From: Burkholderiaceae bacterium
GTDB taxonomy: Bacteria; Pseudomonadota; Gammaproteobacteria; Burkholderiales; Burkholderiaceae_E
NCBI GenBank assembly: GCA_040401595.1
Contig: JBBAOE010000003.1
Span: 139,459-203,458, forward strand
Direction of reading: 5' to 3'
Length of the DNA: 64,000 nucleotides
Below the pieces are notes generated by a model. That model was not told where the DNA came from. It made no database searches and saw only the letters and a program-made list of their open reading frames with translations. A program made the position numbers and the translations under genes. Below are positions 1 through 64,000 of this stretch, in pieces (positions within the stretch are counted from its first letter, which is position 1; each line of letters begins with the position of its first letter).

Positions 1-1544
1 ACGGAAGATCCGGCGAACTCCACCCCCACCTTTTCGCCGGCCGCGTTGGTCAGCGTAGTGAACCAGCCATTGTGTGAGTCACCGGAGAGTGTCACCAGAC
101 GCTTGCCCTGCGATTTGGCAGCCGTATAGATCGCTTCGCGGTTGGTGGTGTAGCCATCCCAGGCGTCGAGGTTATACGGGATCCGCGGATTCGTTTTGGG
201 ATCCAGCAGGGCGGTCTGGGCCGGGGACAATGCGCCGGCGCCAGCAGCGGCGGCTGCAGCGGGTGTGGCGCCCGCGGCCAAGGCGGCTGCGGTCACACCA
301 AAACGGGTGGCTTTGGCCGTCAGGAAGTCCGAGATCGCCTTGCCGACCGCCGCCTGATTGGCAGGGGTTGGGCTCGCAAACGCCGCATTTTGTGCCGTGC
401 CCACGTTTGCCGGGAGCGCCATGCGGGCCATGATCACCTGGTTACCCAGGATTTGCCAGGTGGCCGTGGAGGCCTTCATGCCGTCGGTGAGCCACGTCTG
501 CTGTTCCGTGCTGATGATGCGTTGGTTCGCATCGGTTCCGGTTCCCAGGGCGGTCAGGTAACGCGTCACCCCGCCGTCTGCGTCGCCGTAGTTATCGTAC
601 TGGCGCGTTCGACCTTCGATTCGGGTATCGAGCATATGCAAGGTCATCAGGCTGCCGAAGTCAAAGCGGCGATAAATCTTGAGCAGGTTGCCGCTGGCAT
701 CCGTGCGGATCGGCATCCACTCGTGGTACGCGCGGGAGGCATTGGCCTTGCGCACAGCCCAGTCCCCTTGGGTCGCCGGGTTATGGTTTTCGGCGCCAGT
801 GACGTAGGCGTTATTGGCGAACTCGTGATCATCCCAGATGGCGATGAGCGGCATTTTGGCGTGCAAGGCCTGCAGGCTGGCGTCGCTACGATAGGTCGCG
901 TAGCGCGTCCGGTAGTCCTCGAGCGAGACGATTTCACTGGCCGGGGCCGTGACTCGGCCAAGCGTCACCGCATCGGCATTGCCATAGCCCGCTGGGTTCG
1001 AGCTGTATTCGTAGATGTAGTCGCCCAGATGGATGGCGTACTGCGCATCGGATTTGGCGGCGGCGTCATAAGCGTTGAAATATCCCTGGGAATACAGCGA
1101 GCAGGAGAACACCGCGAGTTTCACCGAAGCGACGTCGCTCTTGGGCAGTGTTCGGGTGATACCGACGGGCGAGAAGGCTCGGGTGGCGTCCAGGAATCGG
1201 TAGTAGTAGGTGGTGCCCGCGCTCAACCCGGTGACATCCACTTTGGTGGTGAAGCCTGTCTCCGGACTCGACAGGCAAGACCCCGATTTGACGATCGTCG
1301 AAAACGCGCTGTCGGTGGCCACTTCATAGGTGAGTGGGACGCTGAGGTTCGAATCGATCGACTTGGCGTGGGTCCAGAGGATGACCCGGTCGGTCAGGGG
1401 GTCGCCGCTCGCGACGCCGTAGCGATATTCCGCCGGCGTCAGGGGGGACTCGCCGCAGGCGCTCAGCGCAGCACTGGAGGCGACGACGGCTGCTGCCGAT
1501 GCGGATTTGAGGAGGAACTCGCGGCGATCGTTGGTCTTGGTCAT
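1..1544 (-). CDS. phoD: Alkaline phosphatase D family protein (PhoD), N-terminal ~514 codons; C-terminus lies beyond the left edge
   Basis: Absent from the ORF track because it has no in-window stop. The minus-strand ATG at 1544 has GGAG 7 nt upstream. It reads MTKTNDRREFLLKSASAAAVVASSAALSACGESPLTPAEYRYGVASGDP and stays open to position 1. Motifs seen: IAIWDDHEFANN and LSGDSHNGW. Twin-arginine RREFL is followed by an LSAC lipobox. Confidence 0.85.
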   Translation of the reverse strand, partial: MTKTNDRREFLLKSASAAAVVASSAALSACGESPLTPAEYRYGVASGDPLTDRVILWTHAKSIDSNLSVPLTYEVATDSAFSTIVKSGSCLSSPETGFTTKVDVTGLSAGTTYYYRFLDATRAFSPVGITRTLPKSDVASVKLAVFSCSLYSQGYFNAYDAAAKSDAQYAIHLGDYIYEYSSNPAGYGNADAVTLGRVTAPASEIVSLEDYRTRYATYRSDASLQALHAKMPLIAIWDDHEFANNAYVTGAENHNPATQGDWAVRKANASRAYHEWMPIRTDASGNLLKIYRRFDFGSLMTLHMLDTRIEGRTRQYDNYGDADGGVTRYLTALGTGTDANQRIISTEQQTWLTDGMKASTATWQILGNQVIMARMALPANVGTAQNAAFASPTPANQAAVGKAISDFLTAKATRFGVTAAALAAGATPAAAAAAGAGALSPAQTALLDPKTNPRIPYNLDAWDGYTTNREAIYTAAKSQGKRLVTLSGDSHNGWFTTLTNAAGEKVGVEFAGSS

Positions 1545-1586
1545 GTCTGGACTCCGGATAAGAGCCCGGATTAACGCAAGGCTTCA

Positions 1587-1604
1587 GTGACACCATCGTG
1601 AAAA
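1587..1604 (-). promoter_or_regulatory. Pho-box-like direct repeat upstream of phoD
   Basis: Read on the minus strand it is TTTTCAC-gatg-GTGTCAC. These are two 7-mers at 11-bp phasing, resembling the PhoB box CTGTCAT-N4-CTGTCAT. The box ends 43 bp upstream of the phoD ATG, where a -35 element would sit. Confidence 0.5.
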
Positions 1605-1729
1605 TCAAAGCCCGGGGTGCAACGCCATCGCGTTCGGTTGTTCGTCCTGACAGTACGCTCAGTCGTTATTTTTTATGAAACGGTCCTGTGCAGCAGAACA
1701 GCGGGTCTCGAGCCATGGGATCTCATGCC

Positions 1730-1747
1730 CTGTCACTGTCTTGACAT
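1730..1747 (+). promoter_or_regulatory. Pho-box-like direct repeat upstream of the btaA-like gene
   Basis: The plus strand reads CTGTCAC-tgtc-TTGACAT. It has the same orientation as the downstream gene and lies about 130 bp before ATG 1875. Confidence 0.45.
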
Positions 1748-1842
1748 GGTTGGTGTTCAGACTACTTCGAAGCGATAGCAACGGTTGATCCGATCTCGCC
1801 CGGTTATCCCCGCCATTGTTGATCGATGCCTCGACGCACTGT

Positions 1843-1872
1843 CCTGGAGAATTCTGGAGACCTCTGGAGAAT
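1843..1872 (+). repeat. Three tandem 10-bp units containing CTGGAGA
   Basis: The units are TCCTGGAGAAT, TCTGGAGACC and TCTGGAGAAT. CTGGAGA starts at 1844, 1854 and 1864, an exact 10-bp period. The last copy supplies a GGAGA Shine-Dalgarno 4 nt before ATG 1875. Confidence 0.6.
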
Positions 1873-1874
1873 TC

Positions 1875-3095
1875 ATGCAAGCGACTGATACCTCCACATT
1901 ACTTGCAGACGCCGTGTATGGGCACCGCGCGCAAGGTCATGTCGGCATTCTGGATCGACTCTTCGCGCGCTGGTTCGAGCGCTTGGTCTATACCCAAATT
2001 TGGGAAGATCCAGCCTGCGACCTCGAGGCCATGGCGGTCGAGTCCCATCATCGGATCATCACCATCGCATCGGCGGGATGTAATGCGTTGGCCTATTTGC
2101 TGGCGGATCCGGCGGAGGTGGTTGCAGTCGATCTGAATCGGGCGCATCTGGCACTGCTCGATCTGAAAGCGGGGGCGCTGCGGGCGTTCGACCATCATCA
2201 GGATTTCCTGGAAATGTTTGGCCGCGGCCATTCGAAAGCGAACATTGCACGGTTTCGCCAGCACATCGCACCGCTGCTCTCGGTCGAGGCGCGTCGTTGG
2301 TGGATGGCTCGGGATGCGTTTGGCCGACCCCGCATCAGCATGTTTACGACAGGCCTGCATCGGCATGGGCTGACTGGACGCTTCATTGGCATTGTTCATG
2401 CGTGGGCGCGCCTGCGAGGGGTTCGCCTCGAAGACTGGACGCTGGCCAAGACGCCCCAGGAACAGGCTGTCTGGTTTGATACCAAGGTCGCGCGACTCTT
2501 TGATGGTGCACTGGTCCGCCGACTTGCCGCTTCGCCTCCGGTTGTCTGGAATTTGGGTATCCCGCCGTCGCAGCATGAGGCGCTGTGCGACGGGGAGGTC
2601 CAGAGCATGGCGGGCGTATTGCGCGAGCGCGCTCGGCGTCTCGCAACGATCGCGCCGGTCGCTGACAACTGGTTTGCCTGGCAGGCATTCGCACGGCGAT
2701 ACAACGTCGAAGAGGGGCCCTTGCCGCCCTATCTGGAGGCGAAAGCCTTTGGGCTGCTGAAAACTCGGGTCGATCGATTGCAAATGGCCCATGAAAACCT
2801 GCGGGTGGTCTTGACCGGTCGTACGACCGCCAGCCTTGATCGTTTTGTGCTGTTGGACGCGCAGGATTGGATGTCAGACGATGAACTCGTTCGCCTGTGG
2901 CAAGAAATTACCCGGACGGCACGGCCAGGCGCACGCGTGATTTTCCGGACGGCCGGTGTTACATCTCCACTGGAGCGGGCATTGCCACGTGCGATCGCCG
3001 AACGTTGGCGGGCAGATCATGTCACGGCTGATCGACTGCATGCGCGCGATCGTTCTGCAATTTATGGTGGTTTTCATCTGATGCATCTGATTTGA
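1875..3095 (+). CDS. BtaA-like (DUF3419) S-adenosylmethionine:diacylglycerol 3-amino-3-carboxypropyl transferase family protein
   Basis: This is ORF 1785..3095 trimmed to ATG 1875, which has a GGAGA RBS. Motifs: RLVYTQIWEDP and ITIASAGCNALAYL (Gly-rich SAM-type), characteristic of the BtaA/DUF3419 family. The TTG at 1785 is probably not the real start. Confidence 0.75.
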   Translation: MQATDTSTLLADAVYGHRAQGHVGILDRLFARWFERLVYTQIWEDPACDLEAMAVESHHRIITIASAGCNALAYLLADPAEVVAVDLNRAHLALLDLKAGALRAFDHHQDFLEMFGRGHSKANIARFRQHIAPLLSVEARRWWMARDAFGRPRISMFTTGLHRHGLTGRFIGIVHAWARLRGVRLEDWTLAKTPQEQAVWFDTKVARLFDGALVRRLAASPPVVWNLGIPPSQHEALCDGEVQSMAGVLRERARRLATIAPVADNWFAWQAFARRYNVEEGPLPPYLEAKAFGLLKTRVDRLQMAHENLRVVLTGRTTASLDRFVLLDAQDWMSDDELVRLWQEITRTARPGARVIFRTAGVTSPLERALPRAIAERWRADHVTADRLHARDRSAIYGGFHLMHLI

Positions 3096-3097
3096 AG

Positions 3098-4270
3098 ATG
3101 CGTTTGAGCCCGGATCTGGCTGGCCACCGCCCTGGGGTGATACAAGCGGCCGGGATGGCCGATCCGATCGCTCTGCGGCCATGGATCAGCAATGCGGATG
3201 CGGTGTTGCAGATCGTGGCGACACCGTCAGGGGATGTGCCTGTCCTGATTCCAGATCGTTCTTTTAGTCTAAGCAATCGTTACGGTGCGAACTCAGAGCC
3301 GCCAACCCGGCTCGCCGAACGGGCCTGGGTTACGTGTCTTTGGTCGGGGTCAGCCGGTTATGCGATCGATGAATGGGCGGCCCGGCAGGATCCTCGCTGG
3401 GCCCGGGGCCTCAGGCCATTCGCACGGCTGACCGCCGGACTGTCCTGGATGCTGGGCCCGTGGCGGGGAGCGGTTCAGGTCGGGAGCTGGCCTTTATCGA
3501 CCAGTCTTCGCGAAACGCTGCAGGTGGTGGATTTGCTCGGGGTGCTCGATACTGCCATCGAGCGCTTTCCAGACTGCCCCATTGCGCTCCGGCATGTGTT
3601 TGCGGACAGCCCGCCCGAGTTGCTTGAAGCCCTGACGCAAAGGGGCTTTCGGGCGCTTCCCGCCCGCGTGGTCTACGACCTCGACGCTACTCAGGTCTGC
3701 AAGCCCAAGGCCTCTCATCTGAAGCGCGACCTCGCCCTGCTGGCGCGTTCAGACTTGACCGTGATCGCAGATTCCGACTTCACGCAAGAAGACATCGAAG
3801 CTGCGTTGCGCATGTATCAGGGGGTCTATCGACGCCGCCACAGTTTGCGTAATCCTGACTATTGCGCCGGTTTCATCCAGTGGACCCGGCAGCGCGGCTT
3901 GATTGAGTTGCTCGGTTTGCGTTCTGCAACAGGGGAATTACGGGCCTTCGCCGCCCGGCACGATCAGGGGGCGACGACGAGTGTGCCACTGCTTGGCTAC
4001 GATCTCGAGGCCGACCGTCGCGATGGACTCTATCGCCAACTGGTCGCGGCTCTGGTGCGTGAGGCTGGCGTTCGGAACCAGAGATTCGATTTCTCCAGCG
4101 GCGCTGGCGACTTCAAGCGTAAGCGCGGATTTGAACCACGACTGGAAATGACCATGCTGCGCGCGCCGTCCCAGTCGCTGCTGCAATGGCCTGTCGGGCT
4201 GGCCTTACGTCTCGCGGCAGCGGGAACATCGTTTCTGAGTATGGAACGGTTGATCGCCGCCGGTGCCTGA
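3098..4270 (+). CDS. GNAT-fold acyl/aminoacyl transferase, FemAB/CelD (BioF2-like) type
   Basis: ATG 3098 lies 3 nt after the upstream TGA (3093-3095). The C-terminal LYRQLVAALVREAG..FDFSSGAGDFKRKRGF resembles the FemAB/CelD-type acetyltransferase domain. Confidence 0.6.
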   Translation: MRLSPDLAGHRPGVIQAAGMADPIALRPWISNADAVLQIVATPSGDVPVLIPDRSFSLSNRYGANSEPPTRLAERAWVTCLWSGSAGYAIDEWAARQDPRWARGLRPFARLTAGLSWMLGPWRGAVQVGSWPLSTSLRETLQVVDLLGVLDTAIERFPDCPIALRHVFADSPPELLEALTQRGFRALPARVVYDLDATQVCKPKASHLKRDLALLARSDLTVIADSDFTQEDIEAALRMYQGVYRRRHSLRNPDYCAGFIQWTRQRGLIELLGLRSATGELRAFAARHDQGATTSVPLLGYDLEADRRDGLYRQLVAALVREAGVRNQRFDFSSGAGDFKRKRGFEPRLEMTMLRAPSQSLLQWPVGLALRLAAAGTSFLSMERLIAAGA

Positions 4271-4297
4271 ACGATTCGAGTTCAGTAGGATCCAGAC

Positions 4298-5230
4298 TCA
4301 GGCTGGGACCAGTAGCGCTCTTCGTTCCAGAATCTCGAATTCTTCGCCGCTCTGGCTTCCGGGTTTGCAATGCAGGATCTGCAACTCACCCGCATGCGTC
4401 TCCACGAGCGCAGTGAGGCTTTCAACCCAGTCCCCGTCATTGCAATACAGGATCCCATCAAGATCGTGAATGGCCGAGCGGTGAATGTGTCCGCACACGA
4501 CACCATCGAAGCCACGCCGACGCGCTTCCCCCGCCAGGGCCTGCTCAAAATTTGAAATGAACGAGACGGCGTTCTTGACCTTGTGCTTGAGGTATTGCGA
4601 GAGCGACCAGTACGGCTGACCGAGGTGATGCCGGAGTCGGTTGTAGTGGCGATTCAGCCATAAGGTGACGGTATAGGCGCGGTCACCCAGGTGTGCAAGC
4701 CATCGCGCATGGCGCATGACACCATCAAATTCGTCGCCATGCACGACCCATAAACGCCGTCCGTCCGCGGTCACGTGAACGGTTTCGGTAACGACTTCGA
4801 TCCCGCCGAACGCAAGACCGCCAAATTGCCTGGCCGCCTCGTCATGGTTACCGGGGATGTAGACGACCCGCGTCCCTTTACGGGCTTTGCGAAGCAGTTT
4901 CTGGATGACATCGTTGTGCGCCTGCGGCCAGAACCAGCGACGCTTCAGCGCCCATGCATCAACAATGTCACCGACCAGGTAGATTGTGTCTGCTTCGTAG
5001 TCGCGCAGAAACGCGAGCAGGGCCTCCGCCTGACACCCTGCGGTTCCGAGGTGAATGTCGGAGATGAAGACGGCACGCAGAGCATTGGGGGCAGCCAGGC
5101 TGTCGCCCTCGGAGGGTGTTAGCTGCGCCTGGCGTCGGTTTCCTGATCCGGCGCCGTGCTCAGAGCCCTCCAACAGGAGCTCATGGGCGATCAGATCCTT
5201 GAGCAGAGGCTGAGCGAGGGATGCATTCAT
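4298..5230 (-). CDS. Metallophosphoesterase of the LpxH / PlcP (phospholipase C) type
   Basis: Calcineurin-like motifs are present: VFISDIHLG, YLVGDIVD, IPGNHDE, VVHGDEFD and VCGHIH. Start is ATG at 5230. Confidence 0.8.
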   Translation of the reverse strand: MNASLAQPLLKDLIAHELLLEGSEHGAGSGNRRQAQLTPSEGDSLAAPNALRAVFISDIHLGTAGCQAEALLAFLRDYEADTIYLVGDIVDAWALKRRWFWPQAHNDVIQKLLRKARKGTRVVYIPGNHDEAARQFGGLAFGGIEVVTETVHVTADGRRLWVVHGDEFDGVMRHARWLAHLGDRAYTVTLWLNRHYNRLRHHLGQPYWSLSQYLKHKVKNAVSFISNFEQALAGEARRRGFDGVVCGHIHRSAIHDLDGILYCNDGDWVESLTALVETHAGELQILHCKPGSQSGEEFEILERRALLVPA

Positions 5231-5272
5231 GCCGGTTCCAGTTTGCCTGTGCCGGTATTAAACGGAACGCCT

Positions 5273-5290
5273 TTGACGGGATCATGACAA
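5273..5290 (-). promoter_or_regulatory. Pho-box-like direct repeat upstream of the PlcP-like gene
   Basis: The minus strand reads TTGTCAT-gatc-CCGTCAA. It ends 43 bp upstream of ATG 5230, the same spacing as at phoD. Confidence 0.5.
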
Positions 5291-5299
5291 CTGATGGTT

Positions 5300-6193
5300 T
5301 TAGGTTGGTTGTTGGTTTTTTGCGTTGTCCGGCAGAACCATCAGTGCCTGCCCCATCTGGATTCGCTGCCCTGACTGAATACCGTGCGCTAGGCGAAAGC
5401 CTTTGGGCGCAAACACGATGATGGTGGAGCCATGTTCGAACCAGCCCAGTTCTTCGCCCTTGCCAAATGCGTGAGCGCATGGAATTTCGTTGGGGCCTTT
5501 CCAACGCAGGTGCATCAGGATATTGATTGCATGAAGGCGGATGCTCGCAACCAGAACGGCGGCTACCGGGACGATTGCCAGCGGATGATTGGCTGCGCCG
5601 ATTCGGGTTCTGAGAACAGCTCGTTCGTTTTTGCAGAACAGACGCTCGACCCGCTTGAGAGCGATCGGGTTGACATTCCAGACGTCACCGCTGAGATAAG
5701 TAACGTGATCCAGTTGTCCATCGTAGGGGGCATGGAAGCGGTGATACATCGAGGAAGTCAATCTCAGGGTGACATAGGTCCCGTCGACAAACGGGCTAAT
5801 GTCCTGGGAAGGTCCGAATAATTCTCGAATTGAGTATGGATAGCCCTTGGCCTGAAAGACCTCTATCCCCCGTACATCTCCACAGGCGCCCACGATTGCA
5901 TCGCATGGACTGCTGAGCGTATCGGGATCATGATCGACGCGCCGGGCCCCGGGCTTTAGTTCCCGGATGAAGCACTCGCGCAAACTGTTGAACCGTTGCT
6001 GACGGGCTTCCGAGAGATCGAGATCTGTGAAGACTCGCCAGACGGCAATGGAAAATCGCGTCAGTAGAGGGCTTCGGATCGCGCTGTATCGACCCATCCA
6101 CTGCGTTAGCAAGATCCGCGGGATTCGGTTGGTCAGCAGAAAATTCAGGTCTTCCTGAAGAAAAAGACGATCACGCAATCTGGAGAGCTTCAT
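5300..6193 (-). CDS. Phosphatidylserine decarboxylase family protein (pyruvoyl-dependent)
   Basis: Motifs: MYHRFHAPYDG, SGDVWNVNP and C-terminal GWFEHGSTIIVF, which carries the G-S-T self-processing site typical of Psd proenzymes. Confidence 0.8.
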   Translation of the reverse strand: MKLSRLRDRLFLQEDLNFLLTNRIPRILLTQWMGRYSAIRSPLLTRFSIAVWRVFTDLDLSEARQQRFNSLRECFIRELKPGARRVDHDPDTLSSPCDAIVGACGDVRGIEVFQAKGYPYSIRELFGPSQDISPFVDGTYVTLRLTSSMYHRFHAPYDGQLDHVTYLSGDVWNVNPIALKRVERLFCKNERAVLRTRIGAANHPLAIVPVAAVLVASIRLHAINILMHLRWKGPNEIPCAHAFGKGEELGWFEHGSTIIVFAPKGFRLAHGIQSGQRIQMGQALMVLPDNAKNQQPT

Positions 6194-6243
6194 CGTTTCG
6201 TCAAATCCCAGTGTTATAAAACAGTGACAACATTGCGGAGGCG

Positions 6244-7902
6244 TTGAACATCATGGAAGCTTTAGCCATGTCTGCGTTGGCTCTCGGTACCCTGGCTGCA
6301 GGTTGGCCGGCCGCCTCGCAGCGAATTGCGCTGTCGCGGGCCAAACACCGCTCGCTGGCGGGTCACTCGAGAATGGCCAAGCGAGTGGCGTCGCTGATCC
6401 CTGGATACAGCTACGACGAGACTGGTTTTTTCGCGGCCGATGATGCATCCCCAGAAATCGTGGCGCGGCGACGCGCTGGTTTTCTCGATCTCTGCCAGAC
6501 GCTCGGAACGCGCCATGCCAAGACCATCGCCATGAGCGATCAGGCGCGCGACTATCTTCCCGATATGCAATTCACCGGTCGTTACCGGGTACCGTTTCAG
6601 TTCAGCCCGTACCTGCGCAGTCATCTTAAGCTGGGCAGCTTTGTGCAGTCGTCCGCTGGCGTGACGGTTGAGGATCTGGATGGCCAGAGATTCATGGATC
6701 TCACTGGTTCTTACGGTGTCAATGTATTTGGCTATGATTTCTATAAAGAAACGATTGCCGAAGGCGTTTCTCGCGTGGCTGAGCTGGGGCCAGTGCTGGG
6801 CGCCTACCATCCGGTCGTTCTGGATGTCATCAAGCGCCTGCGCGTCATCTCCGGGCTTGAGGAGGTGAGCTTCCACATGTCGGGCACCGAGGCGGTGATG
6901 CAGGCCGTGCGCGTTGCCCGTTACCGGTCCGGGCGGACGCATCTGGTCCGATTCTGCGGCGCGTATCACGGCTGGTGGGAGGACGTGCAACCTGGCCCGG
7001 GTAACCCCTTGCCGCCCCGACAAACCTATACGCTGCAGGACCTCTCTGAGCGGTCGTTGCGTGTGCTTGAGACGCGGCGCGATATTGCCTGTGTGCTGAT
7101 CAATCCGCTGCAGGCACTGCACCCCAACGCCAGCGCGCCTGGCGATTCGACCCTGGTCGACAGTTCGCGTCGGGCCGGATTTGATCGGGCCGCCTATGCG
7201 TCGTGGTTGCGTGAACTGCGTCGAATTTGTACCGCACGCGGTATCGCGCTGATTTTTGATGAGGTCTTTTTGGGGTTCCGGCTGGCACCGGGTGGTGCGC
7301 AGGAGTATTTCGGCGTGCAGGCGGATCTCGTCACCTACGGCAAGACGCTCGGCGGCGGCCTGCCGGTCGGTGTCGTGTGCGGCAAGCGCGAGTGGATGCA
7401 ACGTTTCAATGAGCAGCATCCGGCCGATCTCTGCTTTGCGCGCGGGACCTTCAACGCGCATCCACATGTGATGGGCGCAATGTTGTCGTTTTTGGAGCGA
7501 CTCGAAACGCCCGAGGTCCAGGCGATTTATGCTGATCTCGATAACACTTGGAACCGACGTGCGCAGGAGCTCAATGAGCGGCTCCGACAGGCTGGCGCTC
7601 CGGTGCGGGTCACGAATCTTTCGACGGTCTGGACGGTGCTCTACGACTCCCCGTCGCGCTACAACTGGATGTTCCAGTTCTACTTGCGGGCCGAAGGCTT
7701 GTTGCTCAGCTGGGTCGGCAGTGGCCGATTGATTTTCAGTCTGAACTATCACGACACTGATTTCGAAGAAGTGGCCGAGCGCTTTTGTCGCGCCGCACAG
7801 GCGATGCGACGCGACGGCTGGTGGTGGGAAGGATCGCAACTGAGCAATCAGCAGATTCGACGCACCCTGTTGCGGGAAATGCTGGGTCGGCTGCGCGCTT
7901 AA
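6244..7902 (+). CDS. Class-III (glutamate-1-semialdehyde aminomutase-like) PLP aminotransferase with an N-terminal extension
   Basis: Motifs: HMSGTEAVMQAVRVAR, FDEVFLGFR and YGKTLGGGLP (PLP lysine). At 552 aa it has about 100 extra N-terminal residues that begin with a hydrophobic stretch. The start is uncertain: TTG 6244, ATG 6253 or ATG 6268. Confidence 0.85.
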   Translation: MNIMEALAMSALALGTLAAGWPAASQRIALSRAKHRSLAGHSRMAKRVASLIPGYSYDETGFFAADDASPEIVARRRAGFLDLCQTLGTRHAKTIAMSDQARDYLPDMQFTGRYRVPFQFSPYLRSHLKLGSFVQSSAGVTVEDLDGQRFMDLTGSYGVNVFGYDFYKETIAEGVSRVAELGPVLGAYHPVVLDVIKRLRVISGLEEVSFHMSGTEAVMQAVRVARYRSGRTHLVRFCGAYHGWWEDVQPGPGNPLPPRQTYTLQDLSERSLRVLETRRDIACVLINPLQALHPNASAPGDSTLVDSSRRAGFDRAAYASWLRELRRICTARGIALIFDEVFLGFRLAPGGAQEYFGVQADLVTYGKTLGGGLPVGVVCGKREWMQRFNEQHPADLCFARGTFNAHPHVMGAMLSFLERLETPEVQAIYADLDNTWNRRAQELNERLRQAGAPVRVTNLSTVWTVLYDSPSRYNWMFQFYLRAEGLLLSWVGSGRLIFSLNYHDTDFEEVAERFCRAAQAMRRDGWWWEGSQLSNQQIRRTLLREMLGRLRA

Positions 7903-8105
7903 GTTGACCAAGCGCAGCCTCTATCGTATTTGGCGAGGGCTGCGCTCTGTTGCGTAAGCGGTGCGGTCTTCTCCGGGGCAGAACGGCCATTAGACAAGGC
8001 CGGCGCTTACGGCCTCAGCACCCAGACTTCAGATGTCTGTCGCGACTTCGTCGTTCCGTCCCGCTGTCCCGTGCTGTGACGTTCCAGGGGGGCCGCGCTG
8101 CGTGT

Positions 8106-8828
8106 TCAGGCGTGCCGATTGGACGGGTCGGTCACGTGGTCCATCGGGTCAATGCGCTGCCCCCGCAACAGAAAGAGCGGGGCCGTGTGGTACATCTTGA
8201 TGTCATGAAACGGGTCGGTGATGATCTTGAATGCCCAAGCGATCGCTGTTTTGGCGTCTCGGATCACGACCAGTTGTGCAACCCGGAACAGCAGGCCGCC
8301 AACCCCGATCGCGAACCAGACAAGACCGACCGAATGCCAGAACTCTGACATGGTGGTCCAGGCTGGGAGTGCACCAAACAGGTCCGGCACGAACCAGACG
8401 ACCAGGGGGCTCGCCGCCCACAATCCCATCAATACCACCTTGCGCATCAGGTTGTAGCCCACCTTGATTTCTTCCTTGTGCTCGTGGGTCGCTTGATTCA
8501 CCTCGTCGTAGCCTTTGGGCTCGAAGAAGAAATGTCCAGCCTGCCGACTCGTCATCGACACGCCCCATGCCAACAAGGCGGCATAGGCCGGGTCCACGAA
8601 CAAGAGCGCGTACGCCGTGACAAAGCACAGCGCGCTCAGGAGATGGAGGCTCTGGTTGATTCGGCAATGATGGTAGTAGCGATGATCGTCCCAGCGCAGG
8701 ACCGCGAGCGATTCAAAAAACTCTTTCACGTGGTTACCATCAAAAAGAATGACCTCAGGGTCTTCGGTCACAGTTGACAAAATCCAGCCGCTTGCCGCGA
8801 GCGCACTGCTTAGGGTGTGCCGCCTCAA
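8106..8828 (-). CDS. Polytopic membrane protein of unknown function (His-rich motif)
   Basis: It has several hydrophobic helices and a YYHHCRINQSLHLLSALCF motif, followed by AGHFFFEP. I could not place it in a family with confidence. The start (TTG 8828) is uncertain. Confidence 0.55.
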   Translation of the reverse strand: MRRHTLSSALAASGWILSTVTEDPEVILFDGNHVKEFFESLAVLRWDDHRYYHHCRINQSLHLLSALCFVTAYALLFVDPAYAALLAWGVSMTSRQAGHFFFEPKGYDEVNQATHEHKEEIKVGYNLMRKVVLMGLWAASPLVVWFVPDLFGALPAWTTMSEFWHSVGLVWFAIGVGGLLFRVAQLVVIRDAKTAIAWAFKIITDPFHDIKMYHTAPLFLLRGQRIDPMDHVTDPSNRHA

Positions 8829-8861
8829 ACGCTGCCATAAGGCTCATCTTGTCTAGGATTT

Positions 8862-8890
8862 GTGACATCTTGCTGACAGAAAAATGACGA
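8862..8890 (-). promoter_or_regulatory. Triple phased Pho-box-like array upstream of the membrane-protein gene
   Basis: The minus strand reads TCGTCAT-tttt-CTGTCAG-caag-ATGTCAC, three 7-mers at exact 11-bp phasing. Confidence 0.55.
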
Positions 8891-8917
8891 ATTGATGTCA
8901 TTTCTCGGTAGCATCGA

Positions 8918-8935
8918 CTGTCATCACATTGTCTC
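8918..8935 (+). promoter_or_regulatory. Pho-box-like direct repeat upstream of the glycosyltransferase gene
   Basis: The plus strand reads CTGTCAT-caca-TTGTCTC, with an additional ATGTCAT half-site at 8895-8901. It overlaps the TTG 8929 given in the ORF track, which argues for ATG 8959 as the true start. Confidence 0.4.
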
Positions 8936-8958
8936 AGTCCGCTTGCAGAATTCGGCTC

Positions 8959-10239
8959 ATGCCCGATGAAATCGCAGCTCTGTCCGTGGAATCCGATGGT
9001 GCGTCTGCGCGGCCCTTGCGGATCGCCTTCGTGACCGAGACCTACCCGCCCGAAGTCAATGGCGTGGCGATGACGCTGGCAGAACTCGTTCGACGCTTGC
9101 ACGCGCGACATCACCAGATTGAATTGATCCGGCCACGTCAGGGACATGAGGTTGCCGCACCGAAGTCCCCCGATTCCGATGGGGCGATCCTGGGTCATGG
9201 CCGGGCGCCCATTCGAGAAGTCCTGGTGCGTGGCATCCGGATTCCCCGCTACAGTCAGTTGAGGATGGGGCTACCCGCCAAAGGGGCATTGCTCCGGACA
9301 TGGACGACCCAACGTCCAGATGTCGTGCATATCGCGACCGAGGGGCCCTTGGGATGGTCAGCCCTGCAGGCTGCTCGAACCTTAAAGGTGCCGGTGAGCA
9401 CCGATTTCAGAACGAATTTTCATGCCTACAGTCGCCACTATGGGATGCGCTGGTTGCATAAGCCCATCATGGGGTACCTGCGCCAATTTCATAATCTCGC
9501 TCACAGGACTACGGTTCCGACCAAGACCTTGATGGGGGAGTTGTCGGCGTGCGGGTTCGAACGTCTGGTCGTGGTTGCCCGTGGGATTGATGCAGAGCGT
9601 TTTGATCCCCGACATCGCTGTATGGCACTGCGCCAGCGTTGGGGTCTGAGCCCGGATGATTTCGCAGTTCTGTATGTGGGTCGGCTGGCAGCTGAAAAAA
9701 ATCTCGAACTCCTCGCCCATGCCTTTGAAGCCATTGCAGTGGTGAACCCGCGGGCCCGCTTGATTCTGGTGGGCGACGGCCCGATGCGCTCGGCACTGCA
9801 GGCGCGTTTGCCGAACGCACTGTTCTGCGGGCAGCAGATGGGTCACGATCTTGCCCGCTGTTACGCCAGTGCCGACTTGTTTCTGTTCCCGAGTAAGACG
9901 GAAACGTTTGGGAATGTGACGGTCGAAGCGATGGCGAGCGGTTTGCCGGTGGTTGCTTTTGCAGACGGGGCTGCGCTCGAGTTGATCCGGCCCGGTCAGA
10001 ATGGCGCAAGCGTTGCGCTTGACGACGATGCGGGCTATGTCAGTGCGGCGACTCAACTTGCAGTGGACTCTGACGCCTGTCGGGCCCTGGGAGCAGTTGC
10101 ACGCGAGACAGCGTTACAACTTGATTGGGAGACGATCGTCGATCGTTTCGAAGTGGTGATTCGTTCTGCCGCTCACAGCGGGTTCGGGTCCGTTCCGACG
10201 GGAACGCTCAGTGCGCCCCGACCGATACCATCACGTTGA
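8959..10239 (+). CDS. GT4-family glycosyltransferase (Agt/SqdX-like glycolipid synthase candidate)
   Basis: The N-terminus reads RIAFVTETYPPEVNGVAMTL. The retaining GT-B motif is FPSKTETFGNVTVEAMASGLPVV (E-x7-E). Confidence 0.85.
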   Translation: MPDEIAALSVESDGASARPLRIAFVTETYPPEVNGVAMTLAELVRRLHARHHQIELIRPRQGHEVAAPKSPDSDGAILGHGRAPIREVLVRGIRIPRYSQLRMGLPAKGALLRTWTTQRPDVVHIATEGPLGWSALQAARTLKVPVSTDFRTNFHAYSRHYGMRWLHKPIMGYLRQFHNLAHRTTVPTKTLMGELSACGFERLVVVARGIDAERFDPRHRCMALRQRWGLSPDDFAVLYVGRLAAEKNLELLAHAFEAIAVVNPRARLILVGDGPMRSALQARLPNALFCGQQMGHDLARCYASADLFLFPSKTETFGNVTVEAMASGLPVVAFADGAALELIRPGQNGASVALDDDAGYVSAATQLAVDSDACRALGAVARETALQLDWETIVDRFEVVIRSAAHSGFGSVPTGTLSAPRPIPSR

Positions 10240-10678
10240 TGACGCCTGCGCGTTCGAATCTCAGACCCATCGAGTAGTTGCGGCCCCACTCCAATGGGGC
10301 TTTTAGACCCTTGAGTAGCAGATGGTATTCGCCGGCCTTGAACGCCATGTCGGCGCCTGCAAGCACCTGAATTGAAGATAGGGCTGGTGCACTGGCGTCC
10401 GGCCCACCGCGCAGTTCGACGCGGTCGGCCAGGGTGGTGTAGGCAGATAACAGACGATCATTTTTCGTGATGGATTCGAGAATCAGATAGATCGGTGCGT
10501 CGCGGGCTTGCGGCTCCGAGGCCTCGCCCCAGGGGTGCACGATGGTAAAACCGTCGGCGTAGTACTCGTGCGACTCGGCCGAGACTGCGGCCAGCGAGGC
10601 CAGAATCAACAATGCCAGTCGGGCACCGAGCCTAATCATGGGGTTCATCAAGGTCTTGGTAGCCATCGGAGAAGTCAT
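10208..10678 (-). CDS. Periplasmic PCu(A)C-like (DUF461-like) protein
   Basis: It has a Sec signal peptide (LASLAAVSA) and a small beta-rich mature part. YHLLLKGLKAPL is reminiscent of the PCuAC core, but the Met ligands are absent. ATG 10678 overlaps the upstream stop (ATGA). Confidence 0.45.
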   Translation of the reverse strand: MTSPMATKTLMNPMIRLGARLALLILASLAAVSAESHEYYADGFTIVHPWGEASEPQARDAPIYLILESITKNDRLLSAYTTLADRVELRGGPDASAPALSSIQVLAGADMAFKAGEYHLLLKGLKAPLEWGRNYSMGLRFERAGVINVMVSVGAH

Positions 10679-11298
10679 CCCGAAAATTGAATTGAATAGC
10701 CCCAGGAGTCCAGGCGCTGGGGGATCGCGTTAAACGCGAGCGTGACCCGCGTTGTGCCCTGGTTCACTGGTACTTCGTGCAGGAGAGAACTCGGGAACAG
10801 CACCAGATCGCCAGCGGCAGGCAAGGGACCCGCCCATTTCTCGGCGTTGAATGGACCTAGTTGGGTCTTGTCATGCATGTTGCTGAACACAAAATCGCGC
10901 CCGCCGAGACTGCGAATGAAGAGCGTATTCGCTGAGGCGTGGCATTCGCTCAGGTAGAGCACCCCAGAGATAAAGCAGTTCGCATGGTTGTGAACCGATT
11001 GCCGACCCCCGTGGCGCAGAACGTTGACCCACAATTCCTTGATGTGCCAGGTCAGAGGCTCACCGAACAGATGAATGCCAAACTCCACCAGTCTTGGCTG
11101 TAGGGTGACTGCAAGCTCTTCAAGGAGCTGGTCTCCACCCGGGTTCAGGATCGTGGTGTGGGTCAGTTCAGCCGATCGTGGATTTGCCTGAGCAGCCTCG
11201 GGTGCGAACCGCTCGCGCAGCGCAGTGACCCGCTCGGGCGCGACGGCCTTCTCCACACGCATGAATGGGGTCGGAAACAGCGGAATGATGTCGGGCAC
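10675..11298 (-). CDS. Putative 2OG-Fe(II) oxygenase-like protein (TIGR02466-type)
   Basis: Motifs: FPTPFM at the N-terminus, SVHNHANCFISGVLYL and LVLFPSSLLHEV. GTG start at 11298. Confidence 0.6.
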   Translation of the reverse strand: MPDIIPLFPTPFMRVEKAVAPERVTALRERFAPEAAQANPRSAELTHTTILNPGGDQLLEELAVTLQPRLVEFGIHLFGEPLTWHIKELWVNVLRHGGRQSVHNHANCFISGVLYLSECHASANTLFIRSLGGRDFVFSNMHDKTQLGPFNAEKWAGPLPAAGDLVLFPSSLLHEVPVNQGTTRVTLAFNAIPQRLDSWGYSIQFSG

Positions 11299-11361
11299 GA
11301 TCGGGGTTCGCTTCGTTGCTGTGGGCTAAGTTCTCAGGGATCGGTGATCCGTTTTCAGTGA

Positions 11362-12363
11362 TCAGGCCGGCCAGCCAACGATCACGGCGATTCGCGCCAA
11401 TGACCAGTAGGCGGCAATCGCCCCGATCCCGTAGAGCGCGGGCACTTTGAGTTGCGCCGCGAGTTTGGTGCGAACCAGCAGCAGGGTCAAACCCCAGGCC
11501 AGGGCCACCACCAGCAACTGGCCAGCCTCAACGCCCAGATTGAAGGTCAGTAGTGCCATCGAGACATGTTGTTCAGGCAGGCCAATTTCCTTCAAAGCGC
11601 CTGCGAACCCGAGACCATGAACAAGTCCAAATACAAAGGCAACCAGCGCCGGCCAGCGCCGGGTCCAGGTCTCGCGTTGGTAGAGCGCTTCGGCGCTGAC
11701 CAGGACGATCGACAGGGCAATCGAAGCCTCGACGGGCGGGGATCGCAGCACCAGGAGTCCGAGCGCACTGGCTGCAAGGGTCACGCTGTGTGCGAGCGTA
11801 AACGCCGTGATCGTCGCAATCAGGCGTTTACGAAATCCAACCAGAAACAAGAGGCTGATGACAAAGAGCAGATGATCGAAGCCGGTCAGGATATGTTCGA
11901 TCCCGAGTGAAAAATAGGCGGTAGCCACTTCGCTGCCGGCTCTCTCGTCCTTGGCGCTGCCAAAGAGCTGGACTTTGGGCTGTGCGCTCGTCAGAGTTAC
12001 CACTTGACGATCACCGCTTCGCCAATAGATCCGAACGATCGCGGCGGAATACGCTTTACCGACGCCCTGGATCGATAACATTCCGGCGAGCCCCTTGGGC
12101 CCACACTGGATCAGTTGTTGATCACCCGCGCACCCTTCGGGCCAGCTCGGGCTCAGATCCTCCCCGATCGGGCGGCCCCCCTTGCCGGCGGCGCCCCAGG
12201 ACCAGATGAACTGACCCGGTGCGACTTCGCGCATCGTCATTTCGGCCATGGTCAGCTCATGGGCGTGGGCCACTGAAACACCGAACCCTACCAGGGCGAC
12301 GAGGAGCATCAGGCGTTTCAGAAGCCATTGCGCCAGGGCGCTGAGCCCAGAGTTTGGCGCCAT
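11362..12363 (-). CDS. HupE/UreJ-like metal-transport membrane protein with an N-terminal periplasmic domain
   Basis: The signal peptide ends AHA|HE. The C-terminal half carries GFDHLLFVISLL, AFTLAHSVTLA and GLVHGLGFAG. ATG 12363 overlaps the upstream TGA by 1 nt. Confidence 0.7.
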   Translation of the reverse strand: MAPNSGLSALAQWLLKRLMLLVALVGFGVSVAHAHELTMAEMTMREVAPGQFIWSWGAAGKGGRPIGEDLSPSWPEGCAGDQQLIQCGPKGLAGMLSIQGVGKAYSAAIVRIYWRSGDRQVVTLTSAQPKVQLFGSAKDERAGSEVATAYFSLGIEHILTGFDHLLFVISLLFLVGFRKRLIATITAFTLAHSVTLAASALGLLVLRSPPVEASIALSIVLVSAEALYQRETWTRRWPALVAFVFGLVHGLGFAGALKEIGLPEQHVSMALLTFNLGVEAGQLLVVALAWGLTLLLVRTKLAAQLKVPALYGIGAIAAYWSLARIAVIVGWPA

Positions 12364-13241
12364 CAAGGCTTCACCTCTTCTTCGCGAATCTTGTACTTCT
12401 TACCCATTTCGCGAACCGCATTCGTACTGAGTTGGGCCATGGTGTCGTCGCGCCAATCCTGATAGATCGCGTCTTTGTTCTTGTCGAACTCGGCAGGCAC
12501 ACCAGGCTTGATTTCCTCTAGCTGTATCACCCGCAGCCCATCGGTACTTCCGATCAACTGCCAGACGCCAGGGGTCGACTTTTCAATGGCTTCGGTAAAC
12601 TCTGCCCCGTAGCTTTGCACCAGATTTTGCCGGGGGCGGTCCTTGAAGACCCGCAAGCTGCTTTCGGCGTCGATTTTCCCCTTGCCATTGAGCGCGGCAA
12701 CGAACTTCGTCAGGGCCTCAGGCGATCGATCACTGGTGACTACTGCTTCGAGAAAATTAAATCGTATTGGCGTGTCGTAGCGATCACGTTTGGATTCAAA
12801 CCATTTGCGAACGCCGGCTTCATCAATCTTGGGAAGGGTGAGTCCAGATTGGGTCACGCTCAGGGACTTGAAAATGATCCGGTCGCGGATTGCCGAATCG
12901 CCCCGGTCCAGACCCAGCGCCAGGCCTTCGCGATAGAGCACTTCGTTATCGACCCATCGATCCAGGAGTGTTTTCAGTTCGGCCTCGCTTGGCTCGCGCT
13001 TCAAGCCGCCGGTGAAAATGTCGTGGGCTTCTCTCTTGACCGATTTCGAGATCGTGATCGTTTGGGGGTCGTCCTTGTCAAGACTCAAGGTGTGGTCAAC
13101 GCCAAACACCAAAGCACCCAGCACCATAAAATGCAGCAAGGGTTCACGCAACATGCGGGACAGGGGGCCGTCTGTGCGGTTCGTCGAGGAGGCCGAAGCA
13201 GCACCTGGGACTGGGGCGTTTTGAGGATCCATGGAATTCAA
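12363..13241 (-). CDS. Membrane-anchored PpiC/SurA-like peptidyl-prolyl isomerase family protein
   Basis: EPLLHFMVLGALVFG forms an N-terminal anchor, and the rest resembles rotamase-type proteins that I recall as frequent neighbours of HupE-like genes (from memory). Alternative start is ATG 13232. Confidence 0.5.
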   Translation of the reverse strand: MNSMDPQNAPVPGAASASSTNRTDGPLSRMLREPLLHFMVLGALVFGVDHTLSLDKDDPQTITISKSVKREAHDIFTGGLKREPSEAELKTLLDRWVDNEVLYREGLALGLDRGDSAIRDRIIFKSLSVTQSGLTLPKIDEAGVRKWFESKRDRYDTPIRFNFLEAVVTSDRSPEALTKFVAALNGKGKIDAESSLRVFKDRPRQNLVQSYGAEFTEAIEKSTPGVWQLIGSTDGLRVIQLEEIKPGVPAEFDKNKDAIYQDWRDDTMAQLSTNAVREMGKKYKIREEEVKP

Positions 13242-13248
13242 CGAGGGT

Positions 13249-15915
13249 TCAGCGGGAGTTGGGGGATGGAGTCGGCCGGATCGCCGCCAGCGCGTTCAGG
13301 ACCTCACTGGCGACACCGGGTTCGTTACCCAGCAGGGACCGTGCAAGCGTGAACAGGGGATCGTACGCGGGCAGAAAATCGGGGCTTTGCTGGAGAATGT
13401 CCAATAAAGGCTCGCGTAATCGCAGGAGCATGTTTAGCGGGTCGGGATCGGGCCGCACTGTCAATCCCAATTCAATGTAGCGCGCCCGCGCCGACCCGTA
13501 GGCTTGCAGGCGTTGAAGCGTCTCCTCTGAGGCGTCACGCAAGACGCTATCGGGCTTCAGCTGCAGTTGATGGACGAGGGTCATCAGGCGGGTTCGTGGC
13601 GTTTCCGTAGGCGCATAGGTTTCCCACGGCGCATCATGAATCACGGCAGGCCGATCATCGGTGTTTGGCATGACCTGACCGGCGAACGCCCGCAGCTCCT
13701 CGGGTCCTGCAAGGATGCTGCCGAGAATGGCGTATTCGTCAACCACGCGCGCCTGTATCAGCGGCCGATGCAGCGCGGGGGCCGCTTTGAGCAGACTCGC
13801 CCGAACCCAGTCGGGATTCCAGCGCGGCTGATCCGGTCGCGAGAGCAAACCCAGCACGGGGGTGTCCAGACTGTTGCTCGCCAACACGGCGACCGCATCC
13901 GGATACACCTTCAAGAAGGCGGCAGTGATGCTGCGCACCGTCTGCAGGTTCATCTGATGGACCGCGAGCCACTGGCAAAATAATCCGCCGGGCGCTAGCT
14001 GTCGGCGAGCAGCTGCAAAATGCTCGACGGTATAGAGCGAGCCCGCGCCGCTGCGCGCCGGATGAAAGAGATCGGCAACGATGACGTCGTACTGTACCGG
14101 CGACGCCTGCACGTACCGTCGGGCATCGGCCGCGAGAATCTTCAGGGGCATGTCATCCCGCGCGGCGCTGGGTTTCGGCGCAAAGAACGCTGCAGCCTCA
14201 ATCACTTCGGGCAGCAACTCCACCGCAGTGACTTGCAAATCCGCGTTCAATGCGGCGGTCTGCGCCGTATGCCCTGTGCCAAGCCCTAGAAAGAGTGCGC
14301 TGCGTGGCGCCGGATGCAGCAGGATGGGTAGTTCAGCGAGCCGCACTTCCACCGGACTACGGGCACTGCTGCCTTCCTGAGTACGATTGTTGATCCGCAA
14401 GCGGGCGATGCCGCTTGGATCTTCAACGATGCTCACCGCTGCCATCGTGCCATCGCGATAACTCTGGAGCGTCGACCCCTCTGGCATGTCGACGAATCGC
14501 AGGGGCGACGCCCAGAGGCCAACTGCTATCGCTGCCAGTGCAGACAACGCGACGCGAGGCTGGAACCAATTGATTCTCGAATGTAGCGCGAGATAAGCGC
14601 CGATGATGATGCTCAAGATCCATTTCGGCCCAACCAGGGGGATCAGGCCGACGCCAAACAGGAGCGGTGCGCAGGCAGCCCCGGTGGTGTTGACAGCGAG
14701 CGCTCGCCCGAGCGGCCAGGACTGCGCTTGAGCGCGCTGGCACAGATGGGTGAAGAGCGCGCCCATGATCAGGGTCGGGGCCAACATCGCGGCGACCGCC
14801 GTCAAGGCCTCACCGGTCAGTGCAGTGAGCGCGCTCGCGCCAAAGGTACGTGCCGGCCATGCGCAGATGACATCCGCCCACCACAGCGTTGCGCCGCCCA
14901 ACAAAATCGCGGCGGCGAGGCCTTGAATCAGCGTGCTCTCGGTGGCGTCGTTTGCTGGTGGTTTGCGCGCTTGCAGGAGGGCAGCGCCCAGTGCAGTCCC
15001 CAGCAAATAAACCGCCAGCAAGAGTGCGTAGCTGTAGACCGTATTTTCGGTGACCTGGCTCAGAACGCGCACCGCGAGCACTTCGTAACCGATGCCGAGT
15101 AGCCCGGTGAAGAACAGGACTCGGCCAATGACCGGATGCTGGGTGTCTGCGCCCGGCGTCATCGCATTGCGTGCTGTGGTTTGATCCTTTGCAGGGGTGG
15201 CCATAGCCTCCAGTGGCGTTCGCCAGAGCGACAAGGCCAGTACAGCGCAAGCTGCATTGATCGCGCTGCACACCCAAGCGGTTTGTTGCAGTCCGAGCGT
15301 CGGCATAGCCACAAACACGACCGCCAAGACACCCAGTACCGCACCGAGGGTGTTCGCGGCATACAGCCCGCCGAGTCGACTCGCGGCGCCCGATAGTTGA
15401 CGCTCAATCGCGGGTAGCGTTGCACCCATCGCAGCGGTTGCCGGCAGCAGCAGCAGCATGGGAAAGCCAAACGCGAGGCACCAGTGCCAGAGGCTCGAAG
15501 GCTGCGCGCCGATCATTGCGTGGGTGGTGTGATTGAACCAGGGCAATAGGGCTGTCAGGACCAGCCCCCACAGCGCGATGAGTGTCTCAAGGGCGGCGTA
15601 CCAACGGCCCGGGACCCGACTGGCGGCAATCGATCGCCCCAACACAAAGGCGCCGATTGCCAGTCCGCCGAAGAACGCAGCAAGAACGGCGAGCACGGCA
15701 ATGATCTCGTGCCCCAGTGCTGTCGCCAGTTGCGCGCTCCAGAGCATTTGCCAGGCAAGCGACACGGCGCCCGAGAGCGCCATCAATAGGTAAGGCAACA
15801 GAGGACCTTTCAGCGCAGTGAGTCGACGCGTTGAGTAAGCGATCGACGAAAACGAAAAACCGGCCGCAGGGCCGGTGGTCAGGCCATGGTCACGAGCCCG
15901 AAGGCCCGTAACCAT
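13249..15915 (-). CDS. Fused polytopic membrane domain / spermidine-synthase-like aminopropyltransferase fold protein
   Basis: The 888-aa protein has an N-terminal half of about 450 aa that is highly hydrophobic. The C-terminal half carries LFLGLGTGHT, YDVIVADLFHP and GGLFCQW (SpeE-like SAM fold), followed by a helical repeat-like tail. Confidence 0.75.
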   Translation of the reverse strand: MVTGLRARDHGLTTGPAAGFSFSSIAYSTRRLTALKGPLLPYLLMALSGAVSLAWQMLWSAQLATALGHEIIAVLAVLAAFFGGLAIGAFVLGRSIAASRVPGRWYAALETLIALWGLVLTALLPWFNHTTHAMIGAQPSSLWHWCLAFGFPMLLLLPATAAMGATLPAIERQLSGAASRLGGLYAANTLGAVLGVLAVVFVAMPTLGLQQTAWVCSAINAACAVLALSLWRTPLEAMATPAKDQTTARNAMTPGADTQHPVIGRVLFFTGLLGIGYEVLAVRVLSQVTENTVYSYALLLAVYLLGTALGAALLQARKPPANDATESTLIQGLAAAILLGGATLWWADVICAWPARTFGASALTALTGEALTAVAAMLAPTLIMGALFTHLCQRAQAQSWPLGRALAVNTTGAACAPLLFGVGLIPLVGPKWILSIIIGAYLALHSRINWFQPRVALSALAAIAVGLWASPLRFVDMPEGSTLQSYRDGTMAAVSIVEDPSGIARLRINNRTQEGSSARSPVEVRLAELPILLHPAPRSALFLGLGTGHTAQTAALNADLQVTAVELLPEVIEAAAFFAPKPSAARDDMPLKILAADARRYVQASPVQYDVIVADLFHPARSGAGSLYTVEHFAAARRQLAPGGLFCQWLAVHQMNLQTVRSITAAFLKVYPDAVAVLASNSLDTPVLGLLSRPDQPRWNPDWVRASLLKAAPALHRPLIQARVVDEYAILGSILAGPEELRAFAGQVMPNTDDRPAVIHDAPWETYAPTETPRTRLMTLVHQLQLKPDSVLRDASEETLQRLQAYGSARARYIELGLTVRPDPDPLNMLLRLREPLLDILQQSPDFLPAYDPLFTLARSLLGNEPGVASEVLNALAAIRPTPSPNSR

Positions 15916-15929
15916 GTTCGCGGGTCAGA

Positions 15930-18065
15930 TTACTTGACGCCGGCAACCTTGCTCGAACCCAAAACTTCGACGTAGACCGGGTTGCTGTAGAACCAGAGGT
16001 CAGACCAGGCAACGACGTCAGAACTCGAGTACTTGACGCCAGCGACCGTACGCATGTGGGCTGGGCATGCTGCGTCGCCACAAGGGATTGCCCCCGGGAG
16101 GGTCTGGTCGTTCGGAGCCACTAGGAAGTCATTCAGTGGATTGCCCTCAGCATCGGTCTCGAACGGCACCGATGCTGGGATGTTGGTTCCGCGCAGACGG
16201 AAGTACTGCGATGCTTTCACAGCCGGAACCCGATAGGTCATCGTGCGGACACCATCCGCTGAAGCCGTCCAATTCGTTGAATTGAAGGTTTTCTGGATCT
16301 TCGCCGAGGCATTGAAGATCTTTGCGGGGAATTCGGCTGCTGTCACCGCAGGCGCATAGGCGCCCTGATCAGCAGGATCAATGTAGCCCGTGACATTGCC
16401 ACCGATCAGATCAACGTGATCGAGCACCGGCGCATTCAGAGGCTGGATGATGTTGACCTGCTTGAGGGACGGATTCGGGAAGCTGTAAGGTGATGCGTTC
16501 GTGCCCTGCGGATCGCGCAGAGAGACGGTGACGAACAGGTCGGTACCCGGGCGAACGACGAGCTTTTCGCCCATGGTGGCGCAACCGTCGATCCGCACCT
16601 CACCATTACCGGCAACCGCATTGGCAGACGCTTTCTCGATCAGTGCCTTGTTGGCATTGCGCGGCAGGCCTGGGTTCGACGCGCAGACCACGAACGACAG
16701 GCGATCGATCAGTTGCCCATTGGCAACGTAGCTGTTGCCACTGCGCAGACCGTCGATGATGCCTTCGGCGGTCAGGTTGCCTGTGCCCTTGCGAACCATG
16801 ACATAGTCATTGGTGTATTCGCCGGGGTAGAAATCGTTGTCGGTTTCGCGCTGGTCGGGACCGAAGGTGCCACGGCTGTGGTAGTCCGAGCTTGCAAAGA
16901 ACCACCAGTTACGGCCTTCGCCCAGCAGACCGTCCCATAATCCACCGATCTTGGCCGCGTAAACGCCCGTGCCGCCAAAGGTGCCGCCGCCTACAGCGTT
17001 CGACGAATAGCTGCCGCGCGGGGATTCCGCACCGTGGCCAGGCATTGACTCGAAACCAAACGCAATCTTTGGGGCTACGTTGTTGAAATTACGCAGGTGC
17101 TCGATGTTGAAGCCGTTGTTGCCGGTCGGGTTATAGATGCCGGCACGCTCGAGGTGGGCTGGAACGAAGTAGGACGTCGTTGGCGCCTTCTCGTTCAACC
17201 ACTTGAGGCCTTCCAAGGTCTTGATATGCCCCATGTTGGGGTACTTGGCGGTGTTGGTTCCGCTCAAGTTGTCAGTCGGCGCGATTTTGGCGGACAGGGG
17301 ATTGATCAGCGTGTTGTTCGAGCTGCCGGTGACCGAGCAATCCCAGAGGTTCTCAGCGCCGCGGCTGGTGTCGGTATCACTGCGATCAAAGCAATATTCG
17401 TATTGCGCCTGAAGGTTGGCGTTACCGGTTGTTGCGGTCGACGGCCAGGGTGCCTGACCTTTAAGCACGGCCATCGAGGTGTGCTCATGGCCGGGGTTGT
17501 TTTGCTCGAGTCCGATCCAGACTGGCTTCTTCGCATCACGGCCAAGGGTTTCAAGGGCTTTGTATTGATATTCCTTGATCTCCTGCCAGCGCCACATCTG
17601 CTTCGGTGTAGCGGTTCCGTCGCCCTTGATGGCGGCGAGGCCAATCGTGGATTCCCAGGTCTGGTTCGGTCCTTTGAGAGCCGAGGCGGGCTGGCCAGCC
17701 CCCGGGTAGGTCACTGGTGGCGAAGCCTGCCAGGGGCCGGTGGCGCTGGTGGTCAGTCCCAGACCGGGCGCGACCGGCTCAAACGGGTCTTCGGCCAGCG
17801 TACAGTTTCGAGCGCTGCGGCCACCGTGGTCGGCCTGGACGAACCAGTCGAGCTTCCAGGTGTTGACCGATTTGTCGACCAGCTTCTTGAGCGAAAGCGA
17901 GCCATCCGAGCAAGTCGAGTGGTTGTGGAAGTCACCGGTGACATAGGTGCCAGCGGCCTTGGTGGCGGCCTTTGGGGCAGCCGAGGCTTGCGGGGCAAGG
18001 GTCACGACGGTCGTGATGGCGGCGATCGCAACAGCGACTTCGCGCATTTTAAACTGGGGCTTCAT
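15930..18065 (-). CDS. Secreted PHP-domain (polymerase/histidinol-phosphatase fold) metal-dependent phosphoesterase-like protein
   Basis: The signal peptide ends QASA|AP. Ordered PHP-like motifs are GDFHNHSTCSDGS, FVQADHGG, GLEQNNPGHEH, VPAHLER and ASSDYHS. A long beta-rich C-terminal region follows. Confidence 0.6.
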   Translation of the reverse strand: MKPQFKMREVAVAIAAITTVVTLAPQASAAPKAATKAAGTYVTGDFHNHSTCSDGSLSLKKLVDKSVNTWKLDWFVQADHGGRSARNCTLAEDPFEPVAPGLGLTTSATGPWQASPPVTYPGAGQPASALKGPNQTWESTIGLAAIKGDGTATPKQMWRWQEIKEYQYKALETLGRDAKKPVWIGLEQNNPGHEHTSMAVLKGQAPWPSTATTGNANLQAQYEYCFDRSDTDTSRGAENLWDCSVTGSSNNTLINPLSAKIAPTDNLSGTNTAKYPNMGHIKTLEGLKWLNEKAPTTSYFVPAHLERAGIYNPTGNNGFNIEHLRNFNNVAPKIAFGFESMPGHGAESPRGSYSSNAVGGGTFGGTGVYAAKIGGLWDGLLGEGRNWWFFASSDYHSRGTFGPDQRETDNDFYPGEYTNDYVMVRKGTGNLTAEGIIDGLRSGNSYVANGQLIDRLSFVVCASNPGLPRNANKALIEKASANAVAGNGEVRIDGCATMGEKLVVRPGTDLFVTVSLRDPQGTNASPYSFPNPSLKQVNIIQPLNAPVLDHVDLIGGNVTGYIDPADQGAYAPAVTAAEFPAKIFNASAKIQKTFNSTNWTASADGVRTMTYRVPAVKASQYFRLRGTNIPASVPFETDAEGNPLNDFLVAPNDQTLPGAIPCGDAACPAHMRTVAGVKYSSSDVVAWSDLWFYSNPVYVEVLGSSKVAGVK

Positions 18066-18127
18066 GTCGATGAAATCCTGTAGATCAATGGTGGGGGTCT
18101 GCGTCAGGCCGTGGATGGCGCTGAGGC

Positions 18128-18616
18128 TTAAACGTTCTTCTGGTCGCCGAACAGGCGTACCTTGCCGCTGCTGAACTTCACCGGGATGGTGTAGGTCGTG
18201 GTCGTCGTGTCAACGTCGGTGTTCGTGACCGTCGCGGTCAGCGTGCAGACGCCGTTGGCATCACATCCAGATACCGTTACGCCCGATAAGTCGGCGATTG
18301 GGAAGGCCGACAAATCGGCCGCAACCGCAACCGCGAAGGATTCCTGAGTCAGGTTGTCTTTCAACGCCTGTTTGGTGTAACCAGCGTCCAGAAACGCGTC
18401 ATCGAAGAGGTCGACGAATCCACTGCTGGTCAGGCCGCTGAAGGACTTGAGCCCTGCGATCCCGGCGTTATAGCTGGCGGTGAACGCTGCTACCTGATCG
18501 GTCGTTGGGGCAGTGCTGGTGGAACCTGAGCTTGTTGACGAGTCACCACCGCAAGCGGTTAGCAGGCTCAGCAGGCCAGCGGCGAGCGACAGCTGGGCGG
18601 TCTTGCAAATTGTCAT
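18128..18616 (-). CDS. Lipoprotein of unknown function
   Basis: This is ORF 18128..18691 trimmed to ATG 18616. It reads MTICKTAQLSLAAGLLSLLTACGG (lipobox LTAC), followed by a Ser/Thr-rich linker. Confidence 0.65.
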   Translation of the reverse strand: MTICKTAQLSLAAGLLSLLTACGGDSSTSSGSTSTAPTTDQVAAFTASYNAGIAGLKSFSGLTSSGFVDLFDDAFLDAGYTKQALKDNLTQESFAVAVAADLSAFPIADLSGVTVSGCDANGVCTLTATVTNTDVDTTTTTYTIPVKFSSGKVRLFGDQKNV

Positions 18617-18762
18617 GAGATCGCAACCTTCAAAAAATCTTGGGGGGGTCCGGTGGGAACCGGTTTTGTTTTGCATTCGGCCAGTCCGCAAGGTAGGTGC
18701 GCCGATGGCACTACCCCACTCAAACTGAGGAGGGATTGTCCGGTCGGGCCCATGACGCTCGT

Positions 18763-18791
18763 GTGACGTTCAAATAAACGTTTTATGACGG
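18763..18791 (-). promoter_or_regulatory. Triple phased Pho-box-like array upstream of the lipoprotein-PHP operon
   Basis: The minus strand reads CCGTCAT-aaaa-CGTTTAT-ttga-ACGTCAC, three 7-mers at 11-bp phasing. The first 11 nt match the enterobacterial CTGTCATAAAA apart from one base. Confidence 0.55.
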
Positions 18792-18994
18792 CACTGCCCG
18801 AGTTGCCGAGCTTGCCTTCGGGCTGGTTCACCCAGGCTTACATTCAGTTGTAAGAATGGTTGCCAGTGGATGCATGATTCTGGCGCTCATCAGGGAAAAC
18901 CTGGGGGCTGGGATCAGGCCAAAGCCTGCCGGCGGTGAGCTTGTCGCAGTATCCTTCTCGGGTCATTGAACAAGTAAGTCTTCAGGAGACACCC

Positions 18995-19477
18995 TTGAGC
19001 CATTCCACCGAATCCCTTGCTCTGACCGTCAACGGTCGCGCCGTGAAGGTCGACGTCGATCCCCGGACCCTGTTGGTTCAGTTGATCCGCGACCAACTTC
19101 ATCTCACTGGCACCCATGTTGGCTGCGACACCGCTCAGTGCGGAGCGTGCACCGTGCATCTCAACGGCCGCGCGATCAAGTCCTGCTCGATCCTCGCCGT
19201 GCAGGCACAAGGTGCCGACATCACCACGATCGAGGGGCTCAGTCACGACGGTGAACTCCATCCCATGCAGGCTGCGTTTCGCGAATGCCACGGGCTGCAA
19301 TGCGGTTTCTGTACGCCAGGCATGGTCATGTCGGCGGTGCAATTGCTCGAGGATCATCCGAATGCCAGCGAGCAGGAAATCCGCGAGGGTCTTGAGGGCA
19401 ACATCTGTCGGTGCACGGGTTACCACAACATCGTCAAGTCGATCCAGCGCTGCCAGGCTGGCCACGCCACTGCCTAA
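18995..19477 (+). CDS. coxS: Aerobic-type Mo-hydroxylase small subunit, (2Fe-2S)-binding
   Basis: Motifs: [20 protein letters not shown] and [12 protein letters not shown] 18995 with GGAGA 5 nt upstream gives a typical protein of about 160 aa. The ORF track starts earlier, at GTG 18935. Confidence 0.9.
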
Positions 19478-19491
19478 TAGGGAAAGCAATC

Positions 19492-21855
19492 ATGACTGAC
19501 TTGTCGAATTCGCCGATCGGGCAATCGATCCTGCGCCGCGAGGACTACCGCTTCCTGACCGGTGCTGGCCAGTACACAGACGACGTCGTTCTGCCAGGCC
19601 AAAGCTATGGCTACTTCCTGCGTAGCCCCCACGCCCATGCCCGTATCAAATCGATCGACCTCACTCGTGCCGCTGCCGCCGAGGGCGTCCTGCACATCTT
19701 TACCGGTGCTGATCTGGCCGAAGCCAAGGTCGGCGGCCTACCCTGTGGCTGGCTGATCCACAACAAGGACGGCAGCCCGATGAAGGAGCCTGCGCACCCG
19801 GTGCTCGCGCAGGGCAAGGTGCGCCATGTGGGTGACCAGGTCGCGCTGATCGTCGCTGAAACAGCCAGCCTGGCCAAAGATGCAGCGGAGCTGATCGATA
19901 TCGATTACGAAGTGCTGCCGGCCGTGATTGATCTGGCGCATGCCGAAAGCAACGCGACGCTGGTGCACGACGAGGTACCGCACAACACCTGCTACGACTG
20001 GGGCCACGGCGACAAGGCTGCGGTGGACGCAGCATTTACGCATGCCGCCAAAGTCACCAAGCTGAGCTTTGCCAACAACCGTCTGGTTCCGAATGCCATG
20101 GAGCCGCGAGCGGCCAATGCGCAGTACACCAAGCACGATGACAGTTACACGCTGTACGTCTCGAACCAGAATCCGCACGTCGAGCGCCTGCTGATGTGTG
20201 CGTTCGTGCTGGGACTGCCCGAATCCAAGGTGCGCGTGATTGCGCCCGATGTGGGCGGTGGATTTGGTTCAAAGATTTATCTGTATGCCGAGGAAACCGC
20301 GCTAGTCTGGGCGAGCAAGCGCGTCGGGCGCCCCATCAAATGGACGGCCGATCGCAGCGAAGCGTTCCTGACCGACGCTCATGGCCGTGACCACCTCTCG
20401 ACCGCTGAACTGGCGATGGACGCCCAGGGCCACTTTCTGGCCTTGCGGGTGCACACCGTGGCCAATATGGGCGCATATCTGTCGACCTTCTCAACCTGTG
20501 TGCCGACGATCCTGTACGCCACGCTGTTGGCCGGTCAGTACAAGACACCGGCCATCTACTGTGAAGTGAAGTCGGTATTCACCAACACCGCACCCGTGGA
20601 TGCGTACCGTGGGGCTGGGCGTCCGGAGGCGACCTTCCTGGTCGAGCGGATCGTTGAAACCGCGGCACGTGATATGGGCCTTGATCCGGCCGAGATCCGT
20701 CGTCGCAACTTCATCACGCAGTTCCCGTATGCCACGCCCGTTGGCCTGACCTACGATACCGGTGACTATGAGGCGCACCTGTCCAAGGCGATCGAACTCG
20801 CTGACGTCGCTGGGTTTGCCGCTCGCAAGGCCGCGTCGAAGGCCCACGGCAAGCTGCGCGGTCTGGGCTACAGCTGCTACATCGAAGCCTGCGGTCTCGC
20901 GCCCAGCAACATCGCGGGTGCGCTTGGGGCCCGTGCCGGCCTCTTTGAAGCCGGTGAGGTGCGCGTGCACCCCACGGGCACGGTCACCGTATTCACCGGT
21001 TCGCACAGCCATGGTCAGGGCCATGAGACGACCTTTGCGCAGGTCGTCGCCGCCAAGCTGGGCATTCCGGTCGAGAGCGTCGAGATCGTTCACGGCGACA
21101 CCGGGCGCGTTCCGTTCGGAATGGGCACCTATGGCAGTCGTTCCCTGGCGGTCGGGGGCTCTGCGATCGTGAAAGCGGTGGACAAGATCATCGCGAAAGG
21201 CAAGAAGATTGCCGCTCACCTGCTTGAGGCCGCCGACACCGATATCGAATTCGAGAATGGTGAGTTCGTGGTGGCTGGGACCGATAAGAAAGTCCCATTC
21301 GGGTCTGTGGCGCTCACCGCCTATGTGCCTCACAACTATCCCCTGGACAAGCTCGAACCTGGCCTGAACGAAAACGCCTTCTACGATCCGACTAACTTCA
21401 CCTACCCCTCGGGGACCTATGTCTGTGAAGTCGAGGTCGATCCCGAGACCGGGGTGACCCGGGTCGATCGATTCACCGCGGTCGATGATTTCGGCAATAT
21501 CATCAATCCGATGATCGTGTCCGGGCAGGTCCATGGTGGATTGGCCCAAGGTCTGGGTCAGGCGATGCTTGAGGGCTGTACCTACGATCCCGAGTCAGGG
21601 CAGTTGTTGACGGGTTCGTTCATGGACTACACCATGCCCCGCGCCGATGATCTGCCGAACTTTGTGGTTGACCACACGGTCACGCCCTGCACGCACAATC
21701 CTCTGGGCGTGAAGGGATGCGGTGAGGCGGGGGCAATTGGATCGCCACCGGCATTCATCAATGCGCTGACCGATGCCCTTGGGGTGCGCGACGTTGCCAT
21801 GCCAGCCACGCGTGAGCGGGTCTGGCGCGCAGCCCACGGGCTCGCTGCCGCTTGA
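19492..21855 (+). CDS. coxL: Mo-hydroxylase large subunit, form II CoxL-like (xanthine dehydrogenase family)
   Basis: ATG 19492 reads [18 protein letters not shown]. The active-site loop is [12 protein letters not shown], the form II AYRGAGR signature rather than form I AYXCSFR. Confidence 0.9.
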
Positions 21856-21937
21856 GCTTGAGGCTTCGTTCGTCGGATATCAACGATACGGTCTGCGGGC
21901 TTGACTAAAGCGCCCGCAGGTCTACAGGAGAACTGAG

Positions 21938-22732
21938 ATGTACACGTTTGACTACAAACGCCCGGCCGCCCAGGCCGATGCCACGGCCGCTTTCCATGGC
22001 GATGCCCGGTATCTGGCCGGTGGCCAGAGTCTGATTCAGGCCATGAAGCTGCGCATGTCCTCGGCCGAAACCTTGATCGATCTGGGTGGGGTCGCAGGGA
22101 TGCATGGGATTCAGGTGGATCACGGTGCGGTCGTGATCGGGGCGATGACCAAGCATTCCGAGGTTGCCGCCTCCGAGCTGGTGCGCAAGGCAATCCCGGC
22201 GCTGGCTGATCTGGCCGGTGGTATCGGTGATCAGATGGTCCGCAACCTGGGCACGCTCGGCGGCTCTATCGCCAACGCCGATCCGGCAGCGTGTTACCCG
22301 TCGGCGATTGTCGCCCTGGGTGCCACGGTGCATACCAACCAGCGCAAGATCCCAGGCGCCGATTTCTTTACCGGTATCTATGACACCGCCTTGCATGCCG
22401 GCGAGCTCATCACGGCGGTGAGCTTTCCGATTCCGACGCGCGCTGCCTATGTCAAGTTCAAGCAACCCGCCTCGCGTTTTGCGCTGGTCGGTGTGTTTGT
22501 CGCGCAGACGCCCGATGGCGTTCATGTGGCGGTGACGGGCGCCAAGGGCAGCGTGTTTCGGGCCACCGCGATCGAGGCTGCCTTGAATGCCCATTACACG
22601 CCAGAGGCGGCGAAGGCGGTGCAGATGCCGACCGACGATATCAACAGTGATCTGCACGCCACGGCTGAATATCGCGCCGCGATGATCAGCGTGATGGCGG
22701 GACGCGCAGTCGCGGCCTCGCTCGCGCACTAA
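21938..22732 (+). CDS. coxM: Mo-hydroxylase medium subunit, FAD-binding
   Basis: YLAGGQSLIQAMKLR and GTLGGSIANADP are typical of the CoxM/XdhB FAD-binding domain. Confidence 0.9.
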   Translation: MYTFDYKRPAAQADATAAFHGDARYLAGGQSLIQAMKLRMSSAETLIDLGGVAGMHGIQVDHGAVVIGAMTKHSEVAASELVRKAIPALADLAGGIGDQMVRNLGTLGGSIANADPAACYPSAIVALGATVHTNQRKIPGADFFTGIYDTALHAGELITAVSFPIPTRAAYVKFKQPASRFALVGVFVAQTPDGVHVAVTGAKGSVFRATAIEAALNAHYTPEAAKAVQMPTDDINSDLHATAEYRAAMISVMAGRAVAASLAH

Positions 22733-22838
22733 GCGTCCCGGAGGGAAATCACCGGGTTGTTGAGCGGGTTCCCCTCACGGGGCGCCTGCTTGACCATCCG
22801 GCCTTGGCCCCCTCCGCTGCCTGCACCTTCCACCGCCC

Positions 22839-22880
22839 CGGCGGCTCTGGCATGCTTGCCGGGCCGCCGTTTCTTTTTTT
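22839..22880 (+). terminator. Intrinsic terminator or attenuator between coxM and coxD
   Basis: A GC-rich stem pairs CGGCGGC (22839-22845) with GCCGCCG (22863-22869), with inner GGCA/TGCC pairs. It is followed directly by TTTCTTTTTTT (22870-22880). Confidence 0.55.
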
Positions 22881-22891
22881 GAGTGTCATTC

Positions 22892-23839
22892 ATGAGCTCT
22901 TCTGCCGTGGCCCTGACCCTACCTGCTACTGTCGACGATGTCATTGCCGGTCTGGCGCAGCGCAACTATCTGTGTGACCGGCGTCTTGCGACGGCGCTTT
23001 TTTTGAGCCTCAAGTTGCAGCGTCCGCTGTTTCTGGAAGGGGAACCGGGCGTTGGCAAGACCGAACTGGCCAAGGCCTTGTCCGATTGGCTGGGCAGTCT
23101 CTTGTTACGCGTACAGTGCTATGAAGGACTGGACATCGCGCAGACCGCCTATGAGTGGAACGTTGCCCGGCAAATGATCGAAATCCGGCTCGCGGAAGCT
23201 GCACATGGCGCAAATGAGGCCATCGACCATGATGGGCTGGTTGCCACCCTGTATTCGCGGGCCATGCTGATCGAACGTCCGCTCCTGCAGGCCTTGACTC
23301 AGTCAAGGTCGCCGGTCCTGCTGATCGATGAATTGGACCGCGCCGATGAGCCCTTCGATGCGTTTTTGCTGGAGGTACTGGCCGAGAACCAGATTACGGT
23401 GCCCGAACTGGGGACGATCAAGGCGGTGGCCCCCCCCTTTGTGCTGATCACCAGTAACCGGACCCGCGAGATTCATGATGCGCTCAAGCGTCGGTGCCTA
23501 TACCACTGGGTTGACTTTCCCGATGTCGAGCGCGAGCTGGAAATCGTGCGCCGCAAGGCCCCTGGGGCGTCCGAGCGGCTTTCGCGCCAGATCGTCGAGT
23601 TTGTGCAGCGCATGCGCACACTCGATTTGTTCAAGGCCCCCGGTGTGGCGGAAACCATCGACTGGACCAACGCGCTAGTGGCACTCAACACCATTCGTCT
23701 GGATCCGGCGAGCGTTCAAGACACGCTGGGCGTTCTGCTCAAATATCAGGACGATATTGTCCGCATGCAGGGCGGCGACACCGCGAAGCTGCTCGATGAA
23801 CTTCGCGCACGTGGAATTTTGGATGGCGAAGCCGTTTGA
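22892..23839 (+). CDS. coxD: MoxR-type AAA+ ATPase (CoxD-like maturation factor)
   Basis: Walker A is GEPGVGKT and Walker B is VLLIDELDRA. Alternative start is GTG 22883. Confidence 0.85.
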   Translation: MSSSAVALTLPATVDDVIAGLAQRNYLCDRRLATALFLSLKLQRPLFLEGEPGVGKTELAKALSDWLGSLLLRVQCYEGLDIAQTAYEWNVARQMIEIRLAEAAHGANEAIDHDGLVATLYSRAMLIERPLLQALTQSRSPVLLIDELDRADEPFDAFLLEVLAENQITVPELGTIKAVAPPFVLITSNRTREIHDALKRRCLYHWVDFPDVERELEIVRRKAPGASERLSRQIVEFVQRMRTLDLFKAPGVAETIDWTNALVALNTIRLDPASVQDTLGVLLKYQDDIVRMQGGDTAKLLDELRARGILDGEAV

Positions 23840-23882
23840 TTTTTTGTGACGGATTCGTTCTAACTGATTCGTCCATAAGATA

Positions 23883-25064
23883 ATGCTCGCTGAAAATATC
23901 GTTCATTTTTCAAGGGTGCTGCGTACCGCGGGGTTGCAGGTCGGCCCGGACCGCGTGCTCGCGGGAATTGCCGCCGTCGAAGCGGTCGGGTTTGATCGCC
24001 GTGAAGATATCCGGGCGGCATTGTCGGCAGTCATGCTCGACCGGCACGAACAGCAGGTGATCTTCGACCAGGTCTTCGATGCATTCTGGCGTGATCCAAA
24101 GTTGCTCGAGCGGTTGATGTATTTGATGCTGCCCAAAATCAGCGGCCGCGGGGATCAGGTCCAGCGCCAACGCAGCAATCGGCTGGCCGAGGCGCTGGCC
24201 GCGCCGCAAGCGCCCAAGCCCCCCAACCCGGCGAATCAGAGCGCTGAGGAAGAGGTCCAGTTCGAAACGACCTTCAGTTTCTCGGACCGGGAGCGATTGC
24301 AGCGGGCGGACTTCGAGTCGATGACTGCGGCCGAGTTCGCTCTGGCCAAAGTGCTTGCCGAGCGCATTCCGCTGCCCGTGAGCCCAGTGATCCGGCGACG
24401 TTCTGAATTGGCCCCGCGCGGGCGGATCAATCTGCGTCGCACCCTGCACCGGATGGCGCGTCAGCCCGACGTGTTGTCGCCGGCGTTCATGCAGTTGCAG
24501 CGTGAGCTTCCACCGCTGGTCGTGCTGCTCGATATCTCGGGATCCATGGAACGGTATGCCCGCTTGTTTTTGCATTATGTCCATGGCCTGACCCGGCGCC
24601 ATCTGCGCGTACAGACCTTCACCTTCGGCACCCGGCTGACCAATATCACCCGCTGCCTGCGCTCGCGCGACCCCGATGTGGCCATGCAACTGGCCGATCA
24701 GCAGGTCGATGACTGGAAGGGCGGTACTCGAATCGGTACCTGCCTGGAGGACTTCAATCGGCATTGGGCGCGCCGCGTGCTTGGTCAGAATGCTGCGGTT
24801 CTGCTCGTGACCGACGGACTGGATCGGGACGGTGAGGGTCAATTGACGCTTGCGGCTGGGCATCTCCACCGGATGGCCCATCAGATCGTGTGGCTCAATC
24901 CGCTCTTGCGATTTGACGGGTTCGAACCCAGGGCTGCTGGGGTGCGGGCGCTGCTCCCCCATGTGGACCGTTTTCTGCCGGTGCACAACCTGGCCAGTCT
25001 GGCCGATCTGGGGCGGGCGCTACGCGCGCCGGCACTGCGGCCCGCGCTGCTTCTCAAACACTGA
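23883..25064 (+). CDS. coxE: VWA-domain protein (CoxE-like)
   Basis: VVLLDISGSM is a MIDAS-type motif. The gene sits directly after the MoxR ATPase, as in cox clusters. Confidence 0.85.
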   Translation: MLAENIVHFSRVLRTAGLQVGPDRVLAGIAAVEAVGFDRREDIRAALSAVMLDRHEQQVIFDQVFDAFWRDPKLLERLMYLMLPKISGRGDQVQRQRSNRLAEALAAPQAPKPPNPANQSAEEEVQFETTFSFSDRERLQRADFESMTAAEFALAKVLAERIPLPVSPVIRRRSELAPRGRINLRRTLHRMARQPDVLSPAFMQLQRELPPLVVLLDISGSMERYARLFLHYVHGLTRRHLRVQTFTFGTRLTNITRCLRSRDPDVAMQLADQQVDDWKGGTRIGTCLEDFNRHWARRVLGQNAAVLLVTDGLDRDGEGQLTLAAGHLHRMAHQIVWLNPLLRFDGFEPRAAGVRALLPHVDRFLPVHNLASLADLGRALRAPALRPALLLKH

Positions 25065-25084
25065 TCTGAAAGGACACGAGAGTC

Positions 25085-26071
25085 ATGGACAGTCTGGACC
25101 TGCAGGTTCTTGCGCAAGCGCGCGACTGGCTCAATGAAGGCCATGGGGTCTGGCTGGTGACCGTCATCGAGACCTGGGGTTCGGCGCCACGCCCGCCCGG
25201 GGCACTTCTGGCGTTGCGCAATGACGGTCTTGTTGTGGGCTCCGTCTCTGGGGGCTGTGTCGAGGATGACCTGATCGATCGGGTTCGTCATGGCGAACGG
25301 GTTGATCATCCCTCGCTCGTGACCTATGGTGTCACCAAGGAAGAGGCTGCGCGCTTCGGCCTGCCCTGTGGCGGCAATCTTCGCCTGGTGCAGGAGCCCT
25401 TGCGCGCCAGTGGCTGGGTCGATGAAGTGTTAACGCGGACCTCTGCCCATGAACTCGTGGCACGCCGCCTTGACCTACAGACCGGCGAGGTGACGGTTGA
25501 GGTGGCCGATCGTGCAGACACCTTTGCCTTCGATGGCAAAACGCTGCGCGCCCTGTTTGGGCCCCGCTGGCGATTGCTGATGATCGGTGCCGGGCAGCTG
25601 TCGCGTGCCGTTGCAACGATGGCGCTCGCACTCGATTTTGACGTGATCTGCTGTGATCCTCGAGAGGAGTATCACCTGACTTGGGACGTTCCCGGCACGA
25701 CGTTCAGCAAGGCAATGCCCGATGACCTGGTCCTTGAACTCGCACTCGATCCGCATAGTGCGGTGATCGCATTGACACATGACCCCAAGCTCGACGACAT
25801 GACGCTGCTGGAGGCGCTGCGTTCGCCAGCCTTCTATATCGGTGCGCTGGGTTCGCGCGGCAACACGCAGAAGCGCAAGGAGCGCCTGAAGGAATTCGAT
25901 CTGACTGAGGCGCAGATCGATCGCCTGCACGGCCCGATCGGCCTTGATCTTGGCAGCAAGACGCCAGCGGAAATTGCGGTCTCCATCGTGGCGGAGATCA
26001 TCGCCGTACGAAACGGTGTTGCGCTGGCCCAGAAGAAAACAGGTTCCTCGATCCCTGGGGCTAAGACCTAG
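25085..26071 (+). CDS. XdhC/CoxI-family molybdenum cofactor insertion chaperone
   Basis: An N-terminal XdhC_CoxI-like region (GSAPRPPGA) is followed by a Rossmann-like LLMIGAGQLS. Confidence 0.8.
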   Translation: MDSLDLQVLAQARDWLNEGHGVWLVTVIETWGSAPRPPGALLALRNDGLVVGSVSGGCVEDDLIDRVRHGERVDHPSLVTYGVTKEEAARFGLPCGGNLRLVQEPLRASGWVDEVLTRTSAHELVARRLDLQTGEVTVEVADRADTFAFDGKTLRALFGPRWRLLMIGAGQLSRAVATMALALDFDVICCDPREEYHLTWDVPGTTFSKAMPDDLVLELALDPHSAVIALTHDPKLDDMTLLEALRSPAFYIGALGSRGNTQKRKERLKEFDLTEAQIDRLHGPIGLDLGSKTPAEIAVSIVAEIIAVRNGVALAQKKTGSSIPGAKT

Positions 26072-27038
26072 CCACGGCGGCGTCGGTGGCCAGGAGCGTG
26101 CCGTTCAACAGGCCATAAAGGGTTGCGAGTAGCAGAGCTGCGATGAGCAGCGTGCTCAGTCCAAGCAAACCCAGTGCAGCGACATACAAGGGGCCGGTCG
26201 ATGAGACGCTCAGACTCAGCGCCGAAAACGCCGCCAACGGAAAGCTCATCCCCCAGTGCGCCATGCCAAAGGGAAGACGGGCGATGCGCGGCACAAGTGG
26301 CAGGACCCAGCAGAGGGTAAAGAGGGCAAGTCCCCAGAAGGCCCATCCCACGAGGAGTGGGAAGTTGAAGAGCAATGCATCCAGTCCAATCAGCGCAGGC
26401 GGCGCGATCAGGATGAAGTTGGTGGGAATCAAACGGTCTGGCCAGAGCCCCTGATGGGCGATCCGGACCACCAGCAAGGCGAGGGCGATCGGCCATAGGG
26501 CGACGCCGACCATGCATTGCGCCGCCGACCATTCCAGGTGGCCCAGTGGGACCCCGGCCAACGGAACGAGCACACTGCCGACGACTGGGATGAAGAGCGC
26601 TGGCGTTGCGCTGGCCCACTGCAGGCCGCCTTCTGTGCCGGGCCGCCACCAGCGCGAGAGTACCCAGATCGAAACGAACCAGATGCCCAGTGATCCGCCC
26701 CACCAAAGCGCGTCTATTACCGGGCCGCGCAGGCCGAGCGCGACGCCCAATGTCGTGAGCACCAGGACCGAGATCGGCATGGTGGCCACGAACGTATGTC
26801 GTACGGGATGGCGTAGGTCCGCCTGCCATGCGTCGCGATGTCGATGAATTCTGAGCAGGGACGCGCCGGCCAGCGTGACAAAGACGGCGCAGGCGAGCGC
26901 TCCGATGAGCACCGAAATACTTGGGATCGTGGTGCGGTTCCAGGCCATCCCGAGGCCGCAAAGCCCGAGGACCATGGAGAACCAGGCTGGGTCGAGCTGA
27001 GGCAGCTTGGGTTGTCTCAGTAACTCGGGGCTGCGCAT
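26061..27038 (-). CDS. TDT/TehA (SLAC1-like) family anion or dicarboxylate transporter
   Basis: About 10 hydrophobic helices. The N-terminus LPQLDPAWFSMVLGLCGLG is typical of TehA/Mae1-type proteins. Its 3' end overlaps the xdhC-like gene by 11 bp (convergent). Confidence 0.7.
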   Translation of the reverse strand: MRSPELLRQPKLPQLDPAWFSMVLGLCGLGMAWNRTTIPSISVLIGALACAVFVTLAGASLLRIHRHRDAWQADLRHPVRHTFVATMPISVLVLTTLGVALGLRGPVIDALWWGGSLGIWFVSIWVLSRWWRPGTEGGLQWASATPALFIPVVGSVLVPLAGVPLGHLEWSAAQCMVGVALWPIALALLVVRIAHQGLWPDRLIPTNFILIAPPALIGLDALLFNFPLLVGWAFWGLALFTLCWVLPLVPRIARLPFGMAHWGMSFPLAAFSALSLSVSSTGPLYVAALGLLGLSTLLIAALLLATLYGLLNGTLLATDAAVARS

Positions 27039-27119
27039 TGGCTCAGATTGCCCCAGGGACTCTTGGCGTTTCAGATGGATCCTGTAGAAGCTCGAGTATT
27101 CAGACGCCAGAGGTCAATC

Positions 27120-27149
27120 GCTTTCTGGAATGGCGCTTTCTGGAATGGC
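27120..27149. repeat. Perfect tandem duplication of a 15-mer (GCTTTCTGGAATGGC x2)
   Basis: Read directly from the intergenic region between the divergent TehA-like gene (start 27038) and panE (start 27221). Confidence 0.7.
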
Positions 27150-27220
27150 ACTTCCATGCAAGACTTGATCATCGTGCAGATGATAAAACCGATTGAACTT
27201 GGAAGGGCGCGGGATAAGCG

Positions 27221-28216
27221 ATGATTCTTGTCATGGGTGCCGGGGCAGTCGGCTGTTTTCTTGGCGGGCTCCTGCAGGCGTCGGGGCTCGAGGTCGTCTA
27301 CGTGGGGCGACCGAAGGTGCTCGATGCCTTGTCCACTCATGGGCTGACCCTGACCGATCTGGAGGGACGTCGGCTTACCATCGATGCGCGTGACCTGAGG
27401 CTCGCTACCGAGGTACCAGCGGGGCTTGTGCCGTCCGTGACACTGCTATGTGTCAAGGCCGGTGCGACACCGGAGGCGGCAATGAGCCTTCAGTCCAGCC
27501 TCCCTGCCGGCAGTGTGGTCGTCTCCATGCAAAACGGGATCGGACAGGCAGGCCGTGCCGAGCGTGTTGCACCATCGTTGTGTTTTCTCGATGGGATGGT
27601 CTCGTTCAATATTGCGAACCTTGGTGCGGGTCAGTACCACCGTGGAACGGCCGGATTTTTGGCGGCAACTGACCACCCGATGCTGCAAGCCGTCGTCGCG
27701 GCGTATCGTTCTCAGCAACTCGGGCTGCGGCTGGTTGCGGATATGCGTCCGATTCAGTGGGGAAAACTCCTGCTGAACTTGAATAACCCCGTCAACGCGC
27801 TATCCGGACTGCCACTTCGCGAAGAATTGATGCAAGACGGCTACCGACGTTGCCTGGCGGCACTGCAGGAAGAGGCCCTGGGGGTCCTGGGCGCGGCAGT
27901 GATCGAGCCTGCACAGCTGACCGCGGTCGCGCCACGGACGTTTTTGCGCGTGTTGCGGTTGCCGACCTTTCTGTTTCGCGTATTGGCCAGGCAAGCGCTC
28001 AAGATCGATGTCAAGGCACGCTCCAGTATGGCCGATGATCTGAGCGCGGGGCGCCAAACTGAAATTATCTGGTTGTGCGGTGAGGTTCAACGCTTGGCAG
28101 AGTCGGTCGGGCTCAATGCCCCCTTGAATGCGCGGATGCAGGCTCTGGTGGAGGCCTGGCCGCAGCGCGGGGCGCCGTATTCCCCCAGGCAACTGATGGA
28201 GTCTCTCGGAATTTGA
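27221..28216 (+). CDS. panE: 2-dehydropantoate 2-reductase (ApbA/PanE family)
   Basis: N-terminal MILVMGAGAVGCFLGG Rossmann motif, with PanE-like length and a C-terminal domain. Confidence 0.8.
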   Translation: MILVMGAGAVGCFLGGLLQASGLEVVYVGRPKVLDALSTHGLTLTDLEGRRLTIDARDLRLATEVPAGLVPSVTLLCVKAGATPEAAMSLQSSLPAGSVVVSMQNGIGQAGRAERVAPSLCFLDGMVSFNIANLGAGQYHRGTAGFLAATDHPMLQAVVAAYRSQQLGLRLVADMRPIQWGKLLLNLNNPVNALSGLPLREELMQDGYRRCLAALQEEALGVLGAAVIEPAQLTAVAPRTFLRVLRLPTFLFRVLARQALKIDVKARSSMADDLSAGRQTEIIWLCGEVQRLAESVGLNAPLNARMQALVEAWPQRGAPYSPRQLMESLGI

Positions 28217-28308
28217 CGATTAGCCCGCGACAAGTTCATGTGCACTTGAGGAATTTTCATCCAAGCTTGTCCAGACCAACTGTCGTGCGCTTCATGCGGG
28301 AGGGACTC

Positions 28309-28737
28309 ATGCGCAATGTCGGAGCGTTTCTGAAGGACCAACGGGGGCCGGTCTGGTCAGTCCACCCCGATCAGACTGTCCGTGAAGCGCTTGAGCTTCT
28401 GGCCAGACACAACATCGGCGCGTTGCTCGTCCTGCGCGATGCGCATCTGGAGGGTGTCTTTTCGGAACGCGATTACGCCCGCAAGGTTGCCTTGGAGGGG
28501 CGCAGCAGCAACGACACCCGGATCGCCGAGGTCATGACAACCCACGTTATCCACGTGTCGCCCGAACACTCGATCGAAGCGTGCATGGAGCTGATGACAA
28601 ACCACCGAATCCGCCATCTCCCGGTCCTCGATGGCGATCAGTTGATAGGCCTGATCTCTATCGGAGATGTGGTGCGGGAGATGCTTGCGGCGCAACAGTT
28701 TTTAATCGATCAGTTGCACCATTACATCGCTGGCTGA
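28309..28737 (+). CDS. CBS-pair domain protein
   Basis: This is ORF 28213.. trimmed to ATG 28309, which has GGAGG 5 nt upstream. Two CBS repeats are present (HNIGALLV.. and HRIRHLPVLD..GLISIGD). Confidence 0.8.
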   Translation: MRNVGAFLKDQRGPVWSVHPDQTVREALELLARHNIGALLVLRDAHLEGVFSERDYARKVALEGRSSNDTRIAEVMTTHVIHVSPEHSIEACMELMTNHRIRHLPVLDGDQLIGLISIGDVVREMLAAQQFLIDQLHHYIAG

Positions 28738-28805
28738 TCCATCGTCGCGGGCGTTGGTCGAGCCGAACCTGGGGCCGCGAGGCACCGGGTTCCTGCGTCC
28801 CTGCG

Positions 28806-30239
28806 TTACAGCCCGGCCTGCGTCACAAACTTGCTGTTGAGGTAGGCGCTGATCGCTTCACTACCGCCTTCCGAGCCGTAGCCCGAGTCCTTGACCCCGC
28901 CAAAGGGGGTTTCAGGAATTCCCAGACCCACGTGGTTGATCGAAATCATGCCGGTCTCGACCGAAGCCGCAATCGCTTGCGCGGTTTTGGCCGAACGGGT
29001 CCAGGCGTAGGCAGCCAGTCCGAACGGCAACCGATTGGCCTCACGCACGGCATCTTCGAAGCTGCCAAACGGATTGATCACCGCGAGAGGGCCGAATGGC
29101 TCTTCGTTCATGGCGCGAGCATCATTCTCGAGTTCCGTCACGACGGTCGGTTCCCAGAAGTTGCCGTGTTTGCCGATTTCATGGCCGCCTGCGCGCACTT
29201 TGCCCCCATGTTTCTGTGCATCCTCGATGTTGGCCTGCATGGCTGTGATGCGCCGCGGGTTGGCGAGAGAGCCCATCTGGGTGCCCGCTTCCAGGCCATT
29301 ACCGACCTTCAGCTTATTGGCGTGGGCAACGAACTGTTCGACGAAGCTGGGATAGATGCCTTCCTGCACCAGAAAACGGGTGGGCGAGATGCAGACCTGA
29401 CCGGCATTGCGGAATTTGCTCGCGGCCATCACCTTGGCGGCGACCGCGGCATCGGCATCGTCAAAGATGATCACGGGGGCATGGCCACCGAGTTCCATCG
29501 TGGCGCGCTTCATGTGCTGGCCCGCCATTGCCGCCAGATGCTTACCCACGACGGTTGAACCGGTGAACGAAATCTTGCGGATGATGGGATGCGGGATCAA
29601 ATACGACGAAATGGCGGCCGGGTCGCCGTAGACCAGATTGACCACACCAGCCGGTATTCCAGCATCCACAAAGCACCGAACCAGTTCTGCGGGAGACGCT
29701 GGAGTCTCTTCGGGCGCCTTGATGATGATCGAGCATCCTGCCGCGACGGCCATCGAAAGCTTGCGCACGACCTGATTGACAGGGAAGTTCCAGGGCGTGA
29801 AGGCAGCGACCGGGCCGACCGGTTCCCGCACGAGCAGCTGGTAGACGCCCTCGGCGCGCGCCGGGATCACCTGGCCGTAGGTGCGCCGCGCCTCTTCTGC
29901 GAACCAGTCGATGATGTCCGCCGAGTTGAGGATTTCCATTTTGGCTTCGGCGAGCGGTTTGCCTTGCTCCATGGTCATGGCCTGGCACACGCGATCGACG
30001 CGATCCCGCAGCAATTGAGCCGCCTTGCGCATGACCTTGGAACGCTCGAATGCGGACACCTTGCGCCACACAGCGAAGCCTCGATCGGCCGCTTCGAGCG
30101 CTCGGTCCAGATCCGCCTGTTCGGCAAACGCAACCGTGCCGATGGGCTCCCCAGTTGCGGGATTCACCACCGGGATCGTGCGCCCTGCCGCCGCATCGCA
30201 CCAGGCGCCGTCGATGAAGAGTTGAGTATTTGGATACAT
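28806..30239 (-). CDS. NAD(P)-dependent aldehyde dehydrogenase, succinate-semialdehyde dehydrogenase-like
   Basis: Trimmed to ATG 30239 ([13 protein letters not shown]). Motifs: FTPWNFP, ELGGHAP and GQVCISPTR (catalytic Cys). The 110-codon upstream extension in the ORF track is Arg/Gly/Trp-rich and implausible. Confidence 0.85.
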
Positions 30240-30247
30240 GCTTTTCC

Positions 30248-31558
30248 TCAGCTGGCCTGAACCGCACGGGCGGATGCCTGAGCCGCGTATTTCCCCAGCT
30301 CCAGTTTGGCCAGCGCAGCGCGGTGGACCTCGTCGGGGCCATCGGCAAAGCGCAGTGTGCGCGCCCCAGCCCACATGCCAGCCAGGGGGAAGTCGCCGCT
30401 GACACCACCACCGCCATGGGCCTGAATCGCCTGGTCGATGATGTCGCAGGCGACATTGGGTGCGACGACCTTGATCATCGCGATTTCGGCCTGGGCGGAC
30501 TTGTTGCCAGCCTTGTCCATGATCCAGGCCGCTTTCATCGTCAGCAAGCGGGCCATCTCGATCCGGCAACGCGCATCGGCGATCCGCTCATGCCAGACGC
30601 TTTGGGTGGAAACCGGGCGACCGAAGGCGACCCGGCTGGTCAGGCGTTTACACATCAATTCGAGGGCGCGCTCGGCCAGGCCAAGCAGGCGCATGCAATG
30701 GTGGATCCGCCCTGGTCCGAGGCGGCCCTGAGCGATTTCGAAACCGCGCCCTTCGCCCAGCAGGATGTTGGAGGCTGGAACCCGGGCATGATCGAAGACG
30801 ACTTCGCAGTGCCCATGGGGTGCATCGTCGTAGCCATAGACACTGAGTGGGCGCAGGATTTTGACGCCTTCGGTGTCGACCGGCACCAGAATCATCGACT
30901 GCTGCTGGTGACGATTGGCATTCGTGGGGTCGCTCTTGCCCATGACGATCATGATTTTGCAACGCGGGTCACCCGCGCCGCTGATCCACCACTTTCGGCC
31001 CGTGATCACATACTCATCCCCGTCACGTTCGATGCGGGTCTCGATATTCGTTGCATCGCTCGAGGCGACGGCTGGTTCGGTCATCGCAAACGCCGACCGA
31101 ATCTCTCCCGCCAGCAGCGGCTTGAGCCAGCGCTCGCGATGTTCAGGCGCAGCGTAGCGGCGCAGCGTCTCCATGTTGCCGGTATCGGGAGCGCTGCAAT
31201 TGAAGACTTCTGGCGCCCACGGAATCTGGCCCATGATTTCGGCCAGCGGCGCGTACTCGACATTGGTCAGGCCTGCGCCGTGTTCGGCCGAGAATTGCGC
31301 ATGGAATTCTGAATGAGCTCCGCCCGCCTGGCCGCCCGATGGGTCGGTGGCCGGCAACCAGAGGTTCCAGAGCCCGGCTGCGCGAGCCTTGGGCTTGAGT
31401 TCTTCAATCACCGGCAGGGGTGACCAACGCTGGCCGCGCGCGGTCTGTTCGGCCAGTTCTTCTTCGAAGCGATGCTCCGCAGGGTAGACGTGAGTTTGCA
31501 TGAAAGCGCGAACGCGCTCCTGAAGCGCCTGGGCGCGGGGGGTATGAGCAAAGTCCAT
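30248..31558 (-). CDS. Acyl-CoA dehydrogenase of the ACAD10/ACAD11 (FadE2-like) type
   Basis: The N-terminal [14 protein letters not shown] motif and overall layout match the ACAD domain of ACAD10/11-type proteins, and the C-terminal helical domain is typical. Confidence 0.85.
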
Positions 31559-31676
31559 GGGTCTTGGTCTCCGATTTGATCGTTCAGATGTTGGGAATCA
31601 GATGGTGGAAATGAGCGGTGTCGTCGGTCCGGGCTGTATCCGTCGCCGATGTTGGTTGAGAGTCAGGGCGTTTCGT

Positions 31677-33629
31677 TCAGGAAAGGTCAGCCGCGGATGC
31701 GCGAGCGGTGCGCCAACCAAGCTCAGCCAGTGGCCGTGCCCGCTTGCCGGATTGGATGGCTTCGGCGCTAGAGGCTGTGCCATCGACCGCTCGCTTCATG
31801 ATTCCCTGCAGGATACCGGCGAGCCGGAACAGGTTGAACGCTAGGTAAAACCGCCATGCTTGCGGCGCGATCGCCTGACGACCGGTGCGCTCGAGATAAC
31901 GGTCTAAATAAGCCTGCGCGGTCGGAATGCCAAGGCTGGGCAGATCCAGACCCGTCATCCCACGGAATACGTTCGGCTCGAGGTGCCAGACCATGACGTT
32001 ATAGGAAAAATCAGCGAGTGGATGGCCTAGCGTGGAGAGTTCCCAGTCCAGCACTGCCAGCACCCTGGGTTCGTTCTTCGCAAAGATCAAGTTATCCAGA
32101 CGGAAATCCCCATGCACGATTGCGGTTTCGTCACCGGCCGGAATATGCGCTGGCAACCAGTCGATCAGGGCTTCCATCGCGTCGATCTTTTCTGTTTCAC
32201 TCGCGCGGTACTGTTTGGTCCAGCGCGTGATCTGGCGCTCGAAGTAATTGCCCGGGCGACCAAAGTCGCCGAGCCCAACGGCTGCATAATCGACCTGGTG
32301 GAGCGCGGAGATGACCCGGTTCATGTCGTCGAAGATGGCGGTGCGCTCGGCATTGGAGAATCCGGGCAGACTCGGGTCCCAGAGGACGCGACCGTCAACA
32401 TGTTCCATCCAGTAGAACGCCCGCCCGATCACGGATTCGTCTTCGCACAGCGCCACCATCTTCGCGACCGGAACATCGGTGCTGGCGAGCGCTTGCTGAA
32501 CGCGGAATTCCCGTTCGATGGCATGTGCCGAGGGCAGGAGTTTCGATGCCGGTCCCGGTTTGGTGCGCATGACCCAGCGTCGGCCAAGACCATCGCGGTC
32601 CAGCGCCGCGCTGGACCCGCCCGAACCCGCTCCTTGCTGCGCGTTGCGCGCAGTCACCAGATAGGTGGGATTCGATTGGCCCCCTTTGAACTGGGTGACT
32701 TCCAGGCCATGTTGCGCCTCGGGAATATGGCTGCGAGCCCAGGCCTCCAGGGCTTCGAGTTCGAAGCGATGGCTGTCAGCGATCGGTTTGGTGCCCACGA
32801 AGGCCGAGGCTGCATCGAACGATTTCGAGGCTGGGCTCTGGGTGGCGGCGGCCGCCGCTGCATCAGTGGGTGCGCCGTTGATTGCACTGCTCATTGCGTT
32901 TGAACTCCCCGGATTGGACTTGCGCCAGACAAGGTACTGCATCAGCAGATTTTCCATCGTCGAATGCCGGCTCCTGGGTTGGAGCAAATCGACAGCCGAG
33001 ACGTTGACATGACGAATGATCCAATCCCGATCGGCCTCGCCGACATCGAGCGCATTGATGCAGGCGGGTGCTTGTGAAAGGCCGCCCAGCAGTGTTCGGC
33101 TCCCGGTCAGGGCATACGAGAGCACCACCCGATTCACGCCCCCGTGCAGGACCAGGAGGACGGTGCGCCAGGTCGGATCATGGCGAAGACGGGCGATCGC
33201 GGGATGAACCCGGTCCATGAGTTCGCCGATGGATTCGCCACCGAGGAAACGGGTCTGCTCGTCGACCGTCCCTTCAAACGCGCCCAGAAATGACTGACGC
33301 AGATCTTCGTCCGGGATCGCCGTGAGATGGCCGCCACGAATTTCCTGCAGTTCGGGCCAGGCTTCCAGAGTCGTCTCCGGGTGGTTCGCCGCGGCGAGAA
33401 CGCGGGTCGCGGTTTCGACGGTGCGGTTCAGGCCGCTGGTAATGACCCGATCAAAGTGGATTGCCTCGGCCCCGAACATACGCCCCGCAGCATCGGCCTG
33501 GTCGCGGCCTTCGGCGTCGAGTGAAATCGTGAGCGGATCAAATGGGGAACCGTCCGGCGCAAAGTAGGTGACGCTGCCGTGGCGCATGAGGTAGATGCGG
33601 CGGCGTTCGGGCGGGGTGAAGTGGAGCAT
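31677..33629 (-). CDS. Fusion protein: histidine-phosphatase (PGAM-like) domain + aminoglycoside-phosphotransferase-fold kinase domain
   Basis: The N-terminus carries IYLMRHGSVTY (RHG) and LLVLHGGVNR. An Ala-rich linker follows. The kinase half carries QFKGGQSNPTYLV, IVHGDFRLDNLIF and VLDWELSTLGHPLADF. Confidence 0.8.
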   Translation of the reverse strand: MLHFTPPERRRIYLMRHGSVTYFAPDGSPFDPLTISLDAEGRDQADAAGRMFGAEAIHFDRVITSGLNRTVETATRVLAAANHPETTLEAWPELQEIRGGHLTAIPDEDLRQSFLGAFEGTVDEQTRFLGGESIGELMDRVHPAIARLRHDPTWRTVLLVLHGGVNRVVLSYALTGSRTLLGGLSQAPACINALDVGEADRDWIIRHVNVSAVDLLQPRSRHSTMENLLMQYLVWRKSNPGSSNAMSSAINGAPTDAAAAAATQSPASKSFDAASAFVGTKPIADSHRFELEALEAWARSHIPEAQHGLEVTQFKGGQSNPTYLVTARNAQQGAGSGGSSAALDRDGLGRRWVMRTKPGPASKLLPSAHAIEREFRVQQALASTDVPVAKMVALCEDESVIGRAFYWMEHVDGRVLWDPSLPGFSNAERTAIFDDMNRVISALHQVDYAAVGLGDFGRPGNYFERQITRWTKQYRASETEKIDAMEALIDWLPAHIPAGDETAIVHGDFRLDNLIFAKNEPRVLAVLDWELSTLGHPLADFSYNVMVWHLEPNVFRGMTGLDLPSLGIPTAQAYLDRYLERTGRQAIAPQAWRFYLAFNLFRLAGILQGIMKRAVDGTASSAEAIQSGKRARPLAELGWRTARASAADLS

Positions 33630-33668
33630 GGGACGCGGGGTTGGCGGTGTCGGGCGAAGCCCCCCATT

Positions 33669-34802
33669 TTAGGACAAGGCAGCGAAGCGCTCTACATGCG
33701 TATCGGTATTTCCGGCGCTGATTTCGATGGCCAGCAGACGCTTGAACCAGTGACTCACCACCATCTCGTCGGTCATCCCCATGCCGCCATGCAGTTGCAC
33801 CGCCTCCTCGCGGATGCGTCGAGCCGCTTCGCCGATGGTGACCTTGGCGGCGCACAGTGCTCGTTCACGCTCATGCTCATCCTCGGCATCGCACCGCAAG
33901 GCTGCGAGCAAGCTCATGGAGCGCGCCAGTTCCAGATGAATTTGCATGTCGACCGCCCGATGCTGGAGCGCCTGAAAGCGGCCAATTGGTTGGCCGAACT
34001 GCTGGCGTGTGCGCAGATACTCGATCGTGGCGGTGACGGTCGCCTCCATCACGCCGACCGCTTCAGCGCACAGTGCCGCCAGCCCGATACCGAGCGCCTT
34101 TTCAATCGCTGGCAATGCCGACCCCGCTTGCCCCACACAGGCGCTGGCCGGCAAGTACAAGCCATCGAACCAGAGGTCGGCTGCGCGCAATCCGTCGATG
34201 GTTTTGAAGGCCTTCATGCGCAGGCCTGGGGTGTCGGGGGCAACCAGAAACAGCGAAACGCCCGCGGCATCGCCGGGAGCTCCGCTCAGGCGCGCAGACA
34301 CCAGAAGCGCATCGGCAGCCGGTGCATGGACGATCACGGCTTTGTGCCCGGTCAGACGCCAGCCACCGTCCTCGGCCACGGCATGGGATTCGACCCAGTT
34401 GTTACGACCATGGGATCCAGCTTCCTGGTGCGCCAGGACGACAATCTGTTCGCCCGCTGCCATCGCGGGTAGCAGCGAATCCGCGGTCGCCGGATCGGCG
34501 AAATCCCGCAAGAGCGCCGTCGCAATCACGGCACTTGCCAGGACCGGTTCGGCCAGCAGGGCCGGTCCGGCAGCCTGCATGGCCAGTTCGATCTCCACTG
34601 GTCCAAAGCCCAATCCGCCCCGCGCTTCCGGCACCAGAATGGCGGGTACGCCTAGCTCAGCCAGGCCATTCCAGATGCTTCGGCTCCAGCCCTCGGTACT
34701 GGCCACAATGGCCCGGCGGTCAGCAAATGCATACCGGCCCTTGACAAAGCGTGAGACGGCATCGCGCAGCTGTGTCTGTTCTTCGGTGTAGACAAAATTC
34801 AT
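33669..34802 (-). CDS. Acyl-CoA dehydrogenase family protein
   Basis: Typical ACAD N-terminus MNFVYTEEQTQLRDAV and C-terminal QLHGGMGMTDE. Confidence 0.85.
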   Translation of the reverse strand: MNFVYTEEQTQLRDAVSRFVKGRYAFADRRAIVASTEGWSRSIWNGLAELGVPAILVPEARGGLGFGPVEIELAMQAAGPALLAEPVLASAVIATALLRDFADPATADSLLPAMAAGEQIVVLAHQEAGSHGRNNWVESHAVAEDGGWRLTGHKAVIVHAPAADALLVSARLSGAPGDAAGVSLFLVAPDTPGLRMKAFKTIDGLRAADLWFDGLYLPASACVGQAGSALPAIEKALGIGLAALCAEAVGVMEATVTATIEYLRTRQQFGQPIGRFQALQHRAVDMQIHLELARSMSLLAALRCDAEDEHERERALCAAKVTIGEAARRIREEAVQLHGGMGMTDEMVVSHWFKRLLAIEISAGNTDTHVERFAALS

Positions 34803-34807
34803 GATCT

Positions 34808-35983
34808 TCAGAGCCCCAGAACCATCTGCGAAACGATATTTTTCTGAATTTCATTCGATCCACCAAAGATCGAAAGCTTGCGCAGGTTGCAATAAAGTGG
34901 TGCCAGGCCTGCCGCATGTTCGGGGCCTACCTCATCGCGCTCGAACAGCAGGCCATAGGGCCCGACAGCCTGCAACATGAGTTCCGAGAGGCTCTGGAGG
35001 ATTTCGGTCCCCTTGATTTTAAGGATTGACGGCATCGCGCCAGGGGCTTTGCCGCCCTCGGCGACCGAGAGCAGACGCAGGTTGGTCATTTCCAGAGCCA
35101 TCAGCTCGATCTCGACCCGGGCGAGGCGGGCGCTGAAGACCGGATCGTCCTTGAGGGGCCGGCCATGACGCTGCTCGGTGGTGGCGATTTTCTTGAGTCG
35201 CCCCAGGGTGCGCTTGCTGACCCCGATCCCGCCCAGATTCGTACGTTCGTGTCCGAGCAGGAATTTGGCATAGGTCCACCCCTCGTTTTCCTGGCCAACC
35301 AGATTCTCAACGGGTACCCGAACGTCTTCGAACCACACCTCGTTGACTTCCCGGCCGCCGTCGAGCAGCGTGATCGGGCGTACGGTAATGCCCGGCGTCT
35401 TCATGTCGATGAGCAGAAAACTGATGCCCCGCTGCGCCTTGGCTGCGGGGTCGGTCCGTACCAGACAAAAAATCCAGTCCGCATACTGGCCCAGTGTGGT
35501 CCAGGTTTTCTGTCCGTTGACGACGTAGTGGCCGGTCGCTGCATCGAGGACTGCACGTGTTTTGAGCGAGGCGAGATCAGAGCCTGAACCCGGCTCCGAG
35601 TAGCCCTGACACCACCAGTCCTGCGCAGCCGCGATTCGGGGCAGGAACTTCGACTGCTGATCGGCGGAACCAAATTTCATGATGACCGGTGCGACCATCT
35701 TGATGCCAAAGGCCGGCAACGGTGGCGCTGCTGCCCGGCTGCACTCTTCATCGAAAATGAATTGCTCGATCGAGGTCCATCCAGGTCCGCCAAATTCCCT
35801 TGGCCAATTGGTGGCTCCCCAGCCCTTTCGGTGCAGGATACGATGCCATTCGATGTACTCGTCGCGCTCGAGCGGGCGCGTGCTTGCCACCTTCGCGCGG
35901 ATCGTTTCGGGCAGGGAGGATTCGATGAAGCTACGGACTTCGAGACGAAATGCTTCCTCAGCCGGGGTGAAATTCAGATCCAT
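34808..35983 (-). CDS. Acyl-CoA dehydrogenase family protein
   Basis: ATG 35983 reads MDLNFTPAEEAFRLEVRSFI. Other motifs are WCQGYSEPGSGSD and IFGGSNEIQ. It lies 5 bp upstream of the next ACAD, so the two may form a heteromeric pair. Confidence 0.85.
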   Translation of the reverse strand: MDLNFTPAEEAFRLEVRSFIESSLPETIRAKVASTRPLERDEYIEWHRILHRKGWGATNWPREFGGPGWTSIEQFIFDEECSRAAAPPLPAFGIKMVAPVIMKFGSADQQSKFLPRIAAAQDWWCQGYSEPGSGSDLASLKTRAVLDAATGHYVVNGQKTWTTLGQYADWIFCLVRTDPAAKAQRGISFLLIDMKTPGITVRPITLLDGGREVNEVWFEDVRVPVENLVGQENEGWTYAKFLLGHERTNLGGIGVSKRTLGRLKKIATTEQRHGRPLKDDPVFSARLARVEIELMALEMTNLRLLSVAEGGKAPGAMPSILKIKGTEILQSLSELMLQAVGPYGLLFERDEVGPEHAAGLAPLYCNLRKLSIFGGSNEIQKNIVSQMVLGL

Positions 35984-36002
35984 GAATAGTCTCAAAATAT
36001 AT

Positions 36003-36019
36003 TGGCATATTAGATGCCA
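36003..36019. promoter_or_regulatory. Inverted repeat TGGCAT-N5-ATGCCA upstream of the ACAD pair
   Basis: It lies in the AT-rich 106-bp spacer between the ligase stop (36090) and the ACAD start (35983). Two GACGTCA copies follow at 36033 and 36042. Confidence 0.3.
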
Positions 36020-36089
36020 TTATAGATGTTTTGACGTCAGGGACGTCATGAAGTAGCGGGCGCTAAGGGTCTGGCTAAGCGACCCGGTT

Positions 36090-37748
36090 TCAACGGGCAC
36101 GCTCTCGGTCTTGCAGCAGCCGCCATTGAACCTTTCCGGTACCGGACTTTGGCAGGGTCGACACGAATTCGATCAGGCGCGGTACTTTGTACGCGGCCAT
36201 GTGTGCGCGGGCCCAATCGATGATGGCTTCTTCGCTCACCTTGCCCAAAAAATCTGGGCGCAGAACTACCACCGCCTTGACGGTCTCCCCGCGTATCGGA
36301 TCTGGGGCGGCAATGATGCAGGCCTCGTGGATCGCGGGATGTCCGTACAGCAGCGATTCGACTTCCGCCGGCCAGACTTTGAAACCCGATGCATTGATCA
36401 TGCGTTTGAGTCGGTCGACCATGAAGAAATAACCATCCTCATCGACCCGACCAAGGTCCCCGGTACGCAGGAACCGTTTGCCATCGAGCGTGATGAAGGA
36501 TTCTTCGTTGGCCTTGGGCTGGTTCCAGTACCCCTGCATGATGGGCGGACCGTGAACGACGATCTCCCCGGTTTCGCCCTGGGCGAGTTCGGTCAGCGTG
36601 CTCGGGTCGATAATCCGGGAATCCACGCCTACAAAGGGGATCCCCAGACATTGACGCTTGGGCCGCTGGGGTGGATTGACATGGGTGGGCGCCATGGTCT
36701 CTGTCATGCCATAGCCCTCGACGTAGGACACTCCCAGCAACCGGTGCATGCGCGCAGCCACGGCTTCCGGCATCGCGGCACCTCCGCCATTGATCCGCTG
36801 GATAGACGACAGATCAAAGGTCTCCAGTTCGGGATGGGCCAGCAAATCCACCACCATGGCAGCGATCAGGCTGAGCGCATTGATGCGATGGCGGGTGATG
36901 CATCGCAGCGCGACATCGCGGTCCCAGCGCGCCAGCACGACCACCGTGGCGCCCAGATAGAGCGGCCCATTCATGCTGCCTTGCATACCCGTGACATGAA
37001 AAAAGGGCAGCGCTGCGAGGAACACCGTTTCGTTGTGGGTGCTGAACCAGGTGAGCGGAACGACGGTGTTGTGCATGACACTGCGATGCGTATGCATGCA
37101 ACCCTTCGGATTGCCGGTCGTGCCTGAGGTATAGGGCATGACGCACAGATCACCGGCTTGCGAGGTGCGGGTCGTTGCCCGGTGGCCTGCGGCGATTGCG
37201 GTGACCCAAGGCGTCGCGCCCGGAAGATCGAGCGCCACGCGTGGTTCGCACACGAAGTCGGGGATATTCAGATCGGTGGGAACGCGGAGATAGTCGCTGT
37301 AGCAGGCCACCACCAGGTGGTCGAGGGTTTGCGACAGCAGCGGCGCAACTTCGCCCAGGAGGTTTTGCGCAACGATCGCCGTTTTCGCGCCTGAGTCGCG
37401 CACCATGTGCGTCAACTCTTCGGTTCGGTTCATCGGATTGACAGGAACCACGACTGCCCCTGCACGCAGGATGGCGTAAAAACCGATGATGAACTGCGGA
37501 CTGTTTTGCAGATAAAGAACAACCCGCTCGCCCGGGCGCACACCGCAGGGGCCTTGCAAATGACCGGCCAGAGCCTCACAGTCGTCCCTGAACTGCGCGA
37601 ACGTCAGTGGACTGTCATAGAAGATGAGGAAGTTCTTGTCGGGCCACCGCCAGGCGGAAATTTCGACGTTGGCGTACAGATCCGTGTCCGGCACCGAGAG
37701 GGTGCGCGGCAGTCCCGGTGGCCAGTGAGGCCAGTGCAGATCGCTCAT
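36090..37748 (-). CDS. AMP-dependent acyl-CoA synthetase/ligase
   Basis: Trimmed to ATG 37748 (MSDLHWPHWPPGLP). Motifs: YTSGTTGNPKG, GYGMTE and TGDLGRVDEDGYF. Confidence 0.85.
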   Translation of the reverse strand: MSDLHWPHWPPGLPRTLSVPDTDLYANVEISAWRWPDKNFLIFYDSPLTFAQFRDDCEALAGHLQGPCGVRPGERVVLYLQNSPQFIIGFYAILRAGAVVVPVNPMNRTEELTHMVRDSGAKTAIVAQNLLGEVAPLLSQTLDHLVVACYSDYLRVPTDLNIPDFVCEPRVALDLPGATPWVTAIAAGHRATTRTSQAGDLCVMPYTSGTTGNPKGCMHTHRSVMHNTVVPLTWFSTHNETVFLAALPFFHVTGMQGSMNGPLYLGATVVVLARWDRDVALRCITRHRINALSLIAAMVVDLLAHPELETFDLSSIQRINGGGAAMPEAVAARMHRLLGVSYVEGYGMTETMAPTHVNPPQRPKRQCLGIPFVGVDSRIIDPSTLTELAQGETGEIVVHGPPIMQGYWNQPKANEESFITLDGKRFLRTGDLGRVDEDGYFFMVDRLKRMINASGFKVWPAEVESLLYGHPAIHEACIIAAPDPIRGETVKAVVVLRPDFLGKVSEEAIIDWARAHMAAYKVPRLIEFVSTLPKSGTGKVQWRLLQDRERAR

Positions 37749-37764
37749 GGCGGCTCGGTCCGGC

Positions 37765-38538
37765 TCAGATAATGCTCGAGCCGCCATCGACTGCGATGGC
37801 CTGTCCCGTGATGTGGCGGGCTGCATCGCTGGCGAGGAACACAACGGCGCCCTTCAGGTCCTCTTCTCCGCCAATACGGCGTAGCGGCGTGCGGGCCATC
37901 AGCGAATCGGCAAATTTCTCGATCAGTGCATTGGCCATTTTGGAGGGGAAAAACCCTGGGCAGATGGCATTCACATTGATGCCGTATTGGCCCCATTCTG
38001 CCGCCAGTGCGCGGGTGAAGTTGATCAGGGCTGCCTTCGACGTGTTGTAGGCAATCGTCTGCATGCCCGGGGGGTTGCCCCTGAGACCCGCAATGGAGGC
38101 CAGATTGATGATCTTGCCGCGCCCTGCAGGGATCATGATGCGACGACCGACTTCGCGAGACAGATGAAACGGAGCGTCGACGTTGAGCGTCATCACTTTG
38201 CGCCAGGCCTCGTCCGGATAACTTTCCGCAGGCGCGCCCCAGGTGGCCCCCGCGTTATTCACCAGAATGTCGATCGTTCCAAATCGAGCGATCACCGCGT
38301 CAACCAGCGGCGCGACGTTCTGGGCTTGGCTCAGATCACAGGGAACTGCCAGCACTTCGAACCCTTGAGCTTCGAGCGTTGCCTGCGCCTCCGAGAGTTC
38401 AGCTGGCTTGCGGGCACAAATGGCCAGTTTGCAGCCCATCTCGCCCAACGCTTCGGCCATCTGCAGGCCAAGACCACGTGAAGCACCCGTCACCAATGCG
38501 ACCCGATTGGTCAGATCAAACAATGCCTTGACACTCAT
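37765..38538 (-). CDS. SDR-family oxidoreductase (FabG-like)
   Basis: ATG 38538 has an upstream GGAGGTGGGTGG. Motifs: VALVTGASRGLG and YNTSKAAL. Confidence 0.85.
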   Translation of the reverse strand: MSVKALFDLTNRVALVTGASRGLGLQMAEALGEMGCKLAICARKPAELSEAQATLEAQGFEVLAVPCDLSQAQNVAPLVDAVIARFGTIDILVNNAGATWGAPAESYPDEAWRKVMTLNVDAPFHLSREVGRRIMIPAGRGKIINLASIAGLRGNPPGMQTIAYNTSKAALINFTRALAAEWGQYGINVNAICPGFFPSKMANALIEKFADSLMARTPLRRIGGEEDLKGAVVFLASDAARHITGQAIAVDGGSSII

Positions 38539-38681
38539 CCACCCACCTCCAAATTCGATTCGCGATAAAGTTCCGCGACTCAATGATTTTCTGAACGCTT
38601 TCGACAGCTCTGGCGAACACGGTATCGCTTACGCCCGAGCAACGTCAATCGTGGTCAACCCGCCCAATTTGGAGATCCACC

Positions 38682-39662
38682 ATGAACGCTCTGATGTGCC
38701 ACGCCTGGGGGCCTATTGATCAACTTCGTCTTGAAGAAGTTGATGATCCGCATCCCGGACCAGGCCAGGCGGTCGTCGATGTGCATGCCGCGTCGGTGAA
38801 CTTTCCGGATGCACTGATCGTTCAGGGCAGCTATCAGGTCAAACCGCCCTTGCCGTTTTCGCCCGGTGCGGAGCTGGCCGGTGTCGTGCGTGAAGTGGCG
38901 CCCGATGTCACCCATGTCAAAGTGGGGGACCGCGTCATTGCATTTCCGGGCTATGGCGCGTTCGCCGAGCGTTGCCTCGTGGATGCGGCCCGCTTGATGC
39001 CTCTGCCTGCCGAGATGGATTTCGACACCGGCGCATCCTTCATGCTGACCTACGGCACCTCGATCCACGGCCTGCGCACGATCGGCAAACTGCAGGCGAA
39101 CGAAACCCTCCTGGTCCTGGGGGCTGCAGGCGGGGTCGGTCTTGCTGCCATCGAGATCGCTCGCGCGATGGGGGCCAACGTGATCGCTGCGGCATCCAGT
39201 GATCAGCGCCTGGCGCTTTGTCGCCAACATGGCGCGCAAGAAACCATCAATTACAGTACGGAAGACCTTCGGGCCCGGATCGATGCGCTCACGTCACGCC
39301 GCGGCGTTGATCTGGTCTACGACCCGGTCGGCGGCCCTCTGGCGGAAACCGCCTTGCGCTCCACAGCCTGGCGCGGCCGCTATCTCGTAGTTGGGTTCGC
39401 TGCTGGTGAAATCCCGAAGATTGCACTCAATCTGGCGTTGTTGCGCGAGCGCGCCATCCTGGGCGTGTTCTGGGGGGATGCGATGCGTCGCGAACCAGCC
39501 TTATTGAAAAACGATATGAAAACGCTGGTGGGCTGGTTTCACGAGGGTAAGGTCCGCCCTGCGATCCAGGAGCGCGTTGGCCTGGCAGGTGCTGCCGACG
39601 CCATTGCGCGTATGGCCCGACGTGAAGTGATTGGTAAGGTCGTCGTTCTTCCCCAGCAATAG
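38682..39662 (+). CDS. NADPH:quinone oxidoreductase-like MDR protein
   Basis: A GroES-like N-terminus is followed by VLGAAGGVGLAAIEIA, a Rossmann motif. Confidence 0.85.
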   Translation: MNALMCHAWGPIDQLRLEEVDDPHPGPGQAVVDVHAASVNFPDALIVQGSYQVKPPLPFSPGAELAGVVREVAPDVTHVKVGDRVIAFPGYGAFAERCLVDAARLMPLPAEMDFDTGASFMLTYGTSIHGLRTIGKLQANETLLVLGAAGGVGLAAIEIARAMGANVIAAASSDQRLALCRQHGAQETINYSTEDLRARIDALTSRRGVDLVYDPVGGPLAETALRSTAWRGRYLVVGFAAGEIPKIALNLALLRERAILGVFWGDAMRREPALLKNDMKTLVGWFHEGKVRPAIQERVGLAGAADAIARMARREVIGKVVVLPQQ

Positions 39663-39671
39663 AGAAACCCC

Positions 39672-40118
39672 ATGCTCACCATTGAAAACCTGCGTCACCG
39701 AATCGGCGAAGAAATTGCCGTCAGTGAATGGCTTGAAATTGATCAGAACCGCGTCAACCTCTTTGCCGATGCCACCGATGACCATCAGTGGATTCATGTC
39801 GATGTCGATCGGGCCCGGCGGGAGTCGCCCTACGGTGCTCCGATTGCTCATGGCTTTCTGACGCTCTCGTTGCTGGCGCGTTTTTCGGGTGAACTCCTGC
39901 GAGCCGACGGCGTGCGGCTCGGTCTGAATTATGGTCTCGACAAAGTCCGTTTTATTTCACCGGTGCGTGTCGGTGACCGCTTGCGTGCCCGCTACACGCT
40001 CGGAAGTCTTACCGATGTCGACGGTGGGGTCCAGGTGAGTTGGACGGCGACGATCGAAATCGAGGGGGCGGAAAAGCCAGCCTGCGTTGCGCAGACGCTG
40101 GTGCGCTGGCTGTTCTAG
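39672..40118 (+). CDS. MaoC-family (R)-specific enoyl-CoA hydratase, hot-dog fold
   Basis: DDHQWIHVD and IAHGFLTLSL are typical MaoC dehydratase motifs. Confidence 0.85.
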   Translation: MLTIENLRHRIGEEIAVSEWLEIDQNRVNLFADATDDHQWIHVDVDRARRESPYGAPIAHGFLTLSLLARFSGELLRADGVRLGLNYGLDKVRFISPVRVGDRLRARYTLGSLTDVDGGVQVSWTATIEIEGAEKPACVAQTLVRWLF

Positions 40119-40137
40119 CCACCTAGTCATGGCGCAC

Positions 40138-40155
40138 GGGCTCCGACCGGAGCCC
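40138..40155. terminator. GC-rich hairpin between convergent genes (possible bidirectional terminator)
   Basis: GGGCTCC-gacc-GGAGCCC is a perfect 7-bp stem. There is no U-tract on either side. Confidence 0.3.
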
Positions 40156-40162
40156 CGCCGGG

Positions 40163-40858
40163 TCAGACCTCCAGCCACTCCTTGCGGATCGCGGCATTGT
40201 CCTTGAGATCCTTAGCACTGCCCTCGAAAACGATCTGACCATGGCCCATGACGTAGAGGCGCTTGCTGATGCGCAGCGCGATCGTGAGCTTTTGTTCGAC
40301 CAGCAGAATCGAGACGCCTCGCTCGGCGATCCGGGCGAGTAGTTCGCCAACGAGTTCGACCATTTTGGGCGCTAACCCCTCGGTCGGCTCGTCGATCATG
40401 ACCAGGTCCGGGTCGCCCATCAACGTCCGGCACATCGTCAACATCTGCTGTTCGCCACCCGACAGCACGCCACCCGGTGTCTCGGCCCGTTCACGCAGCC
40501 GGGGGAACAGGTTGAACATGTCCTCCATATTCCAGCGCTTGGACGGCGTTGTCGATTTCATCCCGAGGATCAGGTTTTCACGAACAGTGAGACGGGGAAA
40601 GATGTCCCGGTTCTCAGGGACGTAACCCAGCCCCGCACGGGCAATTTCGTGGGGCTTGAGGCCGCTGATTTCCTGGCCCTTAAATCGGATGGATCCCTGC
40701 CGGGTGACGTCACCCATGATTGCCTTGATCGTGGTCGAGCGCCCCACGCCGTTGCGACCGAGCAGGGAGACGATTTCGCCACTGCCAACGTGAAAGTCAA
40801 CGCCGCGCAGGATATGACTTTTGCCGTACCAGGCATTCAGACCGTGAACTTCAAGCAT
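40163..40858 (-). CDS. livF: Branched-chain amino acid-type ABC transporter ATP-binding protein
   Basis: Walker A is GRNGVGRST, the signature is LSGGEQQML and Walker B is VMIDEP. Confidence 0.9.
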   Translation of the reverse strand: MLEVHGLNAWYGKSHILRGVDFHVGSGEIVSLLGRNGVGRSTTIKAIMGDVTRQGSIRFKGQEISGLKPHEIARAGLGYVPENRDIFPRLTVRENLILGMKSTTPSKRWNMEDMFNLFPRLRERAETPGGVLSGGEQQMLTMCRTLMGDPDLVMIDEPTEGLAPKMVELVGELLARIAERGVSILLVEQKLTIALRISKRLYVMGHGQIVFEGSAKDLKDNAAIRKEWLEV

Positions 40859-40896
40859 GGTGAGGGGGCAGGTCAGGGGCTGCAGGGCGAGGCATC

Positions 40897-41667
40897 TTAT
40901 TCATCCGCATGTTCTGCGGTTCCAAGATACGCCTCCTGAACCGCAGCGTTGGATCGGATCCGCTCGGGGGTGTCGGTCGCAATCACTTGTCCATAGACCA
41001 GGACCGAGATCCGGTCAGCCAGGTCAAACACAACCCCCATATCGTGTTCGACGATGATGAGTGTCTTGCCCTCACTCACTTTACGGATCAGATCGACCGC
41101 GTAGTCGGTCTCCGAATGACTCATGCCCGCGGTCGGTTCGTCGAGCATGATCACATCAGCACCACCCGCGATCGTGATGCCGATCTCCAGTGAACGTTGT
41201 TCCGCATAAGAGAGAAGCCCGGCGGGAATATCCCGGCGCGCCGTCAGGTTGATCTGCTCGAGAATTTCTTCGGCGCGCTCGCGGGCATCGCGCAGTCGTT
41301 CGATACCTTGCCAGAAGGAATATCGATAGCCGAGCGACCACAGGACACCGCAGCGAACGTTCTCAAACACGCTCAGGCGCGGGAAGATGTTGGTGACCTG
41401 AAAACTGCGTGAAAGGCCGCGGCGATTGATTTCGAAGGGCGCCAGCCCCGTGATCTCTTCGCCTTTGAGCCATATGTGGCCCGAGCTCAGCGGGAAGCGT
41501 CCGCTGATGAGATGAAAGAGCGTGGATTTTCCGGCCCCGTTCGGGCCAATGATGGCGTGTCGCTCGCCTTGTCGTACTGCAAGTTCGACGCCCCGGATGA
41601 TCGGAGTGACGCCAAAGCTTTTGTGAAGATCAACGAGTTTCAGGGCGGGTGCGTTCGTCATGATCAA
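40897..41667 (-). CDS. livG: Branched-chain amino acid-type ABC transporter ATP-binding protein
   Basis: GPNGAGKST, LSYAEQRSLEI and IMLDEPTAG. It overlaps livM by 4 bp. Confidence 0.9.
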   Translation of the reverse strand: MIMTNAPALKLVDLHKSFGVTPIIRGVELAVRQGERHAIIGPNGAGKSTLFHLISGRFPLSSGHIWLKGEEITGLAPFEINRRGLSRSFQVTNIFPRLSVFENVRCGVLWSLGYRYSFWQGIERLRDARERAEEILEQINLTARRDIPAGLLSYAEQRSLEIGITIAGGADVIMLDEPTAGMSHSETDYAVDLIRKVSEGKTLIIVEHDMGVVFDLADRISVLVYGQVIATDTPERIRSNAAVQEAYLGTAEHADE

Positions 41668-43016
41668 CGGACCCCAGCAGTGATCGTTGAACGGCTGTTT
41701 GAAGTCGACCCGTCGACATTCGCCGTGGCCGGAGGTTTGGGCTTGGCGTCATCGGGCACAGAACGCTCACCGACAGTGGCCTCGGTCCACGCCGTCGCCA
41801 CGATAGGCCAGGTGCGCCGAAACGCAAGGTAGCTGACCACAATTAGCGCAGCGATCAAACCCCAGGCCGTCGGTGAATCCGCTTCATACGAGAAGCCAAG
41901 GAGGCGCATCTGCATCCCCTCGGCTGATTTGACGAGAACGTGATGACTCGTTTCAATGAAGAAAATGATCCCGGCGAAGAGGCTGAGCCCCGGAACGGCA
42001 GCGAATCCATACGCCGGGACCAGCCTGGTCAAGCCCTGTCGCGTGGCAACCTGGCGATGCATGAGCAGGAGTCCTGCGAGCCCGCCAGGGGCATACATCA
42101 CCATCAGAACGAAGAGCATGCCCAGGTAGAGCAACCAGGCGCCGGTGATGTCCGACAGTGACTGCATGGCGGTCAGCAGGATGGCGCCCAGGATGGGCCC
42201 GATGAAGAATCCGGTTCCGCCAATAAAGGTCATCAGCAGAACGAATCCCGAAGGACCAGCACCGACGACCCCAGACGTGACGATTTCGTAATGGATGGCG
42301 GCGAGTCCGCCGGCAATCCCGGCAAAGAAACCCGCAATACAGAACGCCAGGAAACGAACCATGTGGGTGCTGTAGCCCACAAACTCAGCGCGCTCCGGAT
42401 TGTCGCGTACTGCGTTGCAGATCTGTCCGAGCGGGGTTCGGGTGAACGCGTACATGAGCCCTGAGCAAATCAGACACCAGACTCCGATCAGGTAGTAGAC
42501 CTGGATCTGGGGGCCGTAGGTCAATCCAAAGAGTTGCAGGGTCGAGGTTCGGCTGGTTGAGATGCCGCCCTCGCCGCCGAAGAAGCCACGCAGGATGAGC
42601 GAACAGGCGGCAACCAGTTCGCCGATCCCGAGCGAAATCATCGAAAACGCAGTACCAGCGCGCTTGGTCGATACCCAGCCCAGGGGCGCTGCGAACAGCA
42701 GACCGGCGATCCCGCCGACCAGGGGAACCAGGGGGAGAGGAATCGGGAGTTTGTTGGCAGCGATGATGTTGAGCGCATGCGCGGTGATAAATCCCCCCAG
42801 CCCGTAATACACCGCGTGACCAAAGGAGAGGATCCCGGTTTGACCGAGGAGGATGTTGTACGAGAGCGCGAAGATGATCGCGAATCCGATCAGGCTCATG
42901 ATCGAAATTGCTGCACCACTCGAGAAGACGTGGGGCAGAATGAGGATCATTGCGATCCCACCAAGCCAGGGCAGGGCACGGGTCATGACGCTCACCAATC
43001 CATCCTCATGTGTCAC
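41664..43016 (-). CDS. livM: Branched-chain amino acid-type ABC permease with a C-terminal Pro/Lys/Ser-rich tail
   Basis: Polytopic LivM-like core. The last ~50 aa (SVPDDAKPKPPATANVDGSTSNS) are low-complexity. Confidence 0.85.
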   Translation of the reverse strand: MTHEDGLVSVMTRALPWLGGIAMILILPHVFSSGAAISIMSLIGFAIIFALSYNILLGQTGILSFGHAVYYGLGGFITAHALNIIAANKLPIPLPLVPLVGGIAGLLFAAPLGWVSTKRAGTAFSMISLGIGELVAACSLILRGFFGGEGGISTSRTSTLQLFGLTYGPQIQVYYLIGVWCLICSGLMYAFTRTPLGQICNAVRDNPERAEFVGYSTHMVRFLAFCIAGFFAGIAGGLAAIHYEIVTSGVVGAGPSGFVLLMTFIGGTGFFIGPILGAILLTAMQSLSDITGAWLLYLGMLFVLMVMYAPGGLAGLLLMHRQVATRQGLTRLVPAYGFAAVPGLSLFAGIIFFIETSHHVLVKSAEGMQMRLLGFSYEADSPTAWGLIAALIVVSYLAFRRTWPIVATAWTEATVGERSVPDDAKPKPPATANVDGSTSNSRSTITAGVR

Positions 43017-43956
43017 GGTTCCCCATGAGGCCCTGTGGTCGGAACATCAGGACCAGGACCAGCAAGAGATAGGGGATGATCGGCGCGACCTGCGCGATCG
43101 TGGCCATCCACAGATCCCCAGCGAATGAATTTGGATCGAGTTTGATGCCGAAAAGTGCGGTGACGTCTGCGATCGAAACGTTAATCGCAACCGCAAAGGT
43201 CTGGATCAGCCCGATGGCAAGTGACGCGATGAATGCCCCTAGGAGCGACCCAAGTCCACCGACGACGACGACCACGAAGAGGATAGGCCCGAGCGAGGCG
43301 GCCATCGCGGGCTGCGTGACGAGTGCCGGCCCAGCGATGACCCCGGCTAGGGCGGCCAATCCGCAGCCAAAGCCAAACACCATCATGAAAATCAGCGGGA
43401 CGTTGTGCCCGAGCATTCCGACTGTATTGGGATGCGAAAGGGCAGCCTGGATGATCAGACCAACGCGGGTTTTGGTGAGCAGGGTCAAGAGCGCCACAAA
43501 GGTCGCTACCGACACCACCAACATAAACATCTTGAAGGCCGGGAAGGTCGTTTCAAACAGTGTGAACGCCGGGAAGTTCAGGAGTTCGGGGACCCGATAG
43601 TCGACGGCCACCTTCCCCCAGATCATCTGCACCCCTTCCTCGATGATAAAGGCGAGGCCAAACGTAAAGAGGAGTTCCGCGACATGGCCAAATTTGTGCA
43701 CGGTGCGAAGGCCGAACCGCTCAACCAACGCACCGATAAAGCCAACGAGGATGGGCGCCAGGACCAGACCTGGCCAATAGCCAACGTAACGGCTGATCTG
43801 GTAGCCGAAGTAGGCGCCGAGCATGTAGAAGCTCGCGTGGGCAAAATTCAGCACGCCCATCATGCTGAAAATGAGCGTCAATCCGCTCGCCAGCAGAAAC
43901 AGTAGCATGCCGTAAAGCAGTCCGTTCAGGCTGGAAAAGATAACGAGTTCGAGCAC
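43006..43956 (-). CDS. livH: Branched-chain amino acid-type ABC permease
   Basis: LNGLLYGMLLFLLASGLTLIFSMMGVLNFAH is a typical LivH N-terminus. Confidence 0.9.
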   Translation of the reverse strand: MLELVIFSSLNGLLYGMLLFLLASGLTLIFSMMGVLNFAHASFYMLGAYFGYQISRYVGYWPGLVLAPILVGFIGALVERFGLRTVHKFGHVAELLFTFGLAFIIEEGVQMIWGKVAVDYRVPELLNFPAFTLFETTFPAFKMFMLVVSVATFVALLTLLTKTRVGLIIQAALSHPNTVGMLGHNVPLIFMMVFGFGCGLAALAGVIAGPALVTQPAMAASLGPILFVVVVVGGLGSLLGAFIASLAIGLIQTFAVAINVSIADVTALFGIKLDPNSFAGDLWMATIAQVAPIIPYLLLVLVLMFRPQGLMGNRDT

Positions 43957-44003
43957 GGGGCGGTCGCTTCAGTCAGCGGAATAGATGGTTGCGGCGGGAG
44001 CGG

Positions 44004-44023
44004 GATCCTGAGTCTTCAGGATC
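44004..44023 (-). other. Intercistronic hairpin between the binding-protein gene and the permease genes
   Basis: GATCCTGA-gtct-TCAGGATC is a perfect 8-bp stem with a 4-nt loop. It sits in the 100-bp gap after the SBP stop. Confidence 0.4.
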
Positions 44024-44056
44024 ACCACCCCATTCCGCAGGAACCGACGGCTTCGA

Positions 44057-45298
44057 TCAGGTCGGAGCCTTCATCTGGCAAGTCGTGGGGATGACCGTAT
44101 CAGCTGCTGGAATCGTACCAACAGTCTTCCAGCCCCAGCCGGTTCTCTCTTCGTCTTCCTTCGTACCCGAACCGAACGAAGCGATGTACATGTCCTGGAA
44201 CACAGAATGATCGGTGGGACGCATAAAGATCTCAGCGCCAAGCACATTCTTGAACTTCATGGAATGAAGCGCAGCGGCAACTGCTTTGGGCTCTGACGAT
44301 TTGGCCTGATTGATCGCTAAAGCAAACATCTCCATTTGGTTCTTCAGCCGCAGGTACCACCAGCGCTGGCCATTAGGACCGCCGTATTTCTTCAGGAACG
44401 CTTCCTCAAAGAGGTCCATTTCGGCCGATGGCACGTTGGAGTGCCATTCGGTGATCGCGAACACGCGATGATCAAGACCCGTTTGCTTAACGGCCGTCGG
44501 GCCGCCCGCGCCACCTGCGTAGTAGGTATACCAGTTGACCTGAAGGCCTGCATCGGCTGAGGCTTTAAGGAGGAGTGCGAAGTCGCTGCCCCAGTTGCCG
44601 GTGATCACCGAATCGGCGCCCGATGCCTTGATCTTGGCGATGTAGGGCGAGAAGTCGGTGACTTTGGCGAGTGGATGCAATTCATCGCCCACGATTTGAA
44701 TATCGGGACGTTTTGCACCAAGCATTTCGCGCGCTGCTTTTCTGACTGACTGACCAAATGCGTAGTCCTGGCCGATGATGTAAACCTTCTTGATGTCGGA
44801 CTTACCCTTCATGAAGTTGGTCAGCGCGGCCATCTTGATGTCGGAGTTGGCGTCCCAACGGTAATGCCAGTAGCTGCACTTTTCGTTGGTCAGCGAGGGG
44901 TCGACCGCCGCGTAATTAAAAAACAGAACCTCTTTGCCGGGATTGCGTTCGTTATATTTCGTGACAAAATCCGAGATGGCGATCGCTGCGCCCGAGCCGT
45001 TGCCTTGGGTGATGTAGCGGATGCCGGCATCGATGGCCTTCTGGACCTGGACCAGACTCTCCTGCGGCGTACCCTTGTTGTCGTAACCAACCGCTTCGAG
45101 CTTCTGACCGCCAAGCACGCCGCCCTTGGCGTTGATGGTTTCGATCAAGAACTGCAGTTGCTTGAGGCCGTGCTCTCCAACGGCCGCCTGCAGACCCGAC
45201 AAGGGGTCAACGTAGGCAATCTTGACCTGAGCTTGCGCGTTGAACGCAGCCGCGATCATCGCGGCGCCAATCGCGACGCTGCGCACGAATTGTTTCAT
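44057..45298 (-). CDS. ABC transporter periplasmic substrate-binding protein (LivK/amide-urea type I fold)
   Basis: The signal peptide ends AFNAQA|Q, and KIAYVDPLSGL is typical of Leu/Ile/Val-binding family proteins. Confidence 0.9.
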   Translation of the reverse strand: MKQFVRSVAIGAAMIAAAFNAQAQVKIAYVDPLSGLQAAVGEHGLKQLQFLIETINAKGGVLGGQKLEAVGYDNKGTPQESLVQVQKAIDAGIRYITQGNGSGAAIAISDFVTKYNERNPGKEVLFFNYAAVDPSLTNEKCSYWHYRWDANSDIKMAALTNFMKGKSDIKKVYIIGQDYAFGQSVRKAAREMLGAKRPDIQIVGDELHPLAKVTDFSPYIAKIKASGADSVITGNWGSDFALLLKASADAGLQVNWYTYYAGGAGGPTAVKQTGLDHRVFAITEWHSNVPSAEMDLFEEAFLKKYGGPNGQRWWYLRLKNQMEMFALAINQAKSSEPKAVAAALHSMKFKNVLGAEIFMRPTDHSVFQDMYIASFGSGTKEDEERTGWGWKTVGTIPAADTVIPTTCQMKAPT

Positions 45299-45517
45299 TG
45301 TTGTCTCCGAAGTTGATACGCACCTAGGGTGCTACATGTGGCGGTGAAAATCCGGCCACGCTTAGAGTTCATGCTAGACGTAAAAAATAGCAAGAGCAAC
45401 CCATGGGACAGAGAACGCGCCTCGGGGAATCCCCAGTGTCAGGAATTCAATCTTCGTCGGAGCGATCATCAACGCCCTCAAATGGCGGGGCGCGCCAGAT
45501 CGTCCGAGCAGGCGGCA

Positions 45518-46858
45518 TCAGCGACTGAACATGATTTCCATTTCTCGACGAATCCCGTAAGCCCGGGTCGTGGTGTCCATGGCGACATCATCCCAGCATA
45601 GGCTTTGCCCTTTTCGCACGGGACGCACGACCTTGATCTGATGCGCCAGACCCAGAGGCAGGCCGCCCATCGCCAGCGAGGTGCTTGCTGGCAACAACTT
45701 GCCCCAGACCGTATAGCCACCTTCGCCGTCCAGCAACTCCCCCGCCTGGAGATCGCGCTTGGCGGTAGCCACCACATCGGCATTCCAGCAGGTCGCAACC
45801 CCGGTGGGTTCGCGTCGTAACATGACCGAGGCGACCGATTGACCGACTTCCAGGCCAATCAGGTGCCAGCGCTTATAGAGGGTAAAATATCGTCCGCTCG
45901 GGTCTGTGTGCGCGTTGTATTCCTCGAAGCAATTGCGTACGTAGTCCGTCTCGCCCTCGACGGTGACCCAGACGCCCATCCGAATGTCGTATGGAATCTT
46001 TCGACCATCGGCCTCGAGCGAAGAAATGACCTCAACCATGCCCTTGCGCTCAAGCACACCGCCCTCTTCGCGAGGTCGGGTGACAAATGGAATGTCCTCA
46101 ACGCTGGCGGGCGGGTAGAGCAAACCATTGCTCGGTACCGTGAGACCGGTGGCATTGGCCACCGCCGTACTTTCGATCGAAGGTTTTGAGCCGTCCAGAA
46201 AGCTGTTGAACATCTTTGGATTCAAGCCACCGCGCTGAGCCTGTTCGGGCGTCAGGCCGTAATTGCCCCAGACGGTATCGGGGGTTGACTCGGAAAAATG
46301 GGGTAACCACTTGTGACCGCGTCCGGCTGCCACCACCAGAAACCCGCAGGTTCTGGCCCAATCGACGAGATCGCAGATCAAGGCCGGTTGGTCGCCGAAG
46401 GCGAGTGAGTACAGCACGCCAGACTCGCTGGCCCGACGGGCCAGCAGCGGACCGCAGAAGGCATCAGCTTCTACAGTCACATTGACCACATGCTTGCCAT
46501 GCTCAAAAGCCATCAGGCAGTGGTCGACCGCGTGAACCGGTGAGCCTGTGCATTCCACAATGACATCGATGGCGGGGTGCTGCACGAGCGAATGCCAGTC
46601 CTCGCCGATATGGGTTGTACCGTCGCGAAGCGCTTCATCGAGCGAGCGGGCCTGGCTGCGCTGCGGCTCCCAACCCACCCGGGCCAGGTTGGCGCGGGCC
46701 GCATCGGGCGCCAGATCGGCAATACCCACCAGATGAATGCCTGGCGTTCGCGGAATCTGGGCCAGATACATCGAGCCGAATTTGCCGGCTCCGATCAGCC
46801 CAACGCGGATGGGATTGCCCTGGGCAGCGCGCTGCAGAAGTTGGGTGTGCAGGCTCAT
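45518..46858 (-). CDS. NAD(P)-dependent oxidoreductase, homoserine-dehydrogenase-like with a C-terminal SAF domain
   Basis: Trimmed to ATG 46858, which reads MSLHTQLLQRAAQGNPIRVGLIGAGKFG (Rossmann). The C-terminal KRDLQAGELLDGEGGY..VVRPVRKGQ resembles a SAF domain. Confidence 0.7.
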   Translation of the reverse strand: MSLHTQLLQRAAQGNPIRVGLIGAGKFGSMYLAQIPRTPGIHLVGIADLAPDAARANLARVGWEPQRSQARSLDEALRDGTTHIGEDWHSLVQHPAIDVIVECTGSPVHAVDHCLMAFEHGKHVVNVTVEADAFCGPLLARRASESGVLYSLAFGDQPALICDLVDWARTCGFLVVAAGRGHKWLPHFSESTPDTVWGNYGLTPEQAQRGGLNPKMFNSFLDGSKPSIESTAVANATGLTVPSNGLLYPPASVEDIPFVTRPREEGGVLERKGMVEVISSLEADGRKIPYDIRMGVWVTVEGETDYVRNCFEEYNAHTDPSGRYFTLYKRWHLIGLEVGQSVASVMLRREPTGVATCWNADVVATAKRDLQAGELLDGEGGYTVWGKLLPASTSLAMGGLPLGLAHQIKVVRPVRKGQSLCWDDVAMDTTTRAYGIRREMEIMFSR

Positions 46859-46860
46859 GA

Positions 46861-47733
46861 TCAGGCGGTCACCGTGATTTCGTCGAGTGAGGTTTCCAGG
46901 GCGCTTTGCGGCATGCCGTCCTTCCAGGGGAGATCGACGGGATAGGGCCGGGTCAGGCAATCATCGGGCAGACATTCGATCGGGGTGAAGTCCCGGTGCG
47001 CGATGTACTCGGGGCGCTTATGGCGTCGGATATGGTTACTGACCGCGCACAGGCTGAGGTAGACGGCGACCCGGTTGAATGGGCTCAGGTTGCTGCCCGA
47101 TGCGTGGACCAGACAAGAGTGGAACAGGATCATCGATCCCGCCGGTCCTTTGGGGCTGACAATCCCACCGTTCTTGCCACCAGCGCGCTCGACCAACTGG
47201 CTGATCAGGGGGTGATCGACCACCCAGAGCGGGTAACTGGTCGTGCTCAAGTCATGGCTAGCTTCGACGACCCCCTTCTTATGGCTTCCGGGGATGAACA
47301 TCAGCGGACCATTGTGCTCGGTCACATCGTCCAGAAAAATGGCAACGTTCATCGCCCGCTCAGTGGGCATCAGATCGTCATTGAGCCAGGTCCCGTAGTC
47401 CTGATGCCATTGCCAGACATCGCCTTCGAAGGCCATTTTGCCGTTGATTTTGAACTGGTGCATGTAGAGAGATTCGCCCAGCAGATCTTCGACCGGCTGC
47501 ACCATCCGCGGGTGTCGGGCGAGTCTGGCGAAGGGTTCGCTATACAGATGGGCAGCGAAATTGGTGCGCACCGCATCCTTGCCCTTCTCGCGTACGTTGT
47601 ACGCCTCCCGACGGGCATAGAGTTCGGGGACTGCATCGATCAGGCCACGGGTCTCCTGCGCGCTGAACTGTCCGGGAAAGAACAGGTAACCGTCCCGATC
47701 AAATTGTTCGAGTTGCTGTTTTGTCAGGTGCAT
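46861..47733 (-). CDS. PhyH-family Fe(II)/2OG dioxygenase, ectoine-hydroxylase-like
   Basis: The N-terminus LTKQQLEQFDRDGYLFFPGQFS and the core VWQWHQDYGTWLNDDLMP parallel the EctD signature but differ from it at several positions. The distal His lies in LFHSCLVHASG. Confidence 0.8.
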   Translation of the reverse strand: MHLTKQQLEQFDRDGYLFFPGQFSAQETRGLIDAVPELYARREAYNVREKGKDAVRTNFAAHLYSEPFARLARHPRMVQPVEDLLGESLYMHQFKINGKMAFEGDVWQWHQDYGTWLNDDLMPTERAMNVAIFLDDVTEHNGPLMFIPGSHKKGVVEASHDLSTTSYPLWVVDHPLISQLVERAGGKNGGIVSPKGPAGSMILFHSCLVHASGSNLSPFNRVAVYLSLCAVSNHIRRHKRPEYIAHRDFTPIECLPDDCLTRPYPVDLPWKDGMPQSALETSLDEITVTA

Positions 47734-47774
47734 GTGATGCCTCCGAAAATGTCTGATTGTGAACGGGTGTTTCC

Positions 47775-48416
47775 CTAGAGGCCCAGGGGACTAACGCCGA
47801 ACAGTTTGAGATGCAGGTAGGCAACGAATCCCACCCAGAGCGCTGTGCCGAGAACGATCGCCATGACCGTGCCTCTGACGGTCGCCGGTTTCAGAGCGAC
47901 ATTCGATGCTGGAACCGAGCTTGGACCGGCGGCCGTGTCGATCGTCATCGAAGTCTGAATAGCCCCCATGCGGTCGCGCTGGCGCGCCGCCCGGAAGTCA
48001 AAAACGGCCCACAGCAGGAAGCTGCCAAACAACAGGACATCTGCGGCCATACCGTTGGCGAGCAGGTGTGCAACCGACCAGACTTTGACGCTGATCACCA
48101 TCGGGTGACGCAAGCGCGCTTTGATGTGATTGCCCGGAATGTAGCTCGCAACGAGAAAGATCATCGCGAAAAGCATCAGCAACGCTGCGACATGTCGGGT
48201 TGCAACCGGCGGCACCCAGAGGATCTGGGGGGTCAAGCGCGCGACGCCGTATCCATGGATGATCAGAATGAAACCAATCAGAGAGGCGACGGACACGAGG
48301 CCTTTGAATTTTTTTTCGCCCAGCCTTGAGATCAGTCCGACACGCCAGTCCTCGGCGACGATCCGCAGGGAGTGGGTGCCCAGAAACAGGAGCAGCCCGA
48401 TCAGAAGTTCAATCAT
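47775..48416 (-). CDS. NnrU-family membrane protein
   Basis: MIELLIGLLLFLGTHSLRIV is a typical NnrU N-terminus. It has 4-5 TM helices. Confidence 0.7.
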   Translation of the reverse strand: MIELLIGLLLFLGTHSLRIVAEDWRVGLISRLGEKKFKGLVSVASLIGFILIIHGYGVARLTPQILWVPPVATRHVAALLMLFAMIFLVASYIPGNHIKARLRHPMVISVKVWSVAHLLANGMAADVLLFGSFLLWAVFDFRAARQRDRMGAIQTSMTIDTAAGPSSVPASNVALKPATVRGTVMAIVLGTALWVGFVAYLHLKLFGVSPLGL

Positions 48417-48455
48417 CGCGGTCGACCGTAAAAAATTGTGGATTTGTGTGTGGGC

Positions 48456-49049
48456 TCATGCCAGCGCTTCACGCACGAAATCGAGCCGGTCCTGTCCGAA
48501 GTACAAGCGATCGCCCACGAAAAAGCTGGGCGCACCGAAGACGCCTCGCGCCACAGCCGCCTCGGTGTTTGCCATGAGCGCGTTTTTTACCTCCGGATCG
48601 CTCACGAGTGCAACAAAACGGTCTGGATCCGGAAAGAGTGGCTCTAGGACCTGCGCGACGACAGCAGGATCGCCCATGTTGGCGCGGTCAATCCACATGG
48701 CCTTGAACACGGTGGCCAGATAGGCGTCGAACAGGTCTGGGAGCCGCAGTTGGATCCCGGCGGCTGCGCGCATCAAGGTCAGCGTATTGATCGGAAAATT
48801 CGGATTGTGGGCGAAGGCCACGTTGTAGCGTTTGGCCCAGAGATCCAGGTCCTGAAACATCCACTTCGCTTTCGCCGGAATGAACGCGGGGCTGCTGTTG
48901 TTGCTGCCCTTGAACACCCCGCCCAGCAGGATTGGCCGATAGACGATCTGGGCGCCCGCTTGGTTGGCGATCGCAGGCAGTTGCGTGTAGGCGAGGTAGG
49001 TCGTCGGACTGGCGAAATCGAACAGAAATTCAACCGTTTTTTCGTTCAT
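48456..49049 (-). CDS. 2-hydroxychromene-2-carboxylate isomerase family protein (DsbA-like fold)
   Basis: FLFDFASPTTYLAY and the C-terminal FGAPSFFVGDRLYFGQDRL are typical of HCCA isomerase/DsbA-like proteins. Confidence 0.8.
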   Translation of the reverse strand: MNEKTVEFLFDFASPTTYLAYTQLPAIANQAGAQIVYRPILLGGVFKGSNNSSPAFIPAKAKWMFQDLDLWAKRYNVAFAHNPNFPINTLTLMRAAAGIQLRLPDLFDAYLATVFKAMWIDRANMGDPAVVAQVLEPLFPDPDRFVALVSDPEVKNALMANTEAAVARGVFGAPSFFVGDRLYFGQDRLDFVREALA

Positions 49050-49105
49050 GATGAATCCGGATCTTGATGGCGATGATGAAGTTCAGTTTGGACGGTCTGA
49101 TGTGC

Positions 49106-49846
49106 TCACCAGGACTCGCTCCATGGCCGAAGGTCGAGTTCCTGGGTCCAGGCCGTGCGGGGCTGGCAATGCAGTTGCCAGTAGGTCTCGGCGATATGAT
49201 CGGGATTGAGGATGCCGTCCGATTCTTTGAGGGCATAGCGCTGCGGGAAGTTCTCGGCGATGAACCGGGTATCGATCGCACCATCGATCACGACATGAGC
49301 GACATGAATTCCCTGAGGGCCCAGTTCGCGCGCCATGCTTTGGGCGAGGGCCCGCAAGGCGTGTTTGGCGCCCGCAAAGGCGCTGAAACCCGCAGCACCT
49401 CGGAGGCTCGCCGTCGCCCCGGTGAACAGGATGGTGCCCCGCGCCCGGGGCACCATCACCCGCGCGGCTTCCCTGCCCATCAGAAATCCAGCCAACGCAC
49501 CCATCTCCCAGACTTTCCGGTAGACCCGCTCGGTCGTCTCAGCCACGGGGAATCGCACGTTCGCCCCGATATTGAAGACCGCCACTTCAATCGGGGCGAC
49601 GTCACGTTCAATCTGAGCAAACAGTTCAGTGACAGCGGTTTCGTCGCGGGCGTCCGATCCAAATCCAAACGCCTGCCCGCCTTCCGAGCGGATGCGCTGG
49701 ACCAGTGGCTCGAGGGAATCGGCCTTGCGCCTCGTCACACAAGCGACGTAACCCTCGCGGGCAAAGCGACGGGCGATCGCCCCGCCCGTTGCATCGCCGG
49801 CACCGATGATTAACGCCGCTTTTGGAGGGTTGGGGGTGTTGCTCAT
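49106..49846 (-). CDS. SDR-family oxidoreductase
   Basis: Trimmed to ATG 49846 (MSNTPNPPKAALIIGAGDATGGAIA). It has an SDR Rossmann fold. Confidence 0.75.
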   Translation of the reverse strand: MSNTPNPPKAALIIGAGDATGGAIARRFAREGYVACVTRRKADSLEPLVQRIRSEGGQAFGFGSDARDETAVTELFAQIERDVAPIEVAVFNIGANVRFPVAETTERVYRKVWEMGALAGFLMGREAARVMVPRARGTILFTGATASLRGAAGFSAFAGAKHALRALAQSMARELGPQGIHVAHVVIDGAIDTRFIAENFPQRYALKESDGILNPDHIAETYWQLHCQPRTAWTQELDLRPWSESW

Positions 49847-49877
49847 CGAACCCAGAAAGAGCCCGGCAGGCGCCGGG

Positions 49878-50804
49878 TCAAGCGTCCGCGCGCAGTGCCG
49901 CGCGTAACTGCGCACCGATATCGGGTCGATCGGCAAAGGCATCGGTGGGTGCACGGGGGGCCAGAATGTCATCCATTCGGGTCCTCACGGATTGCAGCGC
50001 CTGAGGATGGCTGTAAATGTAAAAACGGCCGTCCTGCAGCGCAGCAAACACCTCTTCGATGACTTCGGCCGCGCTGACCTTGCCTCTCGCGACCGCCTTC
50101 TGGCCCATGGCGCGGCTGATCAGCTGACTTTGTGTCAACTCTGGATTGGCCAGATGACTGGGTCGGTTGCGATCGCTCTGGCTGATCCCGGTGGGGACAA
50201 AGAACGGGCAAAGCACGGCGCAATGAACCTGGTCGGTGACGAGTGCGAGATCCTGATGGAGCGTCTCTGTGAGCGTTACAACTGCGTGCTTGCTGACGTT
50301 GTAGATGCCGGAATTGGGCATGCTGACCAGTCCCGCCATCGAAGCCGTGTTCACCACGTGGCCACGCCAAGCGGAATCGTTGCCAGCGGCTTCAAGCATC
50401 AGTGGCGTGAAGCTGCGGATTCCATGCACCACGCCCATCAGGTTGACTCCCAGGACCCACTGCCAGTCCGCGACGGAGTTTTCCCAGATCAGACCGCCCG
50501 AAGCGACACCAGCATTGTTGAAGACGAGATTGGGTACGCCGTATGCGCGCAGCGTCGCTTGCGCGAGGGCATCGACCGAATCCGCGCTGGCGACGTCGGT
50601 GACCACGGGCGTGACATTACCGCCTTGCGCTTTGAGTTCTGCAGCCGCTGCGTGTAATGCCTCTTCCTGGACGTCAGCCATCACGACGCGCATCTGGTGC
50701 TTCAGGGCGAGTTTGGCTGCCTCCAGGCCAAAACCGGAGGCCGCGCCAGTCAGAACGGCAATCCCACCGGTATGCAGGTGGGCGGAGGAGCTTGCTGAGT
50801 TCAA
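49878..50804 (-). CDS. SDR-family oxidoreductase
   Basis: IAVLTGAASGFGLE and YNVSKHAV (YxxxK). Confidence 0.8.
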   Translation of the reverse strand: MNSASSSAHLHTGGIAVLTGAASGFGLEAAKLALKHQMRVVMADVQEEALHAAAAELKAQGGNVTPVVTDVASADSVDALAQATLRAYGVPNLVFNNAGVASGGLIWENSVADWQWVLGVNLMGVVHGIRSFTPLMLEAAGNDSAWRGHVVNTASMAGLVSMPNSGIYNVSKHAVVTLTETLHQDLALVTDQVHCAVLCPFFVPTGISQSDRNRPSHLANPELTQSQLISRAMGQKAVARGKVSAAEVIEEVFAALQDGRFYIYSHPQALQSVRTRMDDILAPRAPTDAFADRPDIGAQLRAALRADA

Positions 50805-50815
50805 GGGTTCGACCT

Positions 50816-51880
50816 TCAGATGAGTTTGACGAGTTGTTTGCCGAAATTGCGGCCACTCAGCAGACCGATGAAGGCTGCTGGCGCATGGGCGAGTCCATCG
50901 GCCACGGTCTCGCGATATTTGATCCGTCCGCTCGCGACACCTTCGCCGAGTTCGCGCAGGGCTTGCGGCCAGACTTCCATGTGTTCACTGACAATGAAGC
51001 CCTCGATGCGCAAGCGCTCGGTCAGGATCAGTCGGGGGTTGGTCATCGGGATCGGTTCGCCGTTGTAACCCGAGATCATCCCGCAGACCGCGACGCGTCC
51101 AAACGCGTTCATGCGCGCGAGCACGGTATCCATCACGCGCCCACCGACGTTTTCAAAGAGGCAATCGACCCCGTTCGGGGTCGCCGCCTTGAGCGCCCGG
51201 TAGAGCGAAGCGTCATCCGGATGGGCTTTGTAATCGATACAGGCGTCAAAACCGAGTTCATCCACGACGTAAGCGCATTTGTCCGGACCACCTGCGATTC
51301 CGACTGCGTGAGCGCCATGGAGTTTGGCCAGTTGACCCACCGTGCTGCCGACTGCGCCACTCGCGGCGCTGACAACGACGGTTTGGCCTGCTTTGGGTTC
51401 GCAGAGTTTCAGCAGTCCGTACCAGGCAGTGACGCCTGGCATACCCACGGTACCGAGATACGCAGACAGAGGGACATGCTGAGTGTCGACCTTGCGAATC
51501 GCCCCCGGTTGGTCTGCGTCGACGATGCTGTACTGCTGCCATCCGCCCATCCCGACAACCGTGTCGCCCACTGCGAACTTTGCATTTCGGCTCGAGGCGA
51601 CTTCGCCCACCGTGCCACCAATCATGACGGCGTTGAGCGGTTGTGGGACCGCGTAGTTTTTGGCGTCATTCATTCGGCCCCGCATGTAGGGGTCGAGGCT
51701 CAGGTAGTGATGACGGATCAGGACCTGACCTTCGGCGAGGTCGGGAACGGGCGCTTCGCGAAGCGCGAAATTATCGGGCGTGACTACGCCTGTCGGACGG
51801 CTGACAAGGATGATTTGGGTATTGGTGAGGCTCAAAGCGATTGTCTCCGTGGCTTTTGTTGGGGGGATGCGATGGTCCAT
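50816..51880 (-). CDS. NADP-dependent alkenal/one oxidoreductase-like MDR protein (YncB/CurA type)
   Basis: VSRPTGVVTPDNF and VVVSAASGAVGSTVGQLAKLHG. The exact start is uncertain. Confidence 0.8.
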   Translation of the reverse strand: MDHRIPPTKATETIALSLTNTQIILVSRPTGVVTPDNFALREAPVPDLAEGQVLIRHHYLSLDPYMRGRMNDAKNYAVPQPLNAVMIGGTVGEVASSRNAKFAVGDTVVGMGGWQQYSIVDADQPGAIRKVDTQHVPLSAYLGTVGMPGVTAWYGLLKLCEPKAGQTVVVSAASGAVGSTVGQLAKLHGAHAVGIAGGPDKCAYVVDELGFDACIDYKAHPDDASLYRALKAATPNGVDCLFENVGGRVMDTVLARMNAFGRVAVCGMISGYNGEPIPMTNPRLILTERLRIEGFIVSEHMEVWPQALRELGEGVASGRIKYRETVADGLAHAPAAFIGLLSGRNFGKQLVKLI

Positions 51881-51905
51881 CGGACCGTCGGTAAACGTTC
51901 GGCGT

Positions 51906-53072
51906 TCAATCCGTCTCGGTCTGAAGGCGGATCAAAAATCGTTCGCAATGTGCCAATTGTTCCAGACTCACGAACTCATCGGCCTGATGGGCCTGTGAAA
52001 TGTCCCCGGGTCCACACACGACGGTGTCAATCCCGGCGCGTTGAAAGAGCCCAGCTTCGGTACCAAAGGCAACCACGGTGGTGGCTGTTGTGCCCGCAAG
52101 GCGTTGCGCCAGCCGGACCGCCTCGGAATCGGGAGTCGTGAGAAAAGAGGGGCAGGAGGCGAAGTTTTCGAAGCGAAAGCCGGCGCTGGGCTCGACCGCT
52201 TGCATCGTGGGTTCAAGCGCTGCCGCCCGCTCCAGTACCTGCTGCTGCATCGCAACATCGTCCGTTCCCGGCAAGTTGCGAAACTCATAGTGAATCCGGC
52301 AGTCCTCGGGGACGACGTTATCCGCAATCCCGCCCTCAATGATCGCAACGGCCGCCGTGCTGTGCGGTACATCGTAATCCCGATCAAATGGCCCTTCGGC
52401 ACGCCAGCGATCCGCCATATCGGCGATATGTGCAACCAGACGGGCGCCGGCTTCGATCGCATTGACTGCGAACGGCGTTTGAGCCGAATGCGCAGCCTTG
52501 CCGCGTACACAGCAGCGCCAGCGCTGGATGCCCTTGTGGGCAATCGCCGGGATCATCCGGGTGGGTTCTCCCACCACACACAATCGGGGCGTGAGGCCTT
52601 CGTCGCGCAAGTCTGCGATCAGTCCCTGGACGCCAACACAGCCGATTTCTTCATCGTAGGAAAAGGCATAGTGGACCGCGAACGGCAGGTCGGCCTCCAG
52701 AAATTGGGCGGCCTGTGCAACAGCCAGACCAATAAAGCCCTTCATGTCGGCGCTACCGCGGCCGTACAGGCGACCGTCCCGAATCACTGGATCCAGGGGG
52801 TCGGTGCTCCAGGCCTGGCCATCCCAAGGCACCGTATCGGTATGACCCGACAGAATGATGCCATTGGGTTTGCCCTCGCCCAGGGTCGCAAACAGGTTGG
52901 CTTTTTTGCGATCAGCGTCCCAGGTCAACCGCAGCGGAACATTCAGGGTGCGCAGATGGTCAGCAATACAGTCGATCAGCGCGACATTCGAGTGATGGCT
53001 TACGGTGTTGATGCGCACAAGGCGGCGCGCCCACTCGAGACCGGCAGAACTGGGGGAAATGGATGGCAGCAT
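51906..53072 (-). CDS. M20-family deacylase (acetylornithine deacetylase ArgE-like)
   Basis: Trimmed to ATG 53072. Motifs: LSGHTDTVP, GRGSADMKG and YDEEIGC. Confidence 0.8.
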   Translation of the reverse strand: MLPSISPSSAGLEWARRLVRINTVSHHSNVALIDCIADHLRTLNVPLRLTWDADRKKANLFATLGEGKPNGIILSGHTDTVPWDGQAWSTDPLDPVIRDGRLYGRGSADMKGFIGLAVAQAAQFLEADLPFAVHYAFSYDEEIGCVGVQGLIADLRDEGLTPRLCVVGEPTRMIPAIAHKGIQRWRCCVRGKAAHSAQTPFAVNAIEAGARLVAHIADMADRWRAEGPFDRDYDVPHSTAAVAIIEGGIADNVVPEDCRIHYEFRNLPGTDDVAMQQQVLERAAALEPTMQAVEPSAGFRFENFASCPSFLTTPDSEAVRLAQRLAGTTATTVVAFGTEAGLFQRAGIDTVVCGPGDISQAHQADEFVSLEQLAHCERFLIRLQTETD

Positions 53073-53143
53073 GACTGTCACTTTAGCGTCAAAGGATGGC
53101 GGCTCGAGCCCAAGTTGGCTCAATGCTAACCCTAAGCGCTGCC

Positions 53144-54073
53144 TCAGCGGCCAATCGCGACCCGGGCGGCGGCTAGATCCCACGCGGCGCAGCCCACGGT
53201 TTTGAACACGCGTGGTCGAGTCGCCGGTTCCGCTCGAGGAAGGATCTCGGCCAGCGCTTTCACGGTTTCCCAGCTGACTCCCGCCTGAATCAGGTCGCCG
53301 GCTTCATGCGCAGCACCGGCAGGGTCATCGACAAAGAGTTCGCTGGCGTGAATGATCTCAGGCGTGAGTTCAGCCGCTTCGGGCCGAAACGCACCGACCG
53401 CAATGAGCAGGCACTCCGGGCGAGCCGCCTCTGCATAGACCGGAGTTTGGCTGGTCGTGCAGGTGATGACCACATCCCACGGCTGCTCAACGTCGGCCGG
53501 GATCCAGGAGATCGGCAAGTGTGCCTGGCGGGTCCGAAAGTGTTCCTCGCTGATGGCAGTACGGCCGCGAATGCCGACCTGCAGTTGCGGGTAGAGGGCG
53601 GCCAGCGCTTCGACATGGCAGCGCGCCTGGGTGCCCGTCCCGATCACCAGAACCCTTCGCGGCTGGGGTGGCCCCAGGGCCCGCAGACCCAACATCGACA
53701 TGGCAGCGGTACGACGGCCGGTAACCGTTGCGCCATCGAGGATCATGCGTGCGCAACCACTCTGGCCGTCGAGGATCGTGAGCTGCCCGAGGATTGTCGG
53801 GAGGCCGAGCGCTTTGTTTTGCGGCACCACGGTGATGAGTTTATGCGCGGCCAGATCCTCAGCTACTGCCGGCATGCAGAGCAACATGGCACCTTGGGTC
53901 ATGGGTACGGCCAGCCGTTCCGGACAGCGGATGGTTCCGGCTGCCAGTTCCAGGACCGCAACCTGCAGCGCGTCCACCAGTTCAGGAAACGGTAGCCGAG
54001 CTTGCGTCTCGACCGCGTTCAGCCAGGGGATTGCCCCAGATCCGGATGTTGTCGGGAGTTTCATCAGCGCCAC
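53144..54073 (-). CDS. Ornithine cyclodeaminase / mu-crystallin family protein
   Basis: GATVTGRRTAAMS and VLVIGTGTQA Rossmann motifs are typical of the OCD family. Confidence 0.8.
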   Translation of the reverse strand: MALMKLPTTSGSGAIPWLNAVETQARLPFPELVDALQVAVLELAAGTIRCPERLAVPMTQGAMLLCMPAVAEDLAAHKLITVVPQNKALGLPTILGQLTILDGQSGCARMILDGATVTGRRTAAMSMLGLRALGPPQPRRVLVIGTGTQARCHVEALAALYPQLQVGIRGRTAISEEHFRTRQAHLPISWIPADVEQPWDVVITCTTSQTPVYAEAARPECLLIAVGAFRPEAAELTPEIIHASELFVDDPAGAAHEAGDLIQAGVSWETVKALAEILPRAEPATRPRVFKTVGCAAWDLAAARVAIGR

Positions 54074-54074
54074 C

Positions 54075-54749
54075 TTAGCCCTGGCGAATTTCTTCGCGCC
54101 ATAACCAATAGGATTTCAGGTACGAACCCCCGATCACCGTCACCATGACGGCGGCGATGATAGGTCCCTGCCATGGCTCCCATCCGGGAATGGCTGCGCC
54201 AGCGATCAATAGCGCCCCGCCGAGCACAAAGCTGCGGCCAGCAAACCGGTGGGTCTGGTCCCAAACCCGGTCGCTGCTCAGCGTCCAGGGAGAGCGAATG
54301 CCGATGATGTGATTGGAACGCAGCTTGCCAAATACATTGCCGCTCCCGATGAGCAGCGATCCGATCAGGAAACCCGGCGCCAGGTGGTGCAGCAACGGCG
54401 TCGGAAACGGCGCATTGTCTGTATGGCTCAGGATGAACCCCTGGCCCAGGGTCAGGGTCAGCACAACCGAAATCCAGATCGATCCGACGGCGCGATCCGA
54501 TCGATGGAGATTCTCCGCTCGTGGGTCGGTCCTGCTCAACCATCGCAGGGTGATCCAGACGAAGCTGGTCAGGCCGGGGACCGCCAGCAGTCCGATCCAG
54601 GCCGGTGCCCAGCCGTTTGGCGTGCCATCGAATCCGAAGTGAATCGGCACGATCGCTCCCGGGGGCTGCTCCATGAGTCCCCGCAGGCCGCCCAGGGTCA
54701 TCAGGGCGATCAGCGCCGCAGTCCATCGGCTGGTTTGGCTACTTGTCAT
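54075..54749 (-). CDS. DUF1648 + SdpI-family membrane protein
   Basis: VPIHFGFDGTPNGW is DUF1648-like, and NHIIGIRSPWTLSSDRVWDQTHRFAG is SdpI-like. It overlaps the regulator gene by 11 bp. Confidence 0.75.
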   Translation of the reverse strand: MTSSQTSRWTAALIALMTLGGLRGLMEQPPGAIVPIHFGFDGTPNGWAPAWIGLLAVPGLTSFVWITLRWLSRTDPRAENLHRSDRAVGSIWISVVLTLTLGQGFILSHTDNAPFPTPLLHHLAPGFLIGSLLIGSGNVFGKLRSNHIIGIRSPWTLSSDRVWDQTHRFAGRSFVLGGALLIAGAAIPGWEPWQGPIIAAVMVTVIGGSYLKSYWLWREEIRQG

Positions 54750-55026
54750 GGCGATCCTCCTTGGTGGATCCGATCTCCAGCGCCGAGGCGAATCCCATCA
54801 GGGCTTCCTCCAGCACGGAGAGGTTCAGACGATAGGTGACGGTGGTTCCGCTTTTCTCGGCCATCACAAGATCGGCTTCGCGCAGCACAGCAAAATGCCC
54901 CGAGAGCGTCGGCTTGGACAAGGTGAAGTGTTGGGCAAGTTCACCCGCTGTGCGTTCATGCTGGCGCAGAAGCTTTAGAATCGCGCGTCGGGTCGGATCA
55001 GCCAAGGCTTTGAAAACCAGGTTCAT
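54739..55026 (-). CDS. ArsR-family (SdpR-like) transcriptional repressor
   Basis: ATG 55026 reads MNLVFKALADPTRRAILKLLRQHERTAGELAQHFTLSKPTLSGHF, a winged-helix ArsR signature. The longer 174-aa ORF in the track is implausible. Confidence 0.8.
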   Translation of the reverse strand: MNLVFKALADPTRRAILKLLRQHERTAGELAQHFTLSKPTLSGHFAVLREADLVMAEKSGTTVTYRLNLSVLEEALMGFASALEIGSTKEDRHDK

Positions 55027-55027
55027 A

Positions 55028-55051
55028 TTTGGTATTTTGCCAAATACCAAA
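55028..55051. promoter_or_regulatory. Perfect inverted repeat TTTGGTATTT-tgcc-AAATACCAAA (candidate SdpR-like operator)
   Basis: It has 10-bp perfect arms. It fills half of the 49-bp divergent spacer between the regulator ATG (55026) and the tldD ATG (55076). Confidence 0.6.
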
Positions 55052-55075
55052 ATATTGTCAATGATCGGTATTTCC

Positions 55076-56581
55076 ATGAATGAGCATTTCTCGCCGGGCC
55101 CCGAGACGCTGGCCACGCTGGATCGGATTCGTCGCAGTGCCGCCCAGCTGCGCTGCCCCGATGCGTTCTGGTCCTTGCGGGCCGCGGTCGAGCAAAGCCA
55201 GGTCTTTTCGGTACGCCGGGGGGTCGCCGAACCCCTCGCGGAGAGCGCCGATACCGGGGTCATGTTGACCGTGATTCAGGGCGGAGGGTTGGGATATGCG
55301 GCGACCGCCGACCTGTCTCCCGGGGGCCTGCAGGCGGCGCTCGATGAGGCGCTGGCATGGGCAAAAACCTGTGCCCAGGCGTCCGTTTTTCCGTTCAAGC
55401 CGCCCCTCGCAGGCACCGACGAGGCCACCGCAACGGGGGGCTGGTCAGCTCCCAATATCGGATCAGCGATGCCGGTCACGGCCGATCTGTTCGATCTGTT
55501 GCGCGTCGAGGATGCCGCTGCTGCCCGAGACACCCGGATCGTGGATCGCAGCGCCTCGATCCATGTGACCCAGGCGACCCGATTACGCCTGACCAGTCTG
55601 GGCGGCGAGCAGGTACAGCATCATCGCTGGGTGATTCCGTCTCTGGCGGTGACGGCCCATGTCGATGGCGTGACGCAGACCCGAAGTCTCGCTGGCAACT
55701 ACAACGGGTTCTGCCGTCAGGGCGGTTTCGAGGTCATTCTGGAGTCCGGTTTGATCGGCGCGGGTTCACGAATCGCCGACGAGGCGATTGCCTTGACGCA
55801 AGCGCCGGAGTGTCCGACTGGTGTGCTGGACCTTCTCGCGATGCCCGATCAGATGATGCTGCAGATCCATGAGTCGATCGGTCATCCGCTGGAGCTCGAC
55901 CGGATTTTGGGCGACGAGCGCAACTTCGCAGGCACGAGCTTCGTGACCCCCGACATGTTCGGGCGCTATGCCTATGGTTCCGAGCAACTCAATATCACCT
56001 GCGATCCGACGATCGAGCATGAGTTTGCAGCCTTTGGTTTTGATGACGACGGAACACGGGCAGAGCGGGCGGTACTGATCGAGCGCGGTCGTCTGTTGCG
56101 TCCAATCGGTGGTGCACTGTCGGCCGCGCGGGCTGCCGCCGCCGGGTATGCGCTGGAACCGGTTGCTTGCGCGCGGGCCTCGGCCTGGTGGCGTGCGCCG
56201 ATTGACCGGATGCCCAATCTCAACCTTGAGCCCGGTGACACCACACTTGAGCAGATGATCGGTTCCATCGATGACGGGATCCTCGTACGCACCAATCTGA
56301 GCTGGTCGATCGATGATTCGCGCGACAAGTTCCAGTTTGGCTGCGAATGGGGAGAACGGATCCGCCACGGGAAACGGGTTGGGGTCGTCCGCAACCCCAA
56401 TTACCGGGGCCGCTCCGCGAGCTTCTGGCGCTCACTCGACCAAGTCGGCAACGCCCAGACGGTTCAGGTCATGGGAACGCCTTATTGTGGCAAGGGCGAG
56501 CCGGGTCAGGTGATCCGGGTCGGCCACGCATCACCGCCCTGTTTGTTTCGTGGTGTGGAAGTGTTTGGCGGGGGACACTGA
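55076..56581 (+). CDS. tldD: TldD-family metalloprotease
   Basis: ATG 55076 (alternative 55061). The HExxxH motif is IHESIGHPLELD, and the C-terminal GxC region is YCGKGEPGQ. Confidence 0.85.
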   Translation: MNEHFSPGPETLATLDRIRRSAAQLRCPDAFWSLRAAVEQSQVFSVRRGVAEPLAESADTGVMLTVIQGGGLGYAATADLSPGGLQAALDEALAWAKTCAQASVFPFKPPLAGTDEATATGGWSAPNIGSAMPVTADLFDLLRVEDAAAARDTRIVDRSASIHVTQATRLRLTSLGGEQVQHHRWVIPSLAVTAHVDGVTQTRSLAGNYNGFCRQGGFEVILESGLIGAGSRIADEAIALTQAPECPTGVLDLLAMPDQMMLQIHESIGHPLELDRILGDERNFAGTSFVTPDMFGRYAYGSEQLNITCDPTIEHEFAAFGFDDDGTRAERAVLIERGRLLRPIGGALSAARAAAAGYALEPVACARASAWWRAPIDRMPNLNLEPGDTTLEQMIGSIDDGILVRTNLSWSIDDSRDKFQFGCEWGERIRHGKRVGVVRNPNYRGRSASFWRSLDQVGNAQTVQVMGTPYCGKGEPGQVIRVGHASPPCLFRGVEVFGGGH

Positions 56582-56582
56582 G

Positions 56583-57347
56583 ATGGACATGCCCAAGAAT
56601 CGGTTCAAGCGGGCCCTGGCTTCGGGTCAGACTCAGATTGGCATCTGGAACAGTCTGGCCAGTGCCTATGCCACGGAAGTCGTGGCGGGATGTGGCCTGG
56701 ACTGGATGCTCCTCGATACCGAGCATGCGCCAAGCGATGTTCCTACCGTGCTGGCGCAACTGCAGGCCGCGGCTGCCTATCCGATCGACTGCGTCGTCCG
56801 TCCGGCTTGGAACGATCAGGTCCTGATCAAGCGCTACCTCGATATTGGCGTGCAGTCACTCCTGATCCCGTTTGTTCAGAACGCGCAGGAGGCGCGCGCG
56901 GCGGTCCAGGCCTGCCGCTACCCGCCTCACGGAATTCGAGGTGTGACGGGGGGTGCACGTCATAACCGTTTCGGTCGGGTGCCTGACTATTTCGAGCGCG
57001 TCCATGATGAACTCTGCATCCTCGTCCAGGCCGAAACCTTGGTGGCCTTGGAACACCTCGATGAGATTCTTGCCGTGGAGGGGGTCGACGGCGTGTTCAT
57101 CGGCCCGGCCGATCTTTCGGCTGACATGGGTTTCGCAGGGACCGTCAACCGACCTGAAGTGCGGGTGAGGATCGAAGCTGCGATCGGTCAGATCCGCCGG
57201 TCTGGGAAGGCCGCTGGTTTTCTTTGGACGAATCTTGATGACTGCCAGCATTGGATCGAGATCGGGACCAGTTTTCTGGCGGTGGCATCCGACCTGGGCA
57301 TTCTGGCCCGTGCCAGTGATGGCTTGACCAAGCGCTTTAAGTCCTGA
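56583..57347 (+). CDS. HpcH/HpaI-family class II aldolase
   Basis: ATG 56583 lies 2 nt after the tldD TGA. NRFKRALASGQTQIGIW and LLDTEHAP are typical HpaI/GarL-type motifs. Confidence 0.85.
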   Translation: MDMPKNRFKRALASGQTQIGIWNSLASAYATEVVAGCGLDWMLLDTEHAPSDVPTVLAQLQAAAAYPIDCVVRPAWNDQVLIKRYLDIGVQSLLIPFVQNAQEARAAVQACRYPPHGIRGVTGGARHNRFGRVPDYFERVHDELCILVQAETLVALEHLDEILAVEGVDGVFIGPADLSADMGFAGTVNRPEVRVRIEAAIGQIRRSGKAAGFLWTNLDDCQHWIEIGTSFLAVASDLGILARASDGLTKRFKS

Positions 57348-57397
57348 GCCCCATCTTGTCTGCTGGGACCGCTGAGCGCACCAAGCGCGGGAAACTT

Positions 57398-58804
57398 ATG
57401 AATTCTTTGCTCATTCATCAGGCGGACTGTATCGCCACTCAGGATGACGCCCGTACGGAGCTGCGCGGTGCATCCATTCTCATTCGCGCTGGCCGGATCG
57501 AGCGTGTGCTGGCGGCCCACGAGGTCACGCCGGCGTTGATCGCGGATGTCGATCAGACGATCGATGCGCGCCACCATGTCGTGATTCCCGGGATGGTCAA
57601 CACACACCATCACATGGTGCAGAGCTTGACCCGTGCGGTCCCGACCGTGCAAAACGCTGAGCTGTTTTCCTGGTTGCGCGGTCTCTATCCCATCTGGGCG
57701 GGGCTGACACCCGAGATGGTGCAGGTCTCCAACCAGGTTGCCATGGCTGAGTTGCTCCTCAGTGGTTGTACGACCAGTAGCGACCATCTGTACATTTATC
57801 CGAACGGTGTGCGTCTCGAGGACAGTATCGAAGCGGCCCATCGAACGGGCATCCGGTTCACGGCCAGTCGCGGCAGTATGAGCGTGGGGGCGAGTCAGGG
57901 AGGCCTTCCGCCAGACCGTGTCGTCGAACGCGAGGACTTTATCCTGCGTGAAACCCGTCGTCTGATCGAGACTTGGCACAGCGACGAACCTGGCGCCATG
58001 ATTCAGATTGCAGTGGCGCCCTGCTCGCCGTTCACCGTCAGTCAGGATTTGATGCGCGAGTCGGCTGACCTGGCTCGAGCTTACGGGGTCCGGATGCACA
58101 CGCATCTGGCTGAAAATGATCATGACGTCGCGTACACACGCGAAAAATTTGGCTGTACGCCCGCGCAATATGCGGAGTCGCTCGGGTGGGTCGGGGCTGA
58201 TGTCTGGCATGCGCACTGCGTCAAACTGGACGAACCGGGCATGGGGACCTTTGCTCGCAGTCGCACGGGGATCGCGCACTGCCCATGCAGCAACATGCGG
58301 CTCTCCAGCGGGTTTCTTCCCTTGCGCCGTTTGATGGATCTGGGGGTTCCGGTGGGCTTGGGCGTGGATGGCAGCGCGAGCAACGATGCCGGCCACTTGC
58401 TCAATGAGGCCCGCCAGGCCATGTTGTTGGCTCGCGTCATCAAGGCGCTTGAGCCATTCGGTTGCGATGCGGGGCCGGGAGAGATGACCCCGCGCGATGC
58501 GCTGTGGCTAGCGACCCGCGGGGGCGCGCAGGTCCTTGGGCGGTCTGATATCGGTCAGATCGCGCCGGGCTTGTGCGCCGATCTAGCCCTTTTCCGCACC
58601 GATACGCTGGCGATGGCGGGCGCAGCGGTGCACGATCCGGTGGGGGCGCTGATGTTGTGTTCCAGTGGTCAGGCTGATTACACCGTTGTGAATGGTCGGG
58701 TCGTGGTCAGCGCGGGTGAAGTGACCACCGTTGACATCGGACCGTTGATCGAGCGGCACAATGCGCTCGCCCGGGCACTGGTGCAGGCCGCACAAACGGG
58801 TTAG
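57398..58804 (+). CDS. Amidohydrolase-superfamily deaminase (8-oxoguanine deaminase / AtzB-like subgroup)
   Basis: ATG 57398. PGMVNTHHHM (HxH), HTHLAE, AHCV and GVDGSASND are metal-ligand motifs of cytosine-deaminase-like amidohydrolases. Confidence 0.8.
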   Translation: MNSLLIHQADCIATQDDARTELRGASILIRAGRIERVLAAHEVTPALIADVDQTIDARHHVVIPGMVNTHHHMVQSLTRAVPTVQNAELFSWLRGLYPIWAGLTPEMVQVSNQVAMAELLLSGCTTSSDHLYIYPNGVRLEDSIEAAHRTGIRFTASRGSMSVGASQGGLPPDRVVEREDFILRETRRLIETWHSDEPGAMIQIAVAPCSPFTVSQDLMRESADLARAYGVRMHTHLAENDHDVAYTREKFGCTPAQYAESLGWVGADVWHAHCVKLDEPGMGTFARSRTGIAHCPCSNMRLSSGFLPLRRLMDLGVPVGLGVDGSASNDAGHLLNEARQAMLLARVIKALEPFGCDAGPGEMTPRDALWLATRGGAQVLGRSDIGQIAPGLCADLALFRTDTLAMAGAAVHDPVGALMLCSSGQADYTVVNGRVVVSAGEVTTVDIGPLIERHNALARALVQAAQTG

Positions 58805-58821
58805 ACAGAGGATGGAAGGCG

Positions 58822-60210
58822 ATGCCGCAGGACCGTTTCGAGCAACAATTTGAATCACTCGCTCAGGCGATGCCCAAGCTCGCGGGGCATGACGCCCAGT
58901 GGTCGCTCGAGTTTCGGGCTGAAGCCTCTGATTTTGTGCGCCTCAACCAGGGCGCGATCCGTCAGCCAGGCCATGTCCGCCGAACGCTCGCAACGATTCG
59001 ACTTCTGGAGGGCCAGCGCCATGCGTCGCGTGTGGTCGCCTTGAGCGGAGAAGAGGCCGAAGACCAGAGCCGCCTGGCTCAGGCGGTGGCTGGGTTGCGC
59101 AGCGGTTTGCCGTCGCTTGCCGAAGATCCCCTGTGCCAGATTGAAACCGCTCCGTCCCGCAGTCGGCGCGTTGAGCGCATGGCCAGTCCGAATGGCGTTC
59201 AAGGCGTCGCGCAGGATTCCCGCCCTGGCGATGCGGCCCGCGCGATCATCGAACAGGTGGTCAGTCAGACGCGGGGTCTCGACTTCGTGGGGATTCTCGC
59301 GGCCGGCCCACGCGCGCGCGGCTTGATCAACTCGCATGGGGTTCACCACTGGCACGAAGTGGATGGGTACTCGTTCGATTTCAGTTTGCATCATGACCAG
59401 GGAGAACTTCGAGGCCGTGCGGCGAAAGCGTCCATGCATGGTCGTACCTGGCAGGCCGAAGCATTCGCGCAGCGACTCGAGCAGTTGCGTCAAGACCATG
59501 CGCTGCTGGCAAGACCAGCGCGTGCCGCGCCGACTGGGAATGTGCGTGCTTTTCTGATGCCTGCGGCGGTTGAAGCCTTGCTGGGCCTCATGTCATGGGG
59601 TGGATTTTCGGCGAGCGACCGGATGGCGCGGCGAAGTCCCCTGCAGCGCTTGGTCGATGGAGAGGTCAGTCTTTCGGATCAGATCTCGATTTGGGATGAC
59701 GTCCGAGCAAGTGACGCATCCGGCTTTAATGCCGAGGGTTTCCGCCGGGTCACGCCCCTGTCGCTGATCGAGCGGGGACGGGACGCTGGCGCCTGTTGCA
59801 ACCCCCGTACTTCAATCGAGTACGGAGTTGCGCACACAGGTGCTGACGGCGAACAGCCCGAAGCCTTGATCATGGCTGCGGGCGAGATCGAAACGCAGGA
59901 GGCGATGCGCGCGCTTGGTACCGGTTTGTTTGTGAACCGACTCTGGTATCTGAACTGGTCGGATCGTCAGTCCGCTCGAATGACGGGCATGACCCGGTTC
60001 GCGACCTGGTGGGTTGAGAATGGCGAGGCGGTCGGGCCGGTCGATCCCATGCGCTTCGATGATTCGATCTATCGTACGTTTGGCGAGGCTCTGGAGGGCC
60101 TTACGACCGGCCGCGACATGATCGGTGACGATTCGACCTACGACGAGCGATCGCTCAAGACCGCCTTGGTGCCTGGCGCCTTGCTCTCGAGTTGGCGTCT
60201 GGTGAGTTAG
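58822..60210 (+). CDS. pmbA: PmbA/TldE-family protein (non-catalytic partner of TldD)
   Basis: PmbA_TldD-like length and C-terminal region (FVNRLWYLNW, TRFATWWVENGE). There is no HExxxH motif. Confidence 0.7.
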   Translation: MPQDRFEQQFESLAQAMPKLAGHDAQWSLEFRAEASDFVRLNQGAIRQPGHVRRTLATIRLLEGQRHASRVVALSGEEAEDQSRLAQAVAGLRSGLPSLAEDPLCQIETAPSRSRRVERMASPNGVQGVAQDSRPGDAARAIIEQVVSQTRGLDFVGILAAGPRARGLINSHGVHHWHEVDGYSFDFSLHHDQGELRGRAAKASMHGRTWQAEAFAQRLEQLRQDHALLARPARAAPTGNVRAFLMPAAVEALLGLMSWGGFSASDRMARRSPLQRLVDGEVSLSDQISIWDDVRASDASGFNAEGFRRVTPLSLIERGRDAGACCNPRTSIEYGVAHTGADGEQPEALIMAAGEIETQEAMRALGTGLFVNRLWYLNWSDRQSARMTGMTRFATWWVENGEAVGPVDPMRFDDSIYRTFGEALEGLTTGRDMIGDDSTYDERSLKTALVPGALLSSWRLVS

Positions 60211-60213
60211 AGC

Positions 60214-60237
60214 GGGTTCACCGTCATGGGTGAACCC
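60214..60237. terminator. Hairpin between convergent pmbA-like and bug genes
   Basis: GGGTTCACC-gtcatg-GGTGAACCC is a perfect 9-bp stem. There is no clear U-tract. Confidence 0.4.
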
Positions 60238-60258
60238 TGCACCTGGGCGCAGTTCTGC

Positions 60259-61326
60259 TTACTGGGCCTGAAAGCCGCTGGCGCGAATGATCCGCGACCA
60301 GGTCTGGGTGTAGGCTTGCTCGCGAGTACCGAGTTGTTCCGGCGTCATGAAGTCGACCGTCACACCCATGCCCGTCATGCGTTCGCGCACATCCGGCATG
60401 GCCAACACTTTGGAGACGGCATCGGCCAGGCGATCAATCGTGGCTTTTGGGGTGCCGGTTTTCGCAAACAGTCCATAGTAGGGGACGTCCTCGAATCCGG
60501 CGAGCCCGAGTTCGGCAAACGTCGGCACTTCGGGCAGAACAGCCTGGCGACGATTCCCCAGGACCGCAACGACCCGAAGCTTTCCGGCTTTGTGGTTCTC
60601 GATGAAGTCCGGCACGGATGCGACCCCGGCGCCGATCTGATTGCCGAGCATATCGCCGATCAACGGTGCGCTGCCGCGGTAGGGGGTGGATTGAAGATCG
60701 AGCACATATTTCTGGCCGATCAGCTTGACCAGAAATTCTGGGACCGAGGCTGGTGCGGGAACGCCAACGGTGCCCTTGCTTGGGCCTTGCTGACGAACCC
60801 AGGCGACGTATTCATTGACCGATTTTGCCGGTGTGCCGCTGGAAACGGCGAGTGCGTTGACGAAGCTGGCGAACCCGGCCACCGGAACAAAATCCTGCGC
60901 GGGATCAAAGCCCGGGTTTTTCACGACTTGCGGCAGGATCGAGATGGTGTGGTCGTGGGAAAGGAAAAGGAGTGAGCCGTCGGTCGGGCCGGCTTTGAGG
61001 GCCTGGGCCGCAATCTGACCACCTGCTCCGGCACGGTTCTCGACGATGACCGATATGCCCAGTTGATCTTTCAATTTTTCAGCCAGGGTTCGAGCCAGAA
61101 CATCGGTTCCGCCACCGGGCGGAAATCCGACGAGAATCCTGATCGGGCCAGCCGGCAGTGGCGTTTGCGCCAGAGCGGTATGGACGAACATGCCCGGGAT
61201 GAGCCCCGCACCCAGCGCGATTGTCAGGAGCGCCCGACGCGCATCGCGCAGGGGTGCGAACTGCACGACCCGATCCATCGAGCGATACAGCGTGCGCCCA
61301 AGCATGAACCCAATTCTCTGAACCAT
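60259..61326 (-). CDS. Bug-family (TctC-like) tripartite tricarboxylate transporter substrate-binding protein
   Basis: Signal peptide, then GPIRILVGFPPGGGTDVLAR, a typical Bug motif. Confidence 0.85.
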   Translation of the reverse strand: MVQRIGFMLGRTLYRSMDRVVQFAPLRDARRALLTIALGAGLIPGMFVHTALAQTPLPAGPIRILVGFPPGGGTDVLARTLAEKLKDQLGISVIVENRAGAGGQIAAQALKAGPTDGSLLFLSHDHTISILPQVVKNPGFDPAQDFVPVAGFASFVNALAVSSGTPAKSVNEYVAWVRQQGPSKGTVGVPAPASVPEFLVKLIGQKYVLDLQSTPYRGSAPLIGDMLGNQIGAGVASVPDFIENHKAGKLRVVAVLGNRRQAVLPEVPTFAELGLAGFEDVPYYGLFAKTGTPKATIDRLADAVSKVLAMPDVRERMTGMGVTVDFMTPEQLGTREQAYTQTWSRIIRASGFQAQ

Positions 61327-61446
61327 GGCGAACTTCCCGGTGTTGGAAATAAACAGCGCCCGTCACGGACGCGCATACTTCGAGTTTAATCGACCCGGAC
61401 GGCGCTCAAGCGGCGCTGCCGCCGGGTCCCGTCATGGAGACCGATT

Positions 61447-61998
61447 TTGGCTCTGAAAGCCACCATTTATAAAGCGCAGCTGCAGCTTTCGGATATGGAC
61501 CGCCAGGTCTATGGTGAACACACGCTGACTCTGGCCCTGCATCCATCAGAGACCGAAGAACGGCTTCTGATTCGTTTACTCGCATTTGCGCTCCAGGTGC
61601 CGGCCGATACCGATGCCGGGGCCCTTCAGTTCGCCCGGGGTCTTTCGGATACCGACGAGCCTGATATTTGGCAGCATGATCTTTCCGGACAGTTGGTTCA
61701 GTGGATCGAAGTCGGTCAGCCCGATGAGCGTCGTCTGGCGAAAGCTTGCGGTCGTGCAGAGCGGGTCTCGTTGTACGTGTATGGCAGCTCGGCTGCGATC
61801 TGGTGGGCTGCGATCCGCAACAAGCTGACGCGGCTCACGAATCTGGCGGTATGGCAGATCGATCCCGAACAGAGTCAGGCGCTGGCCGCGTTGGCGCAGC
61901 GTGCCATGCAATGGCAGGTGACGGTTCAGGATGGGACGGTCTGGGTCAGTGCGGGCGAATCGTCGGTCGAACTGACACCGGTTCAGCTGAATGCATGA
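61447..61998 (+). CDS. yaeQ: YaeQ-family protein
   Basis: The TTG start reads MALKATIYKAQLQLSDMDRQVYGEHTLTLALHPSETEERL, the canonical YaeQ N-terminus. Confidence 0.85.
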   Translation: MALKATIYKAQLQLSDMDRQVYGEHTLTLALHPSETEERLLIRLLAFALQVPADTDAGALQFARGLSDTDEPDIWQHDLSGQLVQWIEVGQPDERRLAKACGRAERVSLYVYGSSAAIWWAAIRNKLTRLTNLAVWQIDPEQSQALAALAQRAMQWQVTVQDGTVWVSAGESSVELTPVQLNA

Positions 61999-62068
61999 AT
62001 GCCCTACGTGTGCTGGATATTCGCGACGCTGCGGATCTCGTTTTAGAACGTTTATGGAGTCTTGAATC

Positions 62069-64000
62069 GTGCGGTTTTGTCTCTTGGGTGCCCCTTCGTT
62101 TTTTTCACCGCTTCTGCTGGGTTTCGCCATGATCGGGATGGCCCCAGCGCAGGCGCAGGATCCGTCGCAGTCTCCGCCGTCTGCTGTTGCCCAGGCCCTG
62201 GATGATCCTTACCTCTGGCTGGAGGAGGTTGGTGCGGAACGCGCACTCGGCTGGGTCAAAGAGCGCAATGCGATCTCCCGGACCCGACTGGAGGCGTGGC
62301 CCGATTTCGCGCCGACCCGAAACCGGTTGCGGGAGATTCTGGATTCGCAAGACCGAATCCCACAGGTAGTTCGCCGCGGGGCTTATCTTTACAATTTTTG
62401 GCAAGATGTATTGCGCCCGCGTGGCGTATGGCGCCGAACCTCATTGGCCGAGTTCGCCAAATCAAAGCCCGACTGGGAGATTCTGCTCGACCTGGATGCG
62501 CTGGCCCAGCAGGAACAGGAAAACTGGGTCTGGGGTGGCTCAACCTGTCTGGGTGGCTCCGAGGATCGGTGTCTGCTCAAGTTCTCCCGGGGTGGCGCAG
62601 ACGCCAAAGTCACGCGGGAATTTGATCTGACGCGCAAGGTGTTCGTTGCGGATGGGTTTAGCTTGCCCGAAGCCAAATCGAGCGTTGAATGGGTTGATCG
62701 AGATACCGTGTTCGTCGCGACCGATTTCGGACCGGGTTCGATGACGACCTCCGGTTATCCAAGGATCATCAAGCGATGGCAACGGGGGCAGCCGCTGAGC
62801 ACGGCGCAGACCATTTTTGAGGGCCGCGCTGGCGATGTGTCGGCATGGGTTTCGGTGGATCGGACCCCGGGATTCGAGCGAACGCTCGTCGGGCGTTCGC
62901 CAGACTTCTGGACCACTGAAGTCGCGTTGCTGGCCGGTGGCCAGTTGCGGCCGGTGGCCAAGCCGGCCGATGCCCAGTTGGACTTCTGGTACGGGCAGGT
63001 GCTGCTCACCTTGCGCAGTGACTGGGTACAGGGCGGTCGCACCTGGCCGGCGGGTTCTTTAATTGCGGCGGACGCCGAGCCTCTTTTTCGTGGCCAGGCG
63101 GATTCGACCAGCCATGATCTGGCCCGACTACACTTCAGTGCGCTGTTTACGCCGAGTCCGACGCGCTCGCTTCGGGGCTATTCCGCGACCCGGTCCCGCG
63201 TTTTGATCAGTGTTCTTGAAAACGTGGCGGGTCGGATCGAGGAACTGGAGTGGCGCAACGGTGCGTCAGCGCCTGCATCGCAGGGATTGGGTGCGAGTGC
63301 CGGGGGATCCTGGGTTCGACGTGCGGTTGAGGCGCCCTTTCCCGGTGCACTGAGCGTCAATTCACTGCATGACAGCCTGATCGCGAACGATCCCTTGGGC
63401 GAGCGCTATCTGCTGAGCTATGCAGATTTTTTGACGCCGGATTCGCTCTTCCTTGCGCAGACGGGTAGCGACCAGCGTGAAGTCCTCAAGGCGCGGCCAT
63501 CGTTTTTTGACGCGAGTGGAATGCGGGCGGTACAGCATTTTGCTGTTTCCAAAGACGGCACCCGGGTACCGTATTTCGTTGTCTGGCCGAAGGGCGGGGT
63601 GGCTGATGGCGCTAACCCGACCCTCCTCTACGGCTATGGTGGCTTTCGGCAAAGTTTGCAACCTTGGTATTCCGCAGCCTATGGCAATGCCTGGGTCGGC
63701 CGCGGGGGCGTGCTGGTCATCGCCAACATCCGGGGTGGCGGCGAATATGGCCCATCCTGGCATCAGGCTGCCATCAAATCGAACAAGCAAACGAGTTATG
63801 ACGACTTCATCGCGGTCGCTCAAGACCTGGTGGCTCGCCGCATCACAAGCCCCCAGCACCTGGGCATTGCGGGTGGCAGTAATGGCGGTCTCCTCGTCGG
63901 CGCCGTGATGGTGCAGCGCCCTGAACTCTTTGGCGCCGTGGTCTGTCAGGTCCCCCTCCTGGACATGAAGCGCTATCACAAGCTCTTGGCCGGAGCGAGT
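62069..64000 (+). CDS. Prolyl oligopeptidase (S9A) family serine peptidase, secreted; C-terminus lies beyond the right edge
   Basis: Absent from the ORF track because it has no in-window stop. GTG 62069 has GGAG 9 nt upstream and follows an in-frame TGA at 62063. The signal peptide ends APAQA|Q. Motifs: DDPYLWLEEV, GGSNGGLLVG (nucleophile Ser) and RGGGEYG. Confidence 0.85.
   Translation, partial: MRFCLLGAPSFFSPLLLGFAMIGMAPAQAQDPSQSPPSAVAQALDDPYLWLEEVGAERALGWVKERNAISRTRLEAWPDFAPTRNRLREILDSQDRIPQVVRRGAYLYNFWQDVLRPRGVWRRTSLAEFAKSKPDWEILLDLDALAQQEQENWVWGGSTCLGGSEDRCLLKFSRGGADAKVTREFDLTRKVFVADGFSLPEAKSSVEWVDRDTVFVATDFGPGSMTTSGYPRIIKRWQRGQPLSTAQTIFEGRAGDVSAWVSVDRTPGFERTLVGRSPDFWTTEVALLAGGQLRPVAKPADAQLDFWYGQVLLTLRSDWVQGGRTWPAGSLIAADAEPLFRGQADSTSHDLARLHFSALFTPSPTRSLRGYSATRSRVLISVLENVAGRIEELEWRNGASAPASQGLGASAGGSWVRRAVEAPFPGALSVNSLHDSLIANDPLGERYLLSYADFLTPDSLFLAQTGSDQREVLKARPSFFDASGMRAVQHFAVSKDGTRVPYFVVWPKGGVADGANPTLLYGYGGFRQSLQPWYSAAYGNAWVGRGGVLVIANIRGGGEYGPSWHQAAIKSNKQTSYDDFIAVAQDLVARRITSPQHLGIAGGSNGGLLVGAVMVQRPELFGAVVCQVPLLDMKRYHKLLAGAS

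Follow-up and report, generated by a model that had tools for sequence, protein, structure and literature searches.

The transcription units in the first 19 kb of the window (the whole 64,000-nucleotide stretch of DNA under study) are preceded by conserved arrays of phased direct repeats that are most likely PhoB-type Pho boxes of a single regulon, one predicted to cover phoD, a lipid cluster, and a seven-gene operon. With such boxes before them, these units would very probably be co-induced at phosphate exhaustion. The host is an uncultured betaproteobacterium of fresh water, probably Comamonadaceae-like within the Burkholderiales. One phosphate-starvation regulon had been proposed in the first-pass annotation, and the proposal is supported by the motif, its orientation, the -10 spacing, the footprints, the gene content, and the boxes found in other taxa. 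The genes of the phoD and lipid region are as follows.

3..1544 (-): phoD, PhoD-like phosphatase (Pfam PhoD, 1.9e-91), truncated by the window edge
1875-3095 (+): BtaA-like DUF3419 gene (Pfam DUF3419, 1.4e-98, 331 bits)
3092-4270 (+): 392-aa GNAT-fold protein, translationally coupled to the BtaA-like gene
4298-5230 (-): PlcP-like metallophosphoesterase (Pfam Metallophos; NCBIfam LpxH-like match below cutoff)
5300-6193 (-): PS-decarboxylase-like gene (Pfam PS_Dcarbxylase)
6244..7902 (+): class-III aminotransferase/aminomutase-like protein, 552 aa
8106..8729 (-): His-rich membrane protein, 207 aa, weakly Mpo1-like (Pfam below threshold)
8959..10239 (+): GT4 glycosyltransferase of the lipid-glycosyltransferase type (Pfam)

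The phoD product carries a Tat-type signal, RREFL, and its full-length homologues contain 610 aa. Homologues of the 392-aa protein match Acetyltransf_6/LPG_synthase_C, and the pairing of this protein with the BtaA-like gene is kept in loci L023-L045. The NCBIfam models nearest to the GT4 protein are those of GlcNAc-PG synthase and monoglucosyl-DAG synthase, both below cutoff. The phoD, PlcP-like, BtaA-like DUF3419, and lipid-type GT4 genes are classic phosphate-starvation genes. The seven-gene operon spans 10208..18616 and is composed of the following, in order of transcription.

18128-18616 (-): gene 1, lipoprotein
15930-18065 (-): gene 2, secreted PHP-like protein, 711 aa
13249-15915 (-): gene 3, fused MFS/spermidine-synthase-like protein, 888 aa
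12363-13241 (-): gene 4, PPIase
11362-12366 (-): gene 5, HupE/UreJ_2
10675-11298 (-): gene 6, 2OG-Fe(II) oxygenase
10208-10678 (-): gene 7, PCuAC

Listed below are the six arrays and, as the last two entries, two further candidate sites in the psd/aminotransferase spacer that were absent from the earlier list.

1587..1604 (-): phoD Pho box, TTTTCAC-gatg-GTGTCAC, 2 units, 11/14 consensus matches
1730..1747 (+): BtaA-like gene Pho box, CTGTCAC-tgtc-TTGACAT, 2 units, 12/14 matches
5273..5290 (-): PlcP-like gene Pho box, TTGTCAT-gatc-CCGTCAA, 2 units, top matrix score of 16.9 bits
8862..8901 (-): His-rich membrane protein array, ATGACAT-caat-TCGTCAT-tttt-CTGTCAG-caag-ATGTCAC, 4 phased units
8918..8935 (+): GT4 Pho box, CTGTCAT-caca-TTGTCTC, 2 units, 12/14 matches
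18752..18791 (-): seven-gene operon array, CCGTCAT-aaaa-CGTTTAT-ttga-ACGTCAC-acga-GCGTCAT, 4 phased units
6187..6204 (+): candidate Pho box of the class-III aminotransferase gene, GCTTCAT-cgtt-TCGTCAA, 12.3 bits
6213..6230 (-): weak candidate Pho box of the PS-decarboxylase-like gene, TTGTCAC-tgtt-TTATAAC, 10/14 matches, 11.0 bits

All six arrays read exactly as first quoted, at the same positions and on the same strands; they obey the 7-4-7 register with 11-bp phasing, and without exception they point in the direction of the downstream gene. The distance given earlier for the phoD and PlcP-like boxes also holds: counted from the last base of each, the A of the start codon ATG is 43 positions away (42 nt between). 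Three units had been counted in both the His-rich and the operon arrays. The units quoted are present, but the count is four in each case, given a distal in-phase ATGACAT (8901 to 8895) in the former and a promoter-proximal GCGTCAT (18758 to 18752) in the latter. Degenerate half-sites in the arrays are TTTTCAC, TTGACAT, TTGTCTC, and CGTTTAT. Three start codons were corrected, all to positions further downstream, namely GTG 8729 for the His-rich protein (set by orthologues that are 92-94% identical), ATG 8959 for GT4, and ATG 18616 for the lipoprotein. Note that a TTG at 8929 falls within the GT4 box.

Enrichment was measured with an independent consensus, the E. coli sequence CTGTCAY-N4-CTGTCAY at a threshold of at least 11/14 matches, which may not be the host's own. 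By this measure, the intergenic DNA between 1 and 19 kb (1,276 bp) contains 6 matches versus 0.30 expected in shuffles, and none of 1000 dinucleotide shuffles of these spacers reaches 6. Coding DNA (∼61 kb) contains 10 matches, or 0.16 per kb. The first-pass annotation had seen no comparable arrays between 19 and 64 kb. Indeed, the 1,660 bp of intergenic DNA there contain no match at 11/14 or better, and the best matrix site reaches only 6-7 bits. A half-site matrix was also built leave-one-region-out and scanned over 128,000 window positions. Each held-out promoter region has a site ranked 4th to 15th among these positions, with shuffle p values of 0.002-0.021, the highest being that of the operon region. 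By itself the matrix is not entirely specific, as two sites in coding sequence, at 37601 and 53075, equal the real ones in score. The top enriched 5-mer in the spacers is TGTCA (11 observed versus 1-2 expected), and GTCA-N7-GTCA occurs seven times in the window, four of them inside the flagged promoters.

A -10-like hexamer is found 10-11 nt after each of the six boxes. The match of these hexamers to TATAAT averages 3.83/6, compared with 1.85 in the background, and none of 20,000 resamples attains 3.83. Their positions, together with that of the aminotransferase candidate, are as follows.

1570..1575 (-): phoD, GTTAAT, 11 nt after the box; a preceding TGC makes it extended -10-like
1758..1763 (+): BtaA-like gene, CAGACT, 10 nt after the box
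5257..5262 (-): PlcP-like gene, TTTAAT, 10 nt after the box
8846..8851 (-): His-rich gene, CAAGAT, 10 nt after the array
8946..8951 (+): GT4, CAGAAT, 10 nt after the box; ATG 8959 follows 7 nt later
18735..18740 (-): operon, GACAAT, 11 nt after the array; of all the -10 assignments, this is the least certain
6215-6220 (+): aminotransferase candidate, TATAAA, 10 nt after the candidate box

The GT4 mRNA is probably leaderless, and both spacings, from box to hexamer and from hexamer to ATG, are kept in relatives. For the PS-decarboxylase-like gene, the candidate hexamer GACGAA is poor and lies just 3 nt from the annotated ATG.

In relatives whose orthologous proteins are 77-90% identical, all six boxes stand out as conserved islands in the orthologous promoters, and the flanking intergenic DNA has diverged or contains indels. 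The phoD box appears as TTTTCAy-gatN-GTGTCAC in L106 (90% identical) and L107 (84%) with different flanks; the box and the -10 are conserved, the latter in the context TGCGTTAAT / TGCGTCAAT, and the intervening 10-11 nt and the upstream flank vary. The BtaA-like box reads TTGTCAC-caNc-TTGACAy in L013-L019 and L022 despite a different upstream gene, and its hexamer in relatives is CAGAAT (CAGACT in L020) at an unchanged spacing of 10 nt. Nearly invariant is the PlcP-like box in L013, L016-L018, L021, and L049, where the fourth spacer base alone varies (C/G), the flanks diverge, and the hexamer is T[TC]TAAT. In L004, L005, L016, and L018, the His-rich array is near-identical base by base, flanked on its two sides by indels of 33 bp and 86 bp, and the GT4 box is kept as CTGTCATCAyAkTGTCTC. 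The His-rich hexamer CAAGAT is kept in L004 and L005. The 50-bp psd/aminotransferase spacer is almost entirely conserved, with few substitutions, and its footprint is therefore uninformative.

The gene order of the operon is identical in L005, L092-L100, and L109-L112, and the operon together with a forward Pho box is kept in four further lineages, including Variovorax, Xylophilus, and one of 69% GC. The L100 group displays CCGTCAC-aaaa-TTTTCAT-tccg-GCGTCAC-gggc-CCGTCAT, and in the L092 group the proximal pair is ATGTCAC-acgc-ACGTCAT and the distal units have degenerated. The boxes of L109/L110, Variovorax terrae, and Xylophilus rhododendri read GTGTCAT-gaaa-CCGTCAC, CCGTCAT-cgaa-CCGTCAC, and CCGTCAC-gcat-TCGTCAC, respectively. 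The best-conserved part of the window's array is the pair ACGTCAC-acga-GCGTCAT, which includes the unit missed earlier; this proximal pair persists even where lipoprotein identity is down to 49%, and through a GC shift from 61% to 69-71%. The operon -10 is poorly conserved, with CAACCT, GATCCT, or TGACAT at 10 nt in relatives. Among 54 non-redundant BtaA-like loci, 29 have a forward box (11/14 or better, in the 250 bp upstream) versus 1.2 expected in shuffles, and just 7 have one in reverse orientation. In other taxa, some BtaA-like genes adjoin pstB-phoU-phoB.

That the arrays are chance matches picked from AT-richer intergenic DNA has a practically negligible probability. Many mismatches were allowed, the sites were chosen post hoc, and there are ∼80 sites with 10/14 matches in the window, but a chance origin is rejected on the basis of the dinucleotide-preserving shuffles, the leave-one-out matrix, the -10 resampling with its fixed spacing, and the cross-species footprints; moreover, the equally AT-rich spacers between 19 and 64 kb are devoid of such sites. 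It is quite improbable that only the strong arrays (PlcP, His-rich, GT4, and BtaA) are functional and that the weaker ones (psd/AT3, phoD, and the distal units of the operon) owe their conservation to other causes or to too close a relationship among the genomes compared. Agreement with the consensus is lower at the phoD site (11/14) and in the operon pairs (10/14) than at the 12/14 sites, and the operon p value of 0.021, the decay of its distal units in the L092 group, and the missing footprint contrast at psd/AT3 would fit such a division. The phoD box and -10, however, are conserved amid varying sequence at 84-90% protein identity, and the proximal operon pair outlasts the divergence and GC shift described above.

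Another regulator of the OmpR/PhoB family, CreB-like or a lineage-specific paralogue, might instead bind the arrays in response to envelope, metal, or carbon status. The CreB cre tag is TTCAC-N6-TTCAC, and the phoD site includes TTCAC-N6-GTCAC. In addition, 11-bp-phased direct repeats at -35 are common across the OmpR family, the operon codes for the metal-handling PCuAC and HupE/UreJ, and neither a cognate regulator gene nor a pst, phoB, phoR, or phoU gene was seen in the window or in the examined loci of the host's lineage. Such a regulator is nevertheless unlikely, given that most units carry the PhoB core yyGTCAy and not TTCAC, that phoD and the PlcP-like, BtaA-like, and lipid GT4 genes form a textbook phosphate-starvation set, and that in other taxa BtaA-like genes with the same boxes adjoin pstB-phoU-phoB.

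We infer that PhoB is the regulator and low phosphate the signal, and the functions of the individual enzymes are likewise predictions. When phosphate is limiting, PhoB, a winged-helix regulator of the OmpR family, would in its phosphorylated form bind head-to-tail to the 11-bp-phased yyGTCAy-N4 repeats. These would lie at -35, with a weak -10 hexamer following 10-11 bp downstream, and PhoB would recruit sigma-70 RNA polymerase. PhoB recruits this polymerase at E. coli phoA and pstS, and in the phoA promoter the box lies 10-11 nt upstream of the -10 hexamer. The targets would be the secreted phosphatase PhoD; a cluster for the remodelling of membrane lipids, leading to phosphorus-free lipids, in which the PlcP-like phospholipase would make diacylglycerol and the further members would be the BtaA-like enzyme with its GNAT partner, the PS-decarboxylase-like, aminotransferase-like, and Mpo1-like proteins, and GT4; and an envelope operon of seven genes around the secreted PHP-like metallohydrolase. 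A regulon of this kind is expected, and its unexplored members are the PHP-like hydrolase operon and the BtaA plus GNAT lipid module.

The arrays resemble the E. coli pstS, phoA, and phoB promoters in their 7-bp direct repeats, 4-bp spacer, and TGTCA core (PMC3465305, PMC4415409), the 7+4 definition of the units being that of PMC4415409. The E. coli consensus is CTGTCAT-A(AT)A(TA)-CTGT(CA)A(CT), and ChIP-confirmed sites include TTTTCATAAATCTGTCAT and CTGTCATAAAGTTGTCAC (PMC3465305). Also shared with E. coli PhoB promoters are two to four units oriented with transcription and a box ending 10-11 bp upstream of the -10 hexamer without a -35; the phoD box of the window (TTTTCAC-gatg-GTGTCAC) is similar to that of E. 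coli phoB (TTTTCAT-aaat-CTGTCAT). Unlike in E. coli, CC, TC, or TT is more common at the first two positions of the window units, CGTCA and TGTCA are equally frequent, which fits a genome of 61% GC, and the spacers are not consistently A/T-rich. Within Burkholderiales, Pho boxes were predicted bioinformatically before phosphorus-free-lipid genes, upstream of olsB in Burkholderia sensu lato (PMC7814305); the window genes differ from olsB, which concerns ornithine lipid, and that work reported no phylogenetic-footprint or -10 spacing analysis. As in the btaA-btaB operon of Rhodobacter, Sinorhizobium, and Agrobacterium, which leads to DGTS, a DUF3419/BtaA-family gene lies behind a Pho box. Its partner, however, is a GNAT-fold Acetyltransf_6/LPG_synthase_C-like protein rather than the BtaB methyltransferase, and for this reason the predicted lipid product of the pair is probably not DGTS.

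PlcP lipid-remodelling clusters with predicted Pho boxes are known (PMC4796936, PMC8528852, bioRxiv 10.1101/2023.05.30.542800), the boxes near plcP having been among earlier predictions (PMC4796936), and Burkholderia plcP-agt-dagK is induced on phosphate depletion (bioRxiv 10.1101/2023.05.30.542800). As in the clusters of Sinorhizobium meliloti, SAR11/roseobacter, Pseudomonas aeruginosa, and Burkholderia cenocepacia, the PlcP-like gene adjoins GT4 and/or BtaA. In contrast to those clusters, each gene or gene pair in the window has its own Pho-box promoter rather than belonging to one operon, dagK is lacking, and PS-decarboxylase-like, 552-aa aminotransferase-like, and Mpo1-like genes are added, which are co-conserved in L048, L050, and L052.

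The first 19 kb of the window constitute a solid in silico prediction of a phosphate-starvation (Pho) regulon of a well-known type, in an uncultured freshwater betaproteobacterium. The window has a GC content of 60.7%, and the closest records in a genome scan were two lake MAGs labelled "Betaproteobacteria bacterium", with a GT4 that is 77% identical. The source names of the homologues, namely Rhodoferax, Ramlibacter, Variovorax, and Xylophilus, point to a Comamonadaceae-like member of the Burkholderiales. The relevant genes are provided below; those from 19 to 64 kb belong to general metabolism.

Genes and transcription units in the first 19 kb of the window
3-1544, minus strand: phoD
1875-3095, plus strand: BtaA-like DUF3419 protein
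3092-4270, plus strand: 392-aa protein, coupled to the BtaA-like gene
4298-5230, minus strand: PlcP-like metallophosphoesterase
5300-6193, minus strand: PS-decarboxylase-like (psd-like) protein
6244-7902, plus strand: 552-aa class-III aminotransferase-like protein
8106-8729, minus strand: His-rich membrane protein
8959-10239, plus strand: GT4
10208-18616, minus strand: seven-gene operon

Read from its 3' to its 5' end, the operon encodes PCuAC, a 2OG-Fe(II) oxygenase, HupE/UreJ_2, a PPIase, an 888-aa fused MFS/spermidine-synthase-like protein, a 711-aa protein, and a lipoprotein. Divergent from its promoter is a xanthine-dehydrogenase / CO-dehydrogenase-type cluster (18935-26071) with 2Fe-2S, molybdopterin, and FAD subunits, a CoxD-like AAA protein, a CoxE-like VWA protein, and XdhC. 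No box is directed at this cluster, and a neighbor of the same type is kept beside the operon in the homologous loci L092-L103.

A PHO box consists of 7+4-nt units that are bound head-to-tail (PMC4415409). PhoB-dependent promoters have two or more such direct repeats, similar to CTGTCAT and with a period of 11 bp. Repeats of this form, which the first-pass annotation had proposed to be PhoB boxes upstream of six genes or operons, were read back letter for letter, and all six lie on the strand of the gene that they precede. The boxes of phoD and of the PlcP-like gene both end 43 positions from the ATG, as had been noted. Three units each had been counted in the His-rich and operon arrays; those three are present, and both arrays in fact comprise four phased units, the one overlooked at the operon being promoter-proximal. 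Each promoter thus carries two to four units. The plus-strand ATGTCAT at 8895-8901 was considered as a distal GT4 unit and rejected, for it lies 23 bp from the next unit and is out of phase; it was assigned to the His-rich array, where its minus-strand reading, ATGACAT, is in phase.

Arrays and -10-like hexamers of the six promoters (7-nt units in capitals, hexamer after the semicolon)
1604 to 1587, minus strand, phoD: TTTTCAC-gatg-GTGTCAC; GTTAAT
1730-1747, plus strand, BtaA-like gene: CTGTCAC-tgtc-TTGACAT; CAGACT
5290 to 5273, minus strand, PlcP-like gene: TTGTCAT-gatc-CCGTCAA; TTTAAT
8901 to 8862, minus strand, His-rich protein gene: ATGACAT-caat-TCGTCAT-tttt-CTGTCAG-caag-ATGTCAC; CAAGAT
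8918-8935, plus strand, GT4 gene: CTGTCAT-caca-TTGTCTC; CAGAAT
18791 to 18752, minus strand, seven-gene operon: CCGTCAT-aaaa-CGTTTAT-ttga-ACGTCAC-acga-GCGTCAT; GACAAT

In PhoB-dependent promoters the 4-bp spacer is A/T-rich and is contacted in the minor groove; only some of the spacers listed are A/T-rich. In such promoters the box takes the place of the -35 element, with the -10 hexamer some 10 bp further on. As can be seen, a -10-like hexamer follows each array, at a distance of 10 or 11 nt. All six hexamers end in T, and their mean match to TATAAT is 3.83 of 6 versus 1.85 at random intergenic positions, a value attained in none of 20,000 resamples. The GT4 hexamer, CAGAAT, ends 7 nt before the ATG in the window and in four relatives (L004, L005, L016, and L018), which suggests that the GT4 mRNA may be leaderless. 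No Shine-Dalgarno sequence was found upstream of GT4 in the 8946-8961 region. Upstream of the BtaA-like coding sequence, the 5' leader (1842-1874) displays three tandem copies of CTGGAGA(AT/CC)TC, which form its ribosome-binding region; in relatives the repeat is present as a single copy (GGAGAATTCATG).

On the basis of orthologues, three start codons were moved downstream. That of the His-rich protein is the GTG at 8729 rather than the TTG at 8828, and that of GT4 is the ATG at 8959 rather than the TTG at 8929, which lies inside the Pho box. For the lipoprotein, the ATG at 18616 was chosen over the TTG at 18691 because the homologues are 161-162 aa long and possess a lipobox.

A genome scan, a metagenome scan that used the BtaA-like protein as query, and homologue look-ups for the lipoprotein and PhoD supplied the related loci, in which synteny is retained for both the lipid cluster and the operon. 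Two blocks of the His-rich/GT4 spacer are nearly invariant, namely TTTGTGACrTCTTrsTGACAGAAAAATGACGAATTGATGTCA and CTGTCATCAyAkTGTCTCAGTCCG...GCAGAATT. Between them is a 33-bp indel, equivalent to three helical turns, by which the window (8902-8917) is shorter than L004 and L005; relative to the same two loci, 86 bp are inserted in the window between the His-rich array and the gene that it precedes (8730-8861). The BtaA-like box is kept in 88-90% identical relatives as TTGTCAC-caNc-TTGACAy, 10 nt, and CAGAAT, with a different upstream gene, and locus L020 (BtaA-like protein 79% identical) reads GCGTCAC-catt-GTGTAAT followed by 10 nt and CAGACT. The PlcP-like box, TTGTCAT-gat[cg]-CCGTCAA, is likewise kept together with T[TC]TAAT 10 nt downstream, and both flanks diverge. 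At phoD, TTTTCAy-gatN-GTGTCAC and TGCGT[TC]AAT are retained at 90% and 84% protein identity, and the 10-11 nt that separate them vary.

The operon promoter contains four good units in one group of relatives, CCGTCAC-aaaa-TTTTCAT-tccg-GCGTCAC-gggc-CCGTCAT, and only the proximal pair, ATGTCAC-acgc-ACGTCAT, in another. Across the Comamonadaceae-like Burkholderiales, and in distant lineages, both the gene order of the operon and a forward box are kept.

Forward boxes upstream of the lipoprotein gene in distant lineages
L109/L110 (69% GC; lipoprotein 49% identical): GTGTCAT-gaaa-CCGTCAC
Variovorax terrae: CCGTCAT-cgaa-CCGTCAC
Xylophilus rhododendri: CCGTCAC-gcat-TCGTCAC

In a 98%-identical strain (L108, 7845-10004), the BtaA-like gene and phoD are separated by an inserted 422-aa ORF that may be a mobile element; the insertion removes the BtaA Pho box, and phoD is split into two ORFs. 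Genes for TonB-dependent receptors are recurrent neighbors of the Pho-box units (L111, L112, L106, L108, and L013-L019). In Variovorax and Xylophilus, the receptor gene and the seven-gene operon point away from each other (L111, 7132-9219; L112, 7114-9213), and the receptor gene adjoins phoD or the BtaA-like gene in relatives of the window (L106, 2192-4345; L108, 11283-13571; L013-L019). In Variovorax, an Mpo1-like gene lies beside it.

Two further, weaker candidate boxes are located on opposite strands of the 50-bp spacer that separates the psd-like gene from the aminotransferase-like gene. One, GCTTCAT-cgtt-TCGTCAA, is followed by 10 nt and TATAAA and is directed at the aminotransferase gene; the other, TTGTCAC-tgtt-TTATAAC, is directed at psd. 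With both counted, no transcription unit of the first 19 kb lacks a box, and from 19 to 64 kb none has one. Nearly the entire spacer (6194-6243), which includes an extended -10-like TGTTATAAA, is kept in relatives whose other spacers vary.

That the arrays are chance matches is scarcely credible. The yardstick employed was independent of the sites first noticed: the E. coli consensus CTGTCAY-N4-CTGTCAY, matched on both strands at 11 or more of the 14 positions of its two units. The whole window contains 16 such matches. Six of them fall in the intergenic spacers of the first 19 kb (1,276 bp), versus 0.30 in shuffles, and none of 1000 dinucleotide-preserving shuffles of these spacers attained six. 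No comparable arrays had been seen in the intergenic regions read from 19 to 64 kb, and indeed the 1,660 bp of intergenic DNA there contain no match at this threshold; nor is coding DNA hit as often as promoters, the densities being 0.16 per kb and, in the flagged spacers, 4.6 per kb. Without any prior motif, TGTCA emerges as the most over-represented 5-mer of the 1-19 kb spacers (11 versus 1-2 expected), and four of the seven occurrences of GTCA-N7-GTCA in the window lie in the flagged promoters. Among adjacent pairs, the best match is 10/14 for the operon and 11-12/14 for each of the five other promoters. When a half-site matrix was built without the spacer under test and all 128,000 window positions were ranked, each held-out spacer contained a site placed 4th to 15th (shuffle p 0.002-0.021); the best site in a 19-64 kb spacer reached only 6-7 bits. 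Two plus-strand coding sites, ACGTCAG-tgga-CTGTCAT (37601-37618, 15.1 bits) and CTGTCAC-ttta-GCGTCAA (53075-53092, 14.3 bits), score like real boxes. They were rejected as additional boxes and treated as chance, since each lies antisense to the surrounding gene and has no gene start downstream.

It is unlikely that only some of the arrays function as Pho boxes and that the weaker sites do not. A marginally greater, and still small, probability is assigned to binding of the arrays by another OmpR-family regulator. No pst, phoB, phoR, or phoU gene was recognized with Pfam among about 55 ORFs of the window, and tblastn with E. coli queries gave no PhoB, PhoU, or PstB in the fetched loci of its lineage. 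The L108 contig, which extends to the left of the window, displays TonB receptor, NikR, acyltransferase, and ABC genes and no pst. Among all fetched loci, matches to the three proteins were confined to unrelated taxa (L033, L035, and L043). The arrays are nonetheless probably PhoB-type Pho boxes: motif and layout alike match PhoB, the genes constitute a classic phosphate-starvation set, forward boxes occur at BtaA-like loci, and BtaA-like genes are found near phoB elsewhere. In a survey of 54 non-redundant metagenomic BtaA-like loci (43-99% identical), a box matching 11/14 or better in the 250 bp upstream was forward in 29 and reverse in 7, with 1.2 expected in shuffles. At three loci the BtaA-like gene is within a few kb of phoB, accompanied in L033 and L035 by pstB and phoU, and box clusters occupy the divergent spacers that flank such genes. 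An unrelated taxon of 50% GC (L033 and L035) has the BtaA-like/GNAT pair next to pstA-pstB-phoU-phoB-phoR, with dense Pho-box-like repeats on both strands (3736-3773 and 5850-5878) flanking the pair. Earlier predictions placed Pho boxes near the plcP clusters of marine bacteria (PMC4796936) and before olsB in Burkholderiales (PMC7814305), and phosphate depletion induces Burkholderia plcP-agt-dagK (bioRxiv 10.1101/2023.05.30.542800). The initial reading of a PhoB-controlled phosphate-starvation regulon is thus supported, at the sequence level, by motif, layout, gene set, and cross-taxon loci.

The 711-aa protein of the operon carries a signal peptide as well as the motif DFHNHSTCSDG. PHP-domain metallohydrolases bind metal through an H-x-H near the N-terminus, E/H ligands in the interior, and a D-x-H towards the C-terminus. 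Among 30 homologues of the 711-aa protein there is no variation at H47-x-H49, H80, E187, H193/H195, H280, H304, and D394-x-H396, and these residues would fit a PHP-type metal site. Matches to CehA/McbA (3.8e-9) and PHP (0.0037) both fall below the cutoff, and more than 2,800 homologues are annotated as "hypothetical". There was no Pfam match at E ≤ 1 and no useful sequence match in the PDB. A Foldseek search of the PDB with the AlphaFold model (pLDDT 61) gave nothing at E < 0.001, its matches being noise from Ig-like β-sandwiches, and a literature search for DUF3604 retrieved nothing relevant. It may be speculated that a PHP-like phosphoesterase that is secreted and has partners for metal handling suits a Pho regulon. 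The operon, with its secreted, putatively PHP/DUF3604-like metallohydrolase, could encode a new extracellular enzyme that scavenges organophosphates, together with dedicated proteins for its metal supply and maturation.

The BtaA-like gene is translationally coupled to that for the 392-aa protein (1875-4270), a member of a GNAT-fold family (Acetyltransf_6 / LPG_synthase_C-like; 4.8e-9 for the L020 homologue). This pairing recurs in many distant taxa (L023-L045), often with PlcP and GT4 genes. The PlcP-like protein matches Pfam Metallophos, with an LpxH equivalog match below cutoff, and its gene adjoins GT4 and BtaA-like genes in the window, L023, L031, L039, L075, and L077. The BtaA-like and PlcP-like genes of another lineage (L048, L050, and L052) are conserved together with psd-like, aminotransferase-like, His-rich, and GT4 genes. 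The His-rich protein is weakly Mpo1-like, and a PDB sequence search with it and the 392-aa protein gave nothing useful. No methyltransferase was found in the lipid cluster of the window.

The findings provide a predicted condition, phosphate starvation, for around ten functionally unassigned genes, including the 711-aa secreted PHP-like family with its thousands of "hypothetical" members and, likewise, the BtaA+GNAT lipid module. The novelty is modest and consists of this predicted inducing condition for two poorly known gene sets. That the seven-gene operon and the lipid module, both predicted members of the Pho regulon, are undescribed systems is suggested tentatively, at somewhat less than even chances. 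The culturable relatives Variovorax terrae and Xylophilus rhododendri offer entry points for testing, which may lead to new phosphorus-scavenging enzymes and to new surrogate lipids in phosphorus-limited lakes.

In the E. coli phoA promoter, the box is followed by 10 nt and then by TATAGT. The layout here is alike, with a box, approximately 10 nt, and a -10 hexamer, such that the E. coli-type PhoB arrangement would extend to this freshwater betaproteobacterial lineage. The phoA box itself reads CTGTCATAAAGTTGTCAC (PMC3465305). The lipid module differs from its known counterpart. Classical btaAB loci (L057 and L059) encode BtaA together with a BtaB-type methyltransferase, whereas the window pairs the BtaA-like protein with a GNAT, and by this gene content the pair is not a canonical DGTS operon. 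The replacement of BtaB by a GNAT partner, and the recurrence of the pairing in distant loci, suggest that it may make a phosphorus-free lipid other than DGTS. A module of BtaA-like, GNAT (FemAB/MprF-C-like), psd-like, aminotransferase-like, and Mpo1-like proteins that lacks BtaB could produce a phosphorus-free amino lipid other than DGTS.

Follow-up and report, generated by a model that had tools for sequence, protein, structure and literature searches.

In the classical rhizobial btaAB operons, the slot after btaA is held by btaB, whose product trimethylates the amine of diacylglyceryl-homoserine (DGHS). Two other described enzymes serve as models for the reaction that we propose below: MprF, which carries out aminoacyl-tRNA transfer onto a lipid, and FemX, which does so onto a primary amine. 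In the 64-kb window (the whole stretch of DNA that was analysed), which comes from a freshwater betaproteobacterial genome, a btaA-like gene is followed in that same slot by a GNAT transferase. The evidence supports reading the region as a phosphate-starvation membrane-lipid remodelling locus, as a first-pass annotation had proposed, with a genuine BtaA-family gene and a PlcP-like gene and without BtaB in the window. Our best explanation, to which we give a rough probability of 0.5, is a PhoB-type island for phosphorus-free membrane lipids with three units that are separable in other genomes. The cluster consists of unit 1 (PlcP), unit 2 (btaA-GNAT) and unit 3 (Psd-aminotransferase-DUF962-GT4), each of which also occurs separately. 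The substrate assignments below are all predictions from the genes of the locus and their context.

Gene content and regulation

The seven open reading frames that had been annotated between 1875 and 10239 are present at or near those coordinates and their family assignments hold (Table 1). Pfam searches placed the btaA-like product inside DUF3419/BtaA, as anticipated, and also confirmed the Psd, Aminotran_3, Metallophos and GT4 families. A gene missed earlier, phoD, is transcribed divergently from btaA, and its translation begins with a twin-arginine (Tat) signal peptide.

Table 1. Features of the locus, with positions numbered from the first letter of the window
Feature	Position	Strand	Evidence or context
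PhoD-family alkaline phosphatase	1..1544	-	Pfam PhoD E 1.9e-91, PhoD_N E 1.5e-26; cut by left edge of window
Pho-box-like site CTGTCACTGTCTTGACAT	1730..1747	+	phoD/btaA divergent intergenic region
btaA-like, S-adenosylmethionine:diacylglycerol 3-amino-3-carboxypropyl transferase (DUF3419)	1875..3095	+	PF11899 E 1.4e-98, full length
Fem/MprF-like tandem-GNAT transferase	3098..4270	+	Homologs with PF13480; predicted fold; translationally coupled to btaA
PlcP-like metallophosphoesterase (LpxH-related phospholipase C, predicted DAG release)	4298..5230	-	Pfam Metallophos E 1.4e-13
Pho-box-like site TTGTCATGATCCCGTCAA	5273..5290	-	Upstream of plcP; conserved in L002, L007, L009
Psd-family pyruvoyl decarboxylase paralog	5300..6193	-	PF02666 (PS_Dcarbxylase) E 2.7e-53
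Class-III (GSA-aminomutase-like) aminotransferase	6253..7902	+	Pfam Aminotran_3 E 7.7e-33, NCBIfam
Imperfect inverted repeat AGCGCAGCCTC ... GAGGGCTGCGCT	7911..7946		Between convergent aminotransferase and DUF962 genes; read from sequence
DUF962/Mpo1-like His-rich polytopic membrane protein, putative metal-dependent oxygenase	8106..8714	-	Weak PF06127, E 0.03
Three Pho-box-like sites	8862-8879, 8873-8890, 8918-8935	-, -, +	DUF962/GT4 divergent promoter region (8862..8935)
GT4 retaining glycosyltransferase, Psd/aminotransferase/DUF962-associated type	8959..10239	+	Pfam GT4 domains E 1e-30

Pho-box-like sites were searched with the E. coli consensus, CTGTCAT-N4-CTGTCAT, allowing up to 3 mismatches, and every site in the window has 3. 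Six of the window's ten matches fall within 1730-8935, five of them in intergenic stretches that total about 900 bp, while 4.7 are expected per 64-kb window and, by our own arithmetic, about 0.07 per 900 bp. The proposal that the interleaved genes share Pho-box-like promoters holds for btaA, plcP and the DUF962/GT4 pair but not for the 50-bp divergent promoter of the Psd and aminotransferase genes, where no such site was found at ≤3 mismatches to the E. coli consensus. Across loci, sites of this quality precede 6 of 61 btaA genes, as compared with 2% of random 280-bp windows, and against the same 2% background they occur upstream of plcP in 6 of 28 loci and between the DUF962 and GT4 genes in 5 of the 8 loci orthologous there; the plcP genes of L026 and L048 have better sites, with 1-2 mismatches. 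No sigma-70 consensus promoter was found in 1400-10800 (2.8 expected), which fits activator-dependent promoters. The Pho-box-like sites and the divergent phoD support a probable control by phosphate starvation.

The PlcP-like protein, matched by the NCBIfam LpxH models far under their cut-off, is 50% identical to its S. meliloti homolog and 57% to that of P. aeruginosa, in agreement with its first assignment as a PlcP-type metallophosphoesterase. Of 75 non-redundant clustered loci, 28 have its gene no more than 10 kb away from btaA-GNAT. Judging from family membership and context, PlcP would cleave phospholipids to diacylglycerol (DAG), feeding units 2 and 3.

The btaA-GNAT pair

The btaA-like product matches DUF3419 over its full length and shares 44-47% identity with the BtaA proteins encoded in rhizobial btaA-btaB operons, and its homologs carry the 3-amino-3-carboxypropyl transferase name in JGI annotation, so the original BtaA call stands. 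This identity suggests that the enzyme would move the 3-amino-3-carboxypropyl group of SAM onto DAG to give DGHS. The reported lack of a BtaB-type N-methyltransferase was also borne out, since tblastn with two rhizobial BtaB queries found no homolog in the 64-kb window.

The GNAT gene follows btaA after a gap of only 2 bp (stop TGA 3093-3095, ATG 3098), exactly as first described. Its designation as FemAB/CelD-like survives through its relatives: the window protein has no Pfam or NCBIfam match of its own even at E ≤ 10 and no significant sequence-profile match, but PF13480 is matched by 7 of 13 family members and the predicted fold agrees, and it is from these that the FemAB/Acetyltransf_6 call derives. 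The best PDB folds for the AF2 model (pLDDT 81.6) are the Lys-/Ala-PG synthase domains of MprF, FemX and the tRNA-dependent peptide synthases Sba18/Sbb17 (E ~1e-9), with acetyl-CoA tandem GNATs scoring about 100-fold worse; these matches are moderate (TM 0.43-0.58) and do not discriminate aminoacyl-tRNA from acyl-CoA donors. A basic motif, SSGAGDFKRKRG, and the residues H207, K209 and R210 are invariant across the family. Among 185,579 species genomes, DUF3419 lies directly upstream in 62 of 69 GNAT loci, which are found mostly in freshwater Burkholderiales and Verrucomicrobia and also in Ferrovibrio, and the GNAT-linked BtaAs are spread over the diversity of the BtaA family and do not form a derived subclade. 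In other loci, unit 2 has among its neighbors genes for alkaline phosphatase, PlcP and Agt-like GT4 as well as OlsB-like genes. The members of a GNAT sister clade are fused to, or encoded downstream of, ATP-grasp ligases, which suggests that the family's partner enzyme typically installs an amino-acid-like group.

In the place of BtaB, the GNAT would modify the free alpha-amine of DGHS, most likely by transferring an amino acid from aminoacyl-tRNA, by analogy with MprF and FemX, to give N-aminoacyl-DGHS. Alternatively, and within the same three-unit architecture, it could use acyl-CoA or acyl-ACP as its acyl donor with no tRNA involved, and the resulting N-acetyl- or N-acyl-DGHS would be an anionic stand-in for phosphatidylglycerol. 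The acetyl-CoA enzymes recovered by the fold search (Eis2, VipF and the clavulanate tandem GNAT, E ~1e-7), the annotation of PF13480 as a plain acetyltransferase domain, the lack of an aminoacyl-tRNA synthetase paralog or tRNA gene beside the pair in the surveyed loci and an R-x-x-G-x-Y stretch (R307-Y312; G310, Y312 and R313 invariant), located by our reading at the GNAT CoA-pyrophosphate site, make such an N-acyltransferase possible. We consider it less likely, however, because almost every enzyme among the top ~20 structural matches depends on aminoacyl-tRNA, the canonical Q/R-x-x-G-x-G/A motif is disrupted and the sister-clade link to ATP-grasp peptide ligases suggests peptide-type chemistry. 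Unit 2 would most likely make DGHS and then aminoacylate or acylate its amine, yielding a new betaine-lipid derivative. The GNAT may supplement N-methylation and not replace it, since BtaB and GNAT coexist in two Rhizobiales MAGs (L042 and L048) and nineteen Verrucomicrobia-type loci have a divergent class-I methyltransferase.

The four-gene module

We surveyed the neighbors within 10 kb in 80 metagenome loci holding the aminotransferase and found Psd in 78, DUF962 in 77 and GT4 in 59, the order of Psd, aminotransferase and DUF962 being fixed. Other neighbors were PlcP (24), MFS (13), UDP-glucose dehydrogenase (9), OlsB (7), PhoX (7), Ppx (5) and Ppk (5), with a DUF3419 gene in 1 and GNAT in none. 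The four genes occur in the same order without btaA-GNAT in Roseateles, Variovorax and Verrucomicrobiales, and about 50 of the 69 btaA-GNAT loci are without them. The module is very widespread and would work as a self-contained set, independent of btaA.

For the Psd-like protein, PF02666, TIGR00163 (149 bits, over the NCBIfam cut-off) and the motifs agree with the pyruvoyl decarboxylase assigned earlier: an alignment with E. coli PSD (7cnw, E 1.5e-27) shows the PxD and YHRxHxP motifs kept, and its translation retains the Gly-Ser-Thr self-cleavage motif (EHGST). The aminotransferase had been described as a 552-aa class-III enzyme with a ~100-aa N-terminal extension; the class and the hydrophobic segment are correct, but translation probably starts at ATG 6253 and gives 549 aa, like the ortholog (the longest ORF starts at TTG 6244), and the conserved extension, a hydrophobic segment plus a basic motif, is ~125 aa. 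Neither the extension nor the catalytic Lys (YGKTLGGGLP) varies among 8 orthologs that represent two phyla, and the C-terminal tail is Trp-rich. Among solved structures, the enzyme is closest to the aminotransferase domain of mycosubtilin synthase MycA (E 8e-53), which aminates a beta-keto acyl group. Membrane-binding segments are present in both the aminotransferase and the Psd-like protein, which fits lipid substrates. The inverted repeat downstream of the aminotransferase gene may be a bidirectional terminator hairpin; it has no T-run and was not listed by the terminator scan.

The His-rich polytopic membrane protein noted at first is present and is now classed as DUF962/Mpo1-like, a weak assignment that combines the PF06127 match with one UniRef name among >8000 homologs (64-73% identity, typically 202 aa). 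Its gene probably starts at GTG near 8714, giving ~202 aa (the longest ORF reaches TTG 8828). The motifs WDDHRYYHH, GHFFFEP and DPFHD are invariant, AF2 predicts ~5 long helices and a structure search gave no solved relative. The GT4 has its best NCBIfam matches, both under cut-off, to GpgS GlcNAc-PG synthase (145 bits vs 480) and MGlcDAG synthase. Its suggested Agt-like identity was rejected: Agt-like GT4s beside plcP in other loci are 30-33% identical to it, whereas orthologs with 47-59% identity lie beside DUF962 in L027, L039, L076-L078 and the 59 metagenome loci and travel with the Psd and aminotransferase genes.

The probable substrate of unit 3 is a glycolipid built on DAG. The frequent UDP-glucose dehydrogenase and plcP neighbors suggest that the GT4 would make glucuronosyl- or glucosyl-DAG; DUF962 would then oxidise the head group, the aminotransferase would exchange keto and amine on it and the Psd-like enzyme would decarboxylate it, in an order that we leave free, to give an amino-substituted phosphorus-free lipid. 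This scheme has a chemical gap, because pyruvoyl decarboxylases require an alpha-amino acid, which no simple glycolipid supplies. Polysaccharide systems often employ GT4 enzymes and proteins of the PF13480 family (CelD-like, PEP-CTERM-associated FemAB) and a Bac_transf sugar transferase follows the btaA-GNAT pair in L005 and L006, both of which favor modification of exopolysaccharide, LPS or a secondary metabolite in place of membrane lipids. We find this highly improbable, given that the BtaA, PlcP, OlsB, Psd and Agt-like neighbors indicate glycerolipid head-group chemistry and that polysaccharide export or polymerase genes are not recurrent near unit 2 or unit 3 in the surveyed loci.

Relation between the units

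The first-pass annotation had taken the seven genes for one set whose head group is decarboxylated, transaminated and/or N-acylated. Spelled out, such a single pathway would turn DAG into DGHS and then act on this head group by decarboxylation, which would leave a diacylglyceryl-aminopropyl ether, by transamination, by oxidation, by N-acylation and/or by glycosylation. With its free alpha-amino acid, DGHS would resemble phosphatidylserine and, chemically, suit a Psd paralog ideally, and the seven genes lie side by side in the window, in the close relatives L002 and L003 and, in another order, in the Verrucomicrobial MAG L039, with units 2 and 3 also adjoining each other in L027, L034, L041 and L044. 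A single pathway is nevertheless unlikely, since the survey counts show the pair and the module distributed as separate units, and an amine acylated by the GNAT would block the pyruvoyl decarboxylase, making the two enzymes competitors and not sequential. Given this separate distribution, the gene record does not oblige the homoserine head group to be decarboxylated or transaminated, as had been supposed; such steps are at best facultative.

That units occur apart, and that Pho-regulated genes often cluster, would also suit a simple juxtaposition of Pho-regulon genes with known products: DGHS or DGTS, glucosyl- or glucuronosyl-DAG and phosphatidylethanolamine via a second Psd, with unrelated functions for the GNAT, the aminotransferase and DUF962. 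The BtaB search spans 64 kb of the source genome and btaB could sit elsewhere. We judge this account, and its list of products, quite improbable, because the 2-bp junction and the retention of the btaA-GNAT pair across phyla point to a shared function, as do the fixed order and joint occurrence of the Psd, aminotransferase and DUF962 genes (77-78 of 80 loci), and because the membrane-binding segments fit lipid substrates.

Neither the pair nor the module is described in the literature that we searched, and none of the extra enzymes belongs to the phosphorus-sparing lipid pathways found there, as the first reading had held. Known genes for lipid recycling thus stand in this locus beside two sets of enzymes that are as yet undescribed. 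With all seven genes adjoining in L039, and units 2 and 3 being neighbors elsewhere, the units may still be coupled in metabolism, and the products of the locus are probably phosphorus-free lipids so far undescribed.

Gene content and division of the island into units

All seven ORFs named by the first-pass annotation are present in the window, and five of them are strongly backed by Pfam and NCBIfam models. The abutment of the GNAT-like gene on btaA is as claimed, with the btaA stop codon TGA at 3093-3095 and the next ATG at 3098. Three further ORFs, 390-1574(+), 1899-2792(-) and 6262-7911(-), were considered as genes and rejected; they lie antisense to phoD, btaA and the aminotransferase gene and are artefacts of the high G+C content.

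Features of the lipid island and its left flank, with the basis for each assignment
Feature	Position	Strand	Basis or remark
Tat-signal PhoD-family alkaline phosphatase	1-1544	-	divergent from btaA, cut by the window edge
BtaA/DUF3419	1875-3095	+	Pfam PF11899, E 1.4e-98, profile positions 4-383 of 385
GNAT-like protein	3098-4270	+	PF13480 in homologs and predicted fold
PlcP-like, LpxH-related metallophosphoesterase	4298-5230	-	Metallophos, E 1.4e-13
PS-decarboxylase-family (Psd-like) protein	5300-6193	-	PF02666, E 2.7e-53
Class-III aminotransferase, glutamate-1-semialdehyde-aminomutase-like subgroup	6244-7902	+	Pfam and NCBIfam
GT4 glycosyltransferase	8959-10239	+	Pfam and NCBIfam

The metallophosphoesterase matches Metallophos but scores 54 and 47 bits against the LpxH equivalog models, far below their cut-offs of 134 and 190, which is the pattern of a PlcP. 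It is 50% identical to a homolog in S. meliloti and 57% identical to one in P. aeruginosa; the annotation calls both LpxH, and they are probably the characterised PlcP proteins SMc00171 and PA3219. The protein is an LpxH-like metallophosphoesterase but not LpxH itself, in keeping with the earlier assignment to the PlcP type. The island resembles the PlcP-Agt remodelling systems of SAR11, Pseudomonas aeruginosa and Burkholderia cenocepacia in having a PlcP-like gene with an upstream Pho-box-like site and a GT4 in the same island. It differs from them in lacking dagK and in that its GT4 is not adjacent to plcP. In B. cenocepacia the plcP-agt-dagK genes are associated with glycolipids under phosphate starvation (bioRxiv 10.1101/2023.05.30.542800).

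The first-pass annotation had made its pathway depend on co-conservation of the seven genes, and the comparison with other genomes does not bear this out. Searching 185,579 species genomes with a GNAT-family alignment gave 69 loci, whose main sources are freshwater Burkholderiales (Limnohabitans, Polynucleobacter, Piscinibacterium and strain AAP99), Ferrovibrio and a large number of Verrucomicrobia. A DUF3419 gene lies directly upstream of the GNAT gene in 62 of these 69 loci, and 28 of 75 non-redundant clustered loci have a plcP-like gene no more than 10 kb away. The Psd, aminotransferase, DUF962 and GT4 genes occur among the GNAT loci only in L002, L003, L007 and L009, which come from close relatives of the window, and in L027, L034, L039, L041 and L044. 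A metagenome scan with an aminotransferase alignment recovered at least 585 relatives, and the best 80 loci contained Psd in 78 cases, DUF962 in 77, GT4 in 59 and plcP in 24, while DUF3419 was found in one and the GNAT in none. The same four genes keep the fixed order GT4<- ->DUF962 <-aminotransferase ->Psd in Roseateles, Variovorax and a Verrucomicrobiales MAG, and these four-gene loci contain neither btaA nor the GNAT. There are thus two tightly conserved sub-clusters in place of one seven-gene set: the btaA-GNAT pair and the Psd-like/aminotransferase/DUF962/GT4 module.

The two sub-clusters stand side by side more often than expected by chance, in varying gene orders, and all seven genes are contiguous in one Verrucomicrobial MAG (L039). 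Both also have the same kind of neighbourhood. Alkaline phosphatases, olsB and an Agt-like GT4 are found near the pair, and plcP, UDP-glucose dehydrogenase, MFS, olsB/olsA, phoX, ppx and ppk near the module. This is most simply read as an island whose phosphorus-sparing lipid units work separately but share a diacylglycerol (DAG) supply and regulation. For the composite explanation, in which PlcP and two separate modules make up a phosphorus-sparing lipid island, we estimate a probability of about 0.5. The locus stands as a real candidate for new phosphorus-free lipids, although as two modules plus PlcP and not as the single seven-step pathway first proposed.

An extended phosphorus-free lipid island occurs in a freshwater Burkholderiales MAG (L041, 7052-19720; similarly in L044 and L034), where the order is phosphoglucomutase, btaA, GNAT, a 193-aa protein of no assigned family, olsB-like, plcP, Agt-like GT4, UDP-glucose dehydrogenase, Psd-like, aminotransferase and DUF962.

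The gene run at 10208-15915(-) was rejected as part of the system because it is syntenic only in close relatives (L002 and L003) and absent from more distant loci. It encodes a PCuAC copper chaperone, a 2OG oxygenase, a HupE/UreJ_2 membrane protein, a PpiC-type rotamase and an 888-aa membrane protein with a spermidine-synthase domain. The oxygenase (10675-11298(-), 2OG-FeII_Oxy_5/TIGR02466 family) lies just downstream of the GT4; a relative with 34% identity adjoins Psd and PlcP in a Verrucomicrobiales locus (L078, 6888-7499), and the enzyme may belong loosely to the Pho island. Farther to the right, a molybdenum-hydroxylase cluster (19411-26071(+); a CoxL/xanthine-dehydrogenase-like large subunit followed by AAA (CoxD-like), VWA CoxE-like and XdhC genes) is unrelated to the lipid island. 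At 31677-33629(-) there is a 650-aa fusion of a His_Phos_1 histidine-phosphatase domain with an APH-type phosphotransferase domain. An Rfam scan of the whole window gave no match.

The btaA-GNAT pair

The full-length PF11899 match confirms that the first gene of the pair belongs to the DUF3419/BtaA family. The protein is 44% identical to R. leguminosarum BtaA over 395 aa and 45.6% identical to the S. meliloti protein, within a range of 44-47% over the whole length for Rhizobium and Sinorhizobium BtaA proteins; a search of PDB sequences found no relative. A rough neighbor-joining tree places the window BtaA and other proteobacterial GNAT-linked BtaAs next to the classical group, as its sister, and gives the Verrucomicrobial sequences deep branches. 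Partnership with the GNAT thus spans the BtaA family in this tree, and the enzyme most likely keeps its usual reaction.

The arrangement parallels the BtaA/BtaB pathway for DGTS in Rhodobacter sphaeroides and Sinorhizobium meliloti, with a DUF3419 first enzyme, a second gene that overlaps or abuts the btaA stop codon and a phosphate-starvation context. It differs in the identity of the second gene, which in the rhizobial comparison operons (R. leguminosarum and S. meliloti) is the overlapping btaB, a class-I SAM methyltransferase, and in the window encodes a Fem/MprF-like tandem GNAT. As had been noted earlier, BtaB is missing: tblastn with two BtaB proteins found no match in the 64-kb window. 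With the GNAT in the slot of BtaB and no BtaB in the window, the predicted product is an N-aminoacyl or N-acyl homoserine lipid and not DGTS. BtaB and the GNAT are both present in two Rhizobiales MAGs. All Verrucomicrobia-type btaA-GNAT loci carry a class-I methyltransferase-like gene divergent from btaA, encoding 220-260 aa (19 loci, including L005 7910-8683 and L039 7565-8224); its resemblance to BtaB is weak, 30% identity over the SAM-binding region only, and it may be a BtaB analogue.

The assignment of the second protein to the FemAB/CelD-like GNATs is retained in part. No Pfam or NCBIfam model recognizes its own sequence, even with the cut-off relaxed to E<=10, PF02388 (FemAB) and PF09924 (LPG_synthase_C) included, but 7 of 13 homologs match PF13480 (Acetyltransf_6; best E 1.4e-9) and the predicted structure has a tandem-GNAT fold. 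The AF2 model (pLDDT 81.6) gave as its top Foldseek matches 4v36, 5vrv, 4v35, 9j8s, 7z6a and 9wqy (E 6e-10 to 1e-8, TM 0.43-0.58), and the best folds are the MprF aminoacyl-phosphatidylglycerol synthase domains, FemX and the tRNA-dependent peptide synthases Sba18 and Sbb17. Aminoacyl-tRNA is the known donor with which GNAT-fold proteins of the MprF/FemX type aminoacylate peptides and lipids (PMC2922099). With 718 clusters at E<1e-30, out of 1.84 billion representatives, the family is of modest size; it has the invariant basic motifs SHxKRD and SSGAGDFKRKRG.

We propose that BtaA would make diacylglyceryl-homoserine (DGHS) and that the GNAT would then modify its free alpha-amine. From the fold ranking and the invariant basic residues we tentatively favor aminoacyl-tRNA as the donor. 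Acyl-CoA or acyl-ACP, which would give an N-acyl product, is in our estimate a somewhat less likely donor; tandem GNATs that use acetyl-CoA score about 100-fold worse in Foldseek than MprF, FemX, Sba18 and Sbb17. With aminoacyl-tRNA the protein would, by analogy, modify a membrane-lipid head group as MprF does and form an amide on a primary amine as FemX does, and its predicted tandem-GNAT fold finds its best structural match among the MprF and FemX/FemAB/MurM aminoacyl-tRNA-dependent transferases. It differs from these transferases in that sequence profiles link it to none of the solved members (a family profile gave chance matches only against PDB sequences), in lacking the flippase domain of MprF and in its putative acceptor, a phosphorus-free ether-linked homoserine lipid.

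Long family members (750-780 aa) were considered as BtaA-GNAT fusions and proved to be ATP-grasp-GNAT fusions. They belong to a sister clade (L083 1-3277; P0399, P0408, P0414, P0420, P0322 and P0353) in which an ATP-grasp ligase is fused to or precedes the GNAT and a Rieske/VanA-type oxygenase follows or is fused to it, giving a three-enzyme system. Here it is plausible that the ATP-grasp partner adds a group resembling an amino acid.

The Psd-like, aminotransferase, DUF962 and GT4 module

The Psd-like protein matches E. coli PSD (E 1.5e-27). Like that enzyme (PDB 7cnw/6l06) it belongs to PF02666, keeps the PxD and YHRxHxP motifs, the catalytic Asp and His and the Gly-Ser-Thr self-cleavage site (EHGST in the translation), and has an alignable N-terminal membrane-binding region. 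With all of these retained, the protein should work as a pyruvoyl enzyme that decarboxylates some lipid-bound alpha-amino acid, as far as sequence features can tell. It is a divergent paralog, which reaches the general TIGR00163 cut-off but not those of the specific bacterial Psd equivalogs. Its context also differs from that of housekeeping psd genes, for it forms a fixed divergent pair with the class-III aminotransferase gene in 78 of the best 80 loci among at least 585. So constant an association with the aminotransferase and DUF962 genes points to a paralog with a specialised role.

The N-terminal extension of the aminotransferase does contain the hydrophobic segment described earlier, but it measures about 125 aa and not about 100, and the probable start is the ATG at 6253. 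It is conserved, with the hydrophobic segment followed by LSRAKHPSLAGHSRMAKR, and together with a Trp-rich tail it suggests a monotopic membrane enzyme. The PLP lysine, K367 in YGKTLGGGLP, is invariant. The closest solved relative is the aminotransferase domain of the mycosubtilin synthase MycA (PDB 6kfm; E 8e-53, residues 132-530), followed by GSA aminomutases, beta-transaminases and aminoglycoside C-6' aminotransferases. The MycA domain aminates a beta-keto-acyl thioester, giving the beta-amino-acyl thioester. The window enzyme shares with it the GSA-aminomutase-like subgroup and the conserved catalytic lysine; it differs in being a stand-alone protein with a conserved membrane-tether extension instead of a megasynthase domain, and there is no carrier protein nearby. 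A second parallel is with the oxidase and class-III aminotransferase pairs of the aminoglycoside C-6' type, which by analogy would share the pairing with a putative oxygenase and an oxidise-then-aminate logic, although the putative oxidase here is the DUF962 membrane protein.

This His-rich polytopic membrane protein was correctly recognized as such, and a weak match makes it a putative Mpo1-like/DUF962 protein (PF06127; E 0.03, 14.9 bits, below the gathering threshold of 24). Close homologs number more than 8000 and are typically 202 aa long, which puts its probable true start near 8714. One close homolog has a precomputed PF06127 match and another carries a DUF962 name in UniRef. The family has invariant His/Asp/Glu motifs, and AF2 with Foldseek found no solved relative. 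Yeast Mpo1, also a DUF962 protein, is an Fe(II)-dependent 2-hydroxy fatty acid dioxygenase; the window protein resembles it in the weak PF06127 match and the His-rich polytopic character and departs from it in scoring below threshold.

The GT4 had been proposed to be Agt-like, and this is not supported: it is not adjacent to plcP and is 30-33% identical to plcP-adjacent GT4s against 47-59% to DUF962-adjacent ones. It belongs to the Psd/aminotransferase/DUF962 module. Its best NCBIfam models, both below threshold, are GpgS and MGlcDAG synthase; GpgS is a UDP-GlcNAc:PG transferase (PMC12713373). L041 and L044 lack the GT4 of the module and have an Agt-like one. The plcP and UDP-glucose dehydrogenase neighbors suggest that the module starts from a DAG glycolipid, possibly glucuronosyl-DAG. 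The oxygenase and aminotransferase pair would then carry out oxidise-then-aminate chemistry, a scheme in which the decarboxylase step has no convincing place.

Phosphate-starvation signals and significance

We scanned for Pho boxes with the E. coli consensus CTGTCAT-N4-CTGTCAT, allowing up to three mismatches. The 64-kb window contains 10 matches where 4.7 are expected, six of them within 1730-8935. Five sites fall in about 900 bp of intergenic DNA of the cluster, for which our own arithmetic gives an expectation of about 0.07; the sites are located in the phoD/btaA gap, upstream of plcP and, in three cases, between DUF962 and GT4. In other lineages sites were found upstream of 6 of 61 btaA, 6 of 28 plcP and 5 of 8 DUF962 genes, against a background of 2% of random 280-bp windows. 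Consensus sites in promoters and linkage to canonical Pho genes, the two marks of Pho regulon membership, are both present. Phosphate-starvation control of the island is likely, and no more than likely because the matching used the E. coli consensus and every site in the window has three mismatches to it. The Pho-box-like promoters of the earlier description were thus recovered before btaA, plcP and DUF962/GT4, but the 50-bp Psd/aminotransferase promoter (6194-6243) has no such site and may be regulated differently from the rest of the island. This divergent gap holds the direct repeat CAGTG-TTATAAAA-CAGTG.

A scan of the cluster for sigma-70 consensus promoters found none, which fits activator-dependent promoters, although we judged the scan uninformative overall, and terminators were at chance level. 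The convergent aminotransferase and DUF962 genes have between them an inverted repeat of 11-12 bp (7911-7946), which is imperfect and may be a bidirectional terminator without a T-run.

Replacement of phospholipids by phosphorus-free lipids is a major bacterial adaptation in phosphorus-poor waters and soils and also alters antibiotic and phage susceptibility. The known phosphorus-sparing routes are PlcP/Agt glycolipids, the BtaAB betaine lipid and the OlsBA ornithine lipid. Our literature searches (DUF3419, DGHS, Psd with aminotransferase, DUF962 and GT, and DGTS with Fem/MprF) returned no description of either unit from the paper library, the DGHS search being blurred by an unrelated acronym, and a paper on lipid remodelling in Methylosinus mentions none of the island's genes. 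Set against these known routes, we regard the locus as a variation on a known system; it is not a categorically new kind of system.

A bolder proposal, which we hold to be rather unlikely, is that the locus specifies phosphorus-free lipids of two classes not described before. In freshwater Burkholderiales and Verrucomicrobia the BtaA and Fem/MprF-like pair would make aminoacyl-DGHS, a homoserine ether lipid aminoacylated in a tRNA-dependent manner and the phosphorus-free counterpart of lysyl- or alanyl-phosphatidylglycerol. From the very widespread module would come either a DAG glycolipid with an amino substituent or a phosphorus-free analogue of the PS-to-PE conversion. In carriers of both units, such as the source of the window, the Psd-like enzyme may also decarboxylate DGHS.

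Two further conserved enzyme sets, both apparently under Pho control, emerge from the locus. The btaA-GNAT pair would tie tRNA-dependent or acyl transfer to betaine-lipid synthesis and is found chiefly in bacterioplankton that abound in fresh water (Limnohabitans, Polynucleobacter and Verrucomicrobia). The module, with thousands of homologs, could explain the "unidentified aminolipids or glycolipids" of polar-lipid profiles and the keto- or amino-glycolipids seen in phosphate stress. Both units are present in cultured strains: the pair in Piscinibacterium candidicorallinum LMG 29480, strain AAP99 and Limnohabitans sp. JirII-29, both units together in Polynucleobacter bastaniensis, and the module by itself in Roseateles amylovorans and Variovorax. 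The predictions are therefore directly testable.

Follow-up and report, generated by a model that had tools for sequence, protein, structure and literature searches.

A conserved gene cluster of a Burkholderiaceae bacterium, apparently under phosphate control, that encodes an exported metallohydrolase with PHP-type ligands

Described systems and the gene content of the cluster

The phosphatase operons of the Pho regulon, such as those of PhoX, PhoD, PhoA and the PlcN/AcpA-type enzymes, have an exported metallohydrolase as their first product, adjoin other phosphate-stress genes and are preceded by tandem Pho boxes with 11-bp phasing that replace the -35 element; at PhoB-dependent promoters, the Pho box stands in for this element. 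The locus described here shares these features, together with a hairpin and terminator 3' of an abundant gene as in the pstS-type architecture, the stem-loop of which attenuates the downstream genes. Unlike in those operons, the enzyme encoded here, g2, falls outside all known alkaline-phosphatase families, and we know of no phosphatase operon that includes a PPIase, a HupE/UreJ-2 permease, a PCuAC-fold protein, a 2OG oxygenase and an MFS/aminopropyltransferase-like protein. With its N-terminal D-x-H-x-H...SDG...DH motif and the same order of nine His/Asp/Glu ligands, g2 resembles both the PHP phosphoesterases (YcdX, TrpH/RNase AM, histidinol phosphatase and PolX) and CehA/McbA, whose models match its family. 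However, it is exported and approximately three times larger than PHP phosphoesterases, with long insertions and with beta-sandwich domains at the C-terminus, and it has neither a Pfam match nor a whole-chain Foldseek match to a solved PHP structure.

For the proteins encoded beside g2, three further systems invite comparison. In Bacillus, TerC-family proteins are said to mediate the metalation of exoenzymes during secretion (a finding reportedly of the Helmann laboratory, from 2023). The concept of a membrane transporter dedicated to the metal loading of secreted enzymes outside the cytoplasm may extend to g5, but the two belong to unrelated protein families and metal export by g5 would be an analogy only. 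The anglerase-type Ang-1/Ang-2-HupE/UreJ-2 proteins (PMC12537917, 2025) combine, like g5, a signal peptide, a periplasmic His1 domain and a PF13795 permease; their domains bind Cu2+/Ni2+ via His1, and Ang-2 types adjoin metallophosphatases, which parallels the position of g5 beside g2 (PMC12537917). Unlike Ang-1 (9GCE), g5 has an N-domain with no detectable sequence similarity to it, an invariant Glu2, two Cys residues and other partner genes. Histidine-brace PCuAC domains are represented by PmoF1 and Methylosinus PCuAC (Fisher et al., 2019, as relayed by PMC10952591), and g7 shares with them the PCuAC fold, a mature His-Glu-Tyr N-terminus, a second His within HPW and the lack of the canonical Met-rich Cu(I) site. 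They are found in the context of methane or ammonia monooxygenases, whereas g7 occurs in a Pho-regulated hydrolase cluster, and its clade-B homologs differ further in having Cys in place of the N-terminal His and in their Tat export.

The 64,000-nucleotide stretch of DNA analyzed (the window; GCA_040401595.1) contains all seven minus-strand open reading frames of the preliminary description, g1 to g7, running from 18616 down to 10208. The features of the locus are as follows.

18752 to 18790, minus strand: Pho-box array of four 6-bp half-sites spaced by exactly 11 bp, corresponding to two PhoB boxes
18735 to 18740, minus strand: candidate -10 hexamer GACAAT, inferred, 11 nt downstream of the last half-site
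18128 to 18616, minus strand: g1, 162-aa lipoprotein with lipobox LLTAC that matches no known family
15930 to 18065, minus strand: g2, 711-aa metallohydrolase, Sec-exported, with ligands in a PHP-type pattern and, at the C-terminus, beta-sandwich domains
15885 to 15916, minus strand: hairpin of 14 bp just 3' of the g2 stop codon (fold -55.9 kcal/mol, z = -3.9), with covariation
15849 to 15876, minus strand: intrinsic terminator, stem ACCGGCC-CTGC-GGCCGGT followed by TTTTTCGTTTT
13249 to 15798, minus strand: g3, 849 aa, MFS-like membrane domain and spermidine-synthase-fold SAM-dependent transferase, with a TTG start and RBS GAAAGG at 15811-15806
12363 to 13241, minus strand: g4, 292-aa PpiC-type (Rotamase_2, by Pfam) PPIase/chaperone-like protein, encoded directly after g2 or g3 in 40/40 full-flank loci
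11362 to 12366, minus strand: g5, HupE/UreJ-2 permease with a periplasmic N-terminal domain (HupE_UreJ_2, PF13795, E 1.4e-45)
10675 to 11298, minus strand: g6, cytoplasmic 2OG-Fe(II) oxygenase (2OG-FeII_Oxy_5) of the uncharacterized PF13759/TIGR02466 family
10208 to 10678, minus strand: g7, exported PCuAC-fold protein (PF04314, 51.6 bits; cut-off 29.4)

The family assignments made earlier for g3 to g7 were upheld by Pfam and NCBIfam, and the translations show the lipobox of g1 (LLTAC/GG with the start at ATG 18616) and the Sec-type signal peptide of g2; PHP was undetectable by Pfam in g2 itself. Junctions of 62 nt (g1-g2), 7 nt (g3-g4) and 63 nt (g5-g6) and the overlaps TGATG (g4/g5) and ATGA (g6/g7) likewise stood. 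The 14-nt gap given for g2-g3 was wrong; with the revised start of g3 this spacer is approximately 131 nt, an exception among otherwise short or overlapping same-strand junctions.

Relatives of g2 were found in the genomes of 327 species, and neighborhoods were counted at the 40 loci having flanks of at least 8 kb (7 of clade A and 33 of clade B). Both g4 and g5 were present at all 40, g6 at 38, g3 at 35 and g7 at 25. The lipoprotein gene g1 is confined to the close clade (g2 identity of at least 57%), occurring in six of the seven clade-A loci and in 0/33 of clade B. The order of the genes varies between loci with the blocks g2-g4-g5 and g6-g3 unbroken, and genes for Rotamase_2 and HupE_UreJ_2 proteins adjoin even remote relatives of g2 (37-38% identity); distant relatives in Bacteroidota and other groups stand without all partner genes. 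As the combination is conserved across loci, the adjacency is not confined to the source genome, and the seven genes, whose combination the preliminary description had found unexplained, constitute a conserved functional unit. A literature search found nothing on the g1-g7 cluster, and it seems to be undescribed so far. Lipid-remodelling genes, with Pho boxes of their own, adjoin it.

The promoter region and the g2-g3 junction

The array of Pho-box-like repeats noted earlier is real and slightly larger than claimed. Its half-sites, CGTCAT (18790-18785), GTTTAT (18779-18774), CGTCAC (18768-18763) and CGTCAT (18757-18752), are in exact 11-bp register, the second being weak or degenerate. With up to one mismatch, 15 Pho-box sites were found in the window compared to 5.0 +/- 2.3 expected, a number reached by 0/100 shuffles. 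On the minus strand, a generic scan for sigma-70 promoters detected no -35/-10 pair, which is expected because the Pho box would replace the -35 element at a PhoB-dependent promoter. Among 80 related loci, enrichment of the motif upstream of the orthologous cluster is approximately 25-fold, and its density just upstream of g2, g7 and g1 is 0.66-0.72 per 250-bp bin compared to 0.01-0.05 elsewhere (1.42 Mb). This phylogenetic footprinting of the predicted Pho box strongly supports phosphate control of the cluster, as had been proposed, and a PhoB-dependent promoter at approximately 18.75 kb would drive g1-g2.

The preliminary description had seen no terminator-like structure between the genes and had proposed a seven-gene operon, but a conserved hairpin and intrinsic terminator follow g2 (15916-15849), and a simple transcript of all seven genes is not supported. 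Compensatory changes in the hairpin convert CATGG/CCATG to CAGGG/CCCTG in one related locus (L002) and to CACGG/CCGTG in another (L027), and both loci carry a deletion of 36-37 nt just after the hairpin/terminator stretch. The stem of the terminator spans 15876-15859 and its T-run extends to 15849. A hairpin with a T-run occurs within 125 nt after g2 in 45 of 77 related loci, compared to 2.5% of random 260-nt windows. The ATG at 15915, which had been taken as the start of g3, lies in the hairpin stem and is AGG or ACG in relatives, and in L027 the stretch around it is out of frame with g3; TTG 15798 is the most likely start. The terminator is probably leaky, acting as an attenuator or as a 3'-stabilizer of the g1-g2 mRNA. 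In the colinear arrangement, expression of g3-g7 would rest on predicted read-through past it, and this counts against the reading favored below.

The exported metallohydrolase and its putative partners

The ligand pattern of g2 comprises H47, H49, D54, H80, E187, H195, H304, D394 and H396, together with E339 and H344. In an alignment of 50 sequences, down to 30% identity, the nine ligands at PHP positions are invariant or at least 90% conserved and in canonical order, and the HxH, H, E, H, H, DxH set of the PHP superfamily is complete in g2. With g2 itself, no Pfam model, PHP (PF02811) included, gave a match even at E<=10. Among 50 relatives, Pfam PHP matched eight, covering just the N-terminal 40-66 profile positions; the PolX-PHP and PHP-domain models matched 14, and the CehA/McbA metallohydrolase model matched 49 at E<=0.01 (best, 1.4e-21). 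The earlier designation of g2 as PHP is supported by the motif and by evidence at the level of the family. Against the CehA/McbA model NF038032, g2 scored 36.4 bits over residues 376-461 only, below the curated cut-off of 80; on these scores it is a distant relative of CehA/McbA and not a member. A profile search of the PDB with g2 returned 9etk at E 0.031, for the N-terminus only, and an hhalign comparison with YcdX gave 28% probability over 40 columns. The AF2 model of g2 (pLDDT 87.9) bears the ligands on alternating beta/alpha elements; as a whole chain, it had no Foldseek match in the PDB at E<=0.001, PHP or otherwise. The g2 family is large and without a Pfam model. Modules for export or anchoring (T9SS, SLH or dockerin) occur in its members, a calcineurin-like phosphoesterase is fused to one of them, and plasmid-borne ones carry the annotation 'phosphoesterase.' We infer that g2 may likewise be a phosphoesterase; the only relatives known to be characterized, CehA/McbA, are carbamate esterases and not phosphatases, which counts against this assignment.

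Of the proteins encoded with g2, g4 has an N-terminal hydrophobic stretch that was read as a possible membrane anchor, but a hydropathy scan called no transmembrane segment. The mature N-terminus of g5 has an invariant His+1/Glu+2, preceded by A/S/G at -1, and its membrane domain has the signature H-x3-G-x-DH, both in 71/71 homologs. It thereby has the anglerase architecture of a PF13795 permease after a non-cytoplasmic His1 domain; a phmmer search with g5 of all PDB sequences, including the N-domain of Ang-1 (9GCE), gave no match at E<=10. The assignment of g7 as PCuAC-like stands on its PF04314 score, above gathering, but the canonical Cu(I) site, H(M)X10MX21HXM, is absent: VELR replaces VELH, the Met loop is missing and YHLLL replaces HxM, such that three of the four canonical ligands are lost. 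Instead, g7 has an HEY...HPW histidine-brace signature, in which SHEYYADGFTIVHPW aligns with MHEYAVGKIKIEHPW of 6P1G/PmoF1; its predicted N-terminal His after cleavage and the His of HPW would form the pair that defines a His-brace PCuAC. Position 1 is His in 15 homologs and Cys in 23, an HPW-like motif is present in 44/48, and 23/23 clade-B proteins have twin-arginine signal peptides.

The proposal that the enzyme is encoded with metal-supply and folding helpers gains support for the sub-module g7-g2-g4-g5, because g4 and g5 accompany g2 in 40/40 loci and also where g2 identity is down to 37-38%, and because the N-terminal-His signatures of g5 and g7 match those of experimentally characterized Cu/Ni-binding proteins. 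For g3 and g6, which form a separate pair, locus comparison supported no role in enzyme maturation. Two points weigh against helpers: known HupE-type permeases are importers with no obvious service to a periplasmic enzyme, and His-brace proteins prefer Cu/Ni, metals atypical of PHP sites.

The g3-g6 pair and alternative readings

g3 has approximately 12 hydrophobic segments across residues 40-475 by hydropathy scan, followed by its transferase domain (PF01564, 43 bits) and a further C-terminal helical domain. It belongs to the fused MFS/spermidine synthase family NF037959 (57 bits; cut-off 40), for which no function is known. The motifs LFLGxGTGxT, VELLPEV, ADARR and DxFHPAR of a SAM-type site are conserved, but neither the Asp of the GGGDG dcSAM motif nor the D-S-T-D-P catalytic motif and its base is present, and all equivalog models score g3 far under their cut-offs. 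In every clade-B locus where it was found, g6 is paired with g3. There, the two genes form a transcription unit of their own, in many cases a divergent one, with its own Pho boxes, and this, with the terminator between g2 and g3 in the window, suggests a tenable, if somewhat unlikely, alternative: two separate Pho-regulated modules sharing a neighborhood, g7-g2-g4-g5 and an independent g6-g3. The latter would make or modify a component of the membrane or envelope that contains no phosphorus, or else a secreted amine or metallophore. The polytopic nature of g3, with its SAM-type site lacking the aminopropyltransferase Asp and base, is compatible with such products, and genes for BtaA-type (DUF3419), PlcP-like, PS-decarboxylase-like and GT4 lipid proteins that neighbor the cluster in the window bear Pho boxes. 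However, in 35-38 of the 40 full-flank loci, which span several taxonomic orders, g3 and g6 are no more than a few kb away from g2, an association tighter than co-regulation alone needs, and neither matches any characterized lipid or metallophore enzyme.

Less probable, and in our estimation improbable, is that the cluster primarily serves the acquisition and handling of a trace metal (Cu or Ni/Co), with a hydrolase unrelated to phosphorus scavenging and a phosphate control that merely reflects generally raised metal demand. The signatures of g7 and g5 are compatible with this, and a homologous TonB-dependent receptor adjoins the cluster in 12/80 loci and also on plasmid CP099604.1, there downstream of nikR; it mostly lacks Pho boxes (1/12 has them), which suggests metal-responsive control. 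Against it, g2 is the gene around which the neighborhood is organized and the one that immediately follows the Pho boxes, classical phosphatases of these genomes are under the same Pho box, the receptor is present in a minority of loci, and nikR in one only.

It is more doubtful still that PhoB is not the OmpR-family regulator that recognizes the direct repeats and that the cluster answers another signal. The core here is mostly CGTCAY, compared to TGTCAY in Escherichia coli, and PhoB binding in these organisms is a prediction only. Nevertheless, the half-site, its 11-bp phasing and its position beside a -10 element with no -35 are those of a Pho box; TGTCAY and CGTCAY interchange freely among the orthologous promoters, and in related genomes the same motif precedes PhoX, a PF04185 (PlcN/AcpA-type) phosphoesterase and a 5'-nucleotidase. 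Chance adjacency of unrelated genes is already refuted by co-localization at 35-40 of 40 full loci, despite rearrangement, in Burkholderiales, Rhodocyclales-type bacteria, Thiobacillaceae and Competibacteraceae.

The cluster is thus real, is conserved across hundreds of species of bacteria and is apparently switched on by phosphate starvation. With modest confidence, we favor a phosphoesterase of the PhoB regulon that is exported and has partners dedicated to its metallation and folding, and g3/g6 as a second co-regulated pair. Because it would cross the membrane unfolded, g2 would fold and gain its metals outside the cytoplasm. The dedicated folding partner would be g4, a chaperone of the PPIase type that is exported or anchored in the membrane; g5, whose His1 periplasmic domain would capture metal, and the histidine-brace protein g7 would be dedicated partners in metal delivery, both the direction of this traffic and the identity of the metal being putative. 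The hairpin and terminator after g2 would pass just some transcripts on to g3-g7, and the enzyme would therefore be made in excess over the accessory proteins. g6 and g3, the latter a non-canonical aminopropyl/SAM-dependent transferase, could, under phosphate stress, produce a small compound of the amine type or an altered component of the envelope and transport it across the membrane. Given the ligands of a PHP-type trinuclear site, g2 would most likely act in the periplasm or at the cell surface as a phosphoesterase that frees phosphate from an organic phosphorus compound.

Composition and conservation of the cluster

Seven open reading frames, g1 to g7, follow one another on the minus strand from position 18616 down to 10208, and the central one, g2, encodes a predicted exported protein.

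Table. Genes of the cluster (all minus strand) and their presence among the 40 loci flanked by 8 kb or more on each side (full-flank loci).
g1, 18128-18616, minus: 162-aa lipoprotein, lipobox LLTAC, no family; 6/40, close clade only
g2, 15930-18065, minus: 711 aa, Sec signal peptide
g3, start TTG 15798 (alternative ATG 15783), minus: polytopic membrane domain fused to a spermidine-synthase-fold domain (PF01564; NF037959); 35/40
g4, minus: Rotamase_2 match; 40/40
g5, minus: HupE_UreJ_2 match, E 1.4e-45; 40/40
g6, minus: 2OG-FeII_Oxy_5/TIGR02466 match; 38/40
g7, minus: PCuAC match; 25/40, a count limited by the tblastn threshold

The nearest relatives of the source locus were found in freshwater Betaproteobacteria/Burkholderiales MAGs, the g2 protein being 96% identical to that of locus L001 and 88% identical to those of L002 and L027. 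A genome scan identified 327 loci with g2 relatives, and when the best 80 of these were searched by tblastn with the seven proteins as queries, partner genes were observed near g2 in almost all. The cluster is thus conserved across related loci, and the adjacency of its genes is not confined to this genome; it was such confinement that the preliminary description had named as refuting its interpretation. An identical cluster occurs on a plasmid (CP099604.1), where its genes carry generic PGAP names only. The order of the genes varies among loci. In the close clade (g2 identity of at least 57%) they are colinear as g1-g2-g3-g4-g5-g6-g7; outside it, the arrangement is g7-g2-g4-g5 together with g6-g3, the latter located either downstream or divergently upstream. 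The blocks g2-(g3)-g4-g5 and g6-g3 are unbroken among the full-flank loci. Rotamase_2 and HupE_UreJ_2 genes still flank remote g2 relatives at 37-38% identity, and partners are absent beside the 35%-identity relative P0144 and the Bacteroidota relative P0152, which rules out the idea that every g2 relative has partner genes. Altogether, the cluster is solidly established as real and widespread.

All-against-all clustering of neighbouring ORFs revealed only two other widely conserved neighbours, a PEP-CTERM protein in 38 loci and a TonB-dependent receptor in 12. The former, of approximately 210 aa, is encoded divergently from g7/g2 in the more distant clade-B loci (L022, 9112-9750, minus; L032, 8915-9508, minus; and 36 others), with a Pho box of its own in 17 of the 38, and in clade B it may correspond to the g1 lipoprotein.

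Pho boxes, neighbourhood and the g2-g3 junction

Upstream of g1, the minus strand carries an array of four half-sites in exact 11-bp phase (18790-18752; CGTCAT-aaaac-GTTTAT-ttgaa-CGTCAC-acgag-CGTCAT), the second of which is weak. The hexamer GACAAT lies 11 nt downstream of the array, and a generic sigma-70 promoter scan returned no -35/-10 pair on the minus strand. With up to one mismatch allowed, the motif YGTCAY-N5-YGTCAY occurs 15 times in the window, compared to an expectation of 5.0 +/- 2.3, and none of 100 shuffles reached this number. When the 80 related loci (1.42 Mb) were scanned at a minimum of 11/12 matches in 250-bp bins, the density of Pho boxes was 0.66-0.72 per bin in the two bins directly upstream of g2 and g1/g7, and 0.01-0.05 elsewhere. 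TGTCAY interchanges with CGTCAY in the orthologous promoters, and the few perfect sites outside the cluster in these loci lie upstream of genes for a PF04185 phosphoesterase (E 2.5e-77), PhoX and 5'-nucleotidase, all of which are classical Pho-regulon enzymes. Given this comparative evidence, the putative control of the cluster by PhoB is regarded as well supported.

No Rfam match was obtained in 10000-19000, and the 5' UTR is without unusual structure (z = +0.4). A small GC hairpin at 18650-18663 (plus strand), followed by TTTTGTTTTG, is located inside the g1 5' UTR region, where no plus-strand gene ends; in the minus-strand sense, it is the sole stable structure in the leader, the rest of which is unstructured. 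The intergenic region 18617-18934 is common to the Pho promoter and a molybdenum hydroxylase set of the CoxSLM/xanthine-dehydrogenase type (18935-22732, plus) that diverges from the operon:

18935-19477, plus: [2Fe-2S] small subunit
19411-21855, plus: MoCo large subunit
21938-22732, plus: FAD subunit

On the other side, the adjacent 10 kb contains the following genes (1785-10239 of the window) and sites:

1587-1603, minus: Pho-box-like site
1731-1747, plus: Pho-box-like site
1785-3095, plus: DUF3419 (BtaA-type)
3092-4270, plus: unassigned ORF overlapping the stop of the DUF3419 gene
4298-5230, minus: calcineurin-like phosphoesterase
5273-5289, minus: Pho-box-like site
5300-6193, minus: phosphatidylserine-decarboxylase family protein
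8106-8828, minus: polytopic protein, weak Mpo1-like match
8862-8900, minus: second Pho-box array of four phased half-sites, TGACAT-caatt-CGTCAT-ttttc-TGTCAG-caaga-TGTCAC
8919-8935, plus: Pho-box-like site
8929-10239, plus: GT4 glycosyltransferase

The sites at 8862-8900 and 8919-8935 occupy the divergent region between the polytopic-protein and GT4 genes, and the equivalent of the second array in L027 is a triple box (9470-9497). The stretch 1785-10239 is a probable Pho-regulated membrane-lipid remodelling island and, given these adjacent lipid-type genes and further Pho-box-like sites, the operon is placed in a phosphate-stress island in which membrane lipids also appear to be remodelled. Where g7 and the GT4 gene converge, they overlap by 32 nt at their 3' ends (10208-10239), with no terminator between the two units.

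The junctions between the seven genes are as given in the preliminary description with one exception, that of g2 and g3, for which a 14-nt gap and a g3 start at ATG 15915 had been proposed. A terminator scan located the inverted repeat ACCGGCC-CTGC-GGCCGGT at 15876-15859, followed by TTTTTCGTTTT, which that start would place inside g3. Alignment with L001, L002 and L027 demonstrated that ATG 15915 is not conserved and that it forms part of a 14-bp stem (15916-15885) with compensatory changes, CATGG/CCATG being replaced by CAGGG/CCCTG in L002 and by CACGG/CCGTG in L027. The stretch around the former start is out of frame with g3 in L027, and both L002 and L027 have a deletion of 36-37 nt directly past the T-run. 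The junction RNA folds at -55.9 kcal/mol (z = -3.9). For g3, the conserved and most likely start is TTG 15798, with GAAAGG ahead of it, and the resulting spacer of 131 nt contains both the hairpin and the intrinsic terminator. A hairpin with T-run was found at most 125 nt after g2 in 45/77 loci, regardless of the next gene, compared to 2.5% of random windows. Given the presence of these elements in the spacer and their recurrence after g2 in related loci, the transcript is probably punctuated after g2, such that more of the enzyme would be made than of the accessory proteins, whose genes would depend on read-through. This resembles the pst operon, in which an abundant product is likewise followed by punctuated read-through.

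The g2 family as candidate metallohydrolases

The g2 protein has no Pfam match even at E<=10, and its NCBIfam matches are weak, involving the CehA/McbA metallohydrolase model (36 bits; cut-off 80) and a PHP N-terminal model (E 0.0037). An exhaustive search of representatives indicated a family of at least 1024 clusters at 50% identity (E<=1e-3; 278 at E<=1e-30) for which there is no Pfam model. Many of its members are surface or secreted multidomain proteins with T9SS tails or SLH, cohesin or dockerin modules. One relative, P0141 (2127 aa), is a fused giant surface protein in which a calcineurin-like phosphoesterase, Big_2/aBig_2, DUF7402, a g2-like domain and SLH repeats are combined.

Alignment of 50 sequences, down to 30% identity, identified D45, H47, H49, D54, H80, E187, H195, H304, E339, H344, D394 and H396 as conserved, and these residues reproduce the succession of nine metal ligands known from PHP proteins, which in YcdX-type sites is HxH, H/D, H, E, H, H, DxH. 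The CehA/McbA model is matched by 49 of the 50 family members (best 1.4e-21), the PolX-PHP and PHP-domain models by 14 each, and Pfam PHP by eight, the Pfam matches being limited to the first 40-66 profile positions. Against this, comparison with E. coli YcdX by hhalign gave a probability of 28%, and phmmer and profile searches of PDB sequences with g2 returned nothing except a 39-residue match to a PHP N-terminus. AF2 modelling with 18 close homologues gave a pLDDT of 43, and with 50 diverse sequences a pLDDT of 87.9 and pTM of 0.89; a Foldseek search of the PDB with the g2 model produced no match at E<=0.001, its weak matches being Ig/FnIII-like and restricted to the C-terminal beta-sandwiches. 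When ligand order and family matches are weighed against these structural comparisons, the description that suits g2 best is that of a divergent PHP-like metallohydrolase that is exported and has no relative of solved structure. Its ligand set, the Pho box, and the fusions and annotation of its relatives lead us to infer that it acts as a phosphoesterase. The PHP gene and the HupE/UreJ gene listed in a paper on Synechococcus PCC 7002 are both unrelated, and their responses are opposite.

Accessory proteins and implications

Each of 71 g5 homologues has a predicted mature start with A/S/G at -1, His at +1 and Glu at +2, together with the HupE signature H-x3-G-x-DH. This architecture, a His1 periplasmic domain with a permease, matches that of the anglerase Ang-1/Ang-2-HupE/UreJ-2 proteins reported in 2025, the His1 domain of which binds Cu2+ (Kd about 60-75 nM) and Ni2+, and of which the Ang-2 types frequently have metallophosphatase neighbours (PMC12537917). 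No sequence match was found between the N-domain of g5 and the Ang-1 domain of known structure; g5 may be called anglerase-like in manner and is at most a putative member of the anglerase group. The g7 protein passes the PCuAC model but does not possess the canonical H(M)X10MX21HXM site. The mature form of g7 is predicted to begin with HEYYADGFTIVHPW, which can be aligned with MHEYAVGKIKIEHPW of 6P1G and with PmoF1; these are PCuAC domains reported to hold copper by means of a histidine brace (Fisher et al., 2019, via PMC10952591). In the distant clade, the first mature residue of g7 is Cys and the leaders are of the twin-arginine type in 23/23; identity as a lipoprotein was ruled out, as A-R-A precedes the Cys, the leaders are twin-arginine and there is no lipobox. 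The g4 product is a PpiC-type PPIase/chaperone-like protein with a hydrophobic N-terminal stretch, a possible membrane anchor, in which a hydropathy scan calls no TM segment. These features, coupled with the invariant linkage to g2, would fit a set of proteins (g4, g5 and g7) dedicated to folding and metallation outside the cytoplasm.

A homologous TonB-dependent receptor adjoins the cluster in 12/80 loci, and it follows nikR in plasmid CP099604.1 (Comamonadaceae):

TonB-dependent receptor: L088 (CP099604.1) 6052-8705; L014, L017, L018, L019, L025, L029, L034, L035, L053, L056, L071, L074

With a Pho box before it in 1/12 only, it was rejected as a member of the Pho unit. This scarcity and the proximity of nikR hint at a metal-responsive supply, possibly of Ni, as a minority feature.

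The constant companions g6 and g3 are less readily placed. The 2OG oxygenase family of g6 is known solely through the structural-genomics entries 3BVC and 2RG4. The g3 protein matches NF037959, 'fused MFS/spermidine synthase', at 57 bits (cut-off 40), and its transferase domain conserves the motifs LFLGxGTGxT, VELLPEV, ADARR, DxFHPAR and FCQWL. It lacks the Asp of GGGDG and the second Asp of DSTDP, hallmarks of the dcSAM-dependent spermidine synthases, and hence is not a canonical aminopropyltransferase.

The regulation and general logic of the cluster, an exported metallohydrolase behind Pho boxes, are known in kind; no description of the enzyme family, the accessory set or the g6/g3 pair was found in the literature searched. 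A speculative and, on balance, unlikely extension is that g2 represents a new class of phosphate-starvation exoenzyme, the metal centre of which would be installed outside the cytoplasm by a PhoB-controlled His1 anglerase-HupE/UreJ-2 permease, a histidine-brace PCuAC-fold chaperone and a PPIase-type foldase, with g6 and g3 making and exporting an amine-type metal-binding compound that feeds the pathway. If true, it would be the first case of a metallochaperone system specific to a phosphatase, and it would tie phosphorus scavenging genetically and directly to the supply of Cu/Ni-type trace metals. A phosphatase with its own metallochaperone pathway would be fairly surprising, its core being deduced from sequence.

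Bacterial exoenzymes that mineralise organic phosphorus govern the supply of phosphate in soils and fresh waters, and PhoA, PhoX, PhoD and PafA link this process to the availability of Zn, Fe and Ca. The cluster suggests a further widespread candidate enzyme family, found in hundreds of Burkholderiales-type species with metal-handling and folding genes under a Pho box. Confirmation would establish a new class of phosphatase, provide a physiological client for two recently described groups of proteins, His1-HupE/UreJ-2 and histidine-brace PCuAC, and make metal-phosphorus co-limitation testable in one operon.
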